64,000 nucleotides of DNA from Candidatus Iainarchaeum sp. (GTDB lineage: Archaea; B1Sed10-29; WALL01). The translations under genes were made by a program, and so were the position numbers. Positions 1 to 64,000 of this stretch are shown here, one piece after another (the stretch's first letter is position 1; each line of letters starts with the position of its first letter). The notes beneath the pieces are model-generated. The model was not told where the DNA came from and did no database searches. It saw only the letters and a list, made by a program, of their open reading frames with translations. Where the stretch lies: contig JAGMCR010000002.1 of assembly GCA_023129115.1 (NCBI GenBank), positions 64,001 to 128,000 of the forward strand, in the 5' to 3' direction.

Positions 1-469
1 TCTTGACCGTGCCATAGTTTTCCATTATCTTTTGCAGCGCCAGTCCCGCGGCGTCCTTCTGCCGCTTTGTGTTCCCCTTCGCATTATTATAATACTGGCA
101 CGCCTCGTTCTTCCTGCGCCTCGCACAAATTTCGTAAAAGCTGTGGTGGTCTGCTGCCTCAAGAATCGGGTCGACGCAAGTGTACTTCCTGCCCACAATA
201 TCCGCGGCCGTGAACTGCAGCTTGTTTTTCTCGGCGAGCGCCTTTATTTCGTCGACAGCGATTTTGTGCTGGCTGATTTTTGGCGTAAGGAAAAAAACGG
301 CTTTATTTTCCTCTAATGCATAAGTAATCGCCGGGGAAAGAACGGCAGCCGTCTTGCCAATTCCCGTCGGGGCGTGCACAAGCAAGTGCTTCCGCTCGCT
401 GACGCACTTGTAGACGTCGCCTATCATCTCTTTCTGGTGCGGCCGTGGCCGCTCGTGCGAAAAGAACAT
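1..469 (-). CDS. xpd: XPD/Rad3/DinG-family DNA helicase, N-terminal part (runs off window)
   Basis: Manual translation MFFSHERPRPHQKEM...HAPTGIGKTAA: Q motif, Walker A, then Fe-S-type cysteines (KYTC...EIC...AC). Not in the ORF track. Confidence 0.85.
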   Translation of the reverse strand, partial: MFFSHERPRPHQKEMIGDVYKCVSERKHLLVHAPTGIGKTAAVLSPAITYALEENKAVFFLTPKISQHKIAVDEIKALAEKNKLQFTAADIVGRKYTCVDPILEAADHHSFYEICARRRKNEACQYYNNAKGNTKRQKDAAGLALQKIMENYGTVK

Positions 470-563
470 TGCTCCCCACTAATTATACTCCATTAGCATA
501 TAAAAGCCAGTAGTTACGGCTTGCCGAGAAAGCTTTTAAACCCCGCGGGCAATAATTATTCAG

Positions 564-1169
564 GTGGTTTTGGTGGAGAAAGACGAGCGCCGGGAAATGG
601 AAAACAGGTTCCTTACATTGCACATAATCGACATGCTGCACGAGGCCGAACGCGACAAGAAACAGGAGCCTTTTGTCGAGGAGGTCCTGGAGCGCATGGC
701 TTCGCTCGGCAAGATGGCGGACAGGCCCCGCAGCATGAGTGTGAATGAGATGTTTTACCATGCCCTGAATGGCATGACTGCGGAGGGAAAGGAAAACGAC
801 CCACACTTCAGGAAGGCAGCGGTTATGTTCAACGACCTCTTCCAGAGGACGCCAAAAATTGAGAGCGGCATAAACTACTGGAGCGACAAAGACCTCGAGG
901 AAAAGTTCAACGAAAAGCATGCGGACGTCAAGGAAAAAATGCCCAAAATGGCCGAGGGCCCCTATCAAAACTGGAGCCCCCAAATTGAGGGGCACTTGGA
1001 CCGGATTTATGCCCGGGCGAAAAAGCACGGATTGTACGGCCACAGCCAGGCGTTCCACAAGGCATTCGTCGGCACGCTGAAGGAAGTCGGCAAGGCAAAC
1101 GTCAGCGGCGGCTGGAAGCCAAAAGTATCAAAGCCAAAAGTCATTCCCAAGTCCCACGCCAAGAAGTAA
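564..1169 (+). CDS. hypothetical protein
   Basis: 201 aa ORF, TTTTAAA promoter-like box upstream, no motif recognised. Confidence 0.65.
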   Translation: MVLVEKDERREMENRFLTLHIIDMLHEAERDKKQEPFVEEVLERMASLGKMADRPRSMSVNEMFYHALNGMTAEGKENDPHFRKAAVMFNDLFQRTPKIESGINYWSDKDLEEKFNEKHADVKEKMPKMAEGPYQNWSPQIEGHLDRIYARAKKHGLYGHSQAFHKAFVGTLKEVGKANVSGGWKPKVSKPKVIPKSHAKK

Positions 1170-1326
1170 CATACTTCCTGAACACTTCCCTGCTCAAAAC
1201 TCAAACAAGTCCCTCGCGTCACTCCAGTCTTTGAGGGCGTGCTTCTTCGGGTACTCCCCCCACTCTTTGTTTGCCTCCAAGCAACTGCTGGCGGCACTCG
1301 GCGTGTATTCTCGCATTACACGACAC

Positions 1327-1680
1327 CTACGCAACGACTTCCACGACGAATTCTTTGGGGTCCTTCACCCGCAACTCTACTTCAGTGGCCTTCGTGAGGT
1401 GGAGTGTCCTGGCTATGTCAGCCGGAATCCGGAGAACAAGCGACCTGCCGCTCTCGCTCAAGTGCCTCCGCAGGCTCACTTGCTGCAGGTGAATTCCCTC
1501 CATCAACTTGTCAACCTTCTTCATCTGCTCAGGTGTGAAAAGCTCCTGCTTGCACTTAGGGCAATACTGGACTTCCACGTCCCTCAAAATAACTTTCCCG
1601 TCGTAAAAATCAACCGTGGTTTTGGAACTAACCAATTCACCGTTGCACACGGGGCATTTCTCACTCCACTTCTTTTTCAT
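1327..1680 (-). CDS. YgiT/MqsA-type zinc finger plus AbrB-like domain, putative antitoxin
   Basis: CPVC...CPKC followed by SGRSLVLRIPADIARTL (AbrB/MazE-like). Confidence 0.75.
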   Translation of the reverse strand: MKKKWSEKCPVCNGELVSSKTTVDFYDGKVILRDVEVQYCPKCKQELFTPEQMKKVDKLMEGIHLQQVSLRRHLSESGRSLVLRIPADIARTLHLTKATEVELRVKDPKEFVVEVVA

Positions 1681-1945
1681 AAGCCTCCCTTTCCCATCTC
1701 TTGCTTTCCCAACAACTCTTGATGACCAACACTTTTTTCACGAGCACACTCAACGTCAAACACTTCTGGCCCAGCTTGCACACGGTCCGGACCTTGCTGC
1801 CGTCCTGCGAATCCGGGAATGAAACACCTTTCACCAAAGCATTCTTGACGTCACTCTGCGTGAAATTCCGTTCCTTCAGCCGCTTCAGGGCATGACGCGT
1901 GATGAAAAACCTGCCCTGTCTTGCCAAGCGCCCGATTTCATCCAT
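1661..1945 (-). CDS. DUF4258 family putative toxin
   Basis: FITRHALKRLKERNFTQSDV motif; overlaps the downstream zinc-finger gene as in TA pairs. Confidence 0.75.
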   Translation of the reverse strand: MDEIGRLARQGRFFITRHALKRLKERNFTQSDVKNALVKGVSFPDSQDGSKVRTVCKLGQKCLTLSVLVKKVLVIKSCWESKRWEREAYEKEVE

Positions 1946-2025
1946 TTTTCATCACACAATGTTATTACAAATGGTGTATAAAAAGCTTTTGCTCAAAAAC
2001 TATTTATATGCGTTTGCATATAACA

Positions 2026-2310
2026 ATGGATATGGCGAAGACTGCTGTTTTGCCTCCCATCAAAATTGGGAGGCAGATGCTTGAGAGGCTTGACGAGCTC
2101 GTGGAAAAAGGGAGCTACAGGAGCCGGAGCGACGCGGTCAGGCACGCGATTGCGTTTATTGTGCGGGACTACGAGGCTTCTATGAAGGTGAGGGAAGAGG
2201 CAGTGCAGATGGTCAGGAAAGCAAGGAAAGAGATTGACGAGGAGTGCTTGAAGGAAGCCGGCGGCGACGAAGAAAAGGCCTGGGAAATTTTTATCAAGAA
2301 ATACACCTAA
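2026..2310 (+). CDS. ribbon-helix-helix (CopG/Arc/MetJ) protein
   Basis: LERLDELVEKGSYRSRSDAVRHAI; ATG 2026 after TTTATAT box. Confidence 0.8.
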   Translation: MDMAKTAVLPPIKIGRQMLERLDELVEKGSYRSRSDAVRHAIAFIVRDYEASMKVREEAVQMVRKARKEIDEECLKEAGGDEEKAWEIFIKKYT

Positions 2311-2464
2311 ACAAGCTCTTCCAACAGTTTTGTTTTCATTTCTGAGAACGCGGCCTCGTACAATGCATTGTCGTCAGTGACAAAATCCCCCACCACCGTT
2401 TACCACTACATATTCACAAAGCTATCGATTTTGTAGTGGTAAATCCCCTTAAATAAAGAAAAGC

Positions 2465-3664
2465 CTACGCATTGACGAGGTATTTCCTCATTACTTCGCG
2501 AGACCTGAAGCGATGCAATAATTCTGAATGTGGCTCCCAACCGTGTTTCAGGGGCGTTCTCGTGCTTATCTCTTCCAACATCTCTTTCAAAGTGGCAAAC
2601 TTCGTTGGTTTGGTGGTTATTGTATTCCTGACTGTTTCGCGTATTACCCAAACCCCAACCGGCGTCCAATAATCCGGAGTAATCTCCCTGAACACAATCA
2701 CGCCCGCCTGCCGCTTGATTTTCTTCAAGTGCTCCAATACCCCGAGCCGCGCCGCGTAATACGCGCCCGTAACGCTGTCCGCGTACTTCTTCCGGCCCTC
2801 GTACGGCTCCCAGTCCCTCGCGAACTCGGGGTCCGCCGTGCTGTCCAGCCAAATGTTCCCCGGCATCCACGCCTCCACGTTCTCGAAACACCAATTCCCC
2901 GGGACTAGTAATACTTCAAAATGGTTCCCGAGGTACGTGCTCGCGAACAGCAAGTGCTCGTCCAGCTCCCGGAACTCTTTCACTTCCTCAATCATCTGCT
3001 TGCCAATCGTGTCGTCCGTCGCAGTGATGCTCCACCGCGTCGGCACCATTTTCTTGTCAATCCCAAGCAACCCAACCGACATAATCTTGGACAACTGGCT
3101 GACCGCCACGTCCTTGTCGTACATTTTCTGGATTTGCTCCGCCGCCTTCAATTCGTCGCTCACGACGGCGTCGACTTTTCGCGGAATCCTCGCGTTCTCC
3201 GTGGTCCGGAACTTTTCGAGCACACCGGTCTGGCCGAACGGCGCGCTCGTCGAGTCAAAAGAAGGCATCGCGCTTACCCGCGAGAACGTTGCTTCGGTGT
3301 CCACGGCGCGCACGCTCATCGAAATGTCCTGCATCTCCATTAAATCGCGAGAAGGATTAGTCGCGTAGACAGAAAGCGGCTCCTTCGTCCGCACCAAGCG
3401 GTACCGCATCTCCACGAGCTTCTCAAGGGGCGTGCCGTACCACTCCTCGGGCGAGTCGCTCACGTGCCCATAAGGCGAAATCATGGGCCCCGCCTGCACG
3501 CGTGGGTAGCCGTACCTCCCCACAAACACGCTCGGCGACTCGCCGGAAACCTCTTTTTTAATAGGCTTCAATTTCCCGAGCGCCTTGGCCTTCTCCACGC
3601 GCGGGCACACTGGCTTGCCGCACAAAAACCGAGTCCCCTTGCACTTGACACAAAGACTCTGCAC
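2465..3664 (-). CDS. nreA: Nre family archaeal DNA repair protein
   Basis: CVKCKGTRFLCGKPVCP, SPSVFVGRYGYP, VPTRWSITATD, GVWVIRE; start estimated at GTG 3664. Confidence 0.9.
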   Translation of the reverse strand: MQSLCVKCKGTRFLCGKPVCPRVEKAKALGKLKPIKKEVSGESPSVFVGRYGYPRVQAGPMISPYGHVSDSPEEWYGTPLEKLVEMRYRLVRTKEPLSVYATNPSRDLMEMQDISMSVRAVDTEATFSRVSAMPSFDSTSAPFGQTGVLEKFRTTENARIPRKVDAVVSDELKAAEQIQKMYDKDVAVSQLSKIMSVGLLGIDKKMVPTRWSITATDDTIGKQMIEEVKEFRELDEHLLFASTYLGNHFEVLLVPGNWCFENVEAWMPGNIWLDSTADPEFARDWEPYEGRKKYADSVTGAYYAARLGVLEHLKKIKRQAGVIVFREITPDYWTPVGVWVIRETVRNTITTKPTKFATLKEMLEEISTRTPLKHGWEPHSELLHRFRSREVMRKYLVNA

Positions 3665-3720
3665 ACTATCCGTTACGAAGGGCTGAATAAAAAAGCCCCC
3701 GGCTGTGGCTTGCCGAGGAG

Positions 3721-5229
3721 TTAGGGGCAGGTCCCCGACTGCGGCACCGTGCACTTGGCAGACGTGTACGTGTTCGATGAGCCCATTTGCGTGCCAGTGC
3801 AGTCAAAGTCCCACGAGTCCCACGCGCCACTGCTGCAGACCCTATTGTTGTTCAGCGTATTCGGCGGGCCACCGATAAAGATGCCGTACCAGTTGCTCTG
3901 CAGTACGTTGTCACTGTACGTGTTGCCGCCGGCGCGGTCCTCCACGCCCATTTGGTTGTGGTCTATGTTGTTGAGGCGCAGTGTCCCACCACTACTCCCC
4001 GCTCCAATCACGACGCCGGCGTTCCCGGAGTTCATGATGTCATTGTCGTCCAGCCGGAAATTTGGCACGCTTTCCAGCCGGATGCCATAAATATTATGCA
4101 TCGTGAACGAGTTGTGCATGAACTGTGGGCCCACTGCACCCGTCACGTAAGCACCGATTTGGTTGTTCGCGAAATTGCTGTCCTCCACCCGGGCATTGTT
4201 CCCCTGGATGTACACGCCGTAGTTGAACGACGTAACCACGCAATTCTTTATCCGGGCATTGGCGGCGCCACCCGTCACATATATCCCATTCCCCCCGCCA
4301 GAGCCACTCAGCTGCTTGTTGTTGCAGTTCAGCGTCGCGCCGCTGGACCCGCCCCCAAACCTAACGCCGTCCCCCGCAGTGCACGCCAGGTTGCTCGAAA
4401 GCGTGTAGTACCCGCCAGTTGTTATCTCGTACCCACACTCGCCAATAAGCAAGTGGCACATCCCACTGATTTCGACACCACACTCCGAATCGTCGCAGTC
4501 CGTGTCGCCGTCGCAGTCATTGTCCTTCCCGTCGAAGCACGTTTCTCCCGCCCCCATGCCCTCCGCAGCGCCGGGGTTGATTGCTGGGTCCGTGTCGTCG
4601 CAGTCCACGTCGCTCGTGTATCCATCGTCGTCGTTGTCGACGGGCACTTCGCACGCCGGGTGCGTGCTGCAGTCTTCTGTGTCTGCGCAGTCGATTTTGC
4701 CGTCGCAGTCATTGTCCTTTTCGTCCGTGCATACTTCTGTCGCGCCGGGGTGCACTGCTGAGTCACTGTCGTCGCAGTCTTTCTGCGGGTAAGTGCATTC
4801 ACCAGAGGCCGGGTCGCCGTAGCCGTCCCCGTCATTGTCACTGCACTCCTCTGGCTCCATTTCGCCGCTGACGCCCTCGACATAGTAGCTGCTCCCCCCT
4901 ATGTAGACGTCGTGCTTTTCGCCGCTCGCGTCAGTAAGCGAGCCCACGCGCTTGGCAGTGCCGGGAATGCTGTCCAGGCTCAATACGTGGCTGTCCCCTC
5001 CCTTTACCAGCTCGGCCGGCAGCGAGCCAGGGTCGTCGGCACTGAAGGGCGCGGAGTAAGACACGAGCTCCACCCCGTTCGTGGCGAACGTGTACTTGTC
5101 TTCTTCAACAACAGCCGCCGTCTTCGGCGCAGCCATTAGGGTGTTCGCAACAACCACGACGACTACGGCAATCGCGAGAATAGCCGCCAGTATTAGTAAA
5201 TATTCGAGAGAACCCTGTGCCTTTTTCAT
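3721..5229 (-). CDS. class III signal peptide surface protein with Asp/Cys repeats and beta-helix
   Basis: KKAQGSLEYLL prepilin motif; DCDD...PGA.E.C.D.KDNDCDG repeats; parallel beta-helix C-terminus. Confidence 0.85.
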   Translation of the reverse strand: MKKAQGSLEYLLILAAILAIAVVVVVVANTLMAAPKTAAVVEEDKYTFATNGVELVSYSAPFSADDPGSLPAELVKGGDSHVLSLDSIPGTAKRVGSLTDASGEKHDVYIGGSSYYVEGVSGEMEPEECSDNDGDGYGDPASGECTYPQKDCDDSDSAVHPGATEVCTDEKDNDCDGKIDCADTEDCSTHPACEVPVDNDDDGYTSDVDCDDTDPAINPGAAEGMGAGETCFDGKDNDCDGDTDCDDSECGVEISGMCHLLIGECGYEITTGGYYTLSSNLACTAGDGVRFGGGSSGATLNCNNKQLSGSGGGNGIYVTGGAANARIKNCVVTSFNYGVYIQGNNARVEDSNFANNQIGAYVTGAVGPQFMHNSFTMHNIYGIRLESVPNFRLDDNDIMNSGNAGVVIGAGSSGGTLRLNNIDHNQMGVEDRAGGNTYSDNVLQSNWYGIFIGGPPNTLNNNRVCSSGAWDSWDFDCTGTQMGSSNTYTSAKCTVPQSGTCP

Positions 5230-5292
5230 GCTTGCCACCCTAGGTTATCACTACTGAAAATAACTATATAACCCTTGGGGGTGGGTTAGGGC

Positions 5293-8200
5293 TCAGGCCC
5301 AGCACGCTTCTATGGGGCAGCACGCGTCGTCGATGCACGGCATCCACTTCCCGCACGCCGCAGCCCCGCCTATTGGGTCGTAGCACTGCGTCATGTCAAG
5401 GCCCTGGCACTGGCTGCCCCACGAGCAGGAACACTCCTCGAGCATATACCAGCAGCCCCCTATCGGCATGCACGTGGGATTGGCACAAGTCTCGGTGTTC
5501 ACCGTGCAGTCCACGAACCCCGGCTCAAGGCACGAGTCCGCGTCAAAGTCCCCGCACGCACTGTAACCAGTTTTGGTAGGGTTGCAGTACCTTGGGTCGT
5601 TAAGCGTGCACTCGTCACTGCAGTCTTCCACGCATTGGCCGTTCAGGCATTTCTCGCCCGCCCGGCATGTTGCTCCTATCGCCCACTCATAGCAGCCGTC
5701 GTCATTGTAGTCGCCGCACACCGTAGTTACGGTTTGGCTGGCACAGCCTCTCTCGCCCACTGAGCACTCGTCCTGGCAAGGCTCCTCCTTGCAGCTTCCG
5801 CCGCAGTGGTCGTATCCACAGCCCGTGCTTATGGTGTCGTAGCACTCGAGGCTGGGGTCCGCGTTACAGGCGCTGGCCATATTGCCGAATAGGGCAGCAC
5901 ATGTAGCCCCTTGCAGGCACATCGTGACAGGTCCACTGGTAGTATCATACTTGTAGTATGCAATCGGTATATTGGGATAATAGTCCCTCGACTCACTGCA
6001 TGTGATGCATCCAGGGTCATAGTCGCAGTCGCACCAGCCAGTCCCGCAGCCGCCGGTTGTGGAGTCATAACATTCTGTCCCGACCCAGCAGTCCCCGGCT
6101 TCCATGATTATGTCGCAAGCCGTGTTACCGCACTTCCACGGCTCTCCGTAGTCAGACGTCAGCCACGCCGGCGTCCCCGTTTGCTTCAGGCACGCCTCAC
6201 ACTGCGACGTACATTTTGATTGGACACACGTGTAGCCCGGGTCACAGTCAGCATCACTGTCGCACCCTATGCCTGTGCAGTAGTCCTCGTCGCACCCGGT
6301 GGCATTGTCGTAGCATGTCCAGTGCAGCATTGGCCCGCCCCCGGGCGGGAACTCCCAGCACGCCGCGTCCTCTTTGCAGCTCCTGATTTCCCCACTCGCG
6401 TCACAGATGAAGCCCAGCCCGCTGTCGACGTACACGCCACTCTTGCCGTACACACAGCTCGTGCACGCGTCTGGGTAAATGCACTCGCCCGAGGAGCACA
6501 CTTGGCCCATCCCGCACGCCGTTTGCGTGCCGCCCCAGTCCGTGCAGCCGTCACTGTCGCTGTCGGCGCACACTACATAGCTGTCGCCGACGCACTTCTT
6601 CGTGTTCAGCGTGCACGCGTCCTCGCATGGCGTCGCCTGGTACACGCACTCGCCGTCTATGCACTTGTAATTCTCGCCGCACACGCTCAGCTGTGCCCAC
6701 TCCTTGCAGCCGTCCTCGTCAATGTCCATGCAGAGGTTCAGGTGCGTGAGGTTCACGCACTTGTTGGCAGTGCACTCGTCCTCGCACGGGACACAGTACC
6801 CCGCATCGCAGTCCTTCTTACTCTCCACACAGTTCTCTGCCAGAGTGCCGCAGCACGTTATCGCCAGGCCGCCGGAGCACACCCTCGCGTCCTTGGCCTT
6901 CCCGTCGCACTCCTTGTAGAAGTTCTTGCACACAGACTCGCACTCCGCGTGGCAGATGCCGTCGCCCTTCGTGCAGTCGGTCTGGCACGCCGTGGAGGAC
7001 ACGCACGCTCCGTCCACGCAAGTCTCGCCGCTCCCACAGAAAGTTGTGTCCCCCCACTCATAGCACCCGTCGTCATTGTAGTCGGCGCACACGGAGTAGC
7101 CAGTGGCCTCGGCCTCGCACCTCTTCGCGCCGTTGGTGCACTCGCTCGTGCACTCTTCCACGCACGCGCCGCCCTCGCACACTTCTCCTTCCCCGCAGTA
7201 AACAGCGGGCCCCCACTCGTAGCAAATGTCTTCGTCGTAGTCGCCGCACACATAGTATGCATTTGTATCGGGAACGCATTCCTTCGCGCCTTTCGGAGTG
7301 CACTGGTCGCTGCAGTCATCTGCGACGCACACGCCGCCGCTGCAGTCCTTTCCGGTGCCGCAGTCGGTCTCGCCGCCCCACTCAAGGCAGTCGTCCTCGT
7401 CGTAGTCGCCGCACACCTCGTACGCCGTGAAGCCGCTCGTGCACCGCTTGCTGCCCTCCGGGGAGCAGTCGTTGATGCAGCACGGGCCACAATCGTCCTC
7501 GCAGCTCTCGCAGGTCTCGAAGCCATTGCACATGCCGTCCCCGCAGTAGTCCGTGACGCACGCCCCGCAGTCCGCCACGCATGAGTCGCAGTCCTCTCCG
7601 CCCTCGGTGTCGCACACCCCGTCGCCGCAGTGCTCTTCCCCGCACTCGCCGCAGTCCTCCGGGCACGTGCTGCAGTACTCTTCTGCCGCCGCGCTGCACA
7701 CTCCGTTGCCACAGAACTCTCCAGGGCAGTCGCCGCAGTCCTCCGGGCACGTGGTGCAGTCCTCTTCGTCGCCGCACTCCCCGTCGCCGCAGTGCTCCAC
7801 CGCGCACGGCCCGCAGTCCTTGGCGCAAATCTCGCAGTCCTCGTCGTCGCCGCACACGTGGTTGCCGCAGAATTCTTCGTCGGCCTCTCCGCAGTCCCCG
7901 GGGCAGCTCTCCTTGTCCTCTCCAGTGTTGCACGTGCCGTCGCCGCACACGGGCTTCTTGTCTATGTGGAACTTTCTGGTCCTGCCCCCACCGCCTCCTC
8001 CGGCGGGCGGGAAGGAGTGGTAGACCTTGTAGGTGTCCCCGCTCGCGTCATGGATTTCGCCGACTTCTTCGGCGTCGGAGGGCGGCGCCGAAACGTCAAA
8101 AAAGTAGTCTTGCCCGCCTATCTCGAGCTTTGTTGGTGCCGTGCCCATGGGGTCCCTTGGGTTGTACGGCTCGTCGTACCCAATTACGTTGATGCCCTTG

Positions 8201-8349
8201 AGGGCGAGGGCAGTGATGTCTGCCTTGATTACTGCCTCTTCTGTTGGCGCACCCATCAATGAGTTCAGCACCAAAACAATTACTACCCCGATTGCCAGGA
8301 TAGCGGCGAGAATCATAAGGTATTCAAGAGAGCCTTGCCCACGCTTCAT
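5293..8349 (-). CDS. class III signal peptide, very Cys-rich repeat surface protein
   Basis: KRGQGSLEYLM motif; CGDGxC...CxxCPxDCG and CGDYxxDxCxEW repeats. Confidence 0.85.
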   Translation of the reverse strand: MKRGQGSLEYLMILAAILAIGVVIVLVLNSLMGAPTEEAVIKADITALALKGINVIGYDEPYNPRDPMGTAPTKLEIGGQDYFFDVSAPPSDAEEVGEIHDASGDTYKVYHSFPPAGGGGGGRTRKFHIDKKPVCGDGTCNTGEDKESCPGDCGEADEEFCGNHVCGDDEDCEICAKDCGPCAVEHCGDGECGDEEDCTTCPEDCGDCPGEFCGNGVCSAAAEEYCSTCPEDCGECGEEHCGDGVCDTEGGEDCDSCVADCGACVTDYCGDGMCNGFETCESCEDDCGPCCINDCSPEGSKRCTSGFTAYEVCGDYDEDDCLEWGGETDCGTGKDCSGGVCVADDCSDQCTPKGAKECVPDTNAYYVCGDYDEDICYEWGPAVYCGEGEVCEGGACVEECTSECTNGAKRCEAEATGYSVCADYNDDGCYEWGDTTFCGSGETCVDGACVSSTACQTDCTKGDGICHAECESVCKNFYKECDGKAKDARVCSGGLAITCCGTLAENCVESKKDCDAGYCVPCEDECTANKCVNLTHLNLCMDIDEDGCKEWAQLSVCGENYKCIDGECVYQATPCEDACTLNTKKCVGDSYVVCADSDSDGCTDWGGTQTACGMGQVCSSGECIYPDACTSCVYGKSGVYVDSGLGFICDASGEIRSCKEDAACWEFPPGGGPMLHWTCYDNATGCDEDYCTGIGCDSDADCDPGYTCVQSKCTSQCEACLKQTGTPAWLTSDYGEPWKCGNTACDIIMEAGDCWVGTECYDSTTGGCGTGWCDCDYDPGCITCSESRDYYPNIPIAYYKYDTTSGPVTMCLQGATCAALFGNMASACNADPSLECYDTISTGCGYDHCGGSCKEEPCQDECSVGERGCASQTVTTVCGDYNDDGCYEWAIGATCRAGEKCLNGQCVEDCSDECTLNDPRYCNPTKTGYSACGDFDADSCLEPGFVDCTVNTETCANPTCMPIGGCWYMLEECSCSWGSQCQGLDMTQCYDPIGGAAACGKWMPCIDDACCPIEACWA

Positions 8350-8396
8350 AAAACAACACCGTCCCCTTATACCAGTCATTAGGAATATATAAGGAT

Positions 8397-9140
8397 ATGG
8401 CGGCAATGATTATATTCTTTCCCGCAAATAACAATGGCGTGCCAAGAGTCGAGCAGCGCGGCAGGGAGCTATGGGTATCCATCCCAGAGGACGTAGCCAA
8501 AGCCCTCTCGGTCAATGAAGGGGACGCCCTGTCCTTTGAGCTCTTGGACAACGAATTAGCCGGAGTCCGCAAGGCCCACGCCGTTGCCGACGACGAGCTC
8601 TCGGTCCTCAAAAAATTGAACGAGGTCAAGTTCGCGCAGCGCACCAAGGACAAGGTCCGCTCAATCCTCTCCGACCCCGAGCAAAAGGCACTCGGCAAGC
8701 TCGTGAAGAAGGGCGCTGTCCAGTTCTACGAGGGCGGCAAGTACAAGGACAACGGCGTTTACTCCATTTCCCGCGACTACTACTCGTTCATTTCCAGCCA
8801 GCCAAAGAAGGCCACCAGCCCGCTGGGCCAGCAAAAATACCTGGTGACCCAGTCGCTTGACCAGGCCAGGGACATTCTCTCCAAACTCAAAAACGAGGTC
8901 AAGAGCGGCGGCGTAGTGAGCGTGCGCGGATTCGACAAAAAAGTCTACATCACCACGCGCGACGCCGTTGACACCGTGGGCAGCAAGATTGTTTCTGCCT
9001 TGGGTGCCCGGGAAAAACCTTTGGCGGAAATCGCGTCGGCGTGCGGCGAGGAAGAGGGGCTTGTGCGGACGGTGCTCGAAATCCTGCGCGAGTCGGGCGA
9101 AGTAATTGAGAAGCGCGAGGCGGTGTACGCGCTTGCCTAG
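8397..9140 (+). CDS. hypothetical protein (AbrB-like N-terminus, wHTH-like C-terminus)
   Basis: VSIPEDVAKALSVNEGD; true start may be GTG 8439. Confidence 0.65.
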   Translation: MAAMIIFFPANNNGVPRVEQRGRELWVSIPEDVAKALSVNEGDALSFELLDNELAGVRKAHAVADDELSVLKKLNEVKFAQRTKDKVRSILSDPEQKALGKLVKKGAVQFYEGGKYKDNGVYSISRDYYSFISSQPKKATSPLGQQKYLVTQSLDQARDILSKLKNEVKSGGVVSVRGFDKKVYITTRDAVDTVGSKIVSALGAREKPLAEIASACGEEEGLVRTVLEILRESGEVIEKREAVYALA

Positions 9141-9513
9141 CCCTGTCCTAATCCCTGTCCTCACGGGCCTGGAGTGGAAAAAGTCGTTCCTCCTCGAGGC
9201 CGCGGGCCAGTCGTCCCTCGCAGTCGTTGTCTACTTAATCGACCAATCCTCTGGCTTGACGGCGTTGGAGATGCAGGCGGAGATGGACGACAAGGAAGCG
9301 CTATTGAAGGAAATCGACGAAACCCTGCACTCAATCGGCAGGCGCTCAAAGATTTACAACGAGTGGGGCTCGCTCAAGGAAAAAATCCCGTTGATTGCCC
9401 AGCGCGAGAAAGTAAAGGAAATCGCTGTGCTCAAGCGCGGCAAAATGGCAGAAAAAGAAATAGAGGAAATAAAGTCGCTCGGCATTCCCGTGCGGGAAGT
9501 CGAGGCGTACTAA
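9133..9513 (+). CDS. hypothetical protein, possibly USP-like fold
   Basis: In-frame TTG at 9133 overlaps the previous stop; VLIPV...VYLID...EWGS pattern. Confidence 0.55.
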   Translation: MPSPVLIPVLTGLEWKKSFLLEAAGQSSLAVVVYLIDQSSGLTALEMQAEMDDKEALLKEIDETLHSIGRRSKIYNEWGSLKEKIPLIAQREKVKEIAVLKRGKMAEKEIEEIKSLGIPVREVEAY

Positions 9514-9728
9514 ACGCTCGCTTTCTTTACGAGGCCCTCGAAAGGGTTTTTTCCGTTTATCAGTGCTTCCAGAGCCCTCGCCGTTTCCGAGTAACGCTCT
9601 TTCTTTGACTCTATGAAGCCCCGCTCCCCAGTGGTTTCATTTTTATAGATGAGCCGGGGAATCTCGGGGTGGTCTTCGTGGTGCCATCCCTCTGGCAAAG
9701 GCTTTGTCCTGACCCTCTTCCTAATCAT
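9510..9728 (-). CDS. small hypothetical protein
   Basis: 72 aa ORF filling the gap, convergent stop overlap. Confidence 0.5.
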   Translation of the reverse strand: MIRKRVRTKPLPEGWHHEDHPEIPRLIYKNETTGERGFIESKKERYSETARALEALINGKNPFEGLVKKASV

Positions 9729-9785
9729 GTATCAATTTTTGCAACCCTTTCTTTAAAAAGCTTTTATTGCCGTGGCTTCAAAACA

Positions 9786-10298
9786 ATGGCTATGCCCAAA
9801 ACACCCGAGGAAAAGCTTGGTGGGATAAACCACCACGAGTTCAAGCATTTTGCGGACGAGATTGTCCGCCCCAAGGCACCACTCGAGCAAAAGCTGCTCT
9901 CGTTGGCAATGCACGTCCAGAAAAAAATGCGGTACGACAACAAAAGCATTGAAGTGCCGTTGATTTCCGCGTACGGCCACTGGGGCGTGGGCGACTGCTT
10001 CCAGCAGGCCGGGGCACTCGTCGGCCTGCTCCGCTCGCAAGGAATAACCGCCGAGCTCACGGAAAACCCAAAAAGCGGGCACGCCAGCGTTGGAGTCCCG
10101 CACGAGAGCGGCAACGTCACAATCAACTACTACAAGGACAACGAAATCGGCATCCGCACCCCAGAGCTGTCGTGGAGGAGGACCAAGCACGGCAACGTAA
10201 CCGTCAGGAAGCGGGGAGAAACAAAAGAAATCCTTTCTGTCGAGAGCAGCCACCCACTCGACCAATTACTAAAAAAATTCTTCGGGGCGAAACAGTGA
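9786..10298 (+). CDS. transglutaminase-like protein
   Basis: GVGDCFQQAGALVGLLRSQGI and GHA motifs. Confidence 0.7.
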   Translation: MAMPKTPEEKLGGINHHEFKHFADEIVRPKAPLEQKLLSLAMHVQKKMRYDNKSIEVPLISAYGHWGVGDCFQQAGALVGLLRSQGITAELTENPKSGHASVGVPHESGNVTINYYKDNEIGIRTPELSWRRTKHGNVTVRKRGETKEILSVESSHPLDQLLKKFFGAKQ

Positions 10299-10837
10299 AA
10301 GACCTGGACTTTTTTTCGGAGGTCGGGAAGCTGAAGGAAGTGCCGCGCACGGGTTGGGCGCTCCGCGGCGTCGAAAACCCCGAGACCGTCACGGACCACG
10401 CGTACCGCGTGGCGGTGATGGCGCTGCACTACTGCAAGCAAAATACTCTCCGCTGCGTCGGCATGGCCCTCGTGCACGACCTGCCCGAAGTAATCACGGG
10501 CGACGTGGCGGTCCGCGCCAACGAAAAAGACCAGGAGATTCCAAGCGCCGAAAAAGCGGAACAAGAAAAAGCGGCGGCCAAGAAGCTCTTCGAGCCCCAG
10601 CCCGAAATGTATTCCCTGTGGCTCGAGTACTTCGAAAACAAAACGCCCGGGGCCAGGCTCGTGCACGACCTGGACAAAGTCGAGATGCTGCTGCAGGCAC
10701 TGGAGTACACGCGCGACAAGCGCACGAGCGAGGACCTAGAGGAATTCTTCGAGTCGACCGAGCCACGCATGCAGACGGACAAGGGCCGCGAGCTCTGGAG
10801 CGAAATAAGGCGCCGCTACCTCGAAGCCTGCAAATAG
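10295..10837 (+). CDS. HD domain phosphohydrolase (YfbR/HDDC2-like)
   Basis: LKEVPRTGW, ETVTDH, ALVHDLPE, DLDK. Confidence 0.9.
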   Translation: MKDLDFFSEVGKLKEVPRTGWALRGVENPETVTDHAYRVAVMALHYCKQNTLRCVGMALVHDLPEVITGDVAVRANEKDQEIPSAEKAEQEKAAAKKLFEPQPEMYSLWLEYFENKTPGARLVHDLDKVEMLLQALEYTRDKRTSEDLEEFFESTEPRMQTDKGRELWSEIRRRYLEACK

Positions 10838-10871
10838 CTTTTTAAATACTTAAACGAAAATGTTCATTCAC

Positions 10872-10944
10872 GCCTCGGTAGCTCAGCCGGTAGAGCGGCA
10901 GTCTCGTAAACTGCAGGTCGGGGGTTCAATTCCCTCCCGAGGCT
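10872..10944 (+). tRNA. tRNA-Thr(CGT); anchor of the cassette array
   Basis: Full cloverleaf: acceptor GCCTCGG/CCGAGGC, D-stem GCTC/GAGC, anticodon stem GCAGT/ACTGC with loop CTCGTAA, TTCAATT T-loop. Confidence 0.97.
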
Positions 10945-11060
10945 CTGACCCTACGGTAGTAGAGCCTGCACCATAAAATTGTTGATGATTGCCTATAACG
11001 CTTTCGTTGCAGCCCTAACTCCTTGAATTTCCTAGGAAATCCGCGGAAACTGGAGGACGC

Positions 11061-11279
11061 TTAATAGAATTCTTCTTTTGGCTTTCCAGTCTGCTTGATT
11101 ATGTGCTTTATCACAAAAACAGTTATGGTTGTGTGGTGCGGCACTCACGTTGTCAACACTTTTTTCTTTGACACTTGTTTCTTGTAAGTGATGTGCTTGC
11201 TGGACCTGGCTTTCTTGAGGCCATTGTCCTTGAGTATGCCCTCGACCTTACGCCTTGACAGCTGGCGAAGCCCTGCCAT
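11061..11279 (-). pseudogene. hicA: HicA-like toxin with in-frame TGA
   Basis: Manual translation MAGLRQLSRRKVEGILKDNG...SSKHITY...LTT*VPHH...IIKQTG. Confidence 0.7.
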
Positions 11280-11345
11280 GATGGGCAACCTCCGGCAAAG
11301 AAATGGGTATGCTACTCAATGAAACAGAAACCGACATCATTGTTT

Positions 11346-11525
11346 TTAGGGTGTGGGCTTGGGTGTGTCCGGGTCTTTCATATACTCGTTAACCAATTCC
11401 GCCATATTTTCCTTTACCTCTTTCTCGGTTTTTCCTTGTGTGGCCACGTCAAGAACAGGGCAAGAAGCCACAAACCACTTATCCTCTTTAGTAACGATTA
11501 TTGGTAAAGGAATAGCTTGTTTCAC
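11346..11525 (-). CDS. hicB: HicB-like antitoxin (59 aa, possibly truncated by frameshift)
   Basis: Manual translation ...KEDKWFVASCPVLDVATQGKTEKEVKENM. Confidence 0.75.
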   Translation of the reverse strand: MKQAIPLPIIVTKEDKWFVASCPVLDVATQGKTEKEVKENMAELVNEYMKDPDTPKPTP

Positions 11526-11596
11526 TGAAAATCACCCTCTGAAATAGGTTATCAAACCCGCGCTATTTAAAAGTATCCGCAAAAAAGAGGTGCTCC

Positions 11597-12250
11597 TTGG
11601 TCCTGCCAAAGTTATTAAAGAACCCCACACAATATTCTAGCGTGCCTGGAGATATCATCCCTGAAAAGAAGACTAAGACACAAAAAGCGATTAGGGCACT
11701 CTTTGCTTTTGGTGAGAAGCAGCGGGAGCTACCTTACGTTAAGACCAGCCGTCCAGGACACTTGGTTGCGCGGAGTATGAAGCGTGCTAACGAGCTGGTT
11801 GAACAAGCAACAACTATTTGGGAAGAAACGAAGGACAAGGAACAAAGCGGCAGGATTGGGCCGTGGGGAAGTGGGTTTAAGATAATTTACCCACAGGATT
11901 CTCGCCTTAGGGGTGAAGTGTTCCATGAGCTGAAGAGGATAACCCGCGACCTGAAAAGGGCGAGTTCGCAAAAACTTTCTGAAGAAGAACTGCAGGAGGA
12001 AGCTGCGCGGCTCAAGAATTTTTATACTCGGGGAATTCCATCCGGTCGCACGCCCGAAGCCGAGGCGAAGGCAGACGCTATGCTCACAGACGAAGAGAAA
12101 GCAATCCTAGGGGAACTCGGTTTGGACGAGGACAAGTACAACGAGCACGTCCAACACCTCGCCAGCGCCCTGGAGTCTTCACACGAGGACCTTTACGAGC
12201 TGATGGTACACCTTATAAAAGAAGGAAAAGAGGTAAAGCTGCTCAAATAA
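11597..12250 (+). CDS. hypothetical protein
   Basis: 217 aa ORF, GAGGTG RBS and TTTAAAA box upstream. Confidence 0.65.
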   Translation: MVLPKLLKNPTQYSSVPGDIIPEKKTKTQKAIRALFAFGEKQRELPYVKTSRPGHLVARSMKRANELVEQATTIWEETKDKEQSGRIGPWGSGFKIIYPQDSRLRGEVFHELKRITRDLKRASSQKLSEEELQEEAARLKNFYTRGIPSGRTPEAEAKADAMLTDEEKAILGELGLDEDKYNEHVQHLASALESSHEDLYELMVHLIKEGKEVKLLK

Positions 12251-12328
12251 CTCTTTTATGTGCAGACCCTCAATATAGTGTAAAAGCCCCACCCCGTTTT
12301 TTAAAGAATCCCGCACAACATTCTAACA

Positions 12329-12796
12329 ATGGCAAGAACACCTCAATGGATCAAAAACCTGGGCGGTCACGCAGGCGAGTTATACGTCGCGGCTGAACTA
12401 TCTAAACGTGGAATACCCAATGCATTGCTCCCCGAGAACTTTTCTGACGATGATATTTTGATTGCGCAGAAAGATGGAAGTGAAATTGGCTATATCCAAG
12501 TAAAGTCCTGTCACCCAAATCGTTCCGACTCCTTCATTCTTCGCTACACTGAAGAAGAGTGGACAAAAGCAAAAAGTAACGAGTACGTGGTTTTAGTGTA
12601 CTTGGGGACTCCCGAAGAAAACGAATCCCCACGTTATTGGATAACAACAAAGAAAAAAATGGGAAAAGCATGTGTTGAACACGGGGCACACGGAACCAAA
12701 AACTGGGAACGCCGCTTTTGGATGAAGACTATGGAATCAGACTACAAAAAATGGGAGAATAATTGGGGGCTCTTTAAGAAGTACCTTCCTAAGTGA
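12329..12796 (+). CDS. PD-(D/E)XK family nuclease
   Basis: GHAGELYVAAELSKRG...DILI...IQVKS. Confidence 0.75.
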   Translation: MARTPQWIKNLGGHAGELYVAAELSKRGIPNALLPENFSDDDILIAQKDGSEIGYIQVKSCHPNRSDSFILRYTEEEWTKAKSNEYVVLVYLGTPEENESPRYWITTKKKMGKACVEHGAHGTKNWERRFWMKTMESDYKKWENNWGLFKKYLPK

Positions 12797-12820
12797 TTAA
12801 AAAAAAATGGAGAGATTCGT

Positions 12821-13453
12821 TTGAAGAAAATTAGTGTATCTGAACTGACTTTTGCGCAAATACGCGCAGCCTCCAAAGAGTTCAGAAAGCGCGAGGAGAG
12901 GGATTCAATATACAAAATCACTACAAAGCTCGTGAACGAGGCATGGGCCAAGAAAGGCAAGGGATTCACTCTCGCCGATGCCATTAGCGTGCTACTACTC
13001 GTTTGGAACCAGGGGTTCTACCGCTACGGAAGACTCAACTTCACTAAGTTCGATAAAGCTATCAAGAAGAACAAGCCACTACTGGCAAAGTTTAGGAAGC
13101 GAAAAATCGCAAGCTTCACAGCAAAGGATGAAACAACAATCAAGAAGCTATTCAACGATTTACTTGAGGCCACGTCCATCAAAACGAGGAAACAGAAGAA
13201 AAAGATGGTCAGCCCAGTCAGCGTTGCCAAAGCACTCCACATGATGGCTCCCAGATTCTTCCCGTTATGGGACGGAGCCATCGCCGTTGGATGGGGCTGT
13301 CGATTCAACCGGGACAACGCTGCTGACAAGTACCTGAAGTTCATGAGGCAAAACAAGGAACTGATGGGAAAATACAGTGGCCGCGGGCTAACCTTAAAAA
13401 TGATTGATGAATGTAGTTACGCAATATACACCGCGGGATGGTATCCACGATAG
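12821..13453 (+). CDS. hypothetical protein, possible HhH/glycosylase-like fold
   Basis: SVAKALHMMAPRFFPLWD motif; fold assignment is inference. Confidence 0.55.
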   Translation: MKKISVSELTFAQIRAASKEFRKREERDSIYKITTKLVNEAWAKKGKGFTLADAISVLLLVWNQGFYRYGRLNFTKFDKAIKKNKPLLAKFRKRKIASFTAKDETTIKKLFNDLLEATSIKTRKQKKKMVSPVSVAKALHMMAPRFFPLWDGAIAVGWGCRFNRDNAADKYLKFMRQNKELMGKYSGRGLTLKMIDECSYAIYTAGWYPR

Positions 13454-13536
13454 ACAGGTCATTTCCTAGGAACTTCCGCGGAAATGAGGTGTGTGAGGGG
13501 CAAAAACCCGTGTAGGCTCTACAGCCGTACGACTTG

Positions 13537-13552
13537 TTCCCTCCCGAGGCTC
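13537..13552 (+). repeat. att-like copy 2 of tRNA-Thr 3' end (left arm A upstream)
   Basis: TTCCCTCCCGAGGCTC exact. Confidence 0.95.
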
Positions 13553-13611
13553 TGTATCTCTGGTGCCAGAGCGCAAGCTAAATCATTCTTTTTTTTGTGC
13601 ACTTGCCTTTG

Positions 13612-14208
13612 CTAAAGCGACTTCGCGAACTTGTCCGAGGTGGTCATCTTTGCGTACAGCGGCAGTATGTCCATCATCGCGTCGTAGTTGCTGTCGGTGA
13701 AGCCGCTGGTCGCGTCCTTCAGAAGGGTCACGTTGTATCCCTTGTTGGCCGCGCGCTTAACAGTCGTTGCGATGACGTGCTCGGTGCACTGCCCGCTGAT
13801 ATATACGTGGTCGACTCCGGCCGAACGCAGTACTAAATCGAGGTCGGTTCCCTCGAAGCCGTCAGAGCCGTAGTTGATGACGATTACATCGTCTTTCTTG
13901 GGCTCGAGCTCCTTGATGACCTTGGCATCCCAGCTGCCCACCAAAGCTTTGTTCGCGTCTTTGGCTCCCTGCATGAGGGGGTAGTACTGGTTCTTGGGCA
14001 TTTCAGGATAGCCTGGTCTCCACGCGATGTTGACGAAGACGGTCAGCATCTTCTTCCTTCGGGCTGCGGAAAGCGCCTTCTTCGCCTTGGGTATTGACTT
14101 GTTCTTCTTGATTTGGGGGTACAGCATCTTGCCCCAAACGCCTTTGGGGTGGGCCACACCGTTTTGCCAGTGTAGCATTAGCAAAGCAGATTTTTTGACA
14201 TTAACCAT
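13612..14208 (-). CDS. isochorismatase/cysteine hydrolase family
   Basis: ALLML..QN, F.GTDLDLVLRSAGV...GQCTEH; catalytic residues appear partly substituted. Confidence 0.85.
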   Translation of the reverse strand: MVNVKKSALLMLHWQNGVAHPKGVWGKMLYPQIKKNKSIPKAKKALSAARRKKMLTVFVNIAWRPGYPEMPKNQYYPLMQGAKDANKALVGSWDAKVIKELEPKKDDVIVINYGSDGFEGTDLDLVLRSAGVDHVYISGQCTEHVIATTVKRAANKGYNVTLLKDATSGFTDSNYDAMMDILPLYAKMTTSDKFAKSL

Positions 14209-14259
14209 GATAATTCACCGAAAGCAAACAAGCTTCCGTGCAATAAAAACGTTTCGGTT

Positions 14260-14286
14260 GGGGTTCAATTCCCTCCCGAGGCTCCA
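14260..14286 (+). repeat. att-like copy 3 (T-arm plus acceptor strand plus CCA)
   Basis: GGGGTTCAATTCCCTCCCGAGGCTCCA; 25 nt identical to 10921-10945. Confidence 0.97.
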
Positions 14287-14359
14287 TTACTGCGTCAAGG
14301 AGCCCCTGCTCAATTCCGCACCAGTCTATAAATAGTCCTTTGAGCAGAGCCTCGGAGGC

Positions 14360-15529
14360 ATGAGGACTGACCCTTACAACACCGGCACGAAGCTAGTGAA
14401 TTGCCTTGAGCGGGTTAGGCAATCGCTTGACCTATGTAAAGCCAACAAGCGGCTGATTCTTGAGTTCCACGCCGAGGCCGTTGCCCGTGGCTTGTCGGAA
14501 AAGCGGTGCCTTAAGTACGTGAGTACTCTCCGCAACCTCGGAACCCAACTTGGAAAGCCCTTTAACAAGGCGGACAAGCACGACATCATTCGCTTGCTCT
14601 CTTGGCTTGAGTCAACCGCGTACAAGGAGTGGACGAAGCACGACTACAAAGTCATTCTGAAATCGTTTTACAAGTGGCTGAACGGTGGAGAAGAGTATCC
14701 AAAGGTTGTTTCGTGGGTAAAAACAGGGATGAAGAACGGCAACCACATGCTGCCCGAGGAATTGCTGACCGAGGAAGACGTGCGTGCTTTAGTTGAAGCG
14801 TGTACGAACCCGCGCGACAAAGCTTTTGTCCTCACGTTGTACGAGAGTGGCTGCCGAATAAGCGAGCTGCTGACGTTGCAGGTAAAGAGCGTGAGGTTTG
14901 ACGAGCACGGCTCAATCTTGCGAGTGACTGGGAAGACCGGTGACAGGCGCGTGAGGGTGATTTCCGCGGCTCCGGCAATCGCGTTGTGGCTCGACAACCA
15001 CCCCACAAGGAAAGGGCACTTGTTTTGCTCCTTGGATGGGACGGGCATCAACTACTCGACCGCTAACGTGCTGTTAAGGAGGCTTGCTAAGAAGGCAGGC
15101 ATTACGAAGCGTGTTAATCCGCACGGTTTCCGCCACGCCCGGGCCACGTCGCTCGCGAACAAGCTCACAGAAGCCCAAATGAAGGAGTTCTTTGGTTGGG
15201 CTCAAAGTAGCGAGATGGCGGCTGTGTACGTCCACTTGTTGGGGCGGGACGTGGACGATGCCCTGCTAAGCATTTACGGCGTGAAGCCACCCGAGGACGC
15301 TCGCAAGGAGCGTTTCGTGCCTAGGGCTTGTCCCAGGTGCAAGGAGACTAATTCTCCTGCTAGTAAATACTGTTGCAGGTGTGGCAGTGCGCTCGACCTC
15401 GCAACAGCGCTAGAGGCTGATGACAAGCACAAGGAAGCCGATGCATTGATGAACGAGCTCATCAAAGACGACAGGATAAAAGCGCTTCTATTGGAGCGGT
15501 TGGTTGCCATCCAAGCAGAGAATCATTAA
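14360..15529 (+). CDS. tyrosine recombinase/integrase with C-terminal zinc ribbon
   Basis: ESGCRISE (R), GKTG (K), HGFRH (HxxR), FGW, AVYVH (Y); CPRC...CCRC. Confidence 0.95.
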   Translation: MRTDPYNTGTKLVNCLERVRQSLDLCKANKRLILEFHAEAVARGLSEKRCLKYVSTLRNLGTQLGKPFNKADKHDIIRLLSWLESTAYKEWTKHDYKVILKSFYKWLNGGEEYPKVVSWVKTGMKNGNHMLPEELLTEEDVRALVEACTNPRDKAFVLTLYESGCRISELLTLQVKSVRFDEHGSILRVTGKTGDRRVRVISAAPAIALWLDNHPTRKGHLFCSLDGTGINYSTANVLLRRLAKKAGITKRVNPHGFRHARATSLANKLTEAQMKEFFGWAQSSEMAAVYVHLLGRDVDDALLSIYGVKPPEDARKERFVPRACPRCKETNSPASKYCCRCGSALDLATALEADDKHKEADALMNELIKDDRIKALLLERLVAIQAENH

Positions 15530-15990
15530 CCTTTTCGTTTGAGGTTGTTGTATATATTGAGTGGTTCAGCGCTCAAATTCTCGCGTTCCTGGCCTTGGTT
15601 CAACTGATTTTTTAGGAATTCAATAGCTGCCAAGTAGCTCATCGGGAGCGCATCAGAAGTGTTTTCTCCCCCTGTTCAGGAATCCACATTACGAAAAAAT
15701 TCGGATTTGAGAATGTTGTATTCTCTCTTGTATTAATGGGGCAGTTTTCGGTGCGGATTCTAAGGCGTTGCTAGTGATTGACCATTGTGTAATTAGGATT
15801 CTAATTATTCAGAAAGTAGGGGTTGTGTGAAGCTCGGGGGTGAATACTGACCCTGATGAGGGTTCTGCATTACGAAAAAATTGGGATTCGGAAGTTGGCC
15901 TCCTTTTAGTGATAGAAAATGGATTTGGCCTTAGTTCACGTTTAAACATAGGTTTTTATTTGAGGACTGCTTTTTTGGCTAAGGAGCGGA

Positions 15991-16665
15991 TTGCTGATGA
16001 CTGATACTTTAGTTGATGTTTTGCTGATGCCGAACATTATGGCACTATGGGTTCCAATAATCATAGCGGCCGCCTTAGTAATCCTAATGGGATTGGTTGT
16101 CCGCCACAAAAAAGTTTCTATATCTAAGTCTAAAAAATCGCCAGATAACAAAAAAGTTGCTTTCAGATCACTTGTGATTGTTGCAGTACTATCGTTGGTA
16201 TTTTTCTTTGTTGAACCCCAGATAATAAAAGGTCTCTCCACACCACTTTTAACAATCCCATTTAGTGTTGTCCCCGCTCTTCTACTCGGATTATTTTACA
16301 CTGGACTTCAATACACTCCCATAGAAATCAAATCAGACAAGAAGAAAGCGACGCTAACAGTTGATTTTATTACTATTAATCTATGCGCACTCTTCGCATT
16401 CTTGACATTGTTTAACTTCTCTCCTTATTTCCCCGGCGCGTTCACTAGCACGAGCAACATAGCAATCATTTTCATAATTGCGTTGGTACAGACTTTTTTG
16501 TTCTCGCTGATTGTGTTCGCTTCGGAAAAAGTAAAATTCATCAGACTAAAAAATTTCCTTGGGATTCCAAATTGGCTGATATGTGTTATACTCTTTATCC
16601 TGCCTTGGTTGTTTTTGATGTATGAAAAAGCTATCCCAGTGGTGGGTGGCCTCAGGACCCTATAA
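15991..16665 (+). CDS. multi-pass membrane protein
   Basis: About 6 hydrophobic segments; start uncertain. Confidence 0.7.
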   Translation: MLMTDTLVDVLLMPNIMALWVPIIIAAALVILMGLVVRHKKVSISKSKKSPDNKKVAFRSLVIVAVLSLVFFFVEPQIIKGLSTPLLTIPFSVVPALLLGLFYTGLQYTPIEIKSDKKKATLTVDFITINLCALFAFLTLFNFSPYFPGAFTSTSNIAIIFIIALVQTFLFSLIVFASEKVKFIRLKNFLGIPNWLICVILFILPWLFLMYEKAIPVVGGLRTL

Positions 16666-16756
16666 TCAAAAATGCCTAAATCGGCATTTGTTTAAACGTT
16701 TGGACGATATGTATTTATTCTGCAAGCGCTTTTTGTTTGAGTCGGGGTGTTCTTCA

Positions 16757-19570
16757 ATGAAGCGAATGTTAGATGCATCTAAGGGCTCAGTTATAGTGGT
16801 GGTTTTTATCCTACTCTTAATTGTTGGGGTTTATGCGTTTGCTCCGTGTCCTGTTTCTCCACCAGTAAACGAAGGTGACCCACTGCCAATACCTTGCTTT
16901 GAAGAAGGTATGTGCATGGGTGGTTGTTGCTGCTATGATGGTTATCTTCTTCTCGAAAGGAATACTACTGAAGAACAGCCCAGCGCGATTACAGGTATGA
17001 TGGTAGCAACCGCACCTTTAGAAGGCAATGCAATTGAGCCCCACAAAGTGGTTAGTTTGGTTGGTTTTGAAGGCTATGACAAGAATAGGGACAAGGTTGC
17101 GGATTCCATGCAGAACGGTGTTTACTTAGAGGGCGCTACAAAAGAACTATTCACTGTTGCTTTTGACCACAAACCAACAGAAGAAGACAAAAAACTGGTT
17201 AGAGATATGGGTGGGGAGGTTGTTTACGATTTCTCATTGATTTACGCTTTAACAGTTAGGATACAACCAACCAAAATAACTGAGTATGCAGCAGCCAATC
17301 CACATGTAGTTATCGTGAGTGACCCCCGTGTAACTAGATCACTGAAGATATACCGCACAGCAAAAGTAGTTCGTGTTCGACCTCTAGTTTGGGAAACCTA
17401 TGGCTACAATGGTAGCGGGGAAGTAGTCACAGTAATGGATAGTGGCGTAGATGACTCCCACGCAGATTTACAAGGCAAAATAAAAAACTGGATGGACTGC
17501 AATCCTGCAGGATGCACTACTATTGGTCAGACACTGCATGACAACGTGGGCCATGGAACGAGTATTGCGGGGATTATTGTGGGGTCTGGGACGCAGGTGG
17601 GTGGTTCTAGTGGAGTAGCCACAGTGAACATTATGATTCATAGCCGGTTTACGGGCGAAGGCGGAGAAGTATGGGGTGGCTATTTTTCAGTGGATACTGA
17701 TGATAACACCCATTCCATTGACGGAACCCTTAATTGGGAGGCGGCTGACGGGCAGGACAATTACACAATAAAAGTAACCAACTCTACAGGGCTACCAAAC
17801 GGTGTTATTGGGGACGAAACTTCCGATTCAGACCCCTTAACCTTAACCACCAACTCATTCACAGAAACCAGTGAAATCCAGTACAAGTTTTACGTTAGCG
17901 CAGAGAGTGGCAATGCACATAACAGCACTGATGAAGCCTATTTCGCGCAAATGAGTACACCTATTGAATCGGTGGGGGATAGTTATAACCTCATGAGGGG
18001 ACTGGCACCAGGTAGCGAGCTTGTTTCCGTGAAAGTTGTGCCAGATGATAATGACATAGCTCATTTATGGACTATGAATAATGCCTATGATTGGATTGGG
18101 TCTAATTCTGAATCAGATGGCGTTAAAGTGGTTTCCATTAGTTTGGGTGGGACAACCGCTGACCCTATTGAATCAAAAGTCATTAGTAACACGATAGACA
18201 AAGGGGTTCTGCCCGTTGCAGCAACAGGTAATGATAACGGTGTTATCGACTACCCTGCTAGGTATCCTGAAGTGCTTGCTGTGGGGGCGATTGACAGCGA
18301 TGGAGACGTGGCGGATTACAGTAATTACGGGAACTCAAGTGAAGGCTCTGAAAAATGGCCCGATGTTGTTGCTCCCGGTGGGTCAAGCTGGTTCACTTAT
18401 GAAAAATACCCTGTTTTAACACTCGACACAAACGACGCTGAGTGTGTGACGAACACAGGCCTAACTACATGCGAAAGTTTCTCTGAAGAATACACTAATG
18501 ACTCCATCTATGCGTACGGTACTTCCATGGCTGTCCCCCACGTATCCGCGATAGCTGCCTTGATTGCTGAGGCGAAGGGGAGTTGGACTTACAACTCTTC
18601 TACTGACCCGTTGTGGGTAAAAATGGTTATTTCGATGACGGCTTGGGAGACCAACGAAACCAACCGTGGTTCTAAAGACATCTATGAAGGCTATGGAGTA
18701 GTCGCTGCCGACGCGGCAATCGAAGCGGTTATCTTCAACCACACGCTTGGGGACATTGAGTCAGATACTTTTGGCTCGGGATTGACTGACAAGAAGGTGT
18801 GGGCCCGCGAAGTTTCGCCGGGAGACAAGGAAATTGATTTCACGCTGGTGGTGCCAAGCGGCGCGGACTACGACCTCTACCTTTACAACAATACTCCTGA
18901 CCAGTACGGCCAGCCACAGATACTGGACAATTCGACAACTGCTGCGACCGGCGGCACAGAAAGCATTACCTACAACTTTTCGGCGAGTCAGGAAGCGTAT
19001 TTGGTGGTGAAGTGGGTCAGCGGTAACGGAGCATTTACTTTGTCTAGTGTGGAAGACAAGGACAAAATGAGTTTGATTCAGGGTTGGAACCAGTTTTCGT
19101 TCCCGAAGCTTCCGGCGAACAAGACTGTGGCCAACGTGTTCTCTTCAATTAGTGGTAGTTATGACCGGATAGATGATTACATCGCTAACAACAAGTCGTG
19201 GCGGATTTACGACGTAGCTGCAATTGGCTATTCCATGACGTTAAGCAACATTGAGGGGGGCAGGTCTTATCGCATTCATATGAACCAGGCCGACACAATT
19301 GAGTTCAGCGGCACGGACGTGGCGCCAATCAATATCTCGCTTTATGAGGGCTGGAATTGGCTCGCTTGGCCAGGCGAGACGGAGGCAATCGCCAGTGCGT
19401 TGAGCTCAATCGACGGGAGCTACAACAGAATAGATGAACTCTACGCTGGGGAGTGGGAAATTTATGATAGCTCCATCCCCGATGAGTACGACCAATCCCT
19501 GGACTACATGAAAAGAGGCAGAGGGTACGTAATTCTCATGAACTCTAACGACACACTCGAGGTGAATTAG
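16757..19570 (+). CDS. secreted S8 subtilisin-like serine protease
   Basis: VMDSG, HGT, GTSMA catalytic triad; N-terminal signal; C-terminal L..GWN repeats. Confidence 0.92.
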   Translation: MKRMLDASKGSVIVVVFILLLIVGVYAFAPCPVSPPVNEGDPLPIPCFEEGMCMGGCCCYDGYLLLERNTTEEQPSAITGMMVATAPLEGNAIEPHKVVSLVGFEGYDKNRDKVADSMQNGVYLEGATKELFTVAFDHKPTEEDKKLVRDMGGEVVYDFSLIYALTVRIQPTKITEYAAANPHVVIVSDPRVTRSLKIYRTAKVVRVRPLVWETYGYNGSGEVVTVMDSGVDDSHADLQGKIKNWMDCNPAGCTTIGQTLHDNVGHGTSIAGIIVGSGTQVGGSSGVATVNIMIHSRFTGEGGEVWGGYFSVDTDDNTHSIDGTLNWEAADGQDNYTIKVTNSTGLPNGVIGDETSDSDPLTLTTNSFTETSEIQYKFYVSAESGNAHNSTDEAYFAQMSTPIESVGDSYNLMRGLAPGSELVSVKVVPDDNDIAHLWTMNNAYDWIGSNSESDGVKVVSISLGGTTADPIESKVISNTIDKGVLPVAATGNDNGVIDYPARYPEVLAVGAIDSDGDVADYSNYGNSSEGSEKWPDVVAPGGSSWFTYEKYPVLTLDTNDAECVTNTGLTTCESFSEEYTNDSIYAYGTSMAVPHVSAIAALIAEAKGSWTYNSSTDPLWVKMVISMTAWETNETNRGSKDIYEGYGVVAADAAIEAVIFNHTLGDIESDTFGSGLTDKKVWAREVSPGDKEIDFTLVVPSGADYDLYLYNNTPDQYGQPQILDNSTTAATGGTESITYNFSASQEAYLVVKWVSGNGAFTLSSVEDKDKMSLIQGWNQFSFPKLPANKTVANVFSSISGSYDRIDDYIANNKSWRIYDVAAIGYSMTLSNIEGGRSYRIHMNQADTIEFSGTDVAPINISLYEGWNWLAWPGETEAIASALSSIDGSYNRIDELYAGEWEIYDSSIPDEYDQSLDYMKRGRGYVILMNSNDTLEVN

Positions 19571-19597
19571 AGGGGGATACTTGACCTGGTCAAGCTG

Positions 19598-19611
19598 TCC
19601 TCCCGGGGCTC
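19598..19611 (+). repeat. att-like copy 4 (left arm B, right arm A)
   Basis: TCCTCCCGGGGCTC followed by the same 28 nt that follow the tRNA. Confidence 0.92.
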
Positions 19612-19690
19612 TGACCCTACGGTAGTAGAGCCTGCACCAAACTATTTATAGAACTTTGAGCAGAAGCCCTTGCGATGGGCAGGATAAACC

Positions 19691-20260
19691 TCATTCAAAA
19701 TGGTGTTTATGCTTTTCGAGTTTTTTCATGCGTTTCTTGTTTAGGTGAATTGTTTCTTTGGTTGCGCGGCTTTGGCGCTCGACTTCGAACGCGGTTATTC
19801 CAAGGTCGTGGGCCTCACACGCTGTTTTGATTGCACTGGCTGCTTGGACTATGTCTTCTCTTCGTGTTGACGGGTTTTGTTTTTTGTCTTCATTAAGTAT
19901 ATCAATTGCGAGGTCAATTGTTTTGTTTGGCAGCCCTAACCTCTTGCCTTGTTTTTGGATGATTTCTTGGGGAGTTGGAGTAGCTATGCCCGTAGCCTTG
20001 CGGAAGTCCTCGATGTCTTCTAGGCTTAGATTAATGGAGTTATCGGCGGCTCTGAAGTTGTACCTGCCAATTTCCATCCCCTGGTTTTGGCCCGCAACCC
20101 AACTTATTAAGCTCGCTTTTTTCACTGGCTCCGCATTGTACGCAATAACCTCTTTTTTCTTCCTGAGCCTCTCGACTTCTTTTACGAGTGCATCTTCTGC
20201 CTCGCCGGGAAAAACACGCAGCCGCCTTACTTTTTCCAAGATTTGGTCCATTTTAGACAT
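19691..20260 (-). CDS. hypothetical protein with TFB cyclin-repeat-like C-terminus
   Basis: LGLPNKTIDLAIDIL...AASAIKTAC...ITAFEV...TKETI. Confidence 0.55.
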   Translation of the reverse strand: MSKMDQILEKVRRLRVFPGEAEDALVKEVERLRKKKEVIAYNAEPVKKASLISWVAGQNQGMEIGRYNFRAADNSINLSLEDIEDFRKATGIATPTPQEIIQKQGKRLGLPNKTIDLAIDILNEDKKQNPSTRREDIVQAASAIKTACEAHDLGITAFEVERQSRATKETIHLNKKRMKKLEKHKHHFE

Positions 20261-20322
20261 AACAACAAATGACTCAGTTCTAAAATAAAAACCTTTTTAT
20301 CCCTCTTAGAGTTATGTGCAAA

Positions 20323-20495
20323 GCCGTGGGCTAACCTTAAAAATGGTTGATGAGTGTAGTTACGCAGTATACACCGCGGGATGGTATCCATGATAGACAG
20401 GTCATTTCCTAGGAAGTTCCGCGGAAATGAGGTGTGTGAGGGGCAAAAAGCGGTGCAGGCTCTATAGCCGTACGAGCTGTTCCCTCCCGAGGCTC
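20323..20495 (+). repeat. ~170 bp duplicate of 13380-13552, including att copy 5 (20480-20495)
   Basis: Near-identical on direct comparison. Confidence 0.95.
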
Positions 20496-20661
20496 AGCGT
20501 CCTGGGGGGCGCAGCCCCCCACGAAGCCCATGACGTTGACACAAGTCAACGTCCAGTCCACGGGAAGAGTCCCCTCAGTAATACTGTACTAGCTGCTGCC
20601 GGGCGGCCTTGCGCCGCCCTCGTCTAACGTGCCGCCTGAGTTTCAGGCGCTCCCGAGGCTC
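20496..20661 (+). mobile_element. gene-free hairpin mini-cassette C1 with att copy 6 (20650-20661)
   Basis: AGCGTCCTGGGGGGCGCAGCCCCCC ... CTAACGTGCCGCCTGAGTTTCAGGCG CTCCCGAGGCTC. Confidence 0.75.
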
Positions 20662-20843
20662 AGCGTCCTGGGGGGCGCAGCCCCCCACTACCCCGGGAAG
20701 CGCCCCCCCAGGTGAGTGGGTAAGAGCTCGCTTCCGCTCGCGGTTTTTGTCTCTGGGAATCGCAGATTCCCAAGCCTAACGTGCTGTACCGTGAATCCCA
20801 ACGGATTTGCGGTTGTCCTGAGTTTCAGGCGCTCCCGAGGCTC
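20662..20843 (+). mobile_element. gene-free hairpin mini-cassette C2 with att copy 7 (20832-20843)
   Basis: Same head and tail as C1, different middle. Confidence 0.75.
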
Positions 20844-21101
20844 TGACCCTACGGTAGCAGAGCCCGCTTCACCCCAAGCATGAGGCCGGACTTGCGCATA
20901 AGCTTCCTAGGGGTTTGTGGGGTTTGGGCCAATAAATTTATCAGGTTGTGGCATTCCTCGCTGAAGTATTGTCCCGCTGTCACTAAAAAACCCGTCCATT
21001 CCCTACAATAACGCTTAAAATATTGCCGTGGGGCGCATTCAGTCACGTTTATAAACTATAACATGTTAGATATATCGGTACCGATATTAAAAGGTTTTGT
21101 T

Positions 21102-21599
21102 ATGAACTTGTTTGCTAGGGGCTTGCTGAAAATTTATGTCTTGTACATGGCCAAACAGGGTTCCATTTCAGGCAGTGATGTTGCCAAGAGCATAAGCGCT
21201 GCCACAGACGGGCGGTGGAAGCCGAGCTTTGGCTCGATTTACCCGCTGCTGGGGAGGTTTGAGGAAGATGGCCTGCTGTGCCAGGAGGCTAGGAAGGGAA
21301 AGCAGGTCTTTTACTCACTCACCAAGAAGGGTGTGAAAGAGTTCGAGAGGCAGAGGGAAAAATACATTGCCGAGTACGAGGACAACCTCGGGACGCTGTT
21401 CCCCCTGGTCTTCCAGCTGGCGCAGTTCGAGGCCGACAAAGAGCTGCAAGACGCCGTCACGAACCTGAACCAAGTGTTCGCGAAATACAAGAAATACTTG
21501 TTCAACCTGGAGCTAAACGAAAAAGTGGAGAAAAGAAAGCGCATAATCAAGGACTTGTCCGCCACCCTTTCGGACCACATGAGCAAGCTGGAGAAGTGA
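21102..21599 (+). CDS. PadR family transcriptional regulator
   Basis: PSFGSIYPLLGRFEEDGL...YSLTKKG. Confidence 0.9.
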   Translation: MNLFARGLLKIYVLYMAKQGSISGSDVAKSISAATDGRWKPSFGSIYPLLGRFEEDGLLCQEARKGKQVFYSLTKKGVKEFERQREKYIAEYEDNLGTLFPLVFQLAQFEADKELQDAVTNLNQVFAKYKKYLFNLELNEKVEKRKRIIKDLSATLSDHMSKLEK

Positions 21600-21603
21600 T
21601 GTT

Positions 21604-22926
21604 ATGGAAAAATACGACGCAATTGTTGTGGGGTGTGGCATAAGCGGGCTGCTCGCGGGCCTTGCGCTTGCCAAGGAAGGAAAGAGTGTGCTAATGCTCG
21701 AGAAGGAAGACAAAGTTGGTGGCGCGTGCAGGTCTTACGACGTTGACGGCTTCGTGGTCGACACCGGGCCGCATGTGATTACTGGGCGGGGGAATGGGCC
21801 AACCCAATTGCTGATAGACAAGTATTTTGACGTGGTGCCGAAGTTCATTGAGAGCAGAAAATATTTCCTGCGGTTTGACGGCAAGTTATACGCTTTCCCT
21901 TGGACGATTCCGGCTTGGCTATCGTTCCCACCGTTCTCAGTCGAAGACAGGCTCATCATTGTCCAGGTGATGTTCAAGTTGTTGGCAGACTATGCCTCTG
22001 GCAAAGGCTTGGGGGATAAAGTGGTGTCTGATTACACGGCGGGCCATGAGCTCTCGGGAAGGGCGCTGCAGTTCATTGATTGCATGTGCCTGTTTTTGAC
22101 GGGCGTTTGCATGGAGGAAACGCCCGTGAGCCGAATCCTTTCCGGGGGAAGGAGCAAAAACAAGACAAAAGCGGAAAAAATAAAAGAGATTTTGGTTGAA
22201 AACGGGAAGACCCATTACTATCCGCGTGGGGGGATCCAAACTATTGTTAACTCTGTATTGCAGTCCCTCCCGAAGAACGCCGGGATTCACAAGAGCGAAG
22301 AAGCAACCAAAATCGTGGTCAGTGGCGGGCGTGTTTCTGGTGTCGCCACGGACAAAGGCGAGTACGCCACGAAGGTAGTGGTTTACGCTGGACCGAACAA
22401 GCTCCTTCCCGGCTTGGTGGAACTGCCCCAAGAGTACATCCAAAAATTCAGGGGCTTGAAGCAAGCGAGGACGCTGACGCTGTGGCTCGGGCTAAATAAA
22501 AAATACTTCGCAGAAGTTGGGACAGAGCTTTGGACCGAAACAAAAAAGCCTTGCTGGGCCGTCCCAACATCCAATTTTGATTCTGCACTCGCCCCGACGG
22601 GGAAGCACTTGGTGGGCTTCGGCTTCGTGCTCGCGGAAGATGAGCAGGTGACCGACGACAACATTGACGACTATGTCAAAGTAGTCGAGGAAGTGTTCCC
22701 GGGCATAAGGGAACACATCGAGATGACCCATTACCAAGTGCTGGTTGCCGAGCAGGCAGCCAACGCAAAAGACAATTTCTTCAGCGGGGTCAAGCTGCCG
22801 GTCGATGGGCTGTACGCGGTCGGCACTGACGTCGACAGGCGGAGCATGGGCGTGACGAGGGCCGCGTACTCCGTAGTCTCGTTGATTGAAGCCCTAAAAC
22901 AAGGCGGTTTTGTTACGAAGGTGTGA
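21604..22926 (+). CDS. FAD-dependent oxidoreductase, phytoene desaturase-like superfamily
   Basis: VVGCGISGL, GGACRS, FVVDTGPH, YPRGG. Confidence 0.85.
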   Translation: MEKYDAIVVGCGISGLLAGLALAKEGKSVLMLEKEDKVGGACRSYDVDGFVVDTGPHVITGRGNGPTQLLIDKYFDVVPKFIESRKYFLRFDGKLYAFPWTIPAWLSFPPFSVEDRLIIVQVMFKLLADYASGKGLGDKVVSDYTAGHELSGRALQFIDCMCLFLTGVCMEETPVSRILSGGRSKNKTKAEKIKEILVENGKTHYYPRGGIQTIVNSVLQSLPKNAGIHKSEEATKIVVSGGRVSGVATDKGEYATKVVVYAGPNKLLPGLVELPQEYIQKFRGLKQARTLTLWLGLNKKYFAEVGTELWTETKKPCWAVPTSNFDSALAPTGKHLVGFGFVLAEDEQVTDDNIDDYVKVVEEVFPGIREHIEMTHYQVLVAEQAANAKDNFFSGVKLPVDGLYAVGTDVDRRSMGVTRAAYSVVSLIEALKQGGFVTKV

Positions 22927-22930
22927 AAAA

Positions 22931-24028
22931 ATGAAGTACAAAAAAATAGTTTTCCCGCGGGACGGTGCCGCCCATGACAACGTTATTGAGTGGTGGTACT
23001 TTAACGGGCACCTGAAGGACGGGAATGGCAATGGGTATGCCTTCATGGACTGCCTGTTCAAGGCAAAGCCCAAAGAAGTGAAACTTCCTTTTTTGAAAAA
23101 GATTCCACTCAAAAACGCTTATTTCGCCCACTCCCTTTTGTCTGACATCAAGGACAACGTGTTTTATTCAAGCGTGCAGCCCCTGAGCATACTCTCGAGG
23201 GACAGCTTTTCAAAGCCCTTGTTTTTCGTGAATTACTCCCACCCCTCTTTGGGCGGCTACCTGAATTACGAAATCGAGGAGATTGACGGGTTCAAGTATA
23301 GAATCAAGTCCGAGTTCTTTGACTTGACCTTGAGCTCGACCAAGAAGCCGCTGCTTGAGGGCGGGCGCGGGTTCATTGACTTGAATTCAAAGCAAACGTT
23401 TTACTACTCGCTGACAAACCTCGAGACAGAGGGATACGTCACTGTCAACGGCAAGCGAATCAAGGTAAAAGGCAAGTCCTGGATGGACCACCAGTGGGCC
23501 GACGTCCCGTACTCGAAGGACAAGTGGAGCTGGTTTTCAATCCAATTGGACAACAACACGGAAATGGTTTGCTTTGAGTATGGCGACAAGAAAAAGAAGA
23601 CTTATCTCGCGAGCATTTCGTACGCGAACGGAAGGGTCGCCCACGCCAGTGACTTATCACTAACCCCATTAGGCCAGGTATGGGAGAGCAAGAGAACTGG
23701 CGCCAAGTATCCCCTTTCATGGAGGATTCAAGTCCCGTCAAAAAGAATTGACCTCGTGGTGAGCCCCTTAATGAAAGAACAGGAAATAATTTTTGGGCCA
23801 ATCAACTACTGGGAGGGGCCGTTAAAAGTAACGGGAAAAGTGAACAACAAAAAAGTGGCTGGAAAAGGATTTTCAGAGCTTGTCGGCTACCCGACAACAA
23901 AGTCTTTTGTTGAGTTTTATGAGCCAGAACTAAGGAAAATCGAGAAAATAGTTAAAAGAGACTTAAGCGAATGGGTGGGTCATACGATTAGTGGAAAGCC
24001 GGGGTTTGCCGCGGATCGCAGGAAGTGA
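22931..24028 (+). CDS. CrtC/AttH lipocalin-like protein
   Basis: EWWYFNGHL, YYS, WMDHQW, WSWFSIQL, YWEG. Confidence 0.85.
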   Translation: MKYKKIVFPRDGAAHDNVIEWWYFNGHLKDGNGNGYAFMDCLFKAKPKEVKLPFLKKIPLKNAYFAHSLLSDIKDNVFYSSVQPLSILSRDSFSKPLFFVNYSHPSLGGYLNYEIEEIDGFKYRIKSEFFDLTLSSTKKPLLEGGRGFIDLNSKQTFYYSLTNLETEGYVTVNGKRIKVKGKSWMDHQWADVPYSKDKWSWFSIQLDNNTEMVCFEYGDKKKKTYLASISYANGRVAHASDLSLTPLGQVWESKRTGAKYPLSWRIQVPSKRIDLVVSPLMKEQEIIFGPINYWEGPLKVTGKVNNKKVAGKGFSELVGYPTTKSFVEFYEPELRKIEKIVKRDLSEWVGHTISGKPGFAADRRK

Positions 24029-24034
24029 GGTTGT

Positions 24035-24868
24035 TTGGGCTTTGGTGGTTTCTTGCTTCACTTGCGGCCGCTGTCGTGGCCACTTGTCGCACTGCAAGTC
24101 TTGACGGGGTTCGTGCTCGCCGGCGGCAACACTGTCTCTCTTGAGGTCTTGTTAGGTTTCTTTGTCATCGTTGTCTGTATGAACGGGGGAACACTGGCGT
24201 TCAACTCTTACTTCGACAGGGACGGTGGAAATGTGGGGTGGCTGGACAACCCACCCAAAACAACTAAGCAAACATATTACTTGTCGCTCGCGCTGATGGT
24301 ATTTGGTGTGCTCGCCGCCTTGCTGGTGTCCCATGAATTTTTCTATTTGGCTTCCGCATCTTTCGTTGTTAGCGTTGCTTATTCACATCCTTGGTTCAGG
24401 CTCAAGTCGGTGCCACTGGCAGACGCCATTTGTAGTGGCGTGGGTTACGGGGTGCTCATGTTTCTTGGGGGTTGGGTACTCGCGTCACCAGTCTTGACTG
24501 CCAAGGCCGGGGTCGTGTGCGTGGGAATGTTCCTGGCGTTCATGGCTGGGGTTCCATTGACCCAAATATATCAAATGCGTGAAGACAAAAAGAGGGGTGA
24601 TAGGACCACTGCATTGGCCTTGGGACCGGACAAATCAAAGTGGATGTTTTACTTCTTTGGCACGCTTTCTGTAGCCGTGTTGTTGTTTGCTGTTATGGAG
24701 GGGTTCTTGGGGAAACTTGCGCTACTGGCGGGCGTGCCTTTATTCTGGCTGGCGTTACAAGTACGGAACATCAAATCATTCAAGCACAAGCAAAAAGTTT
24801 ATGAGGCATACGTCGTGGTTGTTGTTGTGGATGTGGTTATCATTCTTTCAGAACTCGTTCCAGTGTAA
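24035..24868 (+). CDS. UbiA family prenyltransferase
   Basis: NSYFDRD, YSHP.RLK, EDKKRGDRT; many TM helices. Confidence 0.85.
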   Translation: MGFGGFLLHLRPLSWPLVALQVLTGFVLAGGNTVSLEVLLGFFVIVVCMNGGTLAFNSYFDRDGGNVGWLDNPPKTTKQTYYLSLALMVFGVLAALLVSHEFFYLASASFVVSVAYSHPWFRLKSVPLADAICSGVGYGVLMFLGGWVLASPVLTAKAGVVCVGMFLAFMAGVPLTQIYQMREDKKRGDRTTALALGPDKSKWMFYFFGTLSVAVLLFAVMEGFLGKLALLAGVPLFWLALQVRNIKSFKHKQKVYEAYVVVVVVDVVIILSELVPV

Positions 24869-24952
24869 CACACCCCCTTTCCGCGGAAGCTTCCCCGGAA
24901 ATGACTTGGGTGTGGCTGATTTTGGGCGCAGGCTCTAGAGCCATACGAGCTG

Positions 24953-24967
24953 TTCTCCCCCGAGCTC
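24953..24967 (+). repeat. degenerate att copy 8 (left arm A upstream)
   Basis: GCAGGCTCTAGAGCCATACGAGCTG then TTCTCCCCCGAGCTC. Confidence 0.8.
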
Positions 24968-25002
24968 TTTTATACTTCTTTTGACTAAAATTGTTTACTC
25001 TT

Positions 25003-26058
25003 ATGCATACACAAGAGCTTGTCACACGGCTTGAGGATGCGGAGAAAGCCGTTTCTGGGTACGGGGGGCAAAGGCTGTTGCTAATCAGCCAGTACTACGG
25101 CGCCCAAATGGATTTCGTCGATAGGATAGAGGCGGGCGTTGAGAGGGGCAAGAGGCTGATGAGTGCGGACATTGTTGTCAGAAGAAAGCATGCCATGAGC
25201 CAGCAGAAGATTTTCAAGAGGATGGCGCAGTTTTTCAAGCAAGTCGATGGCTCATACAAAAAAGGGGACATCAAGGACAAGGAGGGCCGTGTGTTCGCCC
25301 GCGCCTATGACAAGGCGGTCCACGGCCATTTTGCCAAGGTACGGGAGATTCTTTCAGAGGTAGAGGGCATGGCCGTGGTATACACGGAATTTGTTGGGCT
25401 TGAGGAAGAAGCAAAAAGGCAAAAGAAAAAGTTGGGGAAAAGGAAGGCGTCCATCCATGCATTGCTCGAGGAAGCGGGCTCGGTAAAGCCGCTTGATGGC
25501 GATTACGTGAAAAAGCATGGGGAAGTGCTTCGGAGCCTGGAGAAAGCCAAGGGGCTTAGGGCGGAGTACATACAAAAAATTCGTGGCAAGAGTGTTATGG
25601 AGTACGTGGCAATGCTGAAAAACAAGGATTTGGTCAAGGTGGGCTTTCCAGGCGCGGACCCTGCTGACATCACCAAATTCTTGAATGCTTATCCAGAGCT
25701 CTCAAAGGCAACGCCGGAGAAACTGCTTGAATATCGTTCCTGGACAGACGGGAAGCTAAAGCACACAATCCCGGAGACCAAGAGGTTCAGGAGCATGATG
25801 CAGGAGTATGGCTCTTGGCTGGAACGCCTTGAGCACCTTGAGTCATTGGGGTTCATGGTTGTTAGGAACGTGGAGGACGCGAAGAGGCTCGCGCCATTAT
25901 TCAGGGGGACCGAGGCCGGTGGCGTGCTGTCAAGCCTTAGCGGGCTTGGGGATTACTGGATGGCGCCCCCCAAAGGCGCACCAGTCAGGGACACACCAAA
26001 GCTAAAAAAAGAGCTTTCCGAGATAGGCAGGGAACTGGCGCTTCTGGAAGGCGTTTAG
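25003..26058 (+). CDS. hypothetical coiled-coil protein
   Basis: ~350 aa charged helical ORF. Confidence 0.7.
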   Translation: MHTQELVTRLEDAEKAVSGYGGQRLLLISQYYGAQMDFVDRIEAGVERGKRLMSADIVVRRKHAMSQQKIFKRMAQFFKQVDGSYKKGDIKDKEGRVFARAYDKAVHGHFAKVREILSEVEGMAVVYTEFVGLEEEAKRQKKKLGKRKASIHALLEEAGSVKPLDGDYVKKHGEVLRSLEKAKGLRAEYIQKIRGKSVMEYVAMLKNKDLVKVGFPGADPADITKFLNAYPELSKATPEKLLEYRSWTDGKLKHTIPETKRFRSMMQEYGSWLERLEHLESLGFMVVRNVEDAKRLAPLFRGTEAGGVLSSLSGLGDYWMAPPKGAPVRDTPKLKKELSEIGRELALLEGV

Positions 26059-26062
26059 GCCC

Positions 26063-26078
26063 AATCCCTCCCGGGGCT
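26063..26078 (+). repeat. att copy 9
   Basis: AATCCCTCCCGGGGCT. Confidence 0.8.
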
Positions 26079-26130
26079 TTCCGGGGGAGGTGGGCAACGC
26101 AAAGCTTAAATATTAGAAATGCGTACTATA

Positions 26131-26243
26131 GGGCGCTGTAGGTTTGAGAGGTTGTGAACCGCAAGGCTTGCAACGAATTATGTCCCGAAAGTGGCATAAG
26201 GGCCGTGTAGAAAATAGCTCTTAAACCTGTAGCACTTCAGCGC
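26131..26243 (+). ncRNA. candidate structured small RNA
   Basis: TATA-like CTTAAATA ~25 nt upstream, long closing stem, GCAA and GAAA tetraloop hairpins, T-rich tail. Confidence 0.55.
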
Positions 26244-26334
26244 TTTCTGTTGTTTCAACTGTGTATGGACCTTAGTTCTCACGCTTCATTTCCGCGGAAC
26301 TTCCTAGCCGCAGGATTTATAGCCGTACGAGCTG

Positions 26335-26350
26335 TTCCCTCCCGAGGCTC
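26335..26350 (+). repeat. att copy 10 (left arm A, right arm B)
   Basis: TTCCCTCCCGAGGCTC exact. Confidence 0.95.
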
Positions 26351-26462
26351 TCAGACCACGTCAAGGAGCCCCCGCTCAATTCCGCACCGGTTTACATGCC
26401 TGTTTATAAAGGTTTACGATATATCGTACACCTTTATATAATAGTTCAAACACCGATTAAGC

Positions 26463-27653
26463 ATGGAGCTAGGACTCTGGAAGGTTGTGGAGCAATGGAA
26501 TTACTGGAAGGAAAAGCCAGAAACCGGTATTCCCAGGGACGTGACCGCAGAGGCAATGGAGTTCTTTAAAGGCAGCGAAGCGCTTTATTTTTTTGGCCCG
26601 CGGCGAGCCGGGAAAACATTTGTTTGCATGCAGCTGCTGTCAAAGCTGTCAAAGAAGCACGGGAAGAAATCTTGCTTGTACGTGAACTTTGAGGAGCCTG
26701 CTCTTGCCGGGAACCTGCGCACGGAATTCATAGAAGAAATCGTTGTAGAATTCAAAAAAGTGCATGGGAAGTGGCCTCGCTTCGTTTTCCTTGACGAAGT
26801 CCAGAACGTTAAAGGCTGGGAGCGCTGGGTCCGCGGAGCAGTGGACAGGAAACGGTTCAAGGTTTTTGTCACTGGATCTTCTGCGAAACTCTTGAGTTCA
26901 GAGTTCTCCACTTCTCTTGGGGGGAGGGGGATAGGCTTTCTGGTATTGCCGTTTTCCTTTAGCGAGTTTAGGCGTGCAAAACCAAAAGCGGGGCTCAAGG
27001 AGTACCTTGAGATTGGGGGCTATCCAGCGGTTGTACTGGAAAAAAACGAGCGCAAGCGCAGGAGGATGCTGGAAGAGTATTTTGACACTGCCATCATGAG
27101 GGATATAGTGGCTAGGCACGACGTGAGAGACGTGCCAACATTAAGAACGCTTGCCGTTTACTTACTGACAAATTCTGGAAAGCGCTTCAGCTACAATAAG
27201 CTTCGGGCAATGACACATCTCTCTTTTGACGCGCTTAGGCAGTACCTGTCATATCTTGAGGACGCATTAGTGGTTTTCCAAGTACCGTATTTTTCGTACT
27301 CCATGAAAAAAGCGCTTGAAAAGCCCCGCAAGTACTATGCTTATGACCTTGGGCTGCAGGGAGCTGTATCAAAGTCGTTTAGTCCGGACTGGGGAAGAAA
27401 AGCCGAGAACGCGGTTGCAATAGAGCTGGTTCGGCGAAGAAAAGAAATTCAATACTACTCAAACAAGTTTGAAGTCGATTTCATAATAAAAGAAGGAACA
27501 AAGATAAAGCCGGTAAATGTCTGCTACTCAGAGAAACCACCGCAAAGGGAAACAAAAAGCCTTGAAGAGTTTTCCAAAAAACACAAGTCAGAACCCCCTC
27601 TGTTGCTTTGCGGGAAGGATAACATCTTGAAGTGGCTGAAAACAAACCAATGA
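26463..27653 (+). CDS. AAA_14/DUF4143 ATPase
   Basis: GPRRAGKT, FLDEVQ, VTGSS, GGYP, EVDF. Confidence 0.92.
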   Translation: MELGLWKVVEQWNYWKEKPETGIPRDVTAEAMEFFKGSEALYFFGPRRAGKTFVCMQLLSKLSKKHGKKSCLYVNFEEPALAGNLRTEFIEEIVVEFKKVHGKWPRFVFLDEVQNVKGWERWVRGAVDRKRFKVFVTGSSAKLLSSEFSTSLGGRGIGFLVLPFSFSEFRRAKPKAGLKEYLEIGGYPAVVLEKNERKRRRMLEEYFDTAIMRDIVARHDVRDVPTLRTLAVYLLTNSGKRFSYNKLRAMTHLSFDALRQYLSYLEDALVVFQVPYFSYSMKKALEKPRKYYAYDLGLQGAVSKSFSPDWGRKAENAVAIELVRRRKEIQYYSNKFEVDFIIKEGTKIKPVNVCYSEKPPQRETKSLEEFSKKHKSEPPLLLCGKDNILKWLKTNQ

Positions 27654-27681
27654 AAAAATGCTCCTTGACGTGGCCAAGCCG

Positions 27682-27695
27682 CCCTCCCGGGGCTC
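27682..27695 (+). repeat. att copy 11 (left arm B, C head downstream)
   Basis: CCCTCCCGGGGCTC. Confidence 0.9.
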
Positions 27696-27776
27696 AGCGT
27701 CCTGGGGGGCGCAGCCCCCCCACTGGGCGGTTCGGCACGCGCGGGGTTTATTAACCTTCTTTTCGTTGGCTGTGCA

Positions 27777-28607
27777 ATGAAGCGCGTTGCCCTGCCCATA
27801 CTGCTGCTCTTGCTTGTTGGCTGCATTGGCACGCCTTCTCCACCAGCCGGCCAGTGCTCTGGCCCCACTGTCTCAATCGCGACGTTCAACATACAAGTCT
27901 TCGGGCAAGCAAAAATGGGCGACCCGGAAGCCGTGGACTCGCTCGTGGGCATAGCCACACGGTTTGACATCGTCGCCATCCAAGAGGTCCGCGACGCAAG
28001 CGAGACCACTGTCCCGCGCTTCGTCAGCGAAATCAACTCACGCAACCACTCCTACGCGTACGTAATAAGCGAGCGGCTCGGCTCCACGTCGTCAAAAGAG
28101 CAGTACGCCTTTGTCTACAACACAGAAACAATCTCGTTCGAAAACTTTTCGTACCTCGTCAACGACACCGTGTTCGAGCGCCCGCCGTTCGTCGCAAAGT
28201 TCAGGGCAGGAGAGTTTGATTTTTTCCTCGTGAACACGCACGTGAAGCCGGAGAAGGGGCGCACCGCCAGCGAGATAAAAGCGCTTGCCGGCGCGGTCAC
28301 TGAAGACGAGGACTACATAATCCTGGGCGACTTCAATGCCGACTGCTCTTACCTCGACGAAAAAACGCTTTCCTCCCTCTTGCCCGGGCTGGACATAATC
28401 GTTTCCAACGAAGACGATACCACAGTGGGCGCGTCCGACTGCACGTACGACAGGATAGCCATCACGCCACGAACGCGTGAGGACTACTCAAGCTACGGAG
28501 TGTACTTGTTCGACAAAGAGCTTGGGCTGGACAGCACGCAAGCAAAAAGCGTGTCAGACCATTACCCCGTGTACGCAGAGTTTTACATTTCGTGCGACAC
28601 CGATTGA
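27777..28607 (+). CDS. DNase I-like EEP nuclease, lipoprotein
   Basis: ATFNIQ, AIQE, GDFNADC, YDRI, SDHYPV; LVGC lipobox. Confidence 0.92.
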   Translation: MKRVALPILLLLLVGCIGTPSPPAGQCSGPTVSIATFNIQVFGQAKMGDPEAVDSLVGIATRFDIVAIQEVRDASETTVPRFVSEINSRNHSYAYVISERLGSTSSKEQYAFVYNTETISFENFSYLVNDTVFERPPFVAKFRAGEFDFFLVNTHVKPEKGRTASEIKALAGAVTEDEDYIILGDFNADCSYLDEKTLSSLLPGLDIIVSNEDDTTVGASDCTYDRIAITPRTREDYSSYGVYLFDKELGLDSTQAKSVSDHYPVYAEFYISCDTD

Positions 28608-28623
28608 TGGGCTCCAAGAAGTG

Positions 28624-28854
28624 AATCCCTCCCAAGGCTCCATCTCAGCGTCCTTAGGGGGAGCGCAGCTCCCCCTGGCCCAGACGAACAACAACCGAAC
28701 ATCCTGTGGGGGATGTCCGGTATCCTGCGGGATGTACGTCATACCCTGGGAAGCCTCACCCCCTCAGTAATCCTGTACTAATCTGTCTCTTGGGGCCTTG
28801 TGCCCCAAAGCCTAACGTGCCAGCTGAGTTTCAGCTGAATCCCTCCCGAGGCTC
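28624..28854 (+). mobile_element. gene-free mini-cassette C3 between att copies 12 (28624-28642) and 13 (28838-28854)
   Basis: AATCCCTCCCAAGGCTCCA ... GGGGGAGCGCAGCTCCCCC ... CTAACGTGCCAGCTGAGTTTCAGCTG AATCCCTCCCGAGGCTC. Confidence 0.78.
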
Positions 28855-28944
28855 TCATTCTATGGTAGTAGAGCCTGCGCCAAAGTGTCTTGCAAGTTGA
28901 TTAGCAGCAAAAGCCTGACACAATTTTCCGAGCTTGGAACACTT

Positions 28945-30864
28945 CTATTTGGAGTCTCCTAGCACTTGGTGGTAAAAGTTGGACTCCCGGGCCAGTGCAT
29001 CCACTTCGTTTTTCTTGACCCTAAAGCCGTGTGTTTCGCCTTCGTATTCCACGTATTCGTGCCTCACTCCTTTTTCTTCCAGTGCCCGAACCACTTCCCT
29101 GGAGCACTCGGGGGTGACAACCTTGTCATCACTACCCTGGAAAAGAATCATGGGGTTTTTCAACGCTTCCAAGTGATAAATGGGAGAACGGTCTTTGAAC
29201 ACCTCTCTTCCCTTGGAAAGTGTTGTTCCCACCAGGTTTTCAATGTACCGTGACTCGAATTTGTGAATTTGTTCTTCTAAAGTGATTAGGTTGCCGATGC
29301 CGTAGTAACTAGCTCCCACTGCAAACAAGTCAGGATACTGGGTCATCATCCTTTGCACTAGGTACCCTCCTGCACTCCCTCCCCTGATGGCAACCCTGGA
29401 CCCATCTACTTGTCCCTTTTTTATCAAGTGCTTCACGGCGTTGGCCACGTCCTCGGCGTCAACCACGCCCCAGGAGGATGGGAGCTTGTCCCTGTACTTC
29501 CTGCCGTAGCCCGTGCTTCCCCGGTAGTCCACGTCCACCACGGCAAAGCCGGACGAAGTCCAGAATTGCGTGACAAAGGAAAACGAGGCGTGGGTATTGC
29601 TCGTGGGGCCTCCATGCGCCACTACCAACAACGGCGGTTTTTCTCCCTCCATGGGCAGGTATCCGCTGTTTTTAGGGGGGTAAAAAAAGGCGTGTGCCTG
29701 TTCTCCGCCTCCAGTGGAGTAAGTTATGAACTGGGGGAGGGAAACGTCTTCCGGCTTCATTTCCAGCGAAGAACCCTCCCTTAACACATCCAGCTTCTTG
29801 GACTCCATGCCAAAGGCGTACACGCTGGCAACGCTGGTACTGCTGGCCCCAACGAAAAATATGCTGCCTTCCTTGTCTGTTTTCAGGTGGTGGTACGTGT
29901 TCAGACCTGTTTCCACGCGTGACACAGATTTGTCTTCAGGGTCAACAAATACCAAGTGCTCTGTTCCTTCTTTGGTCATCACGGCTACTATCCTGCCGTC
30001 GGGAAGGAAGTCGTAAGTGCTCTGCCCGAAGGCCCACAACGGCCTGCCGAACTCGGCTTGTTCACAGGTAATCCTATTCACTTCGCCGTCCCAAGCGTAC
30101 AGGTTCCACCAATTCTCAGGCGAAAAAGGGTCTTCCGCCACCCTGTCCTTGGCATAATACAGCTTGTCCTCTTGGTTGAAGCGGGGCAGGCAAATAGCGC
30201 AGTCTTTCCCCCCCTCCACTTTTTTTACGTCACGGACGCTGTCCTTCCTCCACTTGCCCATCATTAACTCCGTGCCATCCCACGGCATGTTGGGATGGTT
30301 CCACTGGAGCCACGCCACGTATTTTCCCGAAGGCGAAAAGACAGGACTAGCATAGAAATCGCTGCCCCGGGCAACGATGCGGGGCTCCACCGCTTTTTCA
30401 GAACGCGCGTCCAGCACGGCTAGAAGATTCTCGTTTTCCTTGTCTCCGCACTCTTTTTCGTAGACAAACAAAAGGCTTTTTCCGTCAGGGCTTACTGTGA
30501 GCGAGGCATACTTACCCAAGGACCCGTCTTTGTTTGTTGGGGGGGTGAGGGGCCTGGCTGCAGAAGAGCTTGGGGGTTGATGGTAAATGCGTTGGTCCTG
30601 GAAGTTGGAGAAGTAAACATTCCCCCCAAAAACCGCGTACGCTCCTCCACCGTACTCGTGAACCCTGTTCCTGGCGCTGAAACCAGGGGGGGTGACGTCC
30701 CCCCTGTTTTTGGAGACTACTACGCAACGCCCGCCTTCGGCCGGCCGCATTTCCAGCCAGTAGGCGTCACTGCCGTCGGTTTGAATCTCGCTCAGTCTGA
30801 CCACGTCAGAAAATACTTGCTGGGGGGAAATGGCGGACTGCCATTGAAGAAACGGTTTTTGCAT
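28945..30864 (-). CDS. S9 family peptidase
   Basis: HGGPT, GGSAGG, DKVV, HGF; beta-propeller N-terminus. Confidence 0.93.
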   Translation of the reverse strand: MQKPFLQWQSAISPQQVFSDVVRLSEIQTDGSDAYWLEMRPAEGGRCVVVSKNRGDVTPPGFSARNRVHEYGGGAYAVFGGNVYFSNFQDQRIYHQPPSSSAARPLTPPTNKDGSLGKYASLTVSPDGKSLLFVYEKECGDKENENLLAVLDARSEKAVEPRIVARGSDFYASPVFSPSGKYVAWLQWNHPNMPWDGTELMMGKWRKDSVRDVKKVEGGKDCAICLPRFNQEDKLYYAKDRVAEDPFSPENWWNLYAWDGEVNRITCEQAEFGRPLWAFGQSTYDFLPDGRIVAVMTKEGTEHLVFVDPEDKSVSRVETGLNTYHHLKTDKEGSIFFVGASSTSVASVYAFGMESKKLDVLREGSSLEMKPEDVSLPQFITYSTGGGEQAHAFFYPPKNSGYLPMEGEKPPLLVVAHGGPTSNTHASFSFVTQFWTSSGFAVVDVDYRGSTGYGRKYRDKLPSSWGVVDAEDVANAVKHLIKKGQVDGSRVAIRGGSAGGYLVQRMMTQYPDLFAVGASYYGIGNLITLEEQIHKFESRYIENLVGTTLSKGREVFKDRSPIYHLEALKNPMILFQGSDDKVVTPECSREVVRALEEKGVRHEYVEYEGETHGFRVKKNEVDALARESNFYHQVLGDSK

Positions 30865-30958
30865 TTTTCTCACCGGTATACTACATCCCTCGAAAACACA
30901 TTTATAATTTAGTCTTCCGGAATATAATGGTGGGGTACTCCTTAGCCTAGCCAAGCAG

Positions 30959-30971
30959 CCCTCCCGAGGCT
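30959..30971 (+). repeat. att copy 14 (left arm B-like)
   Basis: GCCAAGCAG CCCTCCCGAGGCT. Confidence 0.88.
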
Positions 30972-31060
30972 TCTATCTATTAACGCCTCAAAAAAGCCAT
31001 AAATCCTAACCGCACGCCACTGTTCTTATCATCTTTGTGCCCTCGTGCTAGACATTACCC

Positions 31061-31945
31061 CTATCCACACTGTACCTTCCGCTCGTCGTATCCCATAGCG
31101 ACCCCATCAACAAAGATGCTGGCGTCTACGTGCATTGTTTTGAAAGCTGAAGTAATGATGTACATGACCGGAGTTGTGTGGGTCCAAGAAGTGGTTTCTG
31201 CATCGCCTTTGTTGCGGATGCAGCGTTCCACGCCATACTCGCTTGTGACTGTCCATGCGCCACAGTCCACAGCATCCTCGGGCCACACATATGGGGGCGT
31301 AAGGCTGCTGCCAACCGGCCCGGTCGCAGTCCCTGCAGAAGTTATCTGTATGTCGGCCCAGCCATATTTATCCTCGTTGGTAAAGGTGCACGTCAGGGAG
31401 GTGACCTTTACGTCGGCTGTTACATCCAGGATTGCTGTTGGAGTAGGGGTTGGTGTTGGAGTGGAAGTTGGCGTTGCTGTTGGAGTGGGAGTCGGTTCTT
31501 TTTCAGGCTTCACTATTACAGTAGTGCTCTGGCATTTTTCTGTTGTGCCGTCATTGGCGCATACTCCGAACGTGTAGGTTCCCTCAGTTATCGGCGTGCC
31601 CCTCAAGAGCCCGTTGAGCTCCAGCGCCATCCCAGTCGGCACGAAACCTGCGCCGAATTCAACAGTGAAGAAATACGGCGGATTGCCTCCAATGGGGTTT
31701 GTCGTCTCTCCTGCAAGCCCCCCGCATGTCGCGCCGGACCTTGCAGAGTCTGGCTCACAGAAAGGGTGTGGGGGATAAGGAACGCCGGCTCTGGCATCAG
31801 GAAGCTTGGGAAGCACGGTGAACGTGAGCTCTTCCTCCGGAATCTCCTCGCCGGATTGGGTGCAGCCGCTGGTAAGGACTAACCCGAACACAAGTAGTGC
31901 CCCAAAAAGCACGAACAGCGCTGGATTCTTGCCCATAGCCCCCAT
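31061..31945 (-). CDS. lipoprotein with Ig-like domain and PT linker
   Basis: TSGC lipobox, GGNPPY...PTGMAL...LRGTP, (PT)n. Confidence 0.75.
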   Translation of the reverse strand: MGAMGKNPALFVLFGALLVFGLVLTSGCTQSGEEIPEEELTFTVLPKLPDARAGVPYPPHPFCEPDSARSGATCGGLAGETTNPIGGNPPYFFTVEFGAGFVPTGMALELNGLLRGTPITEGTYTFGVCANDGTTEKCQSTTVIVKPEKEPTPTPTATPTSTPTPTPTPTAILDVTADVKVTSLTCTFTNEDKYGWADIQITSAGTATGPVGSSLTPPYVWPEDAVDCGAWTVTSEYGVERCIRNKGDAETTSWTHTTPVMYIITSAFKTMHVDASIFVDGVAMGYDERKVQCG

Positions 31946-32103
31946 TAATGCACTGCCGCATTATAAACCTTCCCCAAGCTTTTCAACCGAACAAACCGCA
32001 TTAAAACACTGGTGAGAACAGAGCCAAAAACTGTGTTTTTTGGATTTCAGGGCTTGATTGGCCTGGTTTAGACACCCCCTTTCCGCGGAAGCTTCTTGAA
32101 GAA

Positions 32104-32114
32104 CCCTCCCAGGC
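32104..32114 (+). repeat. degenerate att copy 15
   Basis: CCCTCCCAGGC directly after a TTCCGCGGAA palindrome. Confidence 0.55.
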
Positions 32115-32222
32115 GAATCCAAAATCGCATGGGGGACTTGAAGTTTATTAAAGAGGATATGGGTAAGGGTTATTATCTGGTTAGGAAAACATTTAACTTG
32201 GAGAAAAAAGAGGTGGTATGGA

Positions 32223-32867
32223 TTGAGGGAAGAAGGCTTGTTAAGAGACTTGGCCGAGAAAAAGAAGGCCGGAAAAATAACCTCAGAGGAAGCGGTACGA
32301 GAACTTCATAAGCGCGGCCTTCAGCATGGCAAGTATTCAAACCCTTGGATAACGATTATTCCCATGATAGGCGGGGGCATGCTCTGCTTTATTAGTGGAC
32401 TAGCAAAGGCAACAGGCATGCCAATGCTGGAACCACTTACGAAGCTGCCAGCGTTTGTCTTTCCCCCAGTACTAATTGGTTTAGCAGTTATTTTTGGTAT
32501 TCTGGCTATGGGGTTGATATTATACAGCGCTTGCTCAAGGGTGATGAATGGGGGGACAACACCACGATATGCATCTGAGACTACCGTGCTCACGAGAAAT
32601 GGGCTTTATGGAGTTATGCGGCACCCTGAAAATATTGGTTTTTTCATGTTTTTTGTTTCCCTCACAGTGTTCTCAAGCAACCACGTTCCTTTCAATGTTT
32701 TGTCAGTGATCGGCACCATTTTACTTACTATAGGCTGCTATTTTGCTTGCGTGGAAGGCGAAAAACTTAACGTGTTGAAGTGGGGCGATGAGTACAAGCA
32801 GTACATGGAAGAAGTCCCAAGGTTCAACTTCGTGCTTGGCATTTGGAGGCGGCTCAAGAAAAAGTGA
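32223..32867 (+). CDS. isoprenylcysteine carboxyl methyltransferase (ICMT/PEMT) family
   Basis: GLYGVMRHP, GDEYKQYMEEVPRF. Confidence 0.85.
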   Translation: MREEGLLRDLAEKKKAGKITSEEAVRELHKRGLQHGKYSNPWITIIPMIGGGMLCFISGLAKATGMPMLEPLTKLPAFVFPPVLIGLAVIFGILAMGLILYSACSRVMNGGTTPRYASETTVLTRNGLYGVMRHPENIGFFMFFVSLTVFSSNHVPFNVLSVIGTILLTIGCYFACVEGEKLNVLKWGDEYKQYMEEVPRFNFVLGIWRRLKKK

Positions 32868-32874
32868 CGCACAT

Positions 32875-32935
32875 CATTTCCGCGGGAGCTTCTTGGGAAA
32901 TGGCCTGTGTGCCCCGTTCTGGGGGCGCAGGCTCT
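32875..32935 (+). repeat. arm A remnant with core deleted (site 16)
   Basis: Double palindrome then GCGCAGGCTCT with no core. Confidence 0.65.
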
Positions 32936-33015
32936 GTACCTCTGCGGCTAGGACCAAAACCCTTAAATAGTATTGTTACTGTAATATTAACATATTGTTA
33001 ATTTGGGTGTAATCA

Positions 33016-33513
33016 ATGAAGGGTCTTTCGGGTAAGGAGTTGGAGATGGTCTCGTTTCTCGAGCTGAAGGAAAAGTATTTTTTCACGAGGAGCGACGTGA
33101 GGCGATTTTTCAAGAGCGAGAACGAGATGAACGTCTACCTGCACAGGCTTAAGAAAAAAGAAAGAATCGTGAAGCTGAACAGAAGCAAGTATTTCCTTGT
33201 CCCAGTGAAAGCGTTCGGGGGCTTCTGGGCAGAGCACCCCCTCGTGATTATTGATGAAATCTTTAACGGGGAGAACTACTTCATTAGGGGGATGGCTGCA
33301 GCACATTACTGGGGGTTGATAGACCAGATTCCCACGCAGGTAGAAGTGGCTTGCACGAACAAGCAAGGAAAGAAAAAGATTTTTGGGTTCATTATCCTGT
33401 TCAAGAGGGTGAGGCCAGCAAGCATGAAGGGCTTCGTGAAGAGGAAAATCGGGAAGCATCCTTTCCGGATAATGCCAAAGAAGGGGGTTGAGGAATGGCT
33501 GAAATCTCGTTGA
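33016..33513 (+). CDS. abiEi: type IV TA antitoxin, AbiEi-like
   Basis: wHTH-like N-terminus, AAAHYWGLIDQIP; upstream of AbiEii. Confidence 0.8.
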   Translation: MKGLSGKELEMVSFLELKEKYFFTRSDVRRFFKSENEMNVYLHRLKKKERIVKLNRSKYFLVPVKAFGGFWAEHPLVIIDEIFNGENYFIRGMAAAHYWGLIDQIPTQVEVACTNKQGKKKIFGFIILFKRVRPASMKGFVKRKIGKHPFRIMPKKGVEEWLKSR

Positions 33514-34256
33514 TGAACACGGCAGAACTAAAGCACGTTGCCGGAAAAATGGGGTTCAACTTAATCTACCTGGAAAAGGATTATTTCCTGACGCTGCTGC
33601 TGTATTTGCTCAGGGACATTAGTGGCATTTGCTTCAAAGGCGGCACTGCATTGAACAAGATATTCCTCAATCACACGCGCCTCAGTGAGGACCTGGACTT
33701 CACGTGCACTGGCGACTTAAAAAAAGTAAAAAAGGAAGTGCTGGAAGTACTGGGAGAAAACAAAAGCATTTTCACTCGTCACGAGTTTGATAACCAGACA
33801 CAAAACTTCTTCCGCCTAAAAGTATTCTACAAAAGCGATTTCTCCAAGAACAGCTACGTGGTTCTTGACGTGAACAGCAAAGCATCGGTTCACAAGAAAC
33901 CAAAAGCAGAAGTAGTGCCGCACTTCTATGAATCTATTCCACAATTCAAGGTTAAGACACTGGCACCTGAAGAACTTGTAGCTGAAAAAGTGAGGGCACT
34001 GATAACCCGGAACCAGCCCCGGGATTATTATGATGTCTACACTCTCCTGCAAAATGGTTACAAGGTGAACAAAGCCCTGCTAAGAAAAAAGTTGGCCGAA
34101 GCAAATGAATGCTTTGATATTGACAGGATATTCGTAAACGCCAAGAAGATTTATTCAAAGTGGGATGAGGATGTTGCCCATTTAACAAACAAACCAGTAA
34201 CGTACACCGCTGCCATCAAGGCTCTCCAGAAAGAGTTCGGGTACAAGAGCAAATAA
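33495..34256 (+). CDS. abiEii: AbiEii nucleotidyltransferase toxin
   Basis: EKDY, FKGGTAL, RLSEDLDF, AEK, RDYYD. Confidence 0.92.
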   Translation: MAEISLMNTAELKHVAGKMGFNLIYLEKDYFLTLLLYLLRDISGICFKGGTALNKIFLNHTRLSEDLDFTCTGDLKKVKKEVLEVLGENKSIFTRHEFDNQTQNFFRLKVFYKSDFSKNSYVVLDVNSKASVHKKPKAEVVPHFYESIPQFKVKTLAPEELVAEKVRALITRNQPRDYYDVYTLLQNGYKVNKALLRKKLAEANECFDIDRIFVNAKKIYSKWDEDVAHLTNKPVTYTAAIKALQKEFGYKSK

Positions 34257-34401
34257 CAGGCACCTCGTTTCCGCGGAGCTTTCTGGAAAGCAAGGGGGGC
34301 ACCCCCGCGCGTCCCCCGACGTTGGCCTTAAGCCAACGTCCAGCTGCAACGCCCTCCCCGCTTGGCGCCTTCGGCGCAGAATCTAGAGCCACACGACTTG
34401 G

Positions 34402-34415
34402 CCCCCCTTAGGCTC
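34402..34415 (+). repeat. degenerate att copy 17
   Basis: Arm A-like GCGCAGAATCTAGAGCCACACGACTTG then CCCCCCTTAGGCTC. Confidence 0.65.
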
Positions 34416-34447
34416 TAATCTCGCTGTGTTTCCGGGGCTCTTGCTTT

Positions 34448-35116
34448 TCAGCGCCAGCTTATCTCGCCTGTTTTTAGGACAGAGCCGTCGTTCATGTCTA
34501 TGTACGCCACCAGTCCTTTCCCCCCTTCGCCGCTGACAGGGCCCAGCCTTATGTCATAAACCGGATAATCAGCGACCAGGTAATTGTAATCTGCCGTGAC
34601 CGACATTGCCCCCAGGCCTTCCAAACCAGTTTGTTGCTTTGCTATTTCAACGGCTTCCGGGCTATCAATGTTCCACTTGGACGTATCCGCCAGTCTTTTC
34701 CCGGCGTGTTCTTCCCAGCTGCCCTCGCTTATCTCCATCGCGTCTTTGCCCTCGTAGCACCCGAACCCACCTGAGAGCAGCTCGCCTTTGTTTATGACCG
34801 CGAAGACGAGCGTGAACGTGTTGTCAGACTGCTTTTTCTCGAATGTCACTATCCACGTATCGCTCCTGCCGTCCTCAACCGCCGCGTGGCCTTTCTTGTG
34901 CCCGACAACGGTTCCTCCAGCCCCTATATCGCGGAGGTGCACGTCACCGAACTCGGCTGACGCGCGCTCGTAAGCCATGTCAAATGCTTCCCTGGCCGTT
35001 ACTTCATTCACCGGAGCCGCGGGTGCCTTTGCCCCCTCTGCCCCCTCGCCTGCTCCCTGGACGCAGCCCATCGTAACTGCAAGCACTAACAGCAAAACCA
35101 ATAATGATTTCCTCAT
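34448..35116 (-). CDS. hypothetical lipoprotein
   Basis: MRKSLLVLLLVLAVTMGC lipobox. Confidence 0.75.
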   Translation of the reverse strand: MRKSLLVLLLVLAVTMGCVQGAGEGAEGAKAPAAPVNEVTAREAFDMAYERASAEFGDVHLRDIGAGGTVVGHKKGHAAVEDGRSDTWIVTFEKKQSDNTFTLVFAVINKGELLSGGFGCYEGKDAMEISEGSWEEHAGKRLADTSKWNIDSPEAVEIAKQQTGLEGLGAMSVTADYNYLVADYPVYDIRLGPVSGEGGKGLVAYIDMNDGSVLKTGEISWR

Positions 35117-35198
35117 CAAAAGACCTCCAGCAGGAGGATACGCCGAACGCCTATAAAAAGGCACTCTTTGGGCCCAGGCTCTAGACCCGTGCGATTTA

Positions 35199-35216
35199 TT
35201 CCCTCCCGAGGCTCCA
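35199..35216 (+). repeat. att copy 18 (left arm A, right arm B)
   Basis: TTCCCTCCCGAGGCTCCA. Confidence 0.95.
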
Positions 35217-35309
35217 TTACCACGTCAAGGAGCCTCTGCCTTTTTTGCATGAGGGAAGTTTATATATGCTCACTGTGGCAAGAAGATACATAATAGAGGA
35301 GGATTTAGT

Positions 35310-35924
35310 TTGTTTGATTTGATCGATTTTTTAGAGGAACACTGGAGAGCGGTTGGCATTGCTTTAATAATCTTCCTTATATCCTGTATCTTCACGCTTG
35401 CCTCAATCTTAATTGGACAGATGGAACCGGTAGTGGATATTCTAATAACAAATGGTTCTCCACATTTCATTAGTTTTGTTACTTTTTCATCGTCAATGAC
35501 CAACATCTTAACTACTATGGGCTGGCTAATTGCTTTTTGTTGGATGGCCGCTGTTTACTTGAATGAATTGGCGATATGGAACTATGGAAAAGCAAACGAA
35601 GAAAAGTTTTATTTGGGTCCGGGAGATGATAACGAACATTTTGACAAGCATGGAGAGAAGTATCACCCGAAGAAAGAAAAGAATCAGGAAATGACAATAA
35701 TGGCTGATGGATTACTCGAATTCAAAAGAATCCTGCTCGCTGTAGTTTATGTGGGCATAATCCTATTTGCGATAGGAACAATTTTTAGTTTGGATAGTTT
35801 AACAATGTTCTATTTGGGGCATATCAGCTTTTCGTTTGTTAGTTTATTTGTTATGATGGCGTTCAGCATTTTTAAATTATACCCTAAGATTGCACCATCC
35901 CACAGAACCGATGGAGAGGGTTAA
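35310..35924 (+). CDS. hypothetical membrane protein
   Basis: About 4 TM segments, AT-rich DNA. Confidence 0.65.
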   Translation: MFDLIDFLEEHWRAVGIALIIFLISCIFTLASILIGQMEPVVDILITNGSPHFISFVTFSSSMTNILTTMGWLIAFCWMAAVYLNELAIWNYGKANEEKFYLGPGDDNEHFDKHGEKYHPKKEKNQEMTIMADGLLEFKRILLAVVYVGIILFAIGTIFSLDSLTMFYLGHISFSFVSLFVMMAFSIFKLYPKIAPSHRTDGEG

Positions 35925-35941
35925 GTCGCAGTTGGGATAAT

Positions 35942-37372
35942 ATGAAAAACACAAAGAAAGCATCAAAAACAGCGCATAAGAATCAACGCGATTCATTTGT
36001 TAGATCCCAAAATGAACATTGCTTTCTGAAAGATAAACAAAAAATAAAGTATCATTCCTTTATTCTTCTGGAGATAGTTCCTCTGGAAAGAATCCAAAAA
36101 CTTATCCATGGGCTTGACAAGCTGTATGCTAAAGCTTCAGTGGCATCTGAATCTCAATTGAGATATAAGGACATTCTTTCAACCAGTCATCTAAAACTCT
36201 TCGAGAGAAATACAATAAATTTACCGTATGTAGTTACAAAAAAACTCAAAGGCAAAATTTTGTCTAATTGTGTATTTCACGATCTCGGAGATCATATTCG
36301 GCACATCCATATCTCAATTTACAAAGTTTTGCCATCTACCGTGATTCTTCAGATTCAAGTACATCTAAATGATAAACTAAGCAAAAAGATAAACGATGTT
36401 ATTTATAGCTACCACAAAGAGATTAGGAAACCAGTTGAGACACCTAGGGGCAAATACACCCAGATATATGGCCCCCCTCATCAGAAAGAGAATCAAATTT
36501 ATCAAGTTAGAAAAGACTTGCACAAGGAAGCTATTGATTTCTTAAAAAAGTATTTCACAGGATATTTTTTTGAATTGTCTGATGAGAGCATCTCGGTAGT
36601 ACCCTCAATCGATTTGTTTTCTTTGGATTATCCTAACGAAGATGGCCAAATTTTGGATTGGGGCGATAAAAACCATGGATTCTTTCAGTGTTTCAGCACA
36701 TATATCGGGCCGTGGGATTCTTTTAAGTACAAAAACTACCTGTTTTGTCTTGAATCCAAAAGAAACGCCAAGTTTGAGAATTATCTGATATTTGCCAACA
36801 GAAAGACCACATCGAATAATATGTATCCCGATATTGATGCTTCCATTGAAGAAACCCTTAATTTCTGTTCCTTTGATTTAGTGGCCATTAACAGGTGGAT
36901 TAAAGTTCAAGAAGAGATGGTAGGAACGCTTAATTCAACCGTGTCGAGGGAAATATCTCAGATACAACAAAATAGATTTAGTAAAGCTATAGAAACCAGA
37001 AAATCTGTTCTTAAGAGTATTTTTCCCTTTGAACGCTTTGCAACAGAGTATGTAAGATACAAAATGATTCCTGATAAATTTGAATTTAAAAGCCTTAAAG
37101 ATGAGAGAGCCCCCGACAAACAAATTGACTTGTTCAATGGATTGAAAGAAGGAATCACTGCGAAAATTACGGAACTACATGAATTGATTAATGGATTTAC
37201 AAGACAGCATGAAAGTATTATGGCCTTAAAAAATCTGGAATTCAGTAAGAATATGCAAAACCTTATTATCATATTGACAATAGCTCTTATAGTGTTAACG
37301 ATAATCCAAATAGGCATAGGGGCATATGGATTAAAAACACCTGGTTTAATAGTGAGATTTCTCTTCGGATGA
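35942..37372 (+). CDS. hypothetical protein with C-terminal TM helix
   Basis: 476 aa ORF in AT-rich DNA. Confidence 0.7.
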   Translation: MKNTKKASKTAHKNQRDSFVRSQNEHCFLKDKQKIKYHSFILLEIVPLERIQKLIHGLDKLYAKASVASESQLRYKDILSTSHLKLFERNTINLPYVVTKKLKGKILSNCVFHDLGDHIRHIHISIYKVLPSTVILQIQVHLNDKLSKKINDVIYSYHKEIRKPVETPRGKYTQIYGPPHQKENQIYQVRKDLHKEAIDFLKKYFTGYFFELSDESISVVPSIDLFSLDYPNEDGQILDWGDKNHGFFQCFSTYIGPWDSFKYKNYLFCLESKRNAKFENYLIFANRKTTSNNMYPDIDASIEETLNFCSFDLVAINRWIKVQEEMVGTLNSTVSREISQIQQNRFSKAIETRKSVLKSIFPFERFATEYVRYKMIPDKFEFKSLKDERAPDKQIDLFNGLKEGITAKITELHELINGFTRQHESIMALKNLEFSKNMQNLIIILTIALIVLTIIQIGIGAYGLKTPGLIVRFLFG

Positions 37373-37416
37373 TAACTCGGGGGTTATCCTCTAATCCACC
37401 TACCCGTCTGAGCTTT

Positions 37417-37538
37417 ATTCCGCACCAGTCTATAAATAGTCCTTTGAGCAGAGCCTCGGGGGCATGAGGACCGACCCTTACAATACCGGTACGAAGCTAG
37501 TGAATTGCCTTGAGCGGGTTAGGGGGTGTAGAGCCAAC
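37417..37538 (+). pseudogene. 5' remnant of the integrase with its promoter
   Basis: Near-identical to the integrase upstream region and first 20 codons (MRTDPYNTGTKLVNCLERVR, ATG 37464). Confidence 0.9.
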
Positions 37539-37615
37539 TTTATTAATAGAGGCGTGCATAAAGCCAGTAGAGGGCAATTTATTTATATAGCCGGTTCATT
37601 TGTATGGCTTAGAGG

Positions 37616-38350
37616 GTGAACAGAGAGATGGTTGGCGCAGTTATGGATTCGCAGTACGTACTGAACACTTACTCACCAGAATTAAGTCGTGCTATCTTCT
37701 CAATCCAAAGCCCCTTAACACAGGGCTACACCTACTTGCGGAGGAACCGCAAGGCCAAGACCGTCGAAAAGCTCTTTGAAGAGCTTGACATGCTCACACA
37801 CGCAGAGAAAGAAGAATTGATAACCGAGTTAATTGCGTACCTCCCCAAAGACTCCAGCATGTCCGAGTTCGAGAGAGCCAAAAAAGAGCTCGCGAACCTT
37901 GACAAAAACGCCAAGATAAACAACTTGCTGAAAGACCTAAAGGTTAAGTACGAACGGCTAAGCCAAAAAGACAAACTAGAAATATTTAAGCTATCAATAT
38001 CAAAAACAACGCCCACCCTAGTCGCGCTCAGGGACTTCATATCCGAGAACATGCTTGAAGCAAAAGACATCGAAGCACTCATGGTCATAGACCAAGCGGT
38101 TTACGTCGCTGGAACGCTATGCGACGAGATACTGAAAGCAATTGAAAAGAACCAAGACGAAAGAGTGGAACTACTTCACGCTTTCTTGTTTTTCCTTCTC
38201 CTGGAGCTAGAAGCGATTCGCCGCGGCACAGTCGAGCCCGAAACGCTTTACGACAATATCGCGTTCATCACGAGCTTCACAGACAAGACCCGTGAAGAGC
38301 GAAGCATTGAAATCAAGCAAAGCGTGTTCGGGGTAGCGGGAGTAGCTTAA
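37616..38350 (+). CDS. hypothetical protein
   Basis: 244 aa helical ORF coupled to the next gene (TAATG). Confidence 0.7.
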   Translation: MNREMVGAVMDSQYVLNTYSPELSRAIFSIQSPLTQGYTYLRRNRKAKTVEKLFEELDMLTHAEKEELITELIAYLPKDSSMSEFERAKKELANLDKNAKINNLLKDLKVKYERLSQKDKLEIFKLSISKTTPTLVALRDFISENMLEAKDIEALMVIDQAVYVAGTLCDEILKAIEKNQDERVELLHAFLFFLLLELEAIRRGTVEPETLYDNIAFITSFTDKTREERSIEIKQSVFGVAGVA

Positions 38351-39027
38351 TGAACTCCATAGACTCGAACGTGGTCATTGCAGTAGCGAACCCGTTTGAC
38401 TACTCCCACAAGACATCAGTCAAAACAGTCAAGAACCTAGACGAGCTGCTCGTCCTCCTTAACGTGTTCACGGAAAGCAAGGCAACCATACAACGGAAGT
38501 ACAACAAGTCGCTCGCGAAGTCGGTAACGGAAATAAGAAAAATCACGGCCGAGAGGAACTCCCTGCTCTTCGGCAAGCTCGTTGTCCAAGCCCTCGAAAA
38601 ACTCAAGAAAAACAACCCAAATCTAGAAGGCTTCATAGACCTCGTCTACTCTGAATTCCGGACCTGCGAAAACCAAAAGGACATCAGCGCAGCCATGAGC
38701 CGACTAAACGTATTTGGAGTAGCCTTAATCAAGTCACTGGAGGATGTCCTGAGGAAAGAGCGCCCAGACATTGAGTTTTATGAGCCAACCGAAGAGTTCA
38801 ACAAAATGCACCTAAAAGTCTATGACCTGATTGCCGGGTCATATTTCCAGGACCGAAACGACAAGCTCATCTACACCGACTGCGTGGCCCTCGCGCAGAT
38901 TGAAAACGACAAGCTCACGTTCCACACGTTTGACGAGGAGTTCCACAAGACCGCGAAAAGCACTAATGCTTCACTACCCCAGAAATACTCCAAATTAGTG
39001 GATTTCAACAAGCTAAAACCAAATTAA
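38350..39027 (+). CDS. PIN-domain-like protein
   Basis: IDSNVVIA...D.ND...HTFD. Confidence 0.7.
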   Translation: MNSIDSNVVIAVANPFDYSHKTSVKTVKNLDELLVLLNVFTESKATIQRKYNKSLAKSVTEIRKITAERNSLLFGKLVVQALEKLKKNNPNLEGFIDLVYSEFRTCENQKDISAAMSRLNVFGVALIKSLEDVLRKERPDIEFYEPTEEFNKMHLKVYDLIAGSYFQDRNDKLIYTDCVALAQIENDKLTFHTFDEEFHKTAKSTNASLPQKYSKLVDFNKLKPN

Positions 39028-39054
39028 ACGGGGACACTTGACCTAGTCGAGCCG

Positions 39055-39067
39055 CCCTCCCGAGGCT
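39055..39067 (+). repeat. att copy 19 (left arm B)
   Basis: ACTTGACCTAGTCGAGCCG CCCTCCCGAGGCT. Confidence 0.9.
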
Positions 39068-39109
39068 TTTTATATTTTAACCGCGTAACTGCTTGAGCGG
39101 GGTGCGTTT

Positions 39110-40045
39110 ATGGACTATCAAAGATTCATAACAGAAAAAACAAAAATGATTTCTGATGCCGTTGGGGGCGGCGTTGCAATCAATGCCCTGTCCGGGGGAG
39201 TGGACAGTTCAGTTGTTACAGTGCTTGGCCACAAGGCAATCGGCGACAGGCTGAAGACTTATTTTGTCAACAGTGGGCTGATGAGGGAGGGCGAGGCCAA
39301 GCAAGTCGTGGACTGCTTTGCAGGGCTCGGGATAGAAGTCAATGTGCTCGAGGCGCAGGAAGAGTTCTTCAGTGCCCTGAAGGGGCTGGAAGACCCCGAG
39401 GAAAAAAGGAATGCAATCACCAACAGTTTTTATGCAAACGTTTTCAGCAGGCTTGTCAGGGAAAGCGGGGCAAAGACCCTTCTGCAGGGCACCATACTCA
39501 CTGACGTTGACGAGACAGTGGCGGGAATAAAGAGGCAGCACAACGTCCTGGAGCAGCTTGGGATTGACACCGAGAAGGAATATGGCTACAAGGTCCTTGA
39601 GCCACTCATTGAGCTGAGGAAGGACGGCGTGAGGGAGCTTGGGAAAGCGCTTGGAATGCCAGAAGACGTCTTCACGAGGATTCCCTTCCCCGGCCCTGCA
39701 CTGGCCGCCAGGGTGATTGGGGAGGTAACGCCCGAAAGAGTGGGGCTGGCCAGGAAGGCGACAAAAATAGTTGAGGAAGAGCTCAAGGACTCAAACGCAT
39801 TCCAGTATTTCGCGGTGCTCATGAGCGACAGGGCCACGGGAATGAGGGAAGGGAAGAGGGCGTTTGGCGAAATAATCGTGGTAAGGTGCGTGGAAAGCAT
39901 TGACGCGCGAACCGCAACCCCAACGCAGCTGCCCTGGGAAAAGCTAAAGGCAATAGAGCAAAAGATTACGTCTGAGCTGCCGGAAGTCGTCAGGGTCCTG
40001 TACGACCTAACCCCAAAGCCGCCCTCGACAATAGAATTCGTATAG
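39110..40045 (+). CDS. guaA: GMP synthase ATP-pyrophosphatase subunit (subunit B)
   Basis: SGGVDSS, PFPGP, YDLTPKPPSTIE; no glutaminase domain. Confidence 0.92.
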   Translation: MDYQRFITEKTKMISDAVGGGVAINALSGGVDSSVVTVLGHKAIGDRLKTYFVNSGLMREGEAKQVVDCFAGLGIEVNVLEAQEEFFSALKGLEDPEEKRNAITNSFYANVFSRLVRESGAKTLLQGTILTDVDETVAGIKRQHNVLEQLGIDTEKEYGYKVLEPLIELRKDGVRELGKALGMPEDVFTRIPFPGPALAARVIGEVTPERVGLARKATKIVEEELKDSNAFQYFAVLMSDRATGMREGKRAFGEIIVVRCVESIDARTATPTQLPWEKLKAIEQKITSELPEVVRVLYDLTPKPPSTIEFV

Positions 40046-40096
40046 CGCATAAGCTTCTATGGTGTCTCCTGAAACAATTGGATGGGAATGCAAGGC

Positions 40097-40108
40097 CCCC
40101 CCCGAGGC
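40097..40108 (+). repeat. degenerate att copy 20 (distal end)
   Basis: CCCCCCCGAGGC; the nearby GCACCAAACTATTTATAGAACTT also follows site 4. Confidence 0.6.
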
Positions 40109-40173
40109 CCTTATCATCCAGTGCTGGATTCCGCACCAAACTATTTATAGAACTTCGAGTCATCATTTATGGA

Positions 40174-40917
40174 ATGCCCGAGATTACATTGTTGTTGGTT
40201 TTACTCGCCGGAGTGGCCGCGGGCTTTTTTGATTCAGCACTTGGGGCTGGCGGCTTAATCTCAGTCCCGTCCCTCATCTTTCTCGGCCTTCCCCCCCAAG
40301 TCGCAATAGCAACTGACAGGTTCGGCACCCTCGGCCAAATGACCACTGCCTTCTTCAAGTTCTGGAAAGCCAAAAAAATACTCTGGAAATACGTCCCTAT
40401 CCTCGCAGCCATTAGTTTGGTGGGTTCCTTAATTGGCGCAAACATCTTGTTGGCTGTTGACCCGAATATCCTCCAGCAAATTGTTGGCGTCTTCCTGCTT
40501 GTCCTCCTGCCGTTCATATTCTTGAAACAAAACATTGGCGTCAAGCGAAGCAAAGTGCCCAAGTCCAAGGCCGCGCTGGGTTTACTGATTTATTTCCTCA
40601 TCATGATTTTTGGAGGATTTTTTGGCCAGGGAACAGGGCCCATGATATTCTATGCCCTCACGTACTTCCTCGGGTTTACAATGATTGAGGTGCTTGCCAC
40701 CGGCATCATCCCCTGGTTTGTCCTCTCCATATCCTCATTGGTGATATTCGCGCTCTATGGAATCATCGACTATGAAGTCGGGATTGTCTTGCTCATAGGC
40801 ATGGCGGTTGGTGGCTACATCGGCGCCCACGTCGTGTTAAAAAAAGGCGACTTGTGGGTAAAACGCCTGTTTATTCTGTTCGTAATCATTTCAGGCCTAA
40901 AATTATTGTTCTTTTAG
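40174..40917 (+). CDS. TauE/SafE sulfite exporter family
   Basis: GAGGLISVP, AIAT, GGFFG.GTG. Confidence 0.9.
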   Translation: MPEITLLLVLLAGVAAGFFDSALGAGGLISVPSLIFLGLPPQVAIATDRFGTLGQMTTAFFKFWKAKKILWKYVPILAAISLVGSLIGANILLAVDPNILQQIVGVFLLVLLPFIFLKQNIGVKRSKVPKSKAALGLLIYFLIMIFGGFFGQGTGPMIFYALTYFLGFTMIEVLATGIIPWFVLSISSLVIFALYGIIDYEVGIVLLIGMAVGGYIGAHVVLKKGDLWVKRLFILFVIISGLKLLFF

Positions 40918-40951
40918 AAACGTTTTTATTCTGCGCCGCTGTTTTTATTTC

Positions 40952-41440
40952 ATGGCAGCCGCCACCCCTCCCGCAAAGACAAAAATAATTGACGTCACTC
41001 CACACGACCCGACCGCAAAGACAAAGATTGAGGTCGACGCCATGCACAAAACAGTGTACGTGACCGAGTACCACCCGTTCCACAAGCGCACGCGCGGAGA
41101 AAAAATCGCAGACCTCGTCGCAGAAGTCGGCGGCAGCTGGTCCTTCATACTACTTTTTTTCTTCTACCTATCGGTGTGGGTTGGCCTGAACCTCTGGCTC
41201 GTCGGCACCGCCGGCGCGTTCGACCCGTACCCCTTCATACTCCTCAACCTAACCCTCTCCTGCCTCGCCGCGATACAGGCCCCGGTAATCCTCATGAGCC
41301 AGAACCGGTCTGCGAAGAGGGACAGGAAAAAAGAAGAGCACGACCACTTAATCAACAAGAAGGCAGAGCACGAAATCGCGGACATGCAGAAAGACCTCGA
41401 GGAAATCAAGGGCATGATACGGAAGCTCTCCAAGAAGTAG
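40952..41440 (+). CDS. DUF1003 membrane protein
   Basis: GSWSF, FDPYPFILLNL, APVILMSQNR. Confidence 0.92.
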   Translation: MAAATPPAKTKIIDVTPHDPTAKTKIEVDAMHKTVYVTEYHPFHKRTRGEKIADLVAEVGGSWSFILLFFFYLSVWVGLNLWLVGTAGAFDPYPFILLNLTLSCLAAIQAPVILMSQNRSAKRDRKKEEHDHLINKKAEHEIADMQKDLEEIKGMIRKLSKK

Positions 41441-41448
41441 GCGTTCGC

Positions 41449-42126
41449 ATGCCCACTGCCGCACAACTCCTCAAGCAGCTAAAGCCCCTAGGCACCAAAA
41501 AGAACCGCGAGGGAATGGCGCGGTTCGGCATCAACACCACTGACGCGTTTGGCGTGCCAGTCCCAAAAATCCGTGCACTCGCCAAACAAATCGGGCCAGA
41601 CCACAGGCTCGCCCAGGAACTGTGGAAGACCGGGAACCACGAGGCGCGCCTGCTCGCTTGCTTCATTGATGACCCCGCCAAAGTCACGGAGGCCCAGATG
41701 GGGCGCTGGGCAAAATGCTTTGACTCGTGGGACGTTTGCGACCAGTGCTGCGGCTGCTTGTTCGGCAAGGCCCCGTTCGCGTACAAAAAAGTGCGGGAGT
41801 GGGCGAGGCGCGACGAAGAGTTCGTGCGCCGCGCCGCGTTCGCGCTCCTCGCGTCCCTCGCCGTGCACGACAAGAAAGCGGGCGACAAAAAGTTCGAGCA
41901 GTTCTTTCCGCTCATCAAGAAGTACTCCACAGACGAAAGGAACTACGTCAAAAAAGCGGTGAACTGGGCGCTCCGCCAAATCGGCAAAAGAAACAAAGCG
42001 CTGAACAAAAAAGCCGTTGCCGCAGCGAAAGAAATAAAGAAAATCGACTCGCGTTCCGCGCGGTGGATTGCCGCGGACGCGATTCGCGAGCTAACAAGCG
42101 AGAAAGTCCGGCGGCGGCTTAACTGA
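41449..42126 (+). CDS. DNA alkylation repair protein, AlkD-like
   Basis: GVPVPKIR, FDSWDVCD, VKKAVNWALRQIGK. Confidence 0.9.
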   Translation: MPTAAQLLKQLKPLGTKKNREGMARFGINTTDAFGVPVPKIRALAKQIGPDHRLAQELWKTGNHEARLLACFIDDPAKVTEAQMGRWAKCFDSWDVCDQCCGCLFGKAPFAYKKVREWARRDEEFVRRAAFALLASLAVHDKKAGDKKFEQFFPLIKKYSTDERNYVKKAVNWALRQIGKRNKALNKKAVAAAKEIKKIDSRSARWIAADAIRELTSEKVRRRLN

Positions 42127-43099
42127 GAGCTGCCTCTCCGCCTTCCTTGCGGAGCTTGATGATTGCTTTTGTTTGGTCTTTGATGTAGCTCTTCAATTCT
42201 TTTGTGAAATGCTCGCGCCCCTTGGTGAATGCCTTAAATTCCTCGATGCCGGCGCCGCCCATCAAATTCTTACCGTAGCTGAGCCTATCGTGGAGCTCGT
42301 CCATGGCGGCCTTCACTGACGTCGCTACTTCCACGCCGCCGTCCCTCTTTGTTATTCTCTTAATTTCCAGGTTGTCTTCTGTGGGCCAAAGCATCCTGTC
42401 CATCAACTCCTGAATGTTAAGCTGGACGCCAATTATTTCCCCCCCATAGTCGCTTTTTTGCGTCATCGTTCTCTCCCATTTTTCCCTTTTTGTTGGCAGC
42501 CGTATACCTCCGCGCCTACCTGCCCTCAGCACTGGATTATAATTGTCAGCCTCCGCCTTACGCATTATAACCCGCTGCTCCTCCGCCTTTTCTTCCAGCC
42601 GGGCTTTCGTTTTGTGCATGTCCTCAAGAACGTCAAGCTGTTCGATTATGTGGTTAATGTTCCAGAGGTATCCCGCGGGGTCTTCGTGGACAGTGGTCCG
42701 TATCTTGCGCTCTTCAATGTTCCTGATGTCCTGCGGCTTGGCCATTTTGTACGCAGCCTGTTGCTCCGACCAGGTCTTCAGTGCTATATCACTTTTTGCG
42801 TGGAGTTCCTTCATTTTTGCTTCAGTTAGCTTGTTTTTTTCTACTAACTCGTCGACCTCTTTATGCAGTTCCTCTAGAATAGTTTTTTTGAATTGCTTTA
42901 TGGTGGTTTGCTTGATGGCTCCCGCCTCTTTTTCGGTAGCCCGCTCTGCCCCCCATTTTTCAAGGTCTTTTCCCTTGTAGGGCACAATATAGTCCTTATT
43001 CTCCCCTACTTGGATTCTCCTCCCCAAGTTGCTCCCAACGACTTTTGTGCCACGCTTCTTGGAGCTTTTTTTCTTCCCGGAACCGCCTTTCTTGGCCAT
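42119..43099 (-). CDS. hypothetical protein
   Basis: Lys-rich N-terminus, coiled-coil. Confidence 0.65.
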   Translation of the reverse strand: MAKKGGSGKKKSSKKRGTKVVGSNLGRRIQVGENKDYIVPYKGKDLEKWGAERATEKEAGAIKQTTIKQFKKTILEELHKEVDELVEKNKLTEAKMKELHAKSDIALKTWSEQQAAYKMAKPQDIRNIEERKIRTTVHEDPAGYLWNINHIIEQLDVLEDMHKTKARLEEKAEEQRVIMRKAEADNYNPVLRAGRRGGIRLPTKREKWERTMTQKSDYGGEIIGVQLNIQELMDRMLWPTEDNLEIKRITKRDGGVEVATSVKAAMDELHDRLSYGKNLMGGAGIEEFKAFTKGREHFTKELKSYIKDQTKAIIKLRKEGGEAALS

Positions 43100-43164
43100 C
43101 AAACCACCTGAATACTTTATCACACCCAGCACTTAAATAGGTTATTGCAAAAAGCGAGCCCCTG

Positions 43165-43716
43165 TCAGCGCGGCTGCAGCTTTTCCACAATCAATAGCGG
43201 CCACAGCACATTCGTCGCCATCACTGTTATCTTCTGCACGAACGGCCCGTATGCACTCCCCGTGGAGGCAAGCGTCGCGATTGCCAGCAAGGCGGCCACG
43301 AGCCCGAACGCCCTGTACACTGCCGGCAGCTTTTTTGCTTTTATCGAGAAAAGCGTCACGGCAACAGGCATGCACACGAACCACAGGAGCGTTGCCGGGA
43401 CATGCAGCCAGTGGTCCATGGGAAAGACGCCAAGGAGCGCCAGGGACAACCCCGCCCCCACGCCCGCCAGTTTCGCCGCCTTCCCCGGCGCCACGGAATA
43501 AAACCACGCCGCGAACACCACGCCCCCAACCACGACCACCGTGTTGAACACGAGCGCCGAGTAAAACGAGACGCCCCACACCCCCAGCGCGCTAAGCATC
43601 TGCCCAAAAAAGTCGTATCCCGGGTAAAGCTCAATCGCCACCAGCACGCCAGCGAGCTGGATGAATATCGCGGCAATCATCGCGTTGCCCAGATGCCTTA
43701 ACCACGCTTTCCGCAT
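43165..43716 (-). CDS. DUF998-like membrane protein
   Basis: YPGY...LSALG...FN...GVFP...H. Confidence 0.7.
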   Translation of the reverse strand: MRKAWLRHLGNAMIAAIFIQLAGVLVAIELYPGYDFFGQMLSALGVWGVSFYSALVFNTVVVVGGVVFAAWFYSVAPGKAAKLAGVGAGLSLALLGVFPMDHWLHVPATLLWFVCMPVAVTLFSIKAKKLPAVYRAFGLVAALLAIATLASTGSAYGPFVQKITVMATNVLWPLLIVEKLQPR

Positions 43717-43774
43717 GCCATTCACTAGGCAAGCGATTGGTTATAAAAATATCGGTGGATTAACGGCATTTGCA

Positions 43775-44503
43775 ATGCTAGAGATAATCACACTCGCAAC
43801 CCTGTCCGGCCTGACCACGTTCATAGGCGTTTGGCTAGCAACCGTCATCAAGAAAAACAAGACGCTGATTTCCATCGGCATCGGCTTCTCGAGCGGCGTC
43901 ATGATTGCAATCAGCTTCCTCGAGCTCATGCCAATGGCCATGGCCCTCGCGCCCGGCATGCTCGTCCTCGCCGCGTTCTCCGCCGGCTTCGGAATCGTCT
44001 GGCTCTTCGACTACTTCCTCCCCCACATGCACTTCATCAAGGAAGCAGGCAAAATGGGCGCCGCCATGAAGACCGGCTACCTCGTCACGTTCGGCATAAT
44101 CATACACGACTTTCCCGAGGGATTCGCCATGGCCACAGCGTTCGTCGTCAACCCACTCGCCGGCATACTCGTCGCCATCGCAATCGCCATCCACAACATT
44201 CCCGAAGAGTTCGCGCTCGGCGTCCCGCTCGTCCTCATGGGCAAAAAGAAGCTGCTCTACAAGCTCGCCCTCGTCTCGGCGCTCGCCGAGCCGGCCGGCG
44301 CCGCCATCGGCCTCTTCCTGTTCAGCGCGTGGCCCGCGCTCAACCCATTGATGCTCGCGTTCGCCGCGGGCGCGATGGTGTTCGTCTCGATAGACGAGCT
44401 CCTCCCCCTCGCCCAGAAGTACGGCGGCTTCAGCCACGCGTCGCTGGGGCTATTGTTCGGAATAGTCACTTACGCCGTGCTTGCCCTCGCCCTCGGCGTC
44501 TAG
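43775..44503 (+). CDS. ZIP family metal transporter
   Basis: HDFPEG, HNIPE, DELLP. Confidence 0.92.
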   Translation: MLEIITLATLSGLTTFIGVWLATVIKKNKTLISIGIGFSSGVMIAISFLELMPMAMALAPGMLVLAAFSAGFGIVWLFDYFLPHMHFIKEAGKMGAAMKTGYLVTFGIIIHDFPEGFAMATAFVVNPLAGILVAIAIAIHNIPEEFALGVPLVLMGKKKLLYKLALVSALAEPAGAAIGLFLFSAWPALNPLMLAFAAGAMVFVSIDELLPLAQKYGGFSHASLGLLFGIVTYAVLALALGV

Positions 44504-44522
44504 TTGCCCCGCGCCACCCAAA

Positions 44523-45401
44523 TCATGGCTTTGGCCCGTCTTCCAGCGATGGCTTTGGCTCGTATTTCAAGGGTATCCTGATGTGAAAAATGGTTCCAGG
44601 GAACTCTGCACCCGGGTTCGCGGGCTCGAACCACAAGTGCCCTTCTCTCAGCACATTATCTGCATTGGGGTGGTGCAGTTCAACCGCCTGCTTAACGAGG
44701 TGTGTGCCGACGCCCGTGCCCTTTTCCCTGCCGGTGACATACTTATTGAACAGCGTGTCCTTCATGAATTTTGGGACTCCGGTCCCATTGTCCCGGATGT
44801 GCAGCACGAAGTACCCATTGTCTTTTTCGCCAGAAATATGGACGAACGGGTCCTCTATTTTATTGTCTTTGAAGTTGTCGGCGGCGTTATCGATAATGTT
44901 CTTCACGAGGGACTCAATTTTGTGGGAGGCCACCTCGGCGGTTTGGGGCAATGCGCCAATATCCAAGTCTATTCTCATCCTTTTTTCGTTTCTCACGATT
45001 TTGTTCAAGAGGCCATGCAGGTTTGTCTCTACTGGATTAAATGGCTTTTTGTAGTTGGCAAGGACATTGTCTATGTCGTCAAAGCCACCTTCTACCCCGT
45101 CTTCCCAACCTTCAATAGCGATATTATCCCTTGCCAGTCCCGCTAACCCCTTTATCTTGTTCAGTGGCGCCCTCAAGTCATGAATCCCTGCCCCCAAATC
45201 GAATTCGCTTCCCGTTCCCCTATGCCTTATTGGCGTGTATTTTTCCCTGTTCTTGAGGTAATTGCCAATCCGGTCAGCAGTTTCACCGCACAGCCTGGCC
45301 AGCTTGCCAGCGGAAGGCCGCCTTCTGTTGCTCTTGTAGGACTTCCACTGCGTTTTTATCCGGCTTATCCTAGACTTTATCTCCCCCAATCCTTTTGCCA
45401 T
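44523..45401 (-). CDS. cytoplasmic histidine kinase
   Basis: HDLRAPL, N box, DNGTG, GTGVG. Confidence 0.85.
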   Translation of the reverse strand: MAKGLGEIKSRISRIKTQWKSYKSNRRRPSAGKLARLCGETADRIGNYLKNREKYTPIRHRGTGSEFDLGAGIHDLRAPLNKIKGLAGLARDNIAIEGWEDGVEGGFDDIDNVLANYKKPFNPVETNLHGLLNKIVRNEKRMRIDLDIGALPQTAEVASHKIESLVKNIIDNAADNFKDNKIEDPFVHISGEKDNGYFVLHIRDNGTGVPKFMKDTLFNKYVTGREKGTGVGTHLVKQAVELHHPNADNVLREGHLWFEPANPGAEFPGTIFHIRIPLKYEPKPSLEDGPKP

Positions 45402-45441
45402 TAATAGATGGTTATGAGGCGCAGCCTTTAAAAAAACAGCG

Positions 45442-46983
45442 TTATTTCCTCTTCGGCACCAGCCCTTCAGGCGCTGCCGGCGGCTTAATCTTCACGTTCG
45501 CCCAGTTCAGGATGTCCCTGACTATGCCGTTCGCGAGCTTAACCGCGACCCGGTACCGCGGGTCCCTCATGCCCTCAACCCCCAGCTCGTCCTTCGCGAA
45601 CTCATGCGCCTCCATGAGCTCGTGCATGTACTGCGGCAGTGCAGTGACGTCAATATTTTCCCTCGCCCTGTTCAGGACCTTGGGGTAAGCCTCCGCCATC
45701 CGGATGAACTGGTGTAATTCAAACGACTCGTCCGCCACCAGCGGCTGCTTCTCCACCACCCTCTCCGCAGCCTTTGCCTCCTTCTCAAGGCGCTTCACGT
45801 CCCCCAGGCCCCTCTTGCCCTGCGCGAGAATCTGTATCTGCGCGTCCGCCACTTCGTCCGGGGAATGGTCCTTGGGGCTAAGCATCACCTCGAAGTGCCT
45901 CGAGTGAACGCCCATGTAGTCCGGCAAATCGTAAAGATGAAGCGAAATATTGTCCGCCAAGTGGCCCATGCCGTACTCCTCGAGCTTGTCCCGCGTCTCG
46001 CTCTGCTGGCTCTTGGCGTCGATTATTTTGCCGCCAAGCCTCTCCTTCTCCGGCAGCGACACAAACGCGTGCGTGGCCCCAAAGTCCGGCAGCCCCGCAA
46101 GCACCTTCAAGACCTTTTCTTTTTCGACGCCGTGCTTTCCCGCAAACTTTCCCGCGAACTCTTCCTTTCCCCCAAGCTTCGCGATGTAAAGCAATGCGTC
46201 GAAGTCCGCGCACTTTCCCTTGCGCTTCTTCTTCGCCAATTTCATCAAACTGTCGAACACTTGCTGGAGCCGGTCCTCAGAAACAATCTTGTAGCTCCCC
46301 TCCTCAACGTGGCCGTTCACAAACTCCCTCAGCATTTCGTTCTCGGCCAAAACGTCCTCCGGCGTAATCAATCCACCGCCGGGCGCGTTAATGTTGTCGA
46401 ACAGGATTGTCTGCTGCCCCGCCTCGATGCCCTTGTTGTAGTTGAGCCCCCCAGCGTGCAGCGCGTGCACGAAGCCAATGATGTTCGACTCGCTCAAGTC
46501 CATGCGAATGTAGTGGTCGGTCCACTCGCCGTTCAGTACGTCCTCGCTGCGGCTTGCTTCCTTGTGCTGCCGCATAATCGCGGCGTCCACCTTGTGCCTT
46601 ATGTCATCCACCTCTTCCGGGTAAAGCCTCTGCGCCGCATAAATCCGCTTCCTCAAGGTCGGCGACGCAGTCAACAGGCCATCGGCCTCAACGCTCTGCG
46701 TCAGGACGTCCTTCCCGCCCTTCTGCGTCAAAATGTTCTTCGACACTTTGGGCACATCGACGTAGCCAATCCCCGTCAGCTCGACGCCGCCCGCTGTCCT
46801 GGGGTTCTTTACGTTAAGCAAGGCCTTCCGGTGCACTGCCTTTATTCCCAAGTCCAGCCGCGCGTTTGCTTCCATGAACGCGTTCGCCAGCACATGGTCC
46901 ACGGGCGCCTTTCCCTTGCGGGGGCCTTCCGGCACCTCGTACTTCTTGGGCTCTGCAGCCGCTTTGGGCTTCTCCACAGCCAT
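45442..46983 (-). CDS. hypothetical protein
   Basis: 513 aa ORF with plausible composition, TTATAAAT upstream. Confidence 0.7.
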   Translation of the reverse strand: MAVEKPKAAAEPKKYEVPEGPRKGKAPVDHVLANAFMEANARLDLGIKAVHRKALLNVKNPRTAGGVELTGIGYVDVPKVSKNILTQKGGKDVLTQSVEADGLLTASPTLRKRIYAAQRLYPEEVDDIRHKVDAAIMRQHKEASRSEDVLNGEWTDHYIRMDLSESNIIGFVHALHAGGLNYNKGIEAGQQTILFDNINAPGGGLITPEDVLAENEMLREFVNGHVEEGSYKIVSEDRLQQVFDSLMKLAKKKRKGKCADFDALLYIAKLGGKEEFAGKFAGKHGVEKEKVLKVLAGLPDFGATHAFVSLPEKERLGGKIIDAKSQQSETRDKLEEYGMGHLADNISLHLYDLPDYMGVHSRHFEVMLSPKDHSPDEVADAQIQILAQGKRGLGDVKRLEKEAKAAERVVEKQPLVADESFELHQFIRMAEAYPKVLNRARENIDVTALPQYMHELMEAHEFAKDELGVEGMRDPRYRVAVKLANGIVRDILNWANVKIKPPAAPEGLVPKRK

Positions 46984-47037
46984 ACCAATAATTACTGCAC
47001 AGCCATATTTATAAGCACCGCCGCCGAATTAATCCCC

Positions 47038-47775
47038 ATGGAAGTAATTTACTGGGTATTGCTCGCCACTCTCTTGGACGGCCTCGTCGCGTTCGCCGGC
47101 GCGTTTGGGCTCGCGCTGAAGCCAAAGACACTCAAGAAACTCCTCATGTTCCTCGTCGCGTTCTCGGCCGGCGCGCTCATCGGCGGAGCGTTCTTCCACT
47201 TAATCGCCGAGTCGCTCGAAGGGCTGCCAGTGGACTTCGCTTTCCTCCTCGTCATCGCCGGGTTCTGCCTCTTTTTCATAATGGAGCGCTTTCTATACTG
47301 GCACCACTGCCACGAGGGCAAGTGCAAGGTCCACCCGTTCACTTATCTTATCCTCGTCGGCGATGGAGTCCACAACTTCATTGACGGCCTCGTCATCGCC
47401 GCGTCCTTCCTTGTGTCAATCCCGTTCGGCATTGTCACCACATTCTTGATAATCGCGCACGAAATCCCCCAGGAACTGGGCGACTTCGGCATCCTCGTCT
47501 ATGGGGGAATGGAAAAGAAAAAAGCTTTGCTGTACAACTTTGTGTCCCAGCTCACGTGCGTCGTCGGCGGGCTCGCCGGCGTTTTCCTCGCCATGTCTTT
47601 TGACCCCATGCCCCTCCTCCCATTCGCGGCGGGGGGCTTCATCTACATTGCGATGTCTGACTTGGTCCCGGAGCTGCACAAGGAAAAAGACAACCAGAAG
47701 GCTGTGAAGCACTTCGCCTTGTTCCTCGTCGGCCTCGCGTTCATGCTCGCGATAAAATGGGTGGCCGGCGCGTGA
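47038..47775 (+). CDS. ZIP family metal transporter
   Basis: HNFIDG, HEIPQELGDF, DLVPELH. Confidence 0.92.
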   Translation: MEVIYWVLLATLLDGLVAFAGAFGLALKPKTLKKLLMFLVAFSAGALIGGAFFHLIAESLEGLPVDFAFLLVIAGFCLFFIMERFLYWHHCHEGKCKVHPFTYLILVGDGVHNFIDGLVIAASFLVSIPFGIVTTFLIIAHEIPQELGDFGILVYGGMEKKKALLYNFVSQLTCVVGGLAGVFLAMSFDPMPLLPFAAGGFIYIAMSDLVPELHKEKDNQKAVKHFALFLVGLAFMLAIKWVAGA

Positions 47776-48662
47776 ACCTAAACATTGCTTTCTACGGCCA
47801 GTGGGTCCCACTCGGGAAAAAGTCTTCCGAGACAGACGTATTGCTCGCGAGCCACTCCAGCAGCGAAGGAGTTTTTTCCTACGCCGCCCCCGCGATGTAC
47901 CCCGAAAAAATCCATTCACTAATAATGCCTGCAATGATGTCCAGCGCCGCAGTCGTGCACTACACCCCCGCGCTGGCCGGCGCCGCGCTCGGCGAGACAA
48001 TCGTGCTCCTCGGCCTGCTGCAGAAGCCCGGCTTCTTCGCGGTTTCCGATGACGCGGACCTCGGCACGCTCGACGCAATCACAAAAAGCACTTCCCTGTC
48101 GTCCTGGGCCAGGGTGCCCGACGACGAAACAGCAATCCGCGAGGAAATCAAAAACTTTTCCATTCCTCCGGTTGACGGCCCGACTAAAGTCCTGGTCGAC
48201 GCTTCGTTCGACGTGAAAAGCGTTGGCACCGTCGTGCTTGGCCTAGTCCAAAGGGGCTCGCTCGCGGTATACGACAAGCTGACTGCCTACCCGTCCGGCA
48301 AGGAAGCCACCGTGAAATCCATACAAAAACAAGACAAGAACTTCAAGGCCGCGGAGCCAAACGACCGCGTTGGCCTCTCGCTGAAAGGCGTGTCCGTGGA
48401 AGACGTGCCGCGCGGCACCTTGCTTTCCGCCGAGCCCATTCCAACGGCAAAAGAATTCGAGGTGCGCCCGACTATTTCGCCGCTGGCGAAGGAACTGCCG
48501 CACGACCTGCACTTGTGCCTGGGCTTGCAGTGGGGCGGAGTGCACCTTGACGGAAACAAGATTTCTTCGGAAAAGGAGTGGGCGCTTGACGGAACAGGCA
48601 TTATCGCGCACAACGCGAAGCCGGGCCCACTCCGGGTGCTCGGCAGGGTAGACTTTTTATAG
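47772..48662 (+). CDS. EF-Tu/SelB-related protein with degenerate G domain
   Basis: VDASFDVKSVGTVVLG...VKSIQ...DRVGLSLKG domain II; no P-loop. Confidence 0.8.
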   Translation: MNLNIAFYGQWVPLGKKSSETDVLLASHSSSEGVFSYAAPAMYPEKIHSLIMPAMMSSAAVVHYTPALAGAALGETIVLLGLLQKPGFFAVSDDADLGTLDAITKSTSLSSWARVPDDETAIREEIKNFSIPPVDGPTKVLVDASFDVKSVGTVVLGLVQRGSLAVYDKLTAYPSGKEATVKSIQKQDKNFKAAEPNDRVGLSLKGVSVEDVPRGTLLSAEPIPTAKEFEVRPTISPLAKELPHDLHLCLGLQWGGVHLDGNKISSEKEWALDGTGIIAHNAKPGPLRVLGRVDFL

Positions 48663-48684
48663 CTGGTTTTCTTTTTTTCCTCCA

Positions 48685-49275
48685 ATGCCCGTGCGCGTGA
48701 CGTACATCCTAAAGGAGTCCCTGAACTGGAACATCGTGCTGTTCCCAGGCGTCGTGTTCCACGAGCTGAGCCACTTCGTCATGAGCATTTTCATGGGCTC
48801 GCGCGTGACCGGCGGGCGCTTCTGGGGGGAGAAAGAAGCAGCCATCACGCACGAGGAAGTCCCGGGCATCCGGGGGTACTTGATTTCGTCGGCGCCGTTC
48901 CTGTTCGGCACGCTCGCGGTAATCCTTTTCCTTTACCTCGCGAAGACTGGGACAGTCGGGCTTTCGTACCGCTCGCCGTGGCAGTCGTGGTTCCAGGTCC
49001 TCGTCCTGTACTATCTGGCCCTGTCGATTGCTGCCCATTGCTTCCCCTCGTCCCGCGACGCGTCGAACGCGATGCACAACCTGTCGTCGTTTTATTCCCG
49101 GAAGGCCTCGATGCAGGACGGCGTTGTGCAGGGAGTATTCTGGCTCCTGACAGTCCCCTTCATCTTCTTCCCGCTGTACCTGGGCGCAATGATAATGGGC
49201 GTTTTTTCGACTGTGCGGAATTTGGGGTTTTTGTGGTTCGTGCTCTTGTTTTGGCTGGTTGCCGCCTACCTATGA
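48685..49275 (+). CDS. membrane zinc metallopeptidase (M50-like)
   Basis: PGVVFHELSH, FPSSRD. Confidence 0.75.
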   Translation: MPVRVTYILKESLNWNIVLFPGVVFHELSHFVMSIFMGSRVTGGRFWGEKEAAITHEEVPGIRGYLISSAPFLFGTLAVILFLYLAKTGTVGLSYRSPWQSWFQVLVLYYLALSIAAHCFPSSRDASNAMHNLSSFYSRKASMQDGVVQGVFWLLTVPFIFFPLYLGAMIMGVFSTVRNLGFLWFVLLFWLVAAYL

Positions 49276-49395
49276 CAACCCTTTTCCTGCTACAGGGGCT
49301 TCGCTTGCCTGCTCAACCCCTGAACAGTGGAAAAGCGTTGACGGAAAAGGTTCTTTTATATACTGCTTATAGAATAATACTGCGAGGGATTTGCT

Positions 49396-49692
49396 ATGAC
49401 AGTCAAGATTTACAAGGTGGATTCGGTGAAGGTCACGGTCATTCGCCAGGCGGTCGCGGCCGACCACTGGGCGAGGAATGGCTATACCTTGCGGGCTGGC
49501 CGTGGGCTCGGGTTCGACATCGACCAGTACTTTTTGTACGTGGACGCGCCTGACGAGTTCTTTGAGGCGCACGAGGCCGAGGTCTTGGTTGATGGAGTGT
49601 CCCGCGTGGAAGGCAACGAGTTCGACAACGTCTCGAAGGCAATCAAGAGCGAGGAAGACAGTGTCGCGAGCGGCATCGCGTTGTTCGGGTGA
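49396..49692 (+). CDS. hypothetical protein
   Basis: 98 aa ORF with TTTATATA box upstream. Confidence 0.7.
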   Translation: MTVKIYKVDSVKVTVIRQAVAADHWARNGYTLRAGRGLGFDIDQYFLYVDAPDEFFEAHEAEVLVDGVSRVEGNEFDNVSKAIKSEEDSVASGIALFG

Positions 49693-49822
49693 CTGCTGGC
49701 CCTTTTTATATGGCTGTAGCAACCTTTAATAATGAGTTTTGTGCCTAATGGTATTGGTATATCCGCTGTCGTTGGTTCACCCATTGGGTGAACCGATGAT
49801 GGTACCTGGGGGGAGAGGATAA

Positions 49823-50488
49823 TTGGCAGATAAAGCAGCAGTATTCATAGATTAAGGCTACTTAACGAGGGTGCTTGGCCACTTTGGGTTACAATCTTTT
49901 GCTAGGGAGCCCAAAACCAATCGCTTTGTTTTCGAGAATAAAGTTGATTACGCGAAACTGTGTGACAAAATGTGCGGCTTGGAAGGGGCTAAGCGTTTTA
50001 GGACTTACGTTTACGATGCTGACCCTTACCAGAACAATCCCCCGACGCAGGATGACCGGGATCAATTGAGCGAGAAGCAAAGGTTTTTCAATTGGCTGGA
50101 GGGCTTGCCGAGTTTTACTGTGCGCAAGGGCAAGTGCTTGAAGCGAGAGTTCAAGCAATGCCATGGTTATAAGGTCGGGCATTTTTTGACTCCTTGCTGG
50201 CACATAACACAGAAGGGCGTGGACGTGAAGTTCTCGGTTGACCTGGTTTCTTTGGCTTGGGACAAGAGGATAGACAAGGCCATTTTGGTTACGGGGGACA
50301 GTGACTTTATTCCGGCAATTGAGAACGCAAAGGACGCCAACATGAAGGCAATCATTTACTTTTTGCGGCGTGGCTCCACAGGCATAAACCAAGGCCTGTA
50401 CTACTTGGTTGATGAGCGGCATGAATTTACCCGTGATTTCTTCAGCGATTGCTTAATTGGCCAAAGCACTTGGAAAAAGAATAAATAG
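49823..50488 (+). pseudogene. NYN domain protein with premature TAA at 49853
   Basis: MADKAAVFID*GYL in frame with QKGVDV and GDSDF motifs. Confidence 0.75.
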
Positions 50489-50516
50489 TAAAGAATACAA
50501 ACTCTTTCTCCACAGT

Positions 50517-50634
50517 GCAGGGGTACCAAAGCGGCCAAATGGGATGGACTCAAGCGGTAGATGGAAAATCCGCCCGTCTCTCGGAGATATCCATTGGCTT
50601 AGTGCCTTCGAGAGTTCGAATCTCTCCCCCTGCA
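50517..50634 (+). tRNA. tRNA-Leu(CAA) with ~34 nt intron (50555-50588)
   Basis: GCAGGGG/CCCCTGC acceptor, ATGGA/TCCAT anticodon stem split at 37/38, long variable arm, GAGAG TTCGAAT CTCTC. Confidence 0.92.
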
Positions 50635-50801
50635 CTCAGCCCCTTGGGGGGCGCAGCCCCCCACTGAGCTGGCGTGCATCCCCCCAGGTGAGTGGGTAAG
50701 GGCTCGCTTGCGCTCGCGGTTTTTGTCTCTGGGAATCGCTAGATTCCCAAGCCTAACGTGCCGCCTTAGTTTAAGGCGTTATAATCCCTTCCCCTGCACT
50801 C
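50635..50801 (+). mobile_element. mini-cassette C4 ending in a tRNA-Leu 3' repeat (50783-50801)
   Basis: Homologous to C2; AATCCCTTCCCCTGCACTC versus tRNA AATCTCTCCCCCTGCACTC. Confidence 0.78.
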
Positions 50802-50872
50802 TACTCTTGAGGGTGAAATCCCACGGCTTTAACCGAAAGTATTATATATCATATGATTATATGATATACCAT

Positions 50873-51418
50873 ATGTTGAAGCAGTGGGAAAAGTTCAGGG
50901 GATGGAAAATCCTGGAATACTTTTTGGAGAGCCCGACATCGCAGATATACATAAACAAGTTGTCCCGACAGCTTGGGGTAAGCCCCCAAACAGCAAACAC
51001 CTACCTCGAGATGTACGCAAATGATGGAATACTAAAGAAGAAAAAGGCCGCAAATGCCTCGTTCTATTCGCTAGATAATTCCCTACCCCGTGTCAAGAAG
51101 CTGAAACAATTTTACTCCCTTGCCCTACTAAACGAAGTCAAGTTCGTTGAGAAAACATTGAAAGAAAACCCTGAAACAAAGTCAATAATTCTTTACGGCA
51201 GCCACGTTACTGGGGAATACGATGAAAAAAGCGATTTGGATATTCTTATTATTTCTCCCAACAAGAAGAAGCCGATGAAGGCAATCAGGTCGCTGAAAAA
51301 GGATGTGACACTAGGCGTTTATTCACTTGCCGAATGGCGAAAGGCCAGCAAGGAATTCAAGGAATCGGTCGCGAAAAATCATGTTGTGCTTTACGGCACG
51401 GGACTAGTGATGAAATGA
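50873..51418 (+). CDS. HTH plus minimal nucleotidyltransferase (MNT antitoxin)
   Basis: LYGS..TGE...SDLDIL. Confidence 0.88.
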   Translation: MLKQWEKFRGWKILEYFLESPTSQIYINKLSRQLGVSPQTANTYLEMYANDGILKKKKAANASFYSLDNSLPRVKKLKQFYSLALLNEVKFVEKTLKENPETKSIILYGSHVTGEYDEKSDLDILIISPNKKKPMKAIRSLKKDVTLGVYSLAEWRKASKEFKESVAKNHVVLYGTGLVMK

Positions 51419-51837
51419 AAACAGCGGCAGAATGCTTTGAAGAAGGAAAGCTAAAGAAAACCAAGAAAGAAGCAGAACAAGTAGAAAATTCAGTAGGGCA
51501 AGCAGAGCACTACCTCGGTCGCGCTGTAGGGGTCCTCAAATCAGAATTCCCCGACGTATCTTTCTTAATGTCGTACAACGCCATGTTCCACGCCGCAAGA
51601 GCGTTGCTTTTCAGGGACGGGGTAAAAGAAAGAAGCCACTACTGCATGGTACAGTACCTTCGCGAAAAGTACCCTGGACAAGAAATCAGCCAATCCATCG
51701 AAATACTTGACAATTACCGTCTTGACCGCCACAAAGTCCAGTACAGCGGAGGCAATTGCACTCACGAAGAAGCAGAGCAAGCAATAAAAGACGCTAAAGA
51801 ATTTATCACACTCGTCAAAAAAGCAGTCCAAAAATAG
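51415..51837 (+). CDS. HEPN domain protein
   Basis: YNAMFHAARALL, SH, RHKVQY; ATGA-coupled to MNT. Confidence 0.88.
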   Translation: MKTAAECFEEGKLKKTKKEAEQVENSVGQAEHYLGRAVGVLKSEFPDVSFLMSYNAMFHAARALLFRDGVKERSHYCMVQYLREKYPGQEISQSIEILDNYRLDRHKVQYSGGNCTHEEAEQAIKDAKEFITLVKKAVQK

Positions 51838-51864
51838 CGCTATCCCCACCAGTTTTAGATAACG

Positions 51865-51968
51865 CTTCCCCCGCACCACAGCCCCTTGGGGGGCACAGCC
51901 CCCCACTGAGCTGGCGTGCATCCCCCAGGTGAGTGGGTAAGGGCTCGCTTGCGCTCGCGGTTTTGTTT
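51865..51968 (+). repeat. tRNA-Leu-like 3' end plus truncated mini-cassette C5
   Basis: CTTCCCCCGCACCA then ~85 nt nearly identical to 50637-50725. Confidence 0.8.
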
Positions 51969-51983
51969 TAGTCCGCCTGCCCC

Positions 51984-54509
51984 CTACTTTTTCCTGGTCC
52001 AGTAAAACAGCGCCGCCGCGCCAATGACGACTACCACTCCCAGCAGCCACAGCGGCAGCCCCGCCCCCTCTGCCGGTGGCACGATTGCCGCTGCCTCGGG
52101 CTTCAGTGTCGGTTCCGGAGTCGGCTCCACCGTTGGCTCTGGCGTTGAAACCGGCGCCGGCGGCGTTGCCAGAGGCACTTCCGCGTAGCCTTGTGTGAAC
52201 AAGACCGGCGCGGTCACTTCACTCCTGACATTGTTCCGGTTCACGTAACTCTCCGTCGTGAAGCGAACAACTTTCTCCGTGCCCGCAGCGAACTCGCCAA
52301 ACACAATTGTGAACACGGGGTCCGAGTTTGTGACTACAACCGTGGCCCCGCCCGCGTCAACCGAAATGCTCGAAGCGCTCGAGGCGAACGACTTGGGTAT
52401 GTCGATTACAACAATCTCGCCCTCCAGGCCCTCCTCGCCGGTGTAATCAATCACCAGGGTGAGCTCGGACTCACTCCCACTCACGTGGTCAACCTCTATC
52501 GTGGCAGTAAAGTGCTGTGACACTTGCCCAGACAACGCTGCAATCCCCTCGAAATCCTCCCTACTCACGCCCGCGTCCTCCAGAGCGCTCTGGACATTTT
52601 CATCGGTCTGCATCAATTCAAGCAACTCTTCCGCCGTCGCGTCAAACGAGAACTCGGTCTCGTAGCCGTACGACGGTGCAGGCCCTGCCGATGGGGTGTC
52701 AGAAGACCCGCGTGTGGGAGTGCTCTTCGAGGGCGCCGGGGCAGGCGCCGCCGGTGGGGGAGACCCAAACACGCCGTAGCCAGAGAAGTGCGTCGAGTTC
52801 GCCCACACGTAGTTCGCAGTGGTGTTCACCCCGCCGTTCGGTGGGTCGAACGTCTCCCACGTGTCCGAAGTCGCGTTGTAGTACTCAATCGCCAGCGAGC
52901 TCTCCTGCAGGCCGGCGGCAGTGACTTCCGCGTCCGTGTAGTAAATCTTGATTATCACCCAAGACATGTTCCCGGCCTCGCCAGTCGTGTTGAACTCAAC
53001 CCATGTCCCCAGCTTCGTCAGTGAATACCCCGAGACACCGCTCGGCACGTCGTCGTACGTCTTGATGGTCAAGGTCGCGTTATAGCCATTGGTGGAATGC
53101 ACTTCCGTCGAGAAGCTCGTGGTGTTCACTGTCTGGTTGCCGCCAGCCGGGATGCCCAGGGTATCCTGCAGGTAGCCCGTCTCGTCGCCCGTAAAGTTGA
53201 CTTCTTCCCCACCAATCGTCACGGTGCAGCTCGTCGCAGTCATGCTCCCGCCGAGCGTCGATACCCAGCCGTCCCCAATCGCAATGTTGTTGTTCCTGCA
53301 GACAATGTCGTCGGTTATCCTCCAGTACACGCTCTTTTCCATGCCGCCCTCGTACAAGCCGTACTTCCCGTTGTTCTCGAAGTTGCCGTTGTACATGTCA
53401 ACAGTGCTGGAAATCAGGTAAAGGCCAGTTACCGCCCTCCCCTGGTTGTCCGTGAAGTCACTGTCCCGCAGGATGAGGCTCGTGCTCACGATGCGCATTC
53501 CCTCCCCGTTGCCGTAGAACCCGCTGTCCTTCACCTCGGCCTCTCCCGAGTTGCCGACAGTGTCCATGTACACGCCGTAAATGGTGTTGTTCCTGAAGTC
53601 GTTGTTGTTTATCAGCAAGTCATCCGTGTCAACCAGGTAGAGCCCAATCTCGTTCCAGTTGACGTCGTTCCCCCTGAAGACGGCATCTTCAATGTCATTT
53701 CCGTACACGCCATAATCTGTGTTGCCGCTGATGTTGTTGTTCCTTATCGTGGCGTTGTAGCACCCCCTCCTGCTTGTAGTCATGTATATGCCATAGCCCG
53801 AGCCGTCAGTGATGTTGTTGTTTTTTATTGTCACGTGGTCAGACTCAATCATGTAAACCAGGTATTGGCTGCCGCCGTTGTTGTCAATGTGGTTCCCGTC
53901 CAGCAGGGTGCTGTCGCTGCCGTCCTGCATATTGACGGCGCAGCGTGTGTTGTCGTGGAGGTACACCCCGGTTATGGTGTTGCCCGTGGAGTTGCCCTCC
54001 AGCAAAACGCCTGCATGGCCCAAACCATTAATCCGGTTGTTGTACATGATTTTCCCGCCGCCCACTGTGTTGCCACTAGAGTTTGTCATCCTAATGCCTG
54101 ATTGAGTGTTGTTCGTGATGTTGTTGTCTTCCATAGTGTTGTCGTCCACATTGGACAACTGGATACCGGTCGCATATTCTGATATACAGCAATTCTTTAC
54201 TGTGACGTTGTCCGCCATCACCGTGATGCCGGTGTTCGCGTCTCCGCCCACGATTCCATAGCCGTCACAGTCAAGCACGACGTTCGCTGCGGAAACAATG
54301 AGCCCGTTGTCGCAGTTGGTCAGGTTGTCAGACGCGTTGAAGACCCTGCTTTCATTAAGGTCGATGGCCCCTGCCCCGCAGTCGCAGGGAATGTCCCCGC
54401 CGCAGTTCGTGGGGACCCACGCGCTCGCGCTGGCCACAAGCAACAGCAAAAAAACCACGGCCCCCCCAATTGTATTGCAATAACCATTATACTTCATAGT
54501 GTTCACCAA
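51984..54509 (-). CDS. secreted beta-helix (NosD/pectin lyase-like) surface protein with C-terminal TM anchor
   Basis: N.I..N...GI repeats, HFSGYG, Pro-rich linker, TM plus RKK. Confidence 0.85.
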   Translation of the reverse strand: MVNTMKYNGYCNTIGGAVVFLLLLVASASAWVPTNCGGDIPCDCGAGAIDLNESRVFNASDNLTNCDNGLIVSAANVVLDCDGYGIVGGDANTGITVMADNVTVKNCCISEYATGIQLSNVDDNTMEDNNITNNTQSGIRMTNSSGNTVGGGKIMYNNRINGLGHAGVLLEGNSTGNTITGVYLHDNTRCAVNMQDGSDSTLLDGNHIDNNGGSQYLVYMIESDHVTIKNNNITDGSGYGIYMTTSRRGCYNATIRNNNISGNTDYGVYGNDIEDAVFRGNDVNWNEIGLYLVDTDDLLINNNDFRNNTIYGVYMDTVGNSGEAEVKDSGFYGNGEGMRIVSTSLILRDSDFTDNQGRAVTGLYLISSTVDMYNGNFENNGKYGLYEGGMEKSVYWRITDDIVCRNNNIAIGDGWVSTLGGSMTATSCTVTIGGEEVNFTGDETGYLQDTLGIPAGGNQTVNTTSFSTEVHSTNGYNATLTIKTYDDVPSGVSGYSLTKLGTWVEFNTTGEAGNMSWVIIKIYYTDAEVTAAGLQESSLAIEYYNATSDTWETFDPPNGGVNTTANYVWANSTHFSGYGVFGSPPPAAPAPAPSKSTPTRGSSDTPSAGPAPSYGYETEFSFDATAEELLELMQTDENVQSALEDAGVSREDFEGIAALSGQVSQHFTATIEVDHVSGSESELTLVIDYTGEEGLEGEIVVIDIPKSFASSASSISVDAGGATVVVTNSDPVFTIVFGEFAAGTEKVVRFTTESYVNRNNVRSEVTAPVLFTQGYAEVPLATPPAPVSTPEPTVEPTPEPTLKPEAAAIVPPAEGAGLPLWLLGVVVVIGAAALFYWTRKK

Positions 54510-54586
54510 CTAGCCCTACCTCGAAGGCAGGATATTTAAGCATTCCTCCGGCGAGGCCTAAATGCTTTATGGATTTTTAGGGGCCC

Positions 54587-55990
54587 CTAAACAAAGCCCG
54601 CGACCATTGCCACGCCGAGGAGCAGGATTATTGCCCCGGCCACTAGGTGGAGGTACTTGATGTTCTTGTCCTTCCACTCCGACACGTTCTCCACAGAAGC
54701 CATGCCCTGGTAAACGACGCCGGTTATCACAAGCATCGGGAGCACGAAAATCGCGTTGTAGAGCATGAGCCAGGGAATTGTCTTCAGGAGTTCCATGGCG
54801 GACAGGATGCCGCCCGCAATCACGTACGGCCCAATCGTGCACGGCAGCAGGAAAACAGTCACGAACGCGCCCACAACGAACGCGCCCCTCGGAGAAGTCA
54901 CGCCCGAAATGATTTTCTTCACGATAGGCCTCAGCGACATCGGCATCTCCGTCCCCAAGCCACCCGGCGTGTACCAGAAGAAGTCCTTGAGGTTAAGGAT
55001 GCCGAGTATTATTGCGGCGAGGCCAAGGACTTTGTACAGGATAAGCCTTATCGAGGTCAGCGCCTGGATAAGCTGGAAGAACCGGATTATTATCAGGCCA
55101 TAAATAAGGTACATGACAAAGACAGACACCGTGAACGCCACGCCCGCCAGCAGGACGTTGCGCTTGTTTTTCGGGTTGTAGGTGATGATTGCAATCAGCA
55201 TAAGGCTGAGCACCGCAAGCGCGCAGGGATTGACAGCGTCCACGGCAGCGAGCCCCAGTATCTTCGCAATCGTGAGGTCGGCCGCCGGCCCCTCGCCATC
55301 TTCACCGCCGATAATTGTTGCGTTGGCTTCACCGCCGATGCCCGGGCCGTTCCACTGCAGGTAAGAGCCGTTGATGGCGACGGCGTTGCCAAACTCGACA
55401 CTCTTCCCCGAAAGTGGAATGGGGACCGGCTCCGCAACCGCGTAGTCAACTCCTTCCAGCGCAGCCACTAAGTCTTCCTCGAAAAGCAGGCCCTTCAATA
55501 ACTCGCTCGTGGCAGAGCCATTGAACCTGCCGAAGGCCACGCGGCCGTTAGCCCAGATAGTTGGGTGGCCATCGATTGTGGAGAGATTAAGCTCCTCGAA
55601 GCTGACGGTGCCGGAAAGGAGGGGGCACAGGTTCCCGGCGTGGCCCTCAATCGCGCCGGGGGCGTCCCTGATGAGGGGCGTGTCCCCAATAATGACGTCG
55701 CCTGCCCCAAAGACAAGGGTTGGGATGCCATAGCCGGAGCCGTAAACAGAGCTGTACCCGTAGAATATGATGGCGTTGGACTGCTTTCGGTATATCTCGT
55801 ACTCAATAACCACCAGGTCGGGATAGTCCCCCACGAACTCCTCGAGGACAACCGGGTCTGCCCTGGAGCAGTGCGGGCAGCCCACGCCCGTGAAGTACAC
55901 AACACACGTCTTTTCAGCAGCCACTGCAGGAACAAAGAACAGTGAAAAAAGCAGCAGTGCGAAAAAAAGCTTTTTCATGGCCATACCCAC
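54587..55990 (-). CDS. thioredoxin-like plus CcdA/DsbD-type membrane protein
   Basis: CPHC, DAVNPCA, LPCTIGPY. Confidence 0.85.
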   Translation of the reverse strand: MGMAMKKLFFALLLFSLFFVPAVAAEKTCVVYFTGVGCPHCSRADPVVLEEFVGDYPDLVVIEYEIYRKQSNAIIFYGYSSVYGSGYGIPTLVFGAGDVIIGDTPLIRDAPGAIEGHAGNLCPLLSGTVSFEELNLSTIDGHPTIWANGRVAFGRFNGSATSELLKGLLFEEDLVAALEGVDYAVAEPVPIPLSGKSVEFGNAVAINGSYLQWNGPGIGGEANATIIGGEDGEGPAADLTIAKILGLAAVDAVNPCALAVLSLMLIAIITYNPKNKRNVLLAGVAFTVSVFVMYLIYGLIIIRFFQLIQALTSIRLILYKVLGLAAIILGILNLKDFFWYTPGGLGTEMPMSLRPIVKKIISGVTSPRGAFVVGAFVTVFLLPCTIGPYVIAGGILSAMELLKTIPWLMLYNAIFVLPMLVITGVVYQGMASVENVSEWKDKNIKYLHLVAGAIILLLGVAMVAGFV

Positions 55991-56009
55991 TAGTTTTCTT
56001 AGTGATTAT

Positions 56010-56582
56010 TTAAACTGTTTTCGGTTTTGTTCTGGAAAGCACTTCGCAGTCACCGACCAAAACGCTTTCCATTCCGGGGTTGTAGGTCACGGTGGCGGGG
56101 TGGTACATCGGAACTATTGTAAAATGGTGCTCCAGCGTGTCCACGCGGAAGGCCTGGCCGTGGACCAGCCCAATCCTCTGCGGCCTCATGCCAAACTTTT
56201 CCATGGCGTATGCCGTCGCGAAGTTCCCGAGCGTGCAAACCACTTCCGGCTTGATTGCCTTGATTTGCCTGTCCAGGTAAGGGGTGCATGCCTTGATTTC
56301 TTCTGGGAGTGGGTCCCTGTTGCCCGGCGGCCTGCACTTCAATATGTTCGTGACGAAGACCTCGCTCCTCTCCAGGCCCGCGGCCGCAAGCATCCTGTCA
56401 AAGACTTTGCCCGCGGCGCCAATGAATGGCTTTCCCCTCAAGTCCTCGTTCCGGCCCGGCGCCTCGCCGACGAACATGATTCTAGCATTGGGGTTTCCCT
56501 CGCCGGGGACCGCGTTGGTCCTTGTCTCCCAAAGGCCACACTTTTTGCAGCCACGTACTTCTTCAGCAATTTTTTCAGTCAC
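56010..56582 (-). CDS. udg: uracil-DNA glycosylase family 4
   Basis: CKKC, GEAPG, KCRPP.NRDP, HPA. Confidence 0.93.
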   Translation of the reverse strand: MTEKIAEEVRGCKKCGLWETRTNAVPGEGNPNARIMFVGEAPGRNEDLRGKPFIGAAGKVFDRMLAAAGLERSEVFVTNILKCRPPGNRDPLPEEIKACTPYLDRQIKAIKPEVVCTLGNFATAYAMEKFGMRPQRIGLVHGQAFRVDTLEHHFTIVPMYHPATVTYNPGMESVLVGDCEVLSRTKPKTV

Positions 56583-56746
56583 TCAAACACCTGGGGGGGC
56601 AGATTTATGCCAGCCGCGGGGGCAAACAAGCCCCAACAGCCTTAGGACGCGAGAGATATAAATATTCTCCCAGAAAACAGCGGTCCAGCGCCACAAAATG
56701 ACAAGCTTTTTATGGATGGGGCACAAAAACAATCCAGGTGCATCCT

Positions 56747-57142
56747 ATGAAAGAGTTTGTTGTTTCTGTCACTGACAGAATAGGCGCAATGCGCGACGTC
56801 TTTAGGGCAATTGCAGGCGCAGACATAAACATTAAGGCTGTTTCAACTGAAGTGTGCGGCAAGGAGGGGCAAATCAGGATTATTACTGATGACCCTGACA
56901 AGACAGTTGAAGTCCTTGAAAAAGAAGGCTTCAAGTTTGCAGAGAACGAAGTAATAACAGCGTCACTGGAAGACAAGCCCGGCCAGCTCTTGGAGTGCAC
57001 TGAAAAGCTCGCAAATAAAAACGTGAACATCAGGGCGGCTTATACAATTGGCAGAGAGGGCGACAAAATAGTAGTTGGTTTTGTAGTCGACAATGTGGCA
57101 GAGGCAAAGAAAATATGCTACCCCGGCCTCACGCACCCTTAG
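56747..57142 (+). CDS. tandem ACT domain protein
   Basis: DRIGAM...INI and DKPGQL...VNI. Confidence 0.85.
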   Translation: MKEFVVSVTDRIGAMRDVFRAIAGADINIKAVSTEVCGKEGQIRIITDDPDKTVEVLEKEGFKFAENEVITASLEDKPGQLLECTEKLANKNVNIRAAYTIGREGDKIVVGFVVDNVAEAKKICYPGLTHP

Positions 57143-57160
57143 AATGTTCTGCCCTGAATG

Positions 57161-58027
57161 CTATGAATGCCCCAAGTCTTCAAAAACCAGTGCCAGCAAA
57201 TCCTGGAACAATGGCTCAAGCCCCGGCTTATAGACAACCGGGGGGGTGAGCTGGACAATGGCCTCGACAAAAGCCCTGTCGTAAGGTATTTCTGCGAGGA
57301 CTCTTAAGCTGTTTTTGCTCGACCACTTTTTGATTTTTTCTGTGAACCCGGGGTTCAGGTCGGCGCGGTTAATCACCAGGCCGCACGGAATCCCGAAGTG
57401 GCGCACCACCTGCAGCGCGCGCTTCAGGTCCGACAGCGCGGAAGGCGTCGGCTCCGTCACCGCAATTACGTAGTCGCTCCCGACCACGGACGCAATCACC
57501 GGGCAGCCAATCCCCGCCGCGGAGTCAATCACCATGACGTCGTGCGGGACTTTCTCAGCGCGTTCCTTGACAAGAGCAACAATGTCCCCCGAGCCGGACT
57601 GGCCCATCTTGAGCCACCCACCCACCACTGGAAAATCCTTTTCCGCGGTGCCGACCCAGCCGTTCTCCACGGGCTCCAGCTCGATGGCGTCCACTGGGCA
57701 CACCAATTGGCACGCGCCGCACCCCTCGCACAGCAAATCGTTGAACACCGGGCCGTCGTCCCACGAAATCGCGGAAAAAACGCACGTGTCCACGCACTTG
57801 TGGCACTTGATGCACTTGTCGGGCAATAATCTTGCTTTCTCGCCCGTGCTCACGGGCTTGCCATCGAAGTCCTCCCTGTGCAGGCCAAGGCACAGCCCCA
57901 GGTTCGGCGCGTCCACGTCGCAGTCCACGGCCACGACTTTCCTCTCGCGGGCCAAAAGCACGGCGAGCGACGCCGCGATGCTGCTCTTGCCCACGCCCCC
58001 CTTGCCGGACAAGACGTTGAGCTTCAT
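57161..58027 (-). CDS. MinD/ParA-like ATPase with 4Fe-4S ferredoxin insert
   Basis: SGKGGVGKS, two CxxCxxC clusters, GIGCPV, VTEPT. Confidence 0.9.
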   Translation of the reverse strand: MKLNVLSGKGGVGKSSIAASLAVLLARERKVVAVDCDVDAPNLGLCLGLHREDFDGKPVSTGEKARLLPDKCIKCHKCVDTCVFSAISWDDGPVFNDLLCEGCGACQLVCPVDAIELEPVENGWVGTAEKDFPVVGGWLKMGQSGSGDIVALVKERAEKVPHDVMVIDSAAGIGCPVIASVVGSDYVIAVTEPTPSALSDLKRALQVVRHFGIPCGLVINRADLNPGFTEKIKKWSSKNSLRVLAEIPYDRAFVEAIVQLTPPVVYKPGLEPLFQDLLALVFEDLGHS

Positions 58028-58782
58028 TGGACAGGCCTCCTCGCCCGCGTCTCGTGCAGGTCAAGCGGGGTGGCCCGGGGCTTTTCCGCGTCATAGACCA
58101 TGGAAACTTTCAACCCCGCGAACTCTTTCTTTATCTTTTCCATCTCTTCCCCCGGCAGGGGCGGGCATGCGCACGGCCGGAGCGGCGTGTCGACGAATAC
58201 TTCATCGGGCTCCAGTTCCCTGGCGAGCGAAGCCAGTTCACCAGCACAGTGCTTGTTCTGCTCGATGAACATTATCTGGAGCGCGAGCCTCCCGCTGAAC
58301 TCCCGGCGCAGCGCCTTGATTCCGCCAAGGACTTTTTCGAAAGTAATCCCGGGCACGGGCCGGTTGATTTTTTCGAACAGTCCCTGGCCCGGCGCGTCAA
58401 GCTTTGCCATGACAATGTCAAATTCCTTCAGGCCCCCGCGCACTTCGGCAAGGTGGAGGAGCGACGAGTTCGTTAGTATCGCCATTCGGATGTTAGTTAT
58501 TTTTTTCACGGCCCCGGCAATTTCCCCCAGGTTCAAAGCGAGCGTCGGCTCGCCCATGCCCGAGAAAGTGACTGTGTCCGGCGTTGTTTTGCCAAGCGCT
58601 TCCCTTAGCTGTGCCTCGACATCGGCCGCCTCCACAAACTTTTTCCTTTCCATAGTCTTCACGGCAGTGGGGCCGAGCTGGCAGTACACGCAGTCAAAAG
58701 TGCACGCGTTCATGCACACGGGGTCGATGCCGAGCGAAGCGCCGAGCCGCCACGACGGGACAGGCCCGTACACAGTGTTCAC
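58024..58782 (-). CDS. radical SAM protein
   Basis: YGPVPSWRLG, CTFDCVYC, GEPT; start GTG 58782. Confidence 0.9.
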   Translation of the reverse strand: MNTVYGPVPSWRLGASLGIDPVCMNACTFDCVYCQLGPTAVKTMERKKFVEAADVEAQLREALGKTTPDTVTFSGMGEPTLALNLGEIAGAVKKITNIRMAILTNSSLLHLAEVRGGLKEFDIVMAKLDAPGQGLFEKINRPVPGITFEKVLGGIKALRREFSGRLALQIMFIEQNKHCAGELASLARELEPDEVFVDTPLRPCACPPLPGEEMEKIKKEFAGLKVSMVYDAEKPRATPLDLHETRARRPVQ

Positions 58783-59606
58783 TCCATCGCCTCCAGCTTT
58801 TCCGCCATTTTCTTGATTGCCTCGTGCGTGACGGGCTCGCCGCGGGTGTACTGCTTCATTATTTCTTTTGAGTACGGGACCTCGGCAAAGACATCGAAGC
58901 CCTTTTCTTTCGCTGTCGCGTCCACTGTCGAGCGGTCCCCTATCCCCGCGCGGTTCAGCACGATTTTGCCGGGGACCTTGAGCACGTTCAGCAGGTCCAG
59001 GATGAGCCCGAGGTCGCACGCGCCCAGCGGCGTGGGCTCTGTCACCGCGAGCGCGACGTCGCACCCGAGCAAAGCAGCTATTACAGTGCAATGCGTGCCC
59101 GCGGCGGTGTCGACAACCACAAAGTCGTAGCCCTCGCCACTCTCGAACTCCTTCACCGCGTTGACGACGGGCGAGCCCTCCTTCTGGGTTGGGACTATCT
59201 CGCCCGACACGAGGCCATTGCCCGTGTAAACGTGGCCGCTCACGCGCTCGCCCGCGGAAATCGCGCCCACGGGGCACGCAATCATGCACGCCTTGCACCC
59301 GATGCACTGGTCCAGCACAAAAATCGGGTGCTGGCCCTTGACGTGGGCGACCGCGTTCTCGCGGCACACTTCCGCGCACCTCCCGCACTTTATGCACTTT
59401 TTCTTGTCGAGCACTGGAATCATTTGCCTGACGTCAAGAGCCTTCTTCCTCTTGATGTTGAGTATCAAATGGTCGTTCGGGCAGTCCACGTCCATGTCCA
59501 TCAGCAATACCTTGTGCCGCTTGCCGAGCTCGTGGGCGAGCGCAGTTGCTACCATGGACTTGCCCGTGCCGCCCTTGCCGCCGGTGACTGCTATCCGCAT
59601 TTTCAC
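58779..59606 (-). CDS. MinD/ParA-like ATPase with 4Fe-4S insert (paralog)
   Basis: GGKGGTGKS, two CxxCxxC clusters, VTEPT. Confidence 0.9.
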   Translation of the reverse strand: MKMRIAVTGGKGGTGKSMVATALAHELGKRHKVLLMDMDVDCPNDHLILNIKRKKALDVRQMIPVLDKKKCIKCGRCAEVCRENAVAHVKGQHPIFVLDQCIGCKACMIACPVGAISAGERVSGHVYTGNGLVSGEIVPTQKEGSPVVNAVKEFESGEGYDFVVVDTAAGTHCTVIAALLGCDVALAVTEPTPLGACDLGLILDLLNVLKVPGKIVLNRAGIGDRSTVDATAKEKGFDVFAEVPYSKEIMKQYTRGEPVTHEAIKKMAEKLEAME

Positions 59607-60391
59607 GCCTCGATTATTTTTCCGGTGCCGCTTTTTATGAAGTCCTTGCCGTACTCCTGCCCGAAGAGATAGATTGCCCGGTCGCCTGTGCAGTGGCAGG
59701 GCGCAACCCTCTTGACGCCGAGCCCCCTGAAGCCCGAGAGAATAGAGCCAATCTCTTCATCACTTTCCCCGCCAAGGTGGAACCCGCCCATAACAAGGTA
59801 GATGTCTTTGCCGCTCGATTCTTTTGCTTTTTCCACTATGTGGGCTATGCCGGGGTGTGCGCATCCAGTTATGACCGTTATTCCCTTGTCAGTCTCGACA
59901 AGCAGGGACTGCTCTTTTATCGACGTGCCTAGCTCGCCCGTCGTGTAAACCCCGCCACTTATTTTTGTGTAGCCGGTTACTCCAACAACTTCAGCGCCCC
60001 TGGCCCTCACGCTTTCCTTGAAAGATTCTGGAAAAGAAGCGGGGACGTAAACTTTCACGTTGCTGTTTTCGCCAAGGAAGCCGTCCAGGCCCCCCGTGTG
60101 GTCGCCGTGTATATGGGAAAGGACGACTATCTCGATTTCCTCCGGGCTTATGCCCATTGCCTCCATGTTCGCCAGGAGCGTGGGGCCGTCCCCGCCCGTG
60201 TCGAACAGGATTGTTTCATTGGCCTGGACGACGCAGCCGAACCCCCAGCCGGTTTTTGTGTCCGGGCCGTACTGGTAGTTGTCGTACACGACGTTTATGA
60301 GTGTCACATTACTCGCCGGCATCTTTTCCACTTCCGTTTTTTCCGCACACCCGCACAACAGCAGTGCAAGCAGTACAACCAAAAGCTTCAC
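59603..60391 (-). CDS. metallo-beta-lactamase fold hydrolase
   Basis: SHIHGDHTGG, GCAHPG, GGFH, HCTG. Confidence 0.9.
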   Translation of the reverse strand: MKLLVVLLALLLCGCAEKTEVEKMPASNVTLINVVYDNYQYGPDTKTGWGFGCVVQANETILFDTGGDGPTLLANMEAMGISPEEIEIVVLSHIHGDHTGGLDGFLGENSNVKVYVPASFPESFKESVRARGAEVVGVTGYTKISGGVYTTGELGTSIKEQSLLVETDKGITVITGCAHPGIAHIVEKAKESSGKDIYLVMGGFHLGGESDEEIGSILSGFRGLGVKRVAPCHCTGDRAIYLFGQEYGKDFIKSGTGKIIEA

Positions 60392-61638
60392 TTCCTTGCC
60401 CTTCCCGCCTTCTTTGTCGGCTCGGTGAGCAACTCAAGCTTTCCTTCTGTAAACAGCTTTACAACTTCTTCTGCAGTATTCCCCCTGGTCCGGTAGATTT
60501 CGACAAACTTGTCGCGGAGGGTGTGGAAAGCTATTTCGCCAATGTTCTTGACAACGACAGCGTCCGCCCCCCTGTCCGCAATCAGGTTGGCGGCCCGCAG
60601 GCCGGTCATTGACTTTTCATCCCAGTACGGGTTTTCCACAATAATCGGGCTAAGGGCCTTGCCTTTAGAAATCTTGACGAGGGCAAAGTGCTTTGCCCTG
60701 CCCACGTGGCCAAGGACTCTGGACTTCACCCCCTTTTTCTCTGCCAGGGGGATTGCAAGCACAAGAGTGTCTTTTTTGTGGGGCTCGACGTGAATTATGA
60801 ACGACTCCAGTGAAGGGACTTGCGCCGCCGCCTTTTTCTGGATTTTTTCCGTGACAGCATGCGCCCTCTTCACGTCAATGGAGCCGGCCACCTCGACCTC
60901 TACCTCACCGAGTACAAACGGCCCGGCCTTCCTTAGCTTGAGGTGCTTAAGGTGCTTGACTTCCTTGAACGACGAAATCACTCCCCTTATTCTTCTCTCA
61001 ACCCGCTTGTCCGGGCTGACGTCCATCAAAGCGAAGAGGCTGTCCCGCGCGTTTTCGAGGCCGGTCCTCAGGACAAGCAATGCCACGAGGAGCGTCACTG
61101 CCCCCTCAAGCCATGGCAAGCCTACGGCTCCCGAAAAAACCGCGACCAGCACGAGAGAAGAAGAAAACACGTCGTTCAGCTTGTCGTCCGCGTTTGCCTT
61201 CACTGCCAGGGAATTTGTTTCTCCCGCAATTTTTTTGAGGTAGTTGTGCAGTGCAAACGAGACAACAATGGAGACAAGCGCCGCCGCCGCACCAATCCCA
61301 ACACTTGTTATCTCCATGGGACTGAAAAGCCGTTCGTACCCCTCGAAAAAGAAGTGAAAAGCCGCATAGAGAATAAATAGTGAGATTACCAAGGAGGTCA
61401 GCGACTCCGCCTTGTAGTAGCCGTAAGGAAACTTTTCGTCTGGCTTGCGCTGTGCAATCTTGAGCCCAAACCACGAAGAAGCAGACGTGAACACGTCCGA
61501 AAGTGACTCCACGGCCAGCGTAAGCAAAGCGGTGCTGCCGGTCAAGAAGCCAGCCGCCCCCTGCAGCGCCGCGCGCAGCAGGGTGATGCCGGCTGTTACA
61601 GCGGAAGCATTCTGGCCTTTTTCCAGCCTGTTCACAAC
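60388..61638 (-). CDS. cation diffusion facilitator fused to NifB/NifX domain
   Basis: FPYGYYKAE, IHVEP, HVGRAKHF; start approximate. Confidence 0.88.
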   Translation of the reverse strand, partial: VVNRLEKGQNASAVTAGITLLRAALQGAAGFLTGSTALLTLAVESLSDVFTSASSWFGLKIAQRKPDEKFPYGYYKAESLTSLVISLFILYAAFHFFFEGYERLFSPMEITSVGIGAAAALVSIVVSFALHNYLKKIAGETNSLAVKANADDKLNDVFSSSLVLVAVFSGAVGLPWLEGAVTLLVALLVLRTGLENARDSLFALMDVSPDKRVERRIRGVISSFKEVKHLKHLKLRKAGPFVLGEVEVEVAGSIDVKRAHAVTEKIQKKAAAQVPSLESFIIHVEPHKKDTLVLAIPLAEKKGVKSRVLGHVGRAKHFALVKISKGKALSPIIVENPYWDEKSMTGLRAANLIADRGADAVVVKNIGEIAFHTLRDKFVEIYRTRGNTAEEVVKLFTEGKLELLTEPTKKAGRARK

Positions 61639-61850
61639 ACTCCCCCTCGCTTTAGAATCACCCACAGAAAATAAAAAATGGCTATGACCAGCACGGCCTT
61701 AACCCAAACCACCCACGTTTCCTTTCTGGCAGCGGTAGCGCCCTCGCCAGTGGGGCTCTTCCCGCGCTCCTCCGGGATGTCCTCGTCCCCGTAAACCTCT
61801 CTATGCCTCTGTTCTCTTTCCTCGTCGGTGCGTGGCGTGCCTTCTGGCAT
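61632..61850 (-). CDS. small membrane protein
   Basis: Follows the previous stop in the operon; C-terminal TM. Confidence 0.55.
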   Translation of the reverse strand: MPEGTPRTDEEREQRHREVYGDEDIPEERGKSPTGEGATAARKETWVVWVKAVLVIAIFYFLWVILKRGGVL

Positions 61851-61851
61851 T

Positions 61852-62253
61852 TTACCTTCCTCTCCCGCCGAACCCCCCCCCAGTGCCAGGGCTCATTCCC
61901 ATGGGGCCAGGGGAAGCCACTTCCTTGAGCTCGCCAGCGGCAAGCTTTTTCGCGTTCTCCTCGACAGTGCCTTCCACGCCAATGAACATCTTCACGCCAA
62001 GCTCGCTGAGGACACCAAAAGCCCTCGGGCCAAACGCGCCCGCCACGACTGCGTCGACTTTCTCGTCGCCGATTAGCTGGGACGCCATGATTCCTGCGCC
62101 GCCGCGCTGTGCCTGGGCAGTGTTCTCGATTGCCTTCACCAGCTTTACTTCACCGCCCTCCACCTCGGCGACGACGAAGAACTGGCACCTCCCGAACGGG
62201 AAGCTCATTTCCGAAGACAATTCTTTTCCTGTTGAAGCTATCGCTATTTTCAT
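61852..62253 (-). CDS. NifB/NifX family protein
   Basis: MKIAIA, FGRCQFF, GAGI, GPRA. Confidence 0.9.
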   Translation of the reverse strand: MKIAIASTGKELSSEMSFPFGRCQFFVVAEVEGGEVKLVKAIENTAQAQRGGAGIMASQLIGDEKVDAVVAGAFGPRAFGVLSELGVKMFIGVEGTVEENAKKLAAGELKEVASPGPMGMSPGTGGGFGGRGR

Positions 62254-62257
62254 TTTT

Positions 62258-62698
62258 TCACCTAGTCATTCTCGTGCCGCATTTGGGGCACTTTATTTCG
62301 TAGCACGGCACGCCGAGCTGGTGCGGGGCTTTGGCGCCGCACTTGGGGCACACGCACTCGCCGCCAGGGCCTAGCGCGCGGCCGCCCATCCTGCCTCTTC
62401 CTTGGATCATGTAATTCCCTCCTTCGATTCGAATTGCTTTTCCCCCAATAATCGCTTTGCTAATCTTGTGCCTCGCCGAGGAGAGGAGGCGGTTGAACGT
62501 GGGCTGCGAGACGCCCATTTTTTTCGCCGCCTTTTCCTGGGAGAGCCCCTCCAGGTCCGCGAGGCGCAGTGCCTCGTATTCCTCAACAGTAAGTACCAGC
62601 TCCTCCAGTTCCATTGCCGGCACGCCCCGCGGCTTGAAGTAGTTCACTCCCGGGACGCCACCGACAATCCTCCTCTTCCTCGGCCTTGGCATTTTCAC
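62258..62698 (-). CDS. DUF134 HTH protein with C-terminal Zn ribbon
   Basis: [29 protein letters not shown] twice. Confidence 0.9.
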
Positions 62699-62988
62699 TT
62701 CAGCTCCTTAACCAGCTTTTTTATCGCGTCGAGCTCCTGCTCGAGCGCCGTCTTTTCCTGTTCAAGTATGCCCAGTTGCTGCTCTTTCGAGAGCTCGACC
62801 GGCTGCGGCGCTGGGCCCCAAAAGCGCATTCCACGGCCAAAGCCCCTTCCTCTGCCCCAGCCCATTCCCAAGCCCATTCCCGGGCTGGGGTTGGCGAAGC
62901 CGGGCGCGTTGAATCCCGCGCAGTACCCGAGGCTTCTTCCTGTCCTGGGCCCCCTTCCAGCGGGGCCTGTTCCGTCTCCTCTTGGCAT
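62695..62988 (-). CDS. DUF5320 family protein
   Basis: [18 protein letters not shown]. Confidence 0.85.
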
Positions 62989-63191
62989 GAATACATCACC
63001 TCCTTTTAAATTATTATCCATAAAGGATATGGATTATTATTCATTAACTAGTATTTAATAGTTACGGATAATAATTCATATCTTTGAGGGGGCTTGGCGG
63101 GCGCTCCCCCAGCACCCTTTTATACCCCCTCTGCTGCAATAAGGCTTTGTCCGGCTGGCGGTATGCCTGCCCGGTTTAAGAGGCGAAATAG

Positions 63192-63440
63192 ATGTATAAC
63201 GACAGAGGTGGCGGTCACGGCGGCCACAGAGGCGGAGGCGGCCACAAGAGTGGCGGCGGCTCCAGAGGCGGAGGCGGCGGTTACGGCGGGGGAGGCGGCT
63301 ACGGCGGCTCCCGACAGACGTACAAGGCGGTTTGCGCCGACTGCGGACAAGAATGCGACTTGCCCTTCAAGCCAACTGAGGGCAGGCCGGTCTACTGCAG
63401 GGAGTGCTACGCCAAGCACAAGCCAAAGCGTGACGACTAA
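63192..63440 (+). CDS. Gly-rich CxxC-x17-CxxC zinc-finger protein
   Basis: CADCGQECDLPFKPTEGRPVYCREC. Confidence 0.88.
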   Translation: MYNDRGGGHGGHRGGGGHKSGGGSRGGGGGYGGGGGYGGSRQTYKAVCADCGQECDLPFKPTEGRPVYCRECYAKHKPKRDD

Positions 63441-63588
63441 AAGGCTTAAACCCCGGGGGCCAACCCCCCCGCATCCACTTTTTCTTGGGGAATTGGCATA
63501 AAAGCCTTCCTAAGCAGCCCTTCTATGTTATGCCTTTATATACCCTACTGGTTCTCTAATAGCCCAATACTTTATTAGAGGAATTTAA

Positions 63589-63780
63589 ATGAACGGTACA
63601 GTAAAATGGTTTAACACGACCAAAGGATTCGGCTTCATTGAAAAGGAAGACGGAAAAGACATCTTCGTTCACACAAACGACATCGAAGAAGGCACCAACT
63701 TGAACGAGGGCGACAAAGTCGAGTTCGACACCGAGGACAGCCCGAAAGGGCCCAGGGCAGTTAAGGTAAAGAAAGTTTAA
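63589..63780 (+). CDS. cspA: cold-shock protein
   Basis: GTVKWFN..KGFGFI, DIFVH. Confidence 0.95.
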
Positions 63781-63867
63781 ACTCTTTCTTAGGCTAGTTT
63801 CCCAGGATGCCATAGCGGCAGCGCTCCCCCCCAAATCCTTTTATTCCCCCGGCACGTTTAGGGGGGC

Positions 63868-63987
63868 ATGGGGGCCGAAATACCTGAAGGCGCCGCAATC
63901 ATCATGTGGATAGTGGTCGCGCTGGCCATACTCGGGCTGCTCTTGCTGCTCAACGACCAGGGGTCAATCCCCTGCATCCTGTGCTAG
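63868..63987 (+). CDS. possible 39 aa membrane peptide
   Basis: Manual translation MGAEIPEGAAIIMWIVVALAILGLLLLLNDQGSIPCILC. Confidence 0.35.
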   Translation: MGAEIPEGAAIIMWIVVALAILGLLLLLNDQGSIPCILC

Positions 63988-64000
63988 GGGTGGGGACCAA

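Follow-up and report, generated by a model that had tools for sequence, protein, structure and literature searches.

The window analysed here (the whole 64,000-nt stretch of DNA) belongs to a DPANN archaeon of the Iainarchaeota and carries a tRNA-Thr(CGT) gene whose last 14 nt, CCCTCCCGAGGCTC, recur downstream as a repeated core. The copies of this tRNA 3' end noticed in a sequence-only reading of the stretch are real: allowing up to two mismatches, the window holds 16 matches including the tRNA's own (15 extra), all 16 of them on the + strand and spanning 10932-40110, where 0.46 would be expected by chance and none of 100 shuffled sequences reached 16. The core is rare elsewhere, since a scan of the genome (1.25 Mb, 19 contigs) places 13 of the 16 matches with no or one mismatch in the island described below; of the remaining three, one is tRNA-Thr(GGT) and two are on contig C13. 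Four extra sites that had been flagged as degenerate (24953, 32104, 32930 and 34402) are all backed by flanking arm motifs. The core sites listed in that reading stand, but their exact start positions do not, being shifted by 0 to 11 nt because a few flanking bases were included. On the ORF map the cores lie between genes, as had been claimed; for the copy at 40097 this holds if the start of the TauE gene is 40165, the point from which homology to a relative runs. Core count and arms together bear out a tandem array of partial tRNA-Thr 3'-end copies (Table 1).

Table 1. Coordinates and content of the features in and around the tRNA-Thr(CGT) island.
Feature	Position	Strand	Content or evidence
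tRNA-Thr(CGT), attB	10872-10945	+	ARAGORN; Rfam 70.7 bits
Whole island	10946-40920 (right end ~40920)	+	29,975 bp; borders from synteny with same-genus G002
M1, A-type	10946-13552	+	A-left arm, three ORFs of unknown function, A-right arm and core 13539
M2	13553-14284	+	Isochorismatase-family gene on - strand; left end a palindromic A-like variant
M3, C-type	14285-19611	+	C-left arm, integrase, 224-aa ORF, 982-aa S8 subtilase, C-right arm and core 19598
Tyrosine integrase, 389 aa	14360-15529	+	PF00589, 85.4 bits
M4, A-type, 884 bp	19612-20495	+	TFIIB-like ORF
M5 and M6, non-coding B units, 166 and 182 bp	20496-20843	+	Hairpin modules, each core-bounded
M7, A-type	20844-24965	+	PadR regulator, FAD amine-oxidase/desaturase-like, CrtC/lipocalin hydratase-like, UbiA prenyltransferase; A-right arm and degenerate core 24953 at right end
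Degenerate core	24953		One-base deletion; A-right arm directly before
M8	24966-26350	+	DUF7118 protein; A-right arm and core 26337 at end
M9, C-type, integrase-less	26351-27695	+	C-left and C-right arms intact; one gene, AAA_14/DUF4143 ATPase
M10 and M11	27696-28854	+	M10: B-left arm, endonuclease/exonuclease/phosphatase-family gene, core 28627; M11: B unit, 214 bp, core 28841
M12-M16, more decayed	28855-35214	+	S9 peptidase (-), 294-aa ORF (-), membrane methyltransferase-like ORF, AbiEi/AbiEii, 238-aa ORF (-); the five junctions below
Junction	30959		C-right and core
Junction, degenerate core	32104		Truncated A-right; core with deletion and mismatches; 24 nt before identical to distal A-right arm 24870-24893
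Junction	32930		Core deleted between two GGCTCT repeats; A-right and A-left-like arms kept either side
Junction, degenerate core	34402		Core with 3 mismatches; A-right arm directly before
Junction	35201		A-right and perfect core
M17, composite C-type, GC 0.41	35215-39068	+	C-left arm, 2.2 kb with two ORFs, integrase relic, two ORFs, C-right arm and core 39055
Integrase relic	37417-37538	+	Promoter region and first 20-29 codons
M18 and M19	39069-40920	+	M18: guaA C-terminal gene, then degenerate core 40097; M19: A-like palindromic left arm, TATA-like box, TauE exporter
Separate small array	50517-51964	+	Intron-containing class II tRNA 50517-50634 at start

The modules M1 to M19 range from 0.17 to 5.3 kb and, as first described, hold zero to four genes in both orientations, mostly without an integrase. 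Nor were replication, transfer or capsid genes recognised, whether by Pfam on the main ORFs or by PHROGs and NCBIfam on the 10 ORFs that had no clear Pfam assignment, in agreement with the earlier reading. TATA-like boxes lie 3' of the left arm in at least three modules. The right end of M2 is 100% identical to the tRNA 3' end over 25 nt (10921-10945 = 14260-14284), a longer att identity, and the right 173 bp of M4 matches the M1 right end at 93% identity. The hairpins of M5 and M6 fold with z = -3.5, and an Rfam search with them gave no family. M8 contains a core-like copy at 26066 that has no arms and is located within a hairpin; the ATPase of M9 corresponds to the PADLOC candidate PDC-S01; and M18 carries a second, xenologous guaA C-terminal (GMP synthase) gene, 46% identical to the other copy (C13:59572-60513).

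Beside the cores lie arms of three types, namely two inverted-repeat families (A and C) and a genus-wide hairpin repeat (B). Family A arms are inverted repeats of GGCTCTAC..CCGTA with the motif TTCCGCGGAA further out, and family C arms are inverted repeats of GCTCCTTGACG; both occur only with the Thr core. Within a family, left and right arms are reverse complements (A, 17/20 in M1 and 18/21 in M4; C, 14/14 in M9 and 11/11), whereas control comparisons of A with C match over 5-8 nt at most. Cognate left and right arms are present in 10 of the 19 modules (M1, M3, M4, M5, M6, M7, M9, M11, M15 and M17); six modules have no recognisable left arm, and the two arms of M12 are mismatched (A-left with C-right). 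Arms agree within a module and are independent across junctions, where the combinations A'/C, C'/A, A'/B, B'/A and C'/B are found. Such matched arms are what serial integration of separate circular elements leaves behind, and at least three att families (A, C, and M2 with its 25-nt tRNA identity) use the same core. The A-arm patterns had no match in metagenome or viral collections.

The integrase of M3 is, as had been noted, the one intact integrase of the array: PF00589 matches a single place in the whole genome, and no other tyrosine recombinase was found there. Its best NCBIfam match is XerA_Arch (131 bits, below the 220 cut-off), and the stretch immediately before its start codon (14346-14355) is the core 10-mer in inverted form. 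The relic in M17 is 96% identical over 107 nt to 14313-14419, with a coding remnant at 37464-37538. In G005, a genome of another genus, a copy of the integrase is 85% identical, while backbone proteins of the two genomes are ~48-67% identical, and the same C-right arm and core follow ~5 kb downstream. The M3 integrase belongs with the family C arms and is probably the enzyme that acts on them. Among 30 loci of this integrase family in other archaea (of 39 found, the remaining nine being short or partial matches), 12 have the integrase starting within ~270 nt downstream of a same-strand tRNA, which is Thr, Leu, His, Ser, Asp or Tyr.

The island is foreign in composition and inserted relative to the congener G002. 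It makes up 2.4% of the assembly and has a GC content of 0.489, compared with 0.56 genome-wide; single modules span 0.41 to 0.65. Synteny with G002 covers the backbone up to the tRNA and resumes from ~40920, the flanking genes sharing 65-94% protein identity; this right border has no remaining att copy. In G002, the order is HD protein, tRNA-Thr(CGT), 5.4 kb, DUF1003 and an alkylation-repair gene, with only one core copy at the locus, and the 5.4-kb interval gave no tblastx match to the window. The content of relatives thereby differs exactly at the tRNA end, as the earlier reading had led one to expect, with unrelated DNA between the same flanking genes.

From the core repeats, the arm pairing, the island borders and the sole integrase with its relic, the locus is therefore very probably a tRNA-anchored island formed by serial site-specific integration (tandem accretion) of ~19 small elements at the tRNA-Thr(CGT) 3' end. 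Such arrays recur in the family: G004 has two, both at tRNA-Thr genes and with 6 core copies in all, and in one of them an A-left-like arm precedes AbiEi/AbiEii 66% identical to that of the window. How the elements integrate, in what order they arrived and whether they still move today are inferred as follows. The attP of a circular element would be a 14-nt copy of the tRNA end with the right arm of the element before it and the left arm behind it. Recombination within these 14 nt would regenerate the tRNA with the left arm of the element adjoining it, while the right arm and the displaced 14-nt partial tRNA would end up on the far side, and repeated rounds would push older modules outward. 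Decay is visible in the integrase relic, the core deleted at 32930 and the degenerate cores at 24953, 32104, 34402 and 40097, and some integrase-less modules are products of such decay. Others are CIME-like, with both arms intact, and could be moved or excised only by an integrase acting in trans. At least M1, M4 and M7 (type A) and M9 (type C) could in principle be mobilised in this way because their paired arms are intact. The trans supplier would be the M3 integrase for type C, for which mobilisation of integrase-less modules is plausible and M9 is the best candidate, and, for type A, an enzyme not encoded in this assembly. Since no cognate integrase for the A arms was found in the source genome (88.6% complete) or in G004 (98% complete), it is architecture only that suggests integrase-mediated entry of the A modules.

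Known tandem integrations in archaea involve pairs or a few elements. Archaeal integrative elements at tRNA genes are reportedly the subject of She et al. 2001, 'Gene capture in archaeal chromosomes'. Archaeal class II elements of the pNOB8 type are described in the available text as keeping an intact tyrosine integrase after integration at a tRNA 3' end with a direct repeat, as losing the integrase afterwards, and as integrating in tandem at one locus and building arrays by re-use of the site (PMC8371274, PMC6563490); in these portions, tandems are given without numbers, and the term DPANN does not occur in that of PMC8371274. A literature search yielded no report of an array this dense, of paired inverted-repeat arm families or of such an array in DPANN. 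Accretion at a tRNA is a known way of island building, found here in an unusually dense form.

The notion of integrase-less modules between small-RNA-end repeats that are mobilisable in trans or in cis has been published for Dehalococcoides and Streptococcus. According to the portion available, the Dehalococcoides ssrA islands (McMurdie et al. 2011, PMC3146451) likewise lie in tandem and in large number in a small genome, downstream of one small-RNA gene, each bounded by a 20-bp direct repeat of its 3' end (over a dozen repeats). None of them is duplicated, their GC is low and synteny is broken; in 15 the integration module is missing, and the authors propose these to be cis-mobilizable elements. 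These islands are bacterial, however, with a tmRNA target and a serine (CcrB-like) integrase, and most keep a 6-gene integration module, whereas the present array is archaeal (DPANN), with a tyrosine integrase in one of ~19 much smaller modules and several att-arm families on one core. Streptococcus CIMEs and ICEs, as the accessible part of PMC5704250 has it, likewise accrete in tandem at a target gene's 3' end, keep attL and attR after losing the integrase, and depend for mobilisation on the integrase of a neighbour. They derive by decay from conjugative elements, measure tens of kb, and their mobilisation was shown experimentally, while the tiny modules described here have no transfer genes and are only putatively mobile. 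Prochlorococcus tycheposons, in the text available, arise by repeated integration near tRNAs in which newer elements push older ones inward, leaving scattered partial tRNAs and fragmented integrases, and carry adaptive and defence cargo (bioRxiv 10.1101/2020.12.28.424599); they differ in carrying replication modules with a primase or helicase and recombinase families of their own, of which none was recognised here, and in having ~1-2 elements per genome versus ~19 junctions at one tRNA.

Integrons resemble the array in having one tyrosine recombinase, many recombinase-less gene modules in a row and short recombination sites of one orientation between them; the locus is not one of them, differing in integrase family, integrase position, site structure and cassette organisation. 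The earlier reading had proposed a functional analogue of an integron, with non-autonomous cassettes mobilised in trans and tRNA-derived att sites. In its full form this would be a capture platform whose resident integrase routinely excises, shuffles and re-inserts dedicated cassettes. Such a platform would account for ~19 modules with one integrase, the intact paired arms of four integrase-less modules, the single-gene M9 with perfect C arms as in M3, the 14-nt crossover sequence common to all modules and the differing content of relatives. We consider it unlikely, as the architecture speaks against it. The integrase does not occupy a fixed platform site but lies inside a core-bounded module, M3, the sole one that looks autonomous, and its score with the integron-integrase model is 46.8 bits, far under the cut-off of 265. 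Instead of one cassette site type there are at least three or four arm families, only C being tied to this integrase, and the junctions are hybrids of arms from unrelated, mutually non-complementary families rather than palindromic attC-like sites. Gene number and orientation vary, TATA-like boxes follow at least three left arms, and decay can be seen in several junctions and in one integrase. In G004, moreover, no tyrosine recombinase accompanies the arrays at 98% completeness. Finally, the same array, its module content showing no sign of difference, is present in three samples of one study, two of them only partly covered.

The B units differ in kind from A and C, being a genus-wide hairpin repeat at many tRNA ends. 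Hairpin inserts of 60-300 nt flanked by tRNA-end repeats occur at 11 of the 45 tRNAs of the genome, whose own last 12 nt (up to one mismatch) recur 65-296 nt downstream, against a calculated chance expectation of ~0.03. B units are ~90% identical at different tRNA ends or copies (Thr, Glu, a class II tRNA and a Pro-type end, among others), with flanking repeats specific to each target tRNA, and each of the 10 strict B-left copies lies directly against a tRNA end or a copied one. This pattern is hard to reconcile with a classical sequence-specific integrase. In the small array near 51 kb, the tRNA is followed by a B unit and an imperfect tRNA-3'-end repeat, then by an MNT/HEPN pair, a further repeat and finally a B-left module. 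An unknown tRNA-end-directed mechanism other than a classical integrase could accordingly be imagined to have made most of the partial-tRNA repeats and also to spread the hairpin inserts to many tRNAs of the genus, with the Thr locus as its hottest target. It would fit the differing inserts of G000 and G002 at the orthologous tRNA-Leu(TAA), Arg(CCG) and Pro(TGG), and the 22 B-right copies of G002, in which (84% complete) no tyrosine recombinase was detected. As an account of the whole array it is nevertheless very unlikely, given that the A and C arms are family-specific and confined to the Thr core, that the C arms travel with the integrase across genera, that the repeats flanking B units differ in length (10 to 19 nt), where a target-site duplication would be of fixed size, and that neither Cas1, reverse transcriptase, Y1 transposase nor serine recombinase was found in the genome.

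In the source run, the Logan contigs break off at each repeated junction, and the module order is therefore that of the original assembly alone. No core-to-core joints, excision, circles or empty sites were seen in the Logan contigs of three runs, in which rare forms are invisible. Since the genome is metagenome-assembled and no independent contig bridges the junctions, single modules of different strains might have been chained through shared 14-45-nt repeats, but such an artefact is extremely improbable: the longest junction repeat is 173 bp (at 93% identity) and the others are 22-107 nt, judged short against usual read or k-mer lengths; X2 (30 of 30 bins) and X3 (27 of 30) hold module pieces across the array at low depth; and alternative alleles would each have a fraction of the depth. 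Module contigs of the source run have depths of 16.4-21.3 versus 19.2 for a 33.8-kb backbone contig, and this equal depth places the modules in series in one genome.

The DNA behind tRNA-Thr(CGT) forms a real, dense and well-structured accretion island, an archaeal instance of a known accretion type. The last 14 nt of this tRNA gene, hereafter the core (CCCTCCCGAGGCTC), match 16 times in the window with up to two mismatches, always on the + strand and between 10932 and 40110, as against 0.46 matches expected from dinucleotide shuffles. The repetition of the tRNA-Thr 3' end noticed in the sequence-only reading is thereby borne out, and the four further sites marked there as degenerate are real junctions once their flanks are read. 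A motif scan of the whole 1.25-Mb assembly (G000; 19 contigs), of which the window is C12:64001-128000, finds 16 copies with 0-1 mismatch, 13 of them in the window, showing that the core is concentrated at the island rather than spread across the genome.

Repeats, arms and other features of the island and related loci
Feature	Position	Strand	Detail
tRNA-Thr(CGT)	10872-10945	+	ARAGORN and Rfam
Island	10946 to ~40920		29,975 bp
A-left arms	after cores 10932, 19598, 20830, 28841
A-right arms	before cores 13539, 20482, 24953, 26337, 34402, 35201
C-left arms	after cores 14271, 26337, 35201
C-right arms	before cores 19598, 27682, 30959, 39055
B-left arms	after cores 20482, 20648, 27682, 28627
B-right arms	before cores 20648, 20830, 28841
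Degenerate core	24953		one-base deletion
Degenerate core	32104		deletion and mismatches
Degenerate core	32930		core gone, both arms remain
Degenerate core	34402		3 mismatches
Tyrosine integrase	14360-15529		389 aa, open frame
Integrase relic	37417-37538		truncated
Inverted core 10-mers	14346-14355; 37450-37459		directly before the start codons of M3 integrase and relic
Carotenoid-type gene set	21604-26058
Second guaA C-terminal (GMP synthase) gene	39110-40045		inside island
Insertion between glmS and histone gene	G000:C13:141285-143690	-	2.35 kb
Example short tRNA-end inserts	G000:C4:6895-7220; C4:9253-9480
Example short tRNA-end inserts	C13:81930-82311; C5:68800-69031	-
Class II tRNA with intron	50517-50634		array to 51964; Rfam E-value mode
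TnpB-like (Cas12f1-like_TNB) genes	G000:C3:10561; C3:79611; C3:102282; C13:134192

The sequences that flank the cores sort into three arm classes, A, B and C, each with a left arm following a core and a right arm preceding one (the latter marked by a prime). The A-right arm recurs in its distal part at 32104 and 32930, palindromic variants of the A-left arm follow cores 13539 and 40097, and some 70 nt away from the core, A-right arms have a TTCCGCGGAA-type motif. Once reverse-complemented, left arms match right arms of their own class (17/20 and 18/21 for A, 14/14 and 11/11 for C), whereas A and C arms match each other over only 5-8 nt. Ten of the 19 modules, numbered outward from the tRNA, have cognate arms at their two ends (M1, M3-M7, M9, M11, M15 and M17), one is mismatched (M12, A-left with C-right), and the right end of M2 repeats 25 nt of the tRNA end; at the junctions, arm pairs mix freely (A'/C, C'/A, A'/B, B'/A and C'/B). 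Cognate arms within modules combined with free mixing between them argue for separate circles and against segmental duplication. Each module would then be a former independent circle with its own attP, made up of right arm, core and left arm.

Judging from their ends, the integrase-less modules are of two kinds, wrecks and intact-ended units. To the first belong M17, in which a C-left arm is followed by 2.2 kb of very low-GC DNA, the promoter and 20-29 codons of an integrase, two ORFs and a C-right arm, as well as the 32930 junction, whose core was deleted between two GGCTCT repeats, and the degenerate distal cores. The second kind is represented by M1, M4 and M7, with good A arms, and by M9, in which perfect C arms surround a single ATPase gene; all four keep both arms and cores and are devoid of recombinase or transfer genes. 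M1 and M4 have 173 bp in common at their right ends (93%) but carry different genes.

The island limits were set by comparison with G002, a genome of the same genus whose tRNA-Thr(CGT) locus was located via the flanking HD-domain gene. Window positions 8417-10864 are matched there at 65-94% protein identity up to the tRNA, which is followed by 5.4 kb with neither a tblastx match to the window nor a second core, and then by DUF1003 and alkylation-repair genes corresponding to window 40906-42132 (75-81%). Nucleotide similarity returns at about 40920, right behind the TauE stop codon, and this, together with the synteny up to the tRNA, defines the two borders; no att copy remains at the right one. 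Relatives thus do differ in content at this tRNA end, as the cassette proposal anticipated, G002 having unrelated DNA between the same flanking genes. GC content is 0.489 in the island (0.41-0.65 in individual modules) versus 0.56 in the genome.

That only one intact integrase is present also held up: in a profile search of the assembly (88.6% complete), the protein encoded in M3 is the sole tyrosine recombinase found (PF00589, 85.4 bits, profile positions 3-168 of 172), to which the truncated relic can be added. Searches of the G000 genome gave no match for a serine recombinase or an SSV-type split integrase (PF16795), and a split integrase hidden in the A arms can be ruled out, PF16795 having no match and the arms being non-coding, with TATA-like boxes. 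Among 13 genomes of the order, including some that are 96-98% complete, no XerA-type recombinase was detected; PF00589 matches occur in three of them and all belong to the element-integrase family. The best NCBIfam match of the 389-aa protein is archaeal XerA, at 131 bits and hence under the cut-off of 220. Despite this match, sequence and context identify the protein as an element integrase: its gene begins 75 nt past the left core of M3, and it shares 85% identity with its counterpart in G005, a genome of another genus whose backbone proteins are only 48-67% identical, that counterpart being followed about 5 kb downstream by the same C-right arm and core. In addition, among 30 loci examined for homologues in Micrarchaeota, Aenigmatarchaeota, Methanococcoides and others, 12 have the gene starting no more than ~270 nt past a tRNA (39 loci were found, nine short or partial ones being left out). 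With its catalytic domain and the direct repeats formed by cores 14271 and 19598, M3 appears to be a tRNA-targeting element with an intact tyrosine integrase of the archaeal class II type. No relative of the protein was found in viral contigs. An inverted 10-mer of the core, which is also the tRNA 5' acceptor strand, lies directly before the start codons of both the M3 integrase and the relic, and a near-identical stretch precedes the integrase gene of G005 (contig C17); these sequences may serve for binding or autoregulation.

Counting exact matches to the core 12-mer across the class gives 16 for G000, six for G004 and 0-4 for each of the 29 remaining genomes. The tRNA-Thr genes at which the two G004 arrays lie contain introns; in one array, a core and an A-left-like arm are followed by AbiEi/AbiEii genes whose products are 66% identical to those of the window, with TauE (76%) nearby. 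Backbone identity between the two genomes is 41% for the HD protein and 65% for GlmS, and the comparison suggests module exchange between the two lineages. Within G000, A-type sites occur at a second locus, on contig C13, where the insertion next to glmS includes, besides a perfect core, a tRNA-Thr 3' fragment accompanied by an A-left arm and a degenerate core accompanied by an A-right arm, and where G001 (same genus) and G004 are empty, with spacers of ~57 and ~29 nt. The insertion duplicates the last ~30 nt of glmS, as if it had integrated into the 3' end of this gene. It has two cores and the tRNA-Thr 3' fragment, but no tRNA.

A misassembly of the array had been named as a possible pitfall. 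The array is contained in three runs of one cold-seep study; sequencing depth in what is probably the source run is 16.4-21.3 for module contigs and 19.2 for a 33.8-kb backbone contig, as would be expected of modules lying in series in a single genome and not of strain variants chained together. The order of the modules is that of the original assembly, since contigs of the runs end at every repeat. Over 10300-30299, contigs of the three runs, which drop rare variants, revealed no core-to-core skip or circle: the joints 14419-19634 (relic contig) and 20831-28814 (B units) are repeats present elsewhere in the island or genome, 13209-25415 has a short side (20), and 11600-19585, in the further run X3, does not start at a core. 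Pattern searches likewise gave no match for A-left in metagenome or viral contigs, for A-right in viral contigs, or for C-right in metagenome contigs; a 16-nt core was present in two viral contigs, both unrelated (a tRNA-Thr(TGT) gene and an arm-less non-tRNA site). For the C-type modules, mobilisation in trans is plausible in terms of sequence, M3 carrying an integrase and M9 and M17 having the same arms. Neither G000 nor G004, the latter 98% complete and likewise provided with A-like arms, yielded a cognate A-type integrase, implying that A modules are either stranded or reliant on an enzyme outside the bins. The paired arm families provide concrete att substrates for an archaeal integrase, both from its own element and from its integrase-less neighbours.

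Among known systems, the closest are those built by accretion. CIMEs keep attL and attR while being devoid of integrase and transfer genes, and this is so in M1, M4, M7 and M9. Tandem accretion at tRNA and tmRNA genes is well documented, and integrase-less, att-flanked modules deemed cis-mobilizable are described both for CIMEs in Streptococcus (PMC5704250) and, in tandem accretion, for the ssrA islands of Dehalococcoides (PMC3146451); Prochlorococcus islands are likewise presented as tandem accretion at tRNA genes (bioRxiv 10.1101/2020.12.28.424599), and tandem integrations are known in archaea (PMC6563490, PMC8371274). Keyword searches of open-access text, supplements aside, brought up no comparable array for DPANN. 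Tycheposons combine a recombinase with a replication module (primase or helicase), whereas none is recognised here: Pfam detected no primase or helicase domain in the island ORFs, nor did PHROGs and NCBIfam in the 10 ORFs lacking a clear Pfam assignment. Casposons are defined by a Cas1 integrase, terminal inverted repeats and a fixed duplication of 14-15 bp; PF01867 has no match in the genome, and the repeats beside the short inserts range in length from 10 to 19 nt. The integron analogy put forward in the sequence-only reading fails in every defining feature tested, i.e., integrase family, integrase position, and cassette and site structure. The integron-integrase models TIGR02249 and NF011946 match only part of the protein, at 46.8 bits (cut-off 265) and 37.4 bits (cut-off 435), respectively. 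In integrons, the integrase lies outside the cassettes, beside a fixed attI and the array promoter, whereas here it is inside M3, separated from the tRNA by 3.4 kb in which two further modules lie. Integron cassettes are mostly single promoterless, co-oriented ORFs with a palindromic attC; in contrast, modules here have 0-4 ORFs on both strands, at least three modules having TATA-like boxes behind the left arm, and their junctions join arm families that are not complementary to each other.

The part of the data that is least explained, and where novelty is most likely, is the short inserts at tRNA ends. The 166-214-bp B modules (M5, M6 and M11, non-coding hairpins) are not confined to the Thr locus: the B-right motif has 20 copies in G000, 22 in G002, two in G001 and is absent from the 28 further genomes of the class, being specific to the genus, and all 10 strict B-left copies adjoin a tRNA end, original or copied. 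For 11 of the 45 tRNAs, the last 12 nt are recopied 65-296 nt downstream, with non-coding hairpin modules in the gap, when ~0.03 such cases are expected by chance (37/4^12 per position x 300 positions x 45 tRNAs); in 10 of these 11 inserts, a hairpin of the B-right kind adjoins the repeat. Units that are ~90% identical are found at different tRNA ends or copies, each with target-specific repeats, and inserts differ at orthologous tRNAs between G000 and G002. Rfam yielded no family for B units, and the G000 genome no match for reverse transcriptase or Y1 transposase, in addition to Cas1 and serine recombinase. The four TnpB-like genes were considered as movers and rejected, no B-right copy lying beside those on contig C3. 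A second array in the window starts at a class II tRNA, undetected by ARAGORN and by the Rfam gathering run; behind it come a B unit, an imperfect repeat of the tRNA's own 3' end, an MNT/HEPN pair (PDC-M05-like), a second repeat and a B-left module. If truly mobile, the short inserts would be a kind of element for which no report was found in the literature examined.

A broader reading, to which we give a rather low probability, is that this genus practises trans-acting capture at tRNA ends, with recombinase-less units, from 60-nt hairpins to 4-kb cassettes, being inserted and shuffled among many tRNA 3' ends. The enzymes, not encoded by the units, would be the resident integrase, an integrase of an unbinned plasmid or virus, or a novel tRNA-end activity. 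Were such capture to take place, the Thr(CGT) locus would serve as the principal store of cassettes, functionally the archaeal equivalent of an integron or a CIME array. B units would then represent the first non-autonomous elements of a miniature, MITE-like kind to target tRNA ends.

The genomes of DPANN archaea are tiny and the organisms host-dependent, and to our knowledge little has been established about how these archaea gain genes. As one hot spot with varied cargo that makes up 2.4% of the genome, the island is a readable record of repeated gene capture in its lineage. Its cargo includes defence candidates (AbiE and a PDC-S01 ATPase), proteases, an exporter, a second GMP synthase gene and a carotenoid-type gene set. 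The island guaA is a xenologue, sharing only 46% identity with the other G000 copy (C13:59572-60513) and 46-48% with the copies in genomes of the same genus. The carotenoid-type set consists of FAD desaturase-like, CrtC/lipocalin hydratase-like and UbiA prenyltransferase genes, followed by DUF7118, and resembles a carotenoid-modifying set. This combination is typical of haloarchaeal bacterioruberin genes, and is odd for a cold-seep DPANN genome.

Follow-up and report, generated by a model that had tools for sequence, protein, structure and literature searches.

Downstream of the tRNA-Thr(CGU) gene of an uncultured archaeon with a tiny genome (Candidatus Iainarchaeum-like, DPANN) lies an island of about 30 kb in which copies of the tRNA 3' end separate a row of modules, and some of these modules begin with a short arm whose near reverse complement stands at their other end. 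The question raised by this locus is what these arms are: working sites of a recombination system, or traces of something else. DPANN genomes are tiny, and to our knowledge gene gain in these archaea is poorly known. Throughout, the window is the whole stretch of 64,000 nucleotides that was analysed, and features lie on the + strand unless stated otherwise.

The tRNA gene itself is intact (10872-10945; ARAGORN, and 70.7 bits against the Rfam tRNA model). Its last 13-16 nt form the att core, which is directly repeated between modules through the island: the 13-nt core CCTCCCGAGGCTC has 18 copies on the + strand, from 10933 to 40110, and the core pattern with at most three mismatches gives 19 matches against 2.12 expected. 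In the junction list the last clear core (39056-39068) is preceded by a left arm B, and a weaker core-like copy is found at 40098-40110. Between these copies we count at least 17 modules of 0.17-5.3 kb, most of them tiny, and the GC fraction of the island interior (0.38-0.54) is below that of the flanks (0.55-0.64). The locus thus shows what is expected of elements that integrate at tRNA genes, as direct repeats of the tRNA 3' end bound the inserts and the tRNA is left intact. Junctions share only 11-13 nt because differing right arms (A, C, D and E) follow those same nucleotides; this shared sequence is the tRNA-derived core, and the crossover is therefore placed in the core. A search with Rfam over 9000-43000 (E up to 1) returned nothing but the tRNA and, on the opposite strand, a single sub-threshold match.

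The island is variable between genomes. A relative of the same genus (G002) has kept the tRNA, the genes upstream of it and the DUF1003/AlkD genes (the flank shared with our window starts again at about 40923), and at the same locus it carries a different 5.4 kb without core repeats, against about 30 kb here. With both flanks kept and this different sequence between them, no clean empty site was found at the G002 locus.

Right arm A follows four copies of the tRNA 3' end, and its near reverse complement (left arm A) precedes six. In the whole window a 19-nt right-arm pattern with at most three mismatches gave six matches against 0.03 expected, a number reached in none of 100 shuffles. The sequence-only reading had placed right arms after the cores at 10946, 19612 and 20844, with a variant at 28855, and left arms before six cores. 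The former are recovered as + strand matches at 10952, 19618, 20850 and 28861; of the latter, two are recovered by the same pattern (13511 and 20454, - strand) and four by the repeat finder (family D3; 24925, 26307, 34373 and 35171). Moreover, when 21-mers agreeing with the right arm at no fewer than 15 of 21 positions were collected from both strands of the whole window, the eight others were all arms.

Three modules begin with right arm A and end with left arm A, as had been proposed, and their arms were compared without gaps over 21 nt. M1 (10946-13552; right arm 10952-10972, left arm 13509-13529, core 13540-13552) holds three ORFs of unknown function and has 17 of 21 positions complementary. 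For M4 (19612-20495; arms 19618-19638 and 20452-20472) the figure is 18 of 21; its right arm is identical to that at 10946 over 29 nt, and M4 and M1 end alike, with 93% identity over the last 173 nt of M4 (repeat family D4). M7 (20844-24967), which carries PadR, amine-oxidase/CrtD-like, CrtC-like hydratase and UbiA prenyltransferase genes, has a diverged right arm (20850-20870), a left arm at 24925-24945 and a degenerate core (24955-24967), with 13 of 21 complementary. The central 3 nt of the family A arms are unpaired in every case, and the left arm is a palindrome by itself (GGCTCT/AGAGCC). Right arms start 6 nt past the 13-nt core and left arms end 10 nt ahead of it; the near symmetry reported earlier (7 against 6 nt) holds because the distance of 10 nt becomes 7 once the shared TTC is counted as core. 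Further out, the left end carries a distal palindromic block of the TTTCCGCGGAA type (24870-24910 in M7; repeat family D11), with other copies near 13460-13483, 20403-20426, 26287-26299, 32078-32090, 32875-32887 and 34266-34278.

The remaining modules are more mixed. M2 (13553-14284) has an isochorismatase-family gene on the - strand and no family A arms, and ends in a tRNA-like T-arm remnant with a core. M3 (14285-19611), the integrase module, has a right arm C and a palindromic left arm B (19580-19598), and encodes a XerA-like tyrosine integrase (14360-15529), one ORF of unknown function and an S8 subtilase. Two mini-modules without ORFs (20496-20661 and 20662-20843) are copies of a genome-wide repeat and split what would be a left arm A/core/right arm A junction from M4 to M7. 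Flanks of types E and F at neighbouring junctions were rejected as att arms because they form the two ends of a repeat that is scattered through the genome (43 loci). Three modules end in left arm A (at 26350, 34415 and 35214) and have no right arm A: a 271-bp module (26080-26350; left arm and core 26307-26350), an AbiE-bearing module with a diverged left arm and a degenerate core (34373-34415), and one whose left arm and core (35171-35214) are followed by the right arm C of module 35215-39068. A remnant of a left arm A that no core follows (32924-32940) marks a decayed junction on the upstream side of the AbiEi/AbiEii cassette. Finally, module 28855-30972 combines a variant right arm A (28861-28881) with a left arm B (30941-30959) around an S9 peptidase gene on the - strand.

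The pairing of arm types on modules goes beyond chance, as is supported by the summed inverted-repeat score of the modules' own ends (119, against 100.4 +/- 6.8 in permutations; reached by 158 of 20000). Right arm C goes with left arm B in all three modules that have it, left arm B being found at the end of 4 of the 17 modules (hypergeometric p = 0.006). Taken by itself, family A gives a weak statistic: three of the four modules with right arm A end in left arm A, as do 6 of all 17 (p about 0.10). The claim that each module is a discrete integrated circle is supported only in part: no excised circle was seen, about 11 of the 17 modules have no inverted repeat, and 28855-30972 is mismatched. 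In other genomes, a module of G009 has a 14-nt inverted repeat with one mismatch (reached by 1 of 1000 shuffles), and in a second array of G004 none of three modules has an inverted repeat.

Family A arms were found in only three genomes of one family, and a genome scan showed the left-arm palindrome to be confined to these arrays, on the window's contig (C12) and at one second locus on contig C13. When 11 family A left ends from G000, G003 and G004 were aligned, arm and distal palindrome proved conserved, but the spacer differs in both sequence and length from one end to the next. Three genera thus share well-kept ends of some 100 nt that accompany different cargo, and this motif-wise pattern would point to functional constraint. 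We found no module-specific covariation between paired arms, as complementarity across modules reaches up to 18 of 21, equal to that within modules. The AbiE unit of G004 was considered as a clean module with right and left arm A and rejected, its alignment showing a composite with a decayed internal junction.

The integrase at 14360-15529 matches Pfam PF00589 (5.2e-24; 85.4 bits against a cut-off of 27.1) and is the sole tyrosine recombinase found with this model in the assembly. Its PDB matches are of the XerA type (4a8e, 7.9e-14; 5hxy, 1.1e-13) and its best NCBIfam model is XerA_Arch, at 131.1 bits below the cut-off of 220; a zinc-ribbon-like tail is added at the C-terminus (PF12773, E 0.0029). 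It sits in the third module rather than at the head of the array, which starts at the tRNA. A 5' fragment of the gene is present at 37412-37523 (95% identical to 14308-14419). G005 holds a copy that is 85% identical, in an element that likewise ends in left arm B and a core. PF00589 gave no match in G002, G003 and G004, so that the integrase is missing from three of five close relatives; G004 has family A ends and is 98% complete. The integrase clade tends to sit beside a tRNA: of 38 homologue loci, 7 have a same-strand tRNA whose end lies no more than about 330 nt upstream. Among viral integrases the nearest relatives are those of the pleolipovirus proviruses GacPV1 (39%) and ThalV2 (36%), over 81-82% of the protein.

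Inverted repeats around short tRNA cores recur in independent elements whose integrases belong to this clade. They are also present in the module family that carries the integrase and in a relative from another family, and module 26351-27695 has a perfect 13-bp repeat. Outside the genome they are found in a Methanococcoides element at tRNA-Thr(CGU) (perfect 16-bp repeat around a 15-nt core), in an Aenigmatarchaeota element (15 nt with one mismatch, around a 16-nt core) and in ThalV2 (14 nt with one mismatch, around the point at which the provirus record is opened). The family A sequences gave no matches in IMG/VR, either for right arm with core end or for left arm with core, and none in JGI metagenomes for core with right arm. 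A looser 21-nt arm pattern gave 38 matches in the latter, none of them next to a forward core; the weak reverse-core match beside one (L076) was judged spurious, and all 38 are treated as chance. Three runs of a cold-seep study contain the stretch (word shares 0.98, 0.58 and 0.30) as assembled contigs that end at cores or arms; the joints listed there have sides of 20-56 letters in repeated sequence, off the module boundaries, and are uninformative on circles or deletions.

Taking this together, we favour, with some reserve, the reading that integrase-less cassettes carry the family A arms as P and P' flanks of their attP, and that the arms are bound as duplex DNA. The island would have grown through successive rounds of site-specific recombination at the tRNA-Thr(CGU) 3' end, and the arms would be element-derived flanks of one family of small cassettes without an integrase. 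With P' as the tRNA-proximal end of a module and P as its distal end, recombination between the two bounding cores would join P, core and P' into an attP with two inverted 21-nt arms at 7-10 nt and 6 nt from the core and, on the P side, an extra palindromic block at a distance of about 40 nt. The integrase of M3, or a relative acting in trans, is the likely catalyst. Putatively the arms are duplex sites for integrase subunits or an accessory factor, which would shape the attP complex while strands are exchanged inside the shared core. Excision as circles, the identity of the arm binder and the preference for duplex over folded DNA are inferred; most likely the arms are docking sites for an integrase. 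Several observations count against the reading. The modules with mismatched ends or no inverted repeat, the missing covariation, family A ends in a genome with no PF00589 match (G004) and the narrow spread of the arms weigh on this side, as does the fact that no circle or precise-deletion junction was seen. The module of the integrase, moreover, has arms of another sequence, and one integrase could not read both arm sequences unless it reads the core only, or a shape.

It might be argued that a shape is indeed what is read, i.e. that the arms pair within one strand as in an attC and that one enzyme moves cassettes with different arms by recognising the fold. The arm sequences are wholly different (A, C/B, G009 type, Methanococcoides, Aenigmatarchaeota, ThalV2), yet all flank the core as inverted repeats, and several rebuilt junctions fold well: M1 at -14.5 kcal/mol (z -3.2), M4 at -20.6 (z -4.1) and module 26351-27695 at -20.9 (z -5.1). 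Elements with a rolling-circle Rep pass through a single-stranded stage. The pleolipovirus proviruses with the closest viral integrases encode such a Rep according to the available part of their description (PMC10919331), and an archaeal review, in the part available to us, has Pyrococcus XerA binding stem-looped att structures with a lower affinity than dif (PMC8371274). Nonetheless, the predicted fold leaves the core, where exchange must take place, unpaired in a loop of about 29 nt; paired arms have no compensatory changes and keep a constant 3-nt central mismatch; M7 (z -0.4) and module 35215-39068 (z 0.1) fold no better than shuffles; and no Rep or replication gene was found in any module. 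The arm sequence itself, moreover, is conserved within family A across three genera. The attC-like stem-loop of the sequence-only reading is supported only in part; such a role is possible but not favoured, and we would call it unlikely. We also rejected the idea that the rebuilt junction resembles a tRNA, with the outer arm ends as acceptor stem and CCA after them: the predicted fold is one long hairpin with no cloverleaf, and the CCA-containing motif precedes TATA-like boxes in other arm families too.

The motif-wise conservation also bears on the view that the arms are fossils, left from repeated integrations of one parent family whose interior was later lost or replaced, and kept by descent with no present role. 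Decay is plain at 32924-32940, 34373-34415 and 20850-20870, in the integrase fragment at 37412-37523 and at the end of M4, which holds the remnant of an M1 gene, and G004 has arms and no integrase. Against it stand the arm and distal palindrome kept with a varying spacer and unrelated cargo in three genera, and the 29 identical nucleotides of the right arms at 10946 and 19612. Nor did any module yield a hallmark gene of a plasmid or virus by which a parent element could be defined; this view, too, is unlikely. Quite improbable is a role in expression (left end as terminator or insulator, right arm as part of a promoter or operator, with incidental complementarity). TATA-like boxes do follow the right arms at 19612, 14285 and 40111 and at a G004 junction, the promoter region of the integrase lies between a core and an inverted core copy, and left arm and distal block are palindromes downstream of + strand genes. 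The arms, however, keep their orientation to the array even with cargo on the - strand (19612-20495 and 28855-30972), and the complementarity of the ends and the same design at att cores of unrelated elements are left unexplained. Archaeal termination also works without hairpins. As for a casposon-like transposon, with the arms as terminal inverted repeats and the cores as target-site duplications, three modules are indeed each bounded by inverted repeats and a 13-16 nt direct repeat beside a tRNA. Here the arms lie 6-10 nt inside conserved spacers instead of abutting the direct repeat, the first 'duplication' is a functional tRNA end, and Pfam found no transposase or Cas1 among the 31 module ORFs while a tyrosine integrase is present, so that this origin is very improbable.

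Compared with known systems, we class the island with the tandem tRNA-integrated elements, as a variant. Integrons are ordered arrays of small recombinase-less cassettes with an imperfect inverted-repeat attC that is split at the crossover, and their attC sites are homogeneous within one host lineage. The present array is like them in its ordered small cassettes without recombinase genes, its imperfect inverted-repeat site split at the crossover and the homogeneity of these sites within one lineage of hosts. It differs in that the integrase is not an IntI (TIGR02249 46.8 bits against 265, NF011946 37.4 against 435) and sits in module 3 instead of at the array head, the crossover is a tRNA 3' end with the core unpaired in the loop of the fold, and the cassettes appear to carry their own promoters. 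XerA is a chromosome dimer resolvase, and dif consists of two 11-nt arms and a 6-nt spacer. Archaeal XerA (4a8e, 5hxy; NF040815) gives the best structural and family matches for the catalytic and core-binding domains, whereas our protein is below the equivalog cut-off, has the extra tail, is absent from three of five close relatives and has sites without the dif layout. From casposons and transposons the island is set apart by the lack of Cas1 and transposase and by arms standing 6-10 nt from the direct repeat.

As far as the available part of a review of archaeal tyrosine recombinases goes, tandem integration at one locus and loss of integrase genes are known (PMC8371274), and like those elements, whose integrases are non-partitioned, the island has a tyrosine integrase and a duplicated tRNA 3' end as att core. 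In contrast to what is described there, it has at least 17 mostly tiny modules with one integrase, a core of only 13-16 nt, and one module family in which inverted arms and roughly 100 nt of conserved sequence at the ends go with varied cargo. Tycheposons of Prochlorococcus likewise form islands beside tRNAs that grow by successive integration (bioRxiv 10.1101/2020.12.28.424599, accessible portion); shared traits are a streamlined genome, partial tRNA copies between elements, degraded remnants and adaptive or defence cargo. However, tycheposons there share integrase and replication modules, while here the host is archaeal and searches of the modules (Pfam, PADLOC, PHROGs) gave no primase, helicase, polymerase or Rep; that portion does not describe the inverted-repeat arms present here. 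GacPV1 and ThalV2 (BK065156.1 and BK065158.1; PMC10919331, available part) have a related integrase that is also placed at the att boundary, but are single complete proviruses of 13-16 kb with structural and Rep genes instead of cassette arrays.

As working recombination sites, the arms would define a format for cassettes and a design of attP (short core, inverted arms) common to archaeal integrases of one wide clade that reaches from Iainarchaeia to Methanococcoides and pleolipoviruses. Should shape be recognised, the array would be an archaeal functional analogue of attC, which would explain how unrelated arm families share one array and one integrase; the wider picture, a tRNA-anchored, integron-like gene capture in DPANN in which one XerA-like integrase moves many recombinase-less cassettes by shape, possibly as folded single-stranded DNA, seems improbable at present. 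Were the arms fossils and no more, the island would be an ordinary, though extreme, case of tandem accretion.

Two further features of the junctions deserve mention. Read by eye, the outer right arm overlaps a putative BRE/TATA-like promoter motif, which counts against the attP reading. At nine junctions of the window, with right arms A, C and D, the core end recurs in inverted orientation (5-8 nt) 12-14 nt downstream; the same is seen at two of seven external loci, each case being weak when taken alone (2-340 of 1000 shuffles reach it).

The sole tRNA gene of the window, tRNA-Thr(CGU) (10872-10945, + strand; Rfam 70.7 bits), ends in the 13 nt CCTCCCGAGGCTC, of which 18 + strand copies occur from 10933 to 40110. 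Searched as a 15-nt version with at most 3 mismatches, this core gives 19 matches against 2.12 expected, a number reached by 0 of 100 shuffles, and its copies partition the stretch into no fewer than 17 modules, the smallest of 0.17 kb and the largest of 5.3 kb. A relative of the same genus (G002) retains the locus on both sides, namely the tRNA with the genes upstream of it and, beyond the island, DUF1003 and AlkD; the interval between them measures 5.4 kb there, consists of other DNA and is free of core repeats, against ~30 kb here. This difference, together with the contrast in GC content (0.38-0.54 within the island, 0.55-0.64 outside), marks the stretch as a variable island. The assembly that holds it measures 1.25 Mb in 19 contigs and is 88.6% complete, and the genomes of relatives span 0.3-1.3 Mb.

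The sequence-only reading had described an arm family A, with a right arm after the first core of a module and its near reverse complement, the left arm, before the last core. This pattern is confirmed: a 19-nt search with up to 3 mismatches yields 6 matches in the window (0.03 expected), located at 10952, 19618, 20850 and 28861 on the + strand and at 13511 and 20454 on the - strand. Further left arms were obtained with a repeat finder (family D3) at 24925, 26307, 34373 and 35171. The proposed spacing holds as well, as the right arm starts 6 nt past the core and the left arm stops 7 nt before it when the shared TTC is counted as core (10 nt to the 13-nt core itself). The three modules said to be bounded by an inverted repeat indeed are: arm complementarity over 21 nt amounts to 17 in M1 (10946-13552), 18 in M4 (19612-20495) and 13 in M7 (20844-24967), with the central 3 nt unpaired in all cases. 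The left arm is a palindrome (GGCTCT/AGAGCC) whose half-site corresponds to the final bases of the core plus one, and an inverted half-site lies in the right arm, 14 nt beyond the core end. What the left ends have in common is ~100 nt rather than 21: an alignment of 11 copies, drawn from this genome and from G003 and G004 of other genera, shows a TTTCCGCGGAA-type palindromic block, then a GTGTG run, a spacer that varies, the arm, a conserved 10-nt spacer and the core. The outer end of the right arm can be read as merging into a BRE/TATA-like motif, which is also found after other arm types.

The ends of M1 and M4 also form a direct repeat of 173 nt (13380-13552 and 20323-20495, 93% identical). 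This shared end takes in the final 22 codons of an M1 gene (12821-13453); M4 therefore seems to descend from an M1-like cassette and to have exchanged its cargo.

Family A arms recur in other arrays. On contig C13 of the same genome a locus has the right arm at its start, the left arm at its end and a core inside. In G004, a right and a left arm (17/19 complementary) flank a unit that an alignment reveals as composite, with a decayed inner junction; in a second array of this genome 0 of 3 modules have an inverted repeat. A module of G009, which belongs to a different family within the order, shares the distal palindrome but is flanked on either side by a different, T-arm-like palindromic arm, with an inverted-repeat score reached by 1 of 1000 shuffles. 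The C13 locus (C13:141287-143619, - strand) is a second mini-array without a tRNA, ordered as degenerate T-arm plus core, right arm A, internal core, left arm A plus diverged core; a G004 module matches the first of its modules at the left end but has a different right flank.

Whether the two ends of a module go together in arm type was scored from the 45 nt past its first core and the 45 nt before its last, taking the highest local complementarity in each of the 17 x 17 combinations. The own-module (diagonal) scores sum to 119 against 100.4 +/- 6.8 for permutations, 158 of 20000 of which reach this value. A right arm A starts 4 modules and a left arm A ends 6 of 17, with both present on 3, a co-occurrence that is weak taken alone (hypergeometric p ~0.10). 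All 3 modules that start with right arm C end in the palindromic left arm B, which closes 4 modules in total (p = 0.006), and these two arms are mutual inverted repeats (13 bp, perfect, in module 26351-27695). Against pairing, module 28855-30972 combines right arm A with left arm B, three modules have a left arm A without a right one, and the inverted repeat is missing on ~11 of 17 modules. There is no module-specific covariation of the arms, since complementarity across modules (up to 18/21) equals that within modules. The earlier interpretation is thus upheld in part: own-module pairing exceeds permutation, whereas most modules lack the repeat and one is mismatched.

The flanks termed E (at 20496, 20662, 27696 and 28641) and F (before 20649, 20831 and 28842) were rejected as att arms, since they form the termini of a hairpin-rich repeat dispersed over the genome. 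This repeat is ~110-215 nt long, is GC-rich at its start, ends in ACGTGCC...CTGAGTTTCAG and occurs at 43 loci of the 1.25-Mb assembly, 19 of them within 400 nt of a tRNA (copies include 20496-20661, 20662-20843, 28641-28854, C4:7051-7221 and C14:11338-11533). Some copies abut a tRNA 3' end (starting 0-10 nt after it), just as the copies in the window abut the core. Rfam gave no match to it in the searched part of the window; it may be a miniature element targeting tRNA flanks or a co-transcribed RNA. Without the two ORF-less copies at 20496-20843, the left arm A that ends M4 would be joined across a core to the right arm A that starts M7; no intact junction of this kind is present in the window.

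Module 14285-19611 encodes, 76 nt past a core, a tyrosine recombinase of 389 aa (14360-15529; PF00589, 5.2e-24) with a C-terminal zinc-ribbon-like tail; the assembly has no other PF00589 match. Among solved structures, its best relatives are of XerA type (4a8e, 7.9e-14; 5hxy, 1.1e-13). It is not a housekeeping gene: a copy 85% identical is found in the relative G005, but three of the five close relatives (G002, G003 and G004) gave no PF00589 match. These Iainarchaeia may lack a XerA-type dimer resolvase, given that G004 is 98% complete. The best NCBIfam family is XerA_Arch at 131 bits (cut-off 220); this score and the missing matches in relatives rule out a XerA/dif system. Integron-integrase models score far under their cut-offs, and the island is not an integron. 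Homologues occur at 38 loci in MAGs of Micrarchaeota, Aenigmatarchaeota, Undinarchaeota, Archaeoglobi, Thermococci and Methanococcoides, with a tRNA ending at most ~330 nt upstream on the same strand at 7 of the 38. Among viruses, the integrases of the pleolipovirus proviruses GacPV1 and ThalV2 come nearest to it; both proviruses also encode rolling-circle Rep proteins (PMC10919331).

A comparable design recurs in independent elements, among those with a related integrase of which both ends could be located. In a Methanococcoides element of 10.5 kb at tRNA-Thr(CGU) (L055, 9886-9960 and 20390-20460), a 15-nt core lies 27 and 34 nt from the two halves of a 16-bp perfect inverted repeat; the 16-nt core of an Aenigmatarchaeota element at tRNA-Asp has one of 15 nt with 1 mismatch at a distance of 3-5 nt. 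ThalV2 (BK065158.1, L127) shows 14 nt with 1 mismatch around the opening point of its record, and GacPV1 only 7 perfect inverted-repeat bases. The ThalV2 and Methanococcoides integrases are 36-42% identical to that of the window. Comparison of both ends of L061, an element with a related integrase, revealed no inverted repeat. Judging from these sequences, a short tRNA-derived core with inverted arms is recurrent in this integrase clade, but not universal.

Strand exchange must fall inside the core, because differing right arms share the same preceding 11-13 nt; the arms themselves we read as element-derived P and P' flanks. We lean towards arms that are working attP flanks, bound as duplex DNA: they are discrete conserved motifs next to unrelated cargo in three genera, they are restricted to these arrays, and analogous arms flank the cores of independent elements. 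Pairing of the arms within one folded strand would fit the constant geometry of families that differ in arm sequence, the presence of one integrase for several of them, the rolling-circle replication of its viral relatives and the reported binding of XerA to stem-looped att structures (PMC8371274). The rebuilt junctions of M1, M4 and module 26351-27695 also fold well (z -3.2, -4.1 and -5.1), but shuffles do as well as M7 and module 35215-39068, the core sits in the loop of the predicted fold and the arms lack compensatory changes, so that we consider folding unlikely.

That the arms are fossil flanks is likewise unlikely in our view, and a role as expression elements is improbable. A transposon origin is hardly credible.

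Tandem accretion at tRNA genes is known in archaea (PMC8371274), and the island works alike; it also resembles the tycheposon islands of Prochlorococcus as outlined in bioRxiv 10.1101/2020.12.28.424599. P and P' arms are conserved in SNJ2-type elements, but the paper on these uses the term 'inverted repeat' 0 times. By the hallmark genes of that family the island is not a tycheposon, no replication genes having been found in the modules; nor is it a casposon, as Cas1 and transposase genes were not found among 31 ORFs and the arms lie 6-10 nt from the direct repeat. Searches of the main texts of open-access papers gave no description of tRNA-anchored cassette arrays in DPANN archaea, nor of attP sites with inverted arms in this clade of integrases.

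The island modules yielded no genes for replication, structural proteins or transposases. Their cargo comprises an isochorismatase-family protein, an S8 subtilase, a weak TFIIB-like ORF, PadR with CrtD-like, CrtC-like and UbiA genes, a DUF7118 protein, a PDC-S01-type AAA ATPase, an endonuclease/exonuclease/phosphatase-family protein, an S9 peptidase, and AbiEi and AbiEii. Between core copies lies the second GMP-synthase C-terminal subunit of the genome (39110-40045), with a 45% identical paralogue on contig C13; the gene is absent from the matching interval of G002. PadR and the three carotenoid-type enzymes (amine-oxidase/CrtD-like, CrtC-like hydratase and UbiA prenyltransferase) occupy a single cassette (21063-24868), a cargo unexpected for a DPANN genome this small.

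The promoter region of the integrase (14272-14359) is enclosed by a core and a near-perfect inverted core copy that abuts the ATG, and contains a TATA-like box with an inverted repeat of 7 bp nested about it. Its leader and first codons are found again at 37412-37523 (95% identical) as a 5' remnant in module 35215-39068, and the matching arrangement is intact in G005.

Follow-up and report, generated by a model that had tools for sequence, protein, structure and literature searches.

Inverted arms beside a tRNA-Thr-derived core as probable attP arms of the resident tyrosine integrase in a DPANN archaeon

The tRNA-Thr(CGT) locus of the archaeon studied here, Candidatus Iainarchaeum sp., is a site of tandem accretion at a tRNA gene that includes integrase-less derivatives. 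Systems of this kind are known; the lineage is new and the density unusual. We consider it likely, judging from the layout of the locus and its comparison with relatives, that the short arms flanking one set of cores (arm B) are the P and P' arms of the attP site of tRNA-Thr-specific elements moved by the integrase encoded at 14360-15529. DPANN archaea have tiny genomes, and their gain of genes is little understood; bacteria are known to build islands by accretion, and the same occurs in this DPANN lineage. That arms belong to a resident integrase is expected of any integrative element and is unsurprising alone. The locus also provides a concrete and testable substrate set (attP-B, attP-A and the tRNA attB) for a very large family of zinc-ribbon integrases.

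The tRNA-Thr target and the core array

The window, a stretch of 64,000 nucleotides from whose first letter all positions are counted, comes from a genome of 1.25 Mb that is 88.6% complete. It contains an intact tRNA-Thr(CGT) gene at 10872..10945 on the + strand (ARAGORN; Rfam tRNA, 70.7 bits), the last 13 nt of which (10933-10945) are the first copy of the core CCTCCCGAGGCTC and represent both attB and the left end of the array. At up to two mismatches the core has 18 matches compared with 1.85 expected, and 16 copies lie between 10933 and 40110, all of them on the + strand and in the same orientation. They start at 10933, 13540, 14272, 19599, 20483, 20649, 20831, 26067, 26338, 27683, 28628, 28842, 30960, 35202, 39056 and 40098. 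Two degenerate cores with A-left arms were also detected at 24956 and 34403, and, counting these, there are about 17 modules in all. The array spans about 29 kb, or 2.3% of the assembly, and most modules measure 0.15-5 kb and lack an integrase. Its genes are found on both strands, and the cargo includes defence candidates (PDC-S01, AbiE), proteases, a carotenoid-like cluster and a second guaA subunit.

Three modules bounded by arm B

The integrase module starts at the core at 14272..14284 (+), where identity to the tRNA runs on 12 nt leftward (25 nt in all). This core is followed by the B-right, putative P', arm at 14285..14317 (+), with GTCAAG at 14294-14299, by the integrase promoter motif GCACCAGTCTATAAATAG at 14318..14335 (+), and by an inverted core copy at 14347..14359 (-), directly 5' of the ATG of the integrase (389 aa; 14360..15529, +). 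The cargo, at 15991..19570 (+), consists of a 224-aa hydrophobic ORF and a 982-aa S8 subtilase, and the module is closed at 19570..19611 (+) by the B-left, putative P, arm with the palindrome CTTGACCTGGTCAAG and the core at 19599-19611. The promoter motif is present in five copies in the genome and is kept upstream of integrases that are only 45% identical. Besides, an inverted core 5' of the integrase is also found at the integrase remnant of the third module and at two homologous loci, L006 and L069.

The second module has a single gene. Its core and B-right arm (26338..26394, +) are followed by an AAA_14/DUF4143 ATPase at 26463..27653 (+), which matches PDC-S01 (E 4e-95), a candidate defence gene of PADLOC, and by the B-left arm, in which the B-right 14-mer recurs exactly as its reverse complement, with the core at 27655..27695 (+). 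The B-right end is 85% identical over 60 nt to 14269-14328 and includes the first bases of the integrase promoter. Because this homology enters the start of the promoter, the ATPase-only module looks like an integrase-deleted derivative of the integrase module, and 26351-27682 fits such a derivative in having both att arms of an autonomous relative and no recombinase. Homologues of the ATPase cassette in 40 relatives were at best 41% identical, and their context was uninformative.

In the third, decayed module, the core and B-right arm lie at 35202..35240 (+), while the segment 37412..37523 (+) holds the integrase promoter, the inverted core and the first 21 integrase codons (95% identical to 14308-14419), after which the gene is truncated; the stub is 2.2 kb from the B-right arm. 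The module is closed by a B-left arm and core at 39030..39068 (+), and this end and the right end of an element in the genome G005 have 88% identity over 49 nt. The cores of the three modules (14272/19599, 26338/27683 and 35202/39056) match the tRNA-Thr 3' end over 13 nt, with 0-1 mismatch each. The preliminary description of this DNA had read 14287-19611, 26351-27695 and 35217-39067 as modules with arm B at both ends, and the junction classification agrees. A further, degenerate B-left arm with its core (30938..30972, +) closes a single-gene S9-peptidase module (28855-30959), a hybrid that has an A-right arm (28855-28884) at its other end.

Sequence and symmetry of arm B

The exact copies of arm B reported earlier at 26356 and 35220, each following a core, and at 27660, preceding one, were all recovered: the 14-mer CCACGTCAAGGAGC occurs on the + strand at the first two positions and on the - strand, i.e., as GCTCCTTGACGTGG, at the third. 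The variant at 14290 (+) has two mismatches, with the previously noted 12-mer at 14292 being exact. Regarding the other variants proposed, the one placed at 19579 holds (19576, -, three mismatches), while those at 39036 and ~30938 exceed three mismatches to the 14-mer; they align as B-left arms, but a local-alignment classifier scores them at 11-12, where the 99th percentile of the background is 11, so each alone is borderline. At up to three mismatches the 14-mer has 20 matches compared with 6.6 expected, a number reached in 0 of 100 shuffles. The three-mismatch matches away from cores are probably chance for the most part, and all real copies of arm B adjoin a core. One further exact 14-mer elsewhere in the genome (C15:33698) looks like chance, because it does not lie beside a core.

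The position of the motif relative to the core is regular. GTCAAG is located at +22 from the core start in all three B-right arms, and CTTGAC at -19 in three of the four B-left arms, the remaining left arm being degenerate; hexamers near cores number 7, with 1.04 expected, and the B motif stands at fixed offsets from 7/16 cores. When circle junctions were reconstructed in silico, the best inverted symmetry was centred exactly on core nucleotide 5 in all three B modules. For the A modules, the same centre was the best in two of the three tested and ranked second in the third, and it was seen in none of seven natural hybrid junctions. The inverted repeats start 5-9 nt from the core and not at the module ends.

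Based on this arrangement, we propose a scheme in which the circular element would have the order B-left arm, 13-nt core, B-right arm. The arms are inverted repeats, CTTGAC and GTCAAG being symmetric about core nucleotide 5, the point at which T-stem and acceptor stem of the tRNA meet. The integrase would exchange strands within the core common to the tRNA 3' end, splitting the arms between the two module ends and rebuilding the tRNA, and repeated insertion at the same core would generate the tandem array. Under this scheme the three B elements would be an autonomous one (14285-19598), an integrase-deleted one with a single gene (26351-27682) and a decayed one with a stub (35215-39055). Either the integrase, perhaps via its extra C-terminal module, or an accessory protein may read the arms, and the integrase-free B module could be excised and inserted in trans.

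As a separate observation on the arms, a reading of the flanks gave pairing at 12 of 17 positions in the integrase module vs 14 of 14 in the ATPase module. The least perfect arms belong to the integrase's own module, which counts against the reading of arm B given above.

The integrase and its family

The integrase has the catalytic residues R166, K192, H255, R258, W280 and Y290 (PF00589, E 5e-24). Its fold resembles XerA, and C-terminal to this come a CxxC...CxxC zinc ribbon (C324, C327, C338, C341) and then a long helix. The catalytic residues and the four cysteines are invariant in 29/29 aligned relatives. The family of the protein is large and centred on DPANN, its C-terminal zinc ribbon is invariant, and the literature searched gave no description of this family. 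It is the sole PF00589 match in the 88.6%-complete genome, where neither a second tyrosine recombinase nor a serine recombinase was found. The core on the + strand lies 76 nt upstream of the ATG, and the ORF is unbroken at 389 aa in the integrated state, which rules out an integrase of the suicidal SSV type, with attP inside the ORF and the gene split upon integration. A XerA chromosome-dimer resolvase was rejected on the basis of the NF040815 score (131 bits, cut-off 220) and of conservation in the lineage, homologues being present in only 12/41 genomes, this one counted. Such a patchy distribution is as expected of a mobile gene; no PF00589 match was found in G002, G003 or G004, the last of which is 98% complete. 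In 6/38 genome loci a same-strand tRNA precedes the homologue by 55-270 nt, and in four of five metagenome integrase loci a tRNA-Leu is located upstream.

Arm B and the integrase in relatives

The genome G005 (locus L006), of another genus, encodes an integrase protein 84% identical to the one studied here. Only three parts of the integrase module have counterparts in its DNA: the integrase gene, the next 160 nt or so, and a 38-nt segment made up of the B-left arm and core, which is 92% identical and lies at the right end of the element. The cargo in G005 has no protein similarity to that of the integrase module, and the ORFs adjoining the integrase in G000 and G005 are unrelated. Since G005 keeps only the integrase and the B-left arm with the core, next to different cargo, the assignment of the B arms as P and P' of this integrase's attP is supported. 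The same comparison favours the earlier proposal that the B cassettes are probably the resident integrase's own family, with autonomous, decayed and integrase-free members; in G005 the integrase homologue co-occurs with the B-left arm.

Upstream of the integrase, in its two closest relatives, neither a core nor a B-right arm was found within 841 nt (L006, to the contig end) or within 766 nt (L069). Considering these empty upstream regions and the stub at 2.2 kb from its arm, we conclude that tight adjacency of arm and integrase is not conserved, a point against the attP reading of arm B. In five relatives, matches to the arm B 14-mer at two mismatches were about as frequent as those to a reversed control, and only the one at G003:C123 is real; L070, L071 and L073, tried as arm B sites, are chance matches inside coding DNA. 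The G003:C123 junction consists of an A-left arm, a core and a B-right arm, and despite this no integrase was found in G003 (85% complete). Scans of IMG/VR with arm A, with the core plus arm B, and with the integrase protein gave no matches.

Comparison with known systems

CIMEs are cis-mobilizable elements that take part in the accretion of integrative elements. Accretion has been reported in streptococci, and ssrA-specific islands in Dehalococcoides (PMC5704250, PMC7563491, PMC3146451). As in those systems, the integrase-less modules described here carry the att sites of an autonomous neighbour and lie in tandem at one RNA gene. The earlier systems, however, are bacterial and involve conjugation or larger islands, and mobilisation in trans, predicted here, has been shown for them. 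The tycheposons of Prochlorococcus insert at tRNA genes, and later arrivals push earlier ones inwards (bioRxiv 10.1101/2020.12.28.424599). Several traits are common to them and the present locus, i.e., partial tRNAs, fragmented integrases and degenerate elements scattered through the islands, a small and streamlined host genome, and defence and niche cargo. Unlike the tycheposons, the present locus has an archaeal host, sharp module boundaries and distinct arm families on one core, and no replication module (primase, helicase or polymerase) was found in a Pfam scan of 29 ORFs, some of which had no match.

Among the closest known systems are also the classical, non-suicidal archaeal integrases that target tRNAs, with their elements, including tandem integration at one site (PMC8371274; PMC6563490, on Thaumarchaeota), and SNJ2-type elements, in which conserved P/P' arms flank the core (PMC5861418). 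Classical archaeal elements resemble the present one in having a tyrosine recombinase, a core equal to the tRNA 3' end and an integrase that is intact after insertion; SNJ2-type elements likewise have conserved P/P' arms beside the core, and archaeal tandems re-use their site. In contrast to the two-element tandems described in these papers, about 17 modules occur here in 29 kb, a far denser arrangement. Besides, unlike the classical archaeal integrases, the present enzyme is of a DPANN-centred family with an invariant zinc ribbon, and the word 'zinc' is absent from the archaeal integrase review (PMC8371274).

The A arms and alternative explanations

No arm sequence is common to A and B: the A ends extend over about 95 nt and contain palindromes of their own (TTCCGCGGAA). 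Arms of both families are arranged as inverted repeats around one and the same core nucleotide, and in the A-right arms there is a promoter of the integrase type that no integrase follows. The preliminary description had suggested that the A cassettes may need a second integrase targeting the same tRNA, but the search for integrase paralogs adjoining arm A came back empty in this genome, in G003, in G004 and in 31 genomes of the class. Neither IMG/VR nor a single metagenome scan, which used the promoter motif common to A and B, gave an A-linked integrase. That scan returned 10 loci, in six of which an integrase homologue lies behind the motif (L069, 83% identical, and five that are 45-47% identical), while there was no integrase match at L066, L067 (with the A-type spelling of the motif), L063 or L064.

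These results bear on the possibility, which we hold to be less likely than not and which includes the earlier second-integrase suggestion, that the array is largely fossil. Each arm family would then have had its own integrase, those of A and C being lost or present elsewhere in the pangenome, and the modules would be immobile. Several findings agree with this: G004 (98% complete) and G003 retain core arrays with A arms but yielded no PF00589 gene, there are many degenerate cores and truncated arms (24956, 34403 and ~32926), an integrase stub is left at 37412, and the A-right arms have kept their promoters. On the other hand, the failure of an A-linked integrase to appear in the 31 class genomes, IMG/VR and the metagenome scan argues against it, and so does a second site, located on contig C13 and lacking a tRNA: the A-right arm there matches the 21-mer motif without mismatch, suggesting that it moved not long ago.

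It is rather unlikely that the arms are inherited ends without specificity, with a single resident integrase that needs only the core region of about 27 bp common to the tRNA and moves A, B and C alike, so that a second integrase would be superfluous. A genome with one tyrosine recombinase and no serine recombinase found, the symmetry of both arm types about the same core nucleotide, and the hybrid module 28855-30959 with its A-right and B-left arms are all consistent with such an enzyme, and the rare promoter motif common to the A-right arms and the integrase points to common descent. However, the B-left arm is 92% conserved across genera while the adjoining cargo was replaced, which suggests constraint, and the long A ends, with palindromes of their own, have no arm sequence in common with B; a second integrase could also be unassembled in a genome that is 88.6% complete.

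We doubt that the locus is a working DPANN gene-capture platform in which the one Xer-like zinc-ribbon integrase continually shuffles small cassettes, often with a single gene, that differ in arm class (A, B, C and further ones). If it were, all cassettes would be symmetric about the same tRNA nucleotide, the tRNA gene would play the part of attI, and integrase-free related genomes would be a reservoir that any incoming element can reactivate.

An integron-like platform, in which the junctions would be attC-like folded sites for an integron-type integrase, is very improbable. Integrons have been reported in Archaea (bioRxiv 10.1101/2022.02.06.479319), and they resemble the present locus in having, next to a single tyrosine recombinase, a row of cassettes that are mostly small and often contain one gene. 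The many single-gene modules, the imperfect palindromes around each reconstructed site and the weak match of the integrase to IntI4 are in line with this. Nevertheless, the scores for TIGR02249 (46.8 bits vs a cut-off of 265) and NF011946 (37.4 vs 435) fall far below the thresholds, the core is a tRNA 3' end at which the sites are split symmetrically, and gene orientation is mixed. The inverted arms of one site also lie at opposite module ends, which places the crossover centrally and not at an attC edge.

Finally, that the modules are transposons, with the arms as terminal inverted repeats and the core as a target-site duplication made by a transposase, is hardly credible: inverted repeats at module ends are indeed flanked by direct repeats, but the direct repeat is always the same 13-nt tRNA 3' end in one orientation, the inverted repeats begin 5-9 nt from the core, the sole recombinase in the B modules is a tyrosine integrase with tRNA-adjacent homologues, and the Pfam scan of 29 ORFs gave no transposase domain.

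Further observations

Alongside the reading of arm B as the attP arms of the resident integrase, distant elements were compared for arms of their own. A general rule, by which inverted arms would be centred 8 nt before the tRNA end, was rejected: it is strong in one of four distant elements (L030), weak in L062, shifted in L028 and absent in L061/L065. Among the four distinct distant elements with both ends, clear arms are missing in two, and own inverted arms of at least 11 nt are present in the other two; those of L030 are centred on the same tRNA position as the B arms. In addition, no excision, circle or empty-site junction and no core-to-core deletion was seen in Logan contigs from three public runs of one study that contain the region; these contigs end at cores or arms, and their joints have short sides (20-56 nt), lie in repeats or come from other depths.

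Core repeats and module junctions

The one standard tRNA that ARAGORN and Rfam recognize in the window is tRNA-Thr(CGT) at 10872-10945, and its last 13 nt (CCTCCCGAGGCTC, the core) recur in 16 plus-strand copies between 10933 and 40110, allowing up to two mismatches. Across the window, 18 matches were detected at this threshold vs 1.85 expected; of the two others, one lies inverted at the integrase stub (37451) and one, with two mismatches, at 1465. The left and right flanks of each junction were sorted into sequence families (arms A, B, and C), which gave tRNA and A at core 10933, A and weak A-like at 13540, tRNA-like and B at 14272, B and A at 19599, A and C at 20483, C and C at 20649, C and A at 20831, A and unclassified at 24956, A and B at 26338, B and C at 27683, C and A at 28842, B and unclassified at 30960, A and unclassified at 34403, A and B at 35202, and B and unclassified at 39056. 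The cores at 24956 and 34403 are degenerate, each preceded by a recognizable A-left arm. Taken from right arm to left arm, most modules (i.e., the DNA between successive cores) are self-consistent in arm family, which is the prediction of circles entering one core by sequential site-specific insertion.

A similar T-rich TTTTATA flank follows several cores (24969- and 39069- in the window; ~6765 (-) in locus L004 on contig C13; 7120- in L006, the element of the related genome G005). It may represent what originally lay downstream of the tRNA, which would mark sub-array ends, and may hint at host flanking DNA carried along.

Arm B and the resident integrase

The B 14-mer occurs exactly at 26356 (+), 35220 (+), and 27660 (-), with variants at 14290 and 19576 and more diverged, still alignable copies at 39036 and 30938. 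All three B-right arms have GTCAAG at +22 relative to the start of the core, and three of the four B-left arms have CTTGAC at -19; near the cores, seven B hexamers were counted vs 1.04 expected. Arm matches and junction families bear out the coordinates and the three B...B modules of the preliminary description. These carry the integrase, a 224-aa ORF, and a 982-aa S8 subtilase (14285-19598); a single AAA_14/DUF4143 ATPase matching PADLOC PDC-S01 with an E value of 4e-95 (26351-27682); and four ORFs of low G+C without family match, together with the integrase promoter and 21 codons at 37412-37523 (35215-39055). Within the last, ORFs of 204 and 476 aa (35300-37400; 35-41% G+C, the genome mean being about 56%) separate the B-right arm from the integrase stub and had no family match in Pfam, NCBIfam, or PADLOC. 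Besides, a single-gene S9 peptidase module (28855-30959) combines an A-right arm with a degenerate B-left arm.

Sequence comparison lends good support to the proposal that arm B is the arm family of the resident integrase, and we consider it probable. The integrases of the window and of the G005 element are 84% identical in protein and 80% in DNA. What the two elements have in common is the integrase with about 160 nt behind it, and a B-left arm plus core of 38 nt (92%) that closes the G005 element about 5 kb downstream; no similarity links their cargo proteins. The ATPase-only and integrase modules are 85% identical in their B-right arms over 60 nt, a stretch that extends into the very beginning of the integrase promoter, which marks the ATPase-only module as a derivative in which the integrase was lost. 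On the other hand, three observations speak against a simple pairing of arm B and integrase. Neither a core nor a B-right arm was found within 841 nt upstream of the integrase in L006 or within 766 nt in the metagenome contig L069. The integrase module has the least symmetric arms of the three B modules (12 of 17 arm positions pair, flanks read by eye), compared with an exact 14-mer pair in the ATPase module. Finally, the related genome G003 has an A-left/core/B-right junction with no integrase detected.

The integrase has a complete catalytic set and, beyond the catalytic tyrosine, a zinc ribbon (CxxC...CxxC); catalytic residues and zinc-ribbon cysteines are unchanged across all 29 aligned members of the family. 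Its AlphaFold model (mean pLDDT 82) comprises a helical N-domain, the catalytic domain, the zinc ribbon, and a long terminal helix, and its top structural matches are archaeal XerA; an assignment to XerA was rejected, the curated model giving 131 bits vs a cut-off of 220. It is the sole PF00589 match in the host genome (1.25 Mb, 19 contigs, 88.6% complete), where no serine recombinase was found either. Its closest relatives come from Iainarchaeum/Diapherotrites and Micrarchaeota MAGs, which places the host among the DPANN archaea, and its distribution is patchy (12 of 41 genomes, counting the host; two of the five other genomes of the family). PF00589 had no match in G002, G003, or G004 (the latter 98% complete), and these same-family relatives seem to be without XerA too.

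A same-strand tRNA lies 55-270 nt upstream of the homologue in six of 38 genome loci (L008, L020, L028, L029, L030, L041), many of the other 32 being at contig ends or having a partial gene match; tRNA-Leu lies upstream in four of five metagenome loci. The motif GCACCAG(A/T)CTATAAATAG upstream of the gene is kept down to 45% protein identity. Directly 5' of the start codon is an inverted att core (14347-14359 (-)), also kept in the stub (37451-37463 (-)), the G005 element (829-841 (-)), and L069, which may be an integrase-binding site for autoregulation.

Site geometry and a proposed mechanism

The circular form was imitated by a script that joined right end, core, and left end of each module and scored complementarity round every centre. 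In all three B modules and in A modules M1 and M4, the best symmetry had its centre precisely at core nucleotide 5, where the acceptor 3' strand of the tRNA begins, with 17-22 complementary positions of 35 in runs of 6-14; this centre ranks second in A module M7 and is absent from the C modules and from seven natural hybrid junctions. The arms directly flank a central stretch, 27 bp long in B sites and 29 bp in A sites, which is about the size that a complete Xer-type core site would have, given the 11-6-11 layout of dif in PMC8371274. Among the homologue loci, the distant L030 (38% identity, tRNA-Asp) shows arms of its own, 11 nt long and with their centre at the same tRNA position; in L028, arms of 17 nt have a different centre, and symmetry is weak in L061/L065 and L062.

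From the observed array anatomy and its conservation, we infer a scheme for binding, directionality, and trans-mobilisation. The integrase would bind the central core region shared by tRNA and element, with strand exchange there, and element-specific hexamer arms, read by its extra C-terminal module or by an accessory protein, would define attP identity. Insertion would separate the arms and excision would require two matching ends, so that a module retaining both B arms could use the integrase in trans.

Arm A modules

A ends are longer than B ends (about 95 nt on the left) and contain a palindrome, TTCCGCGGAA, whose exact 10-mer occurs seven times in the genome, five of them in the array and one at a second A-type site on C13. 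The subterminal motif around it (11015-11040, 13466-13496, 20409-20439, 24870-24893, 26281-26304, 32072-32095, 32869-32892, and 34260-34283) is often right behind a stop codon. An A-left arm at ~32926 has no core, so that some modules are fused. The integrase-type promoter motif, of which the genome holds only five copies, lies in the A-right arms at 19612 and 40111 with no integrase behind either copy; therefore, A elements probably derive from a sister lineage that had an integrase. Arm A turned up in this family only (the host and G004 among 31 class genomes searched, and an A-left arm in G003), and no A-linked integrase was found in the 31 class genomes, IMG/VR, or a metagenome scan for the promoter motif. 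The observation on arm B is confirmed. For A cassettes, these data would fit either the earlier idea that they may need a second integrase for the same tRNA, here missing, or a use of the resident integrase across arm families.

A second integration site without a tRNA (C13:142767-143620; L004 6780-7620, minus strand) comprises a tRNA-like remnant with core, an A-right arm with no mismatches to the 21-mer arm-A motif, a two-ORF toxin-antitoxin-like module, and a closing core. The two-ORF module recurs in G004 directly behind tRNA-Thr(TGT, with intron), and same-family relatives (G004 C17:218-3010 and C12:15656-16981; G003 C94 and C123; G001 C36) also have series of this core behind tRNA-Thr(TGT), flanked by A-type arms and others. 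The AbiEi/AbiEii module at 32954-34277 is 78% identical in DNA to one in G004 (L056 9125-10445), there directly behind an A-right arm, which shows that A-type cassettes cross genera by exchange or inheritance. The guaA subunit B gene at 39110-40045 is probably cargo, since it is a second copy, 45% identical to that on C13. A TauE-family gene (40133-40917) with the promoter motif upstream follows the last degenerate core.

Relation to known systems

Streptococcal elements include integrase-less, cis-mobilizable derivatives. Membership tests for an integron, XerA, or an SSV-type element failed, and the locus is best filed as tandem tRNA-site accretion, in a DPANN lineage. Re-use of one att site in tandem is described for archaea and bacteria in PMC8371274 and PMC6563490, and tycheposon islands (bioRxiv 10.1101/2020.12.28.424599) grow by accretion and leave partial tRNAs and integrase fragments. 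Tycheposons have a replication module, whereas none was found here among 29 ORFs scanned against Pfam. Compared with known tandem accretion, the density of the array is unusual; its boundaries are sharp, and one core carries several arm classes. A further difference is the integrase, a member of a large family with a zinc ribbon. The archaeal integrase review (PMC8371274) does not contain the word 'zinc', and none of the ten top matches of a literature search on tyrosine recombinases used the phrase 'zinc ribbon'; supplements of the cited papers may list DPANN integrases or arrays.

Arm C units

Arm C is the start of a unit of ~170-180 nt with GC hairpins, a T-run, and a small hairpin, which begins 0-4 nt past the 3' end of various tRNAs or of remnants resembling a tRNA and, where visible, closes with a repeat of the local tRNA 3' end. 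The 1.25-Mb genome has 10-11 copies, two with a ~140-nt insert: 20496-20661, 20662-20843, 27696-, 28644-, 50638-, and 51880- in the window, and C2:19481, C4:7051, C4:39295(-), C12:27393(-), and C13:82224(-) elsewhere. The unit had no Rfam match at gathering score and could be a miniature integrative element using several tRNAs, or a tRNA-trailer RNA. One copy lies 3' of an intron-containing tRNA-Leu(CAA) (50517-50635), recovered only under the ARAGORN intron option, and ~1.2 kb on (~51860-51880) a degenerate copy of the tRNA-Leu 3' end is followed by a second unit; this region is a second, small accretion site within the window.
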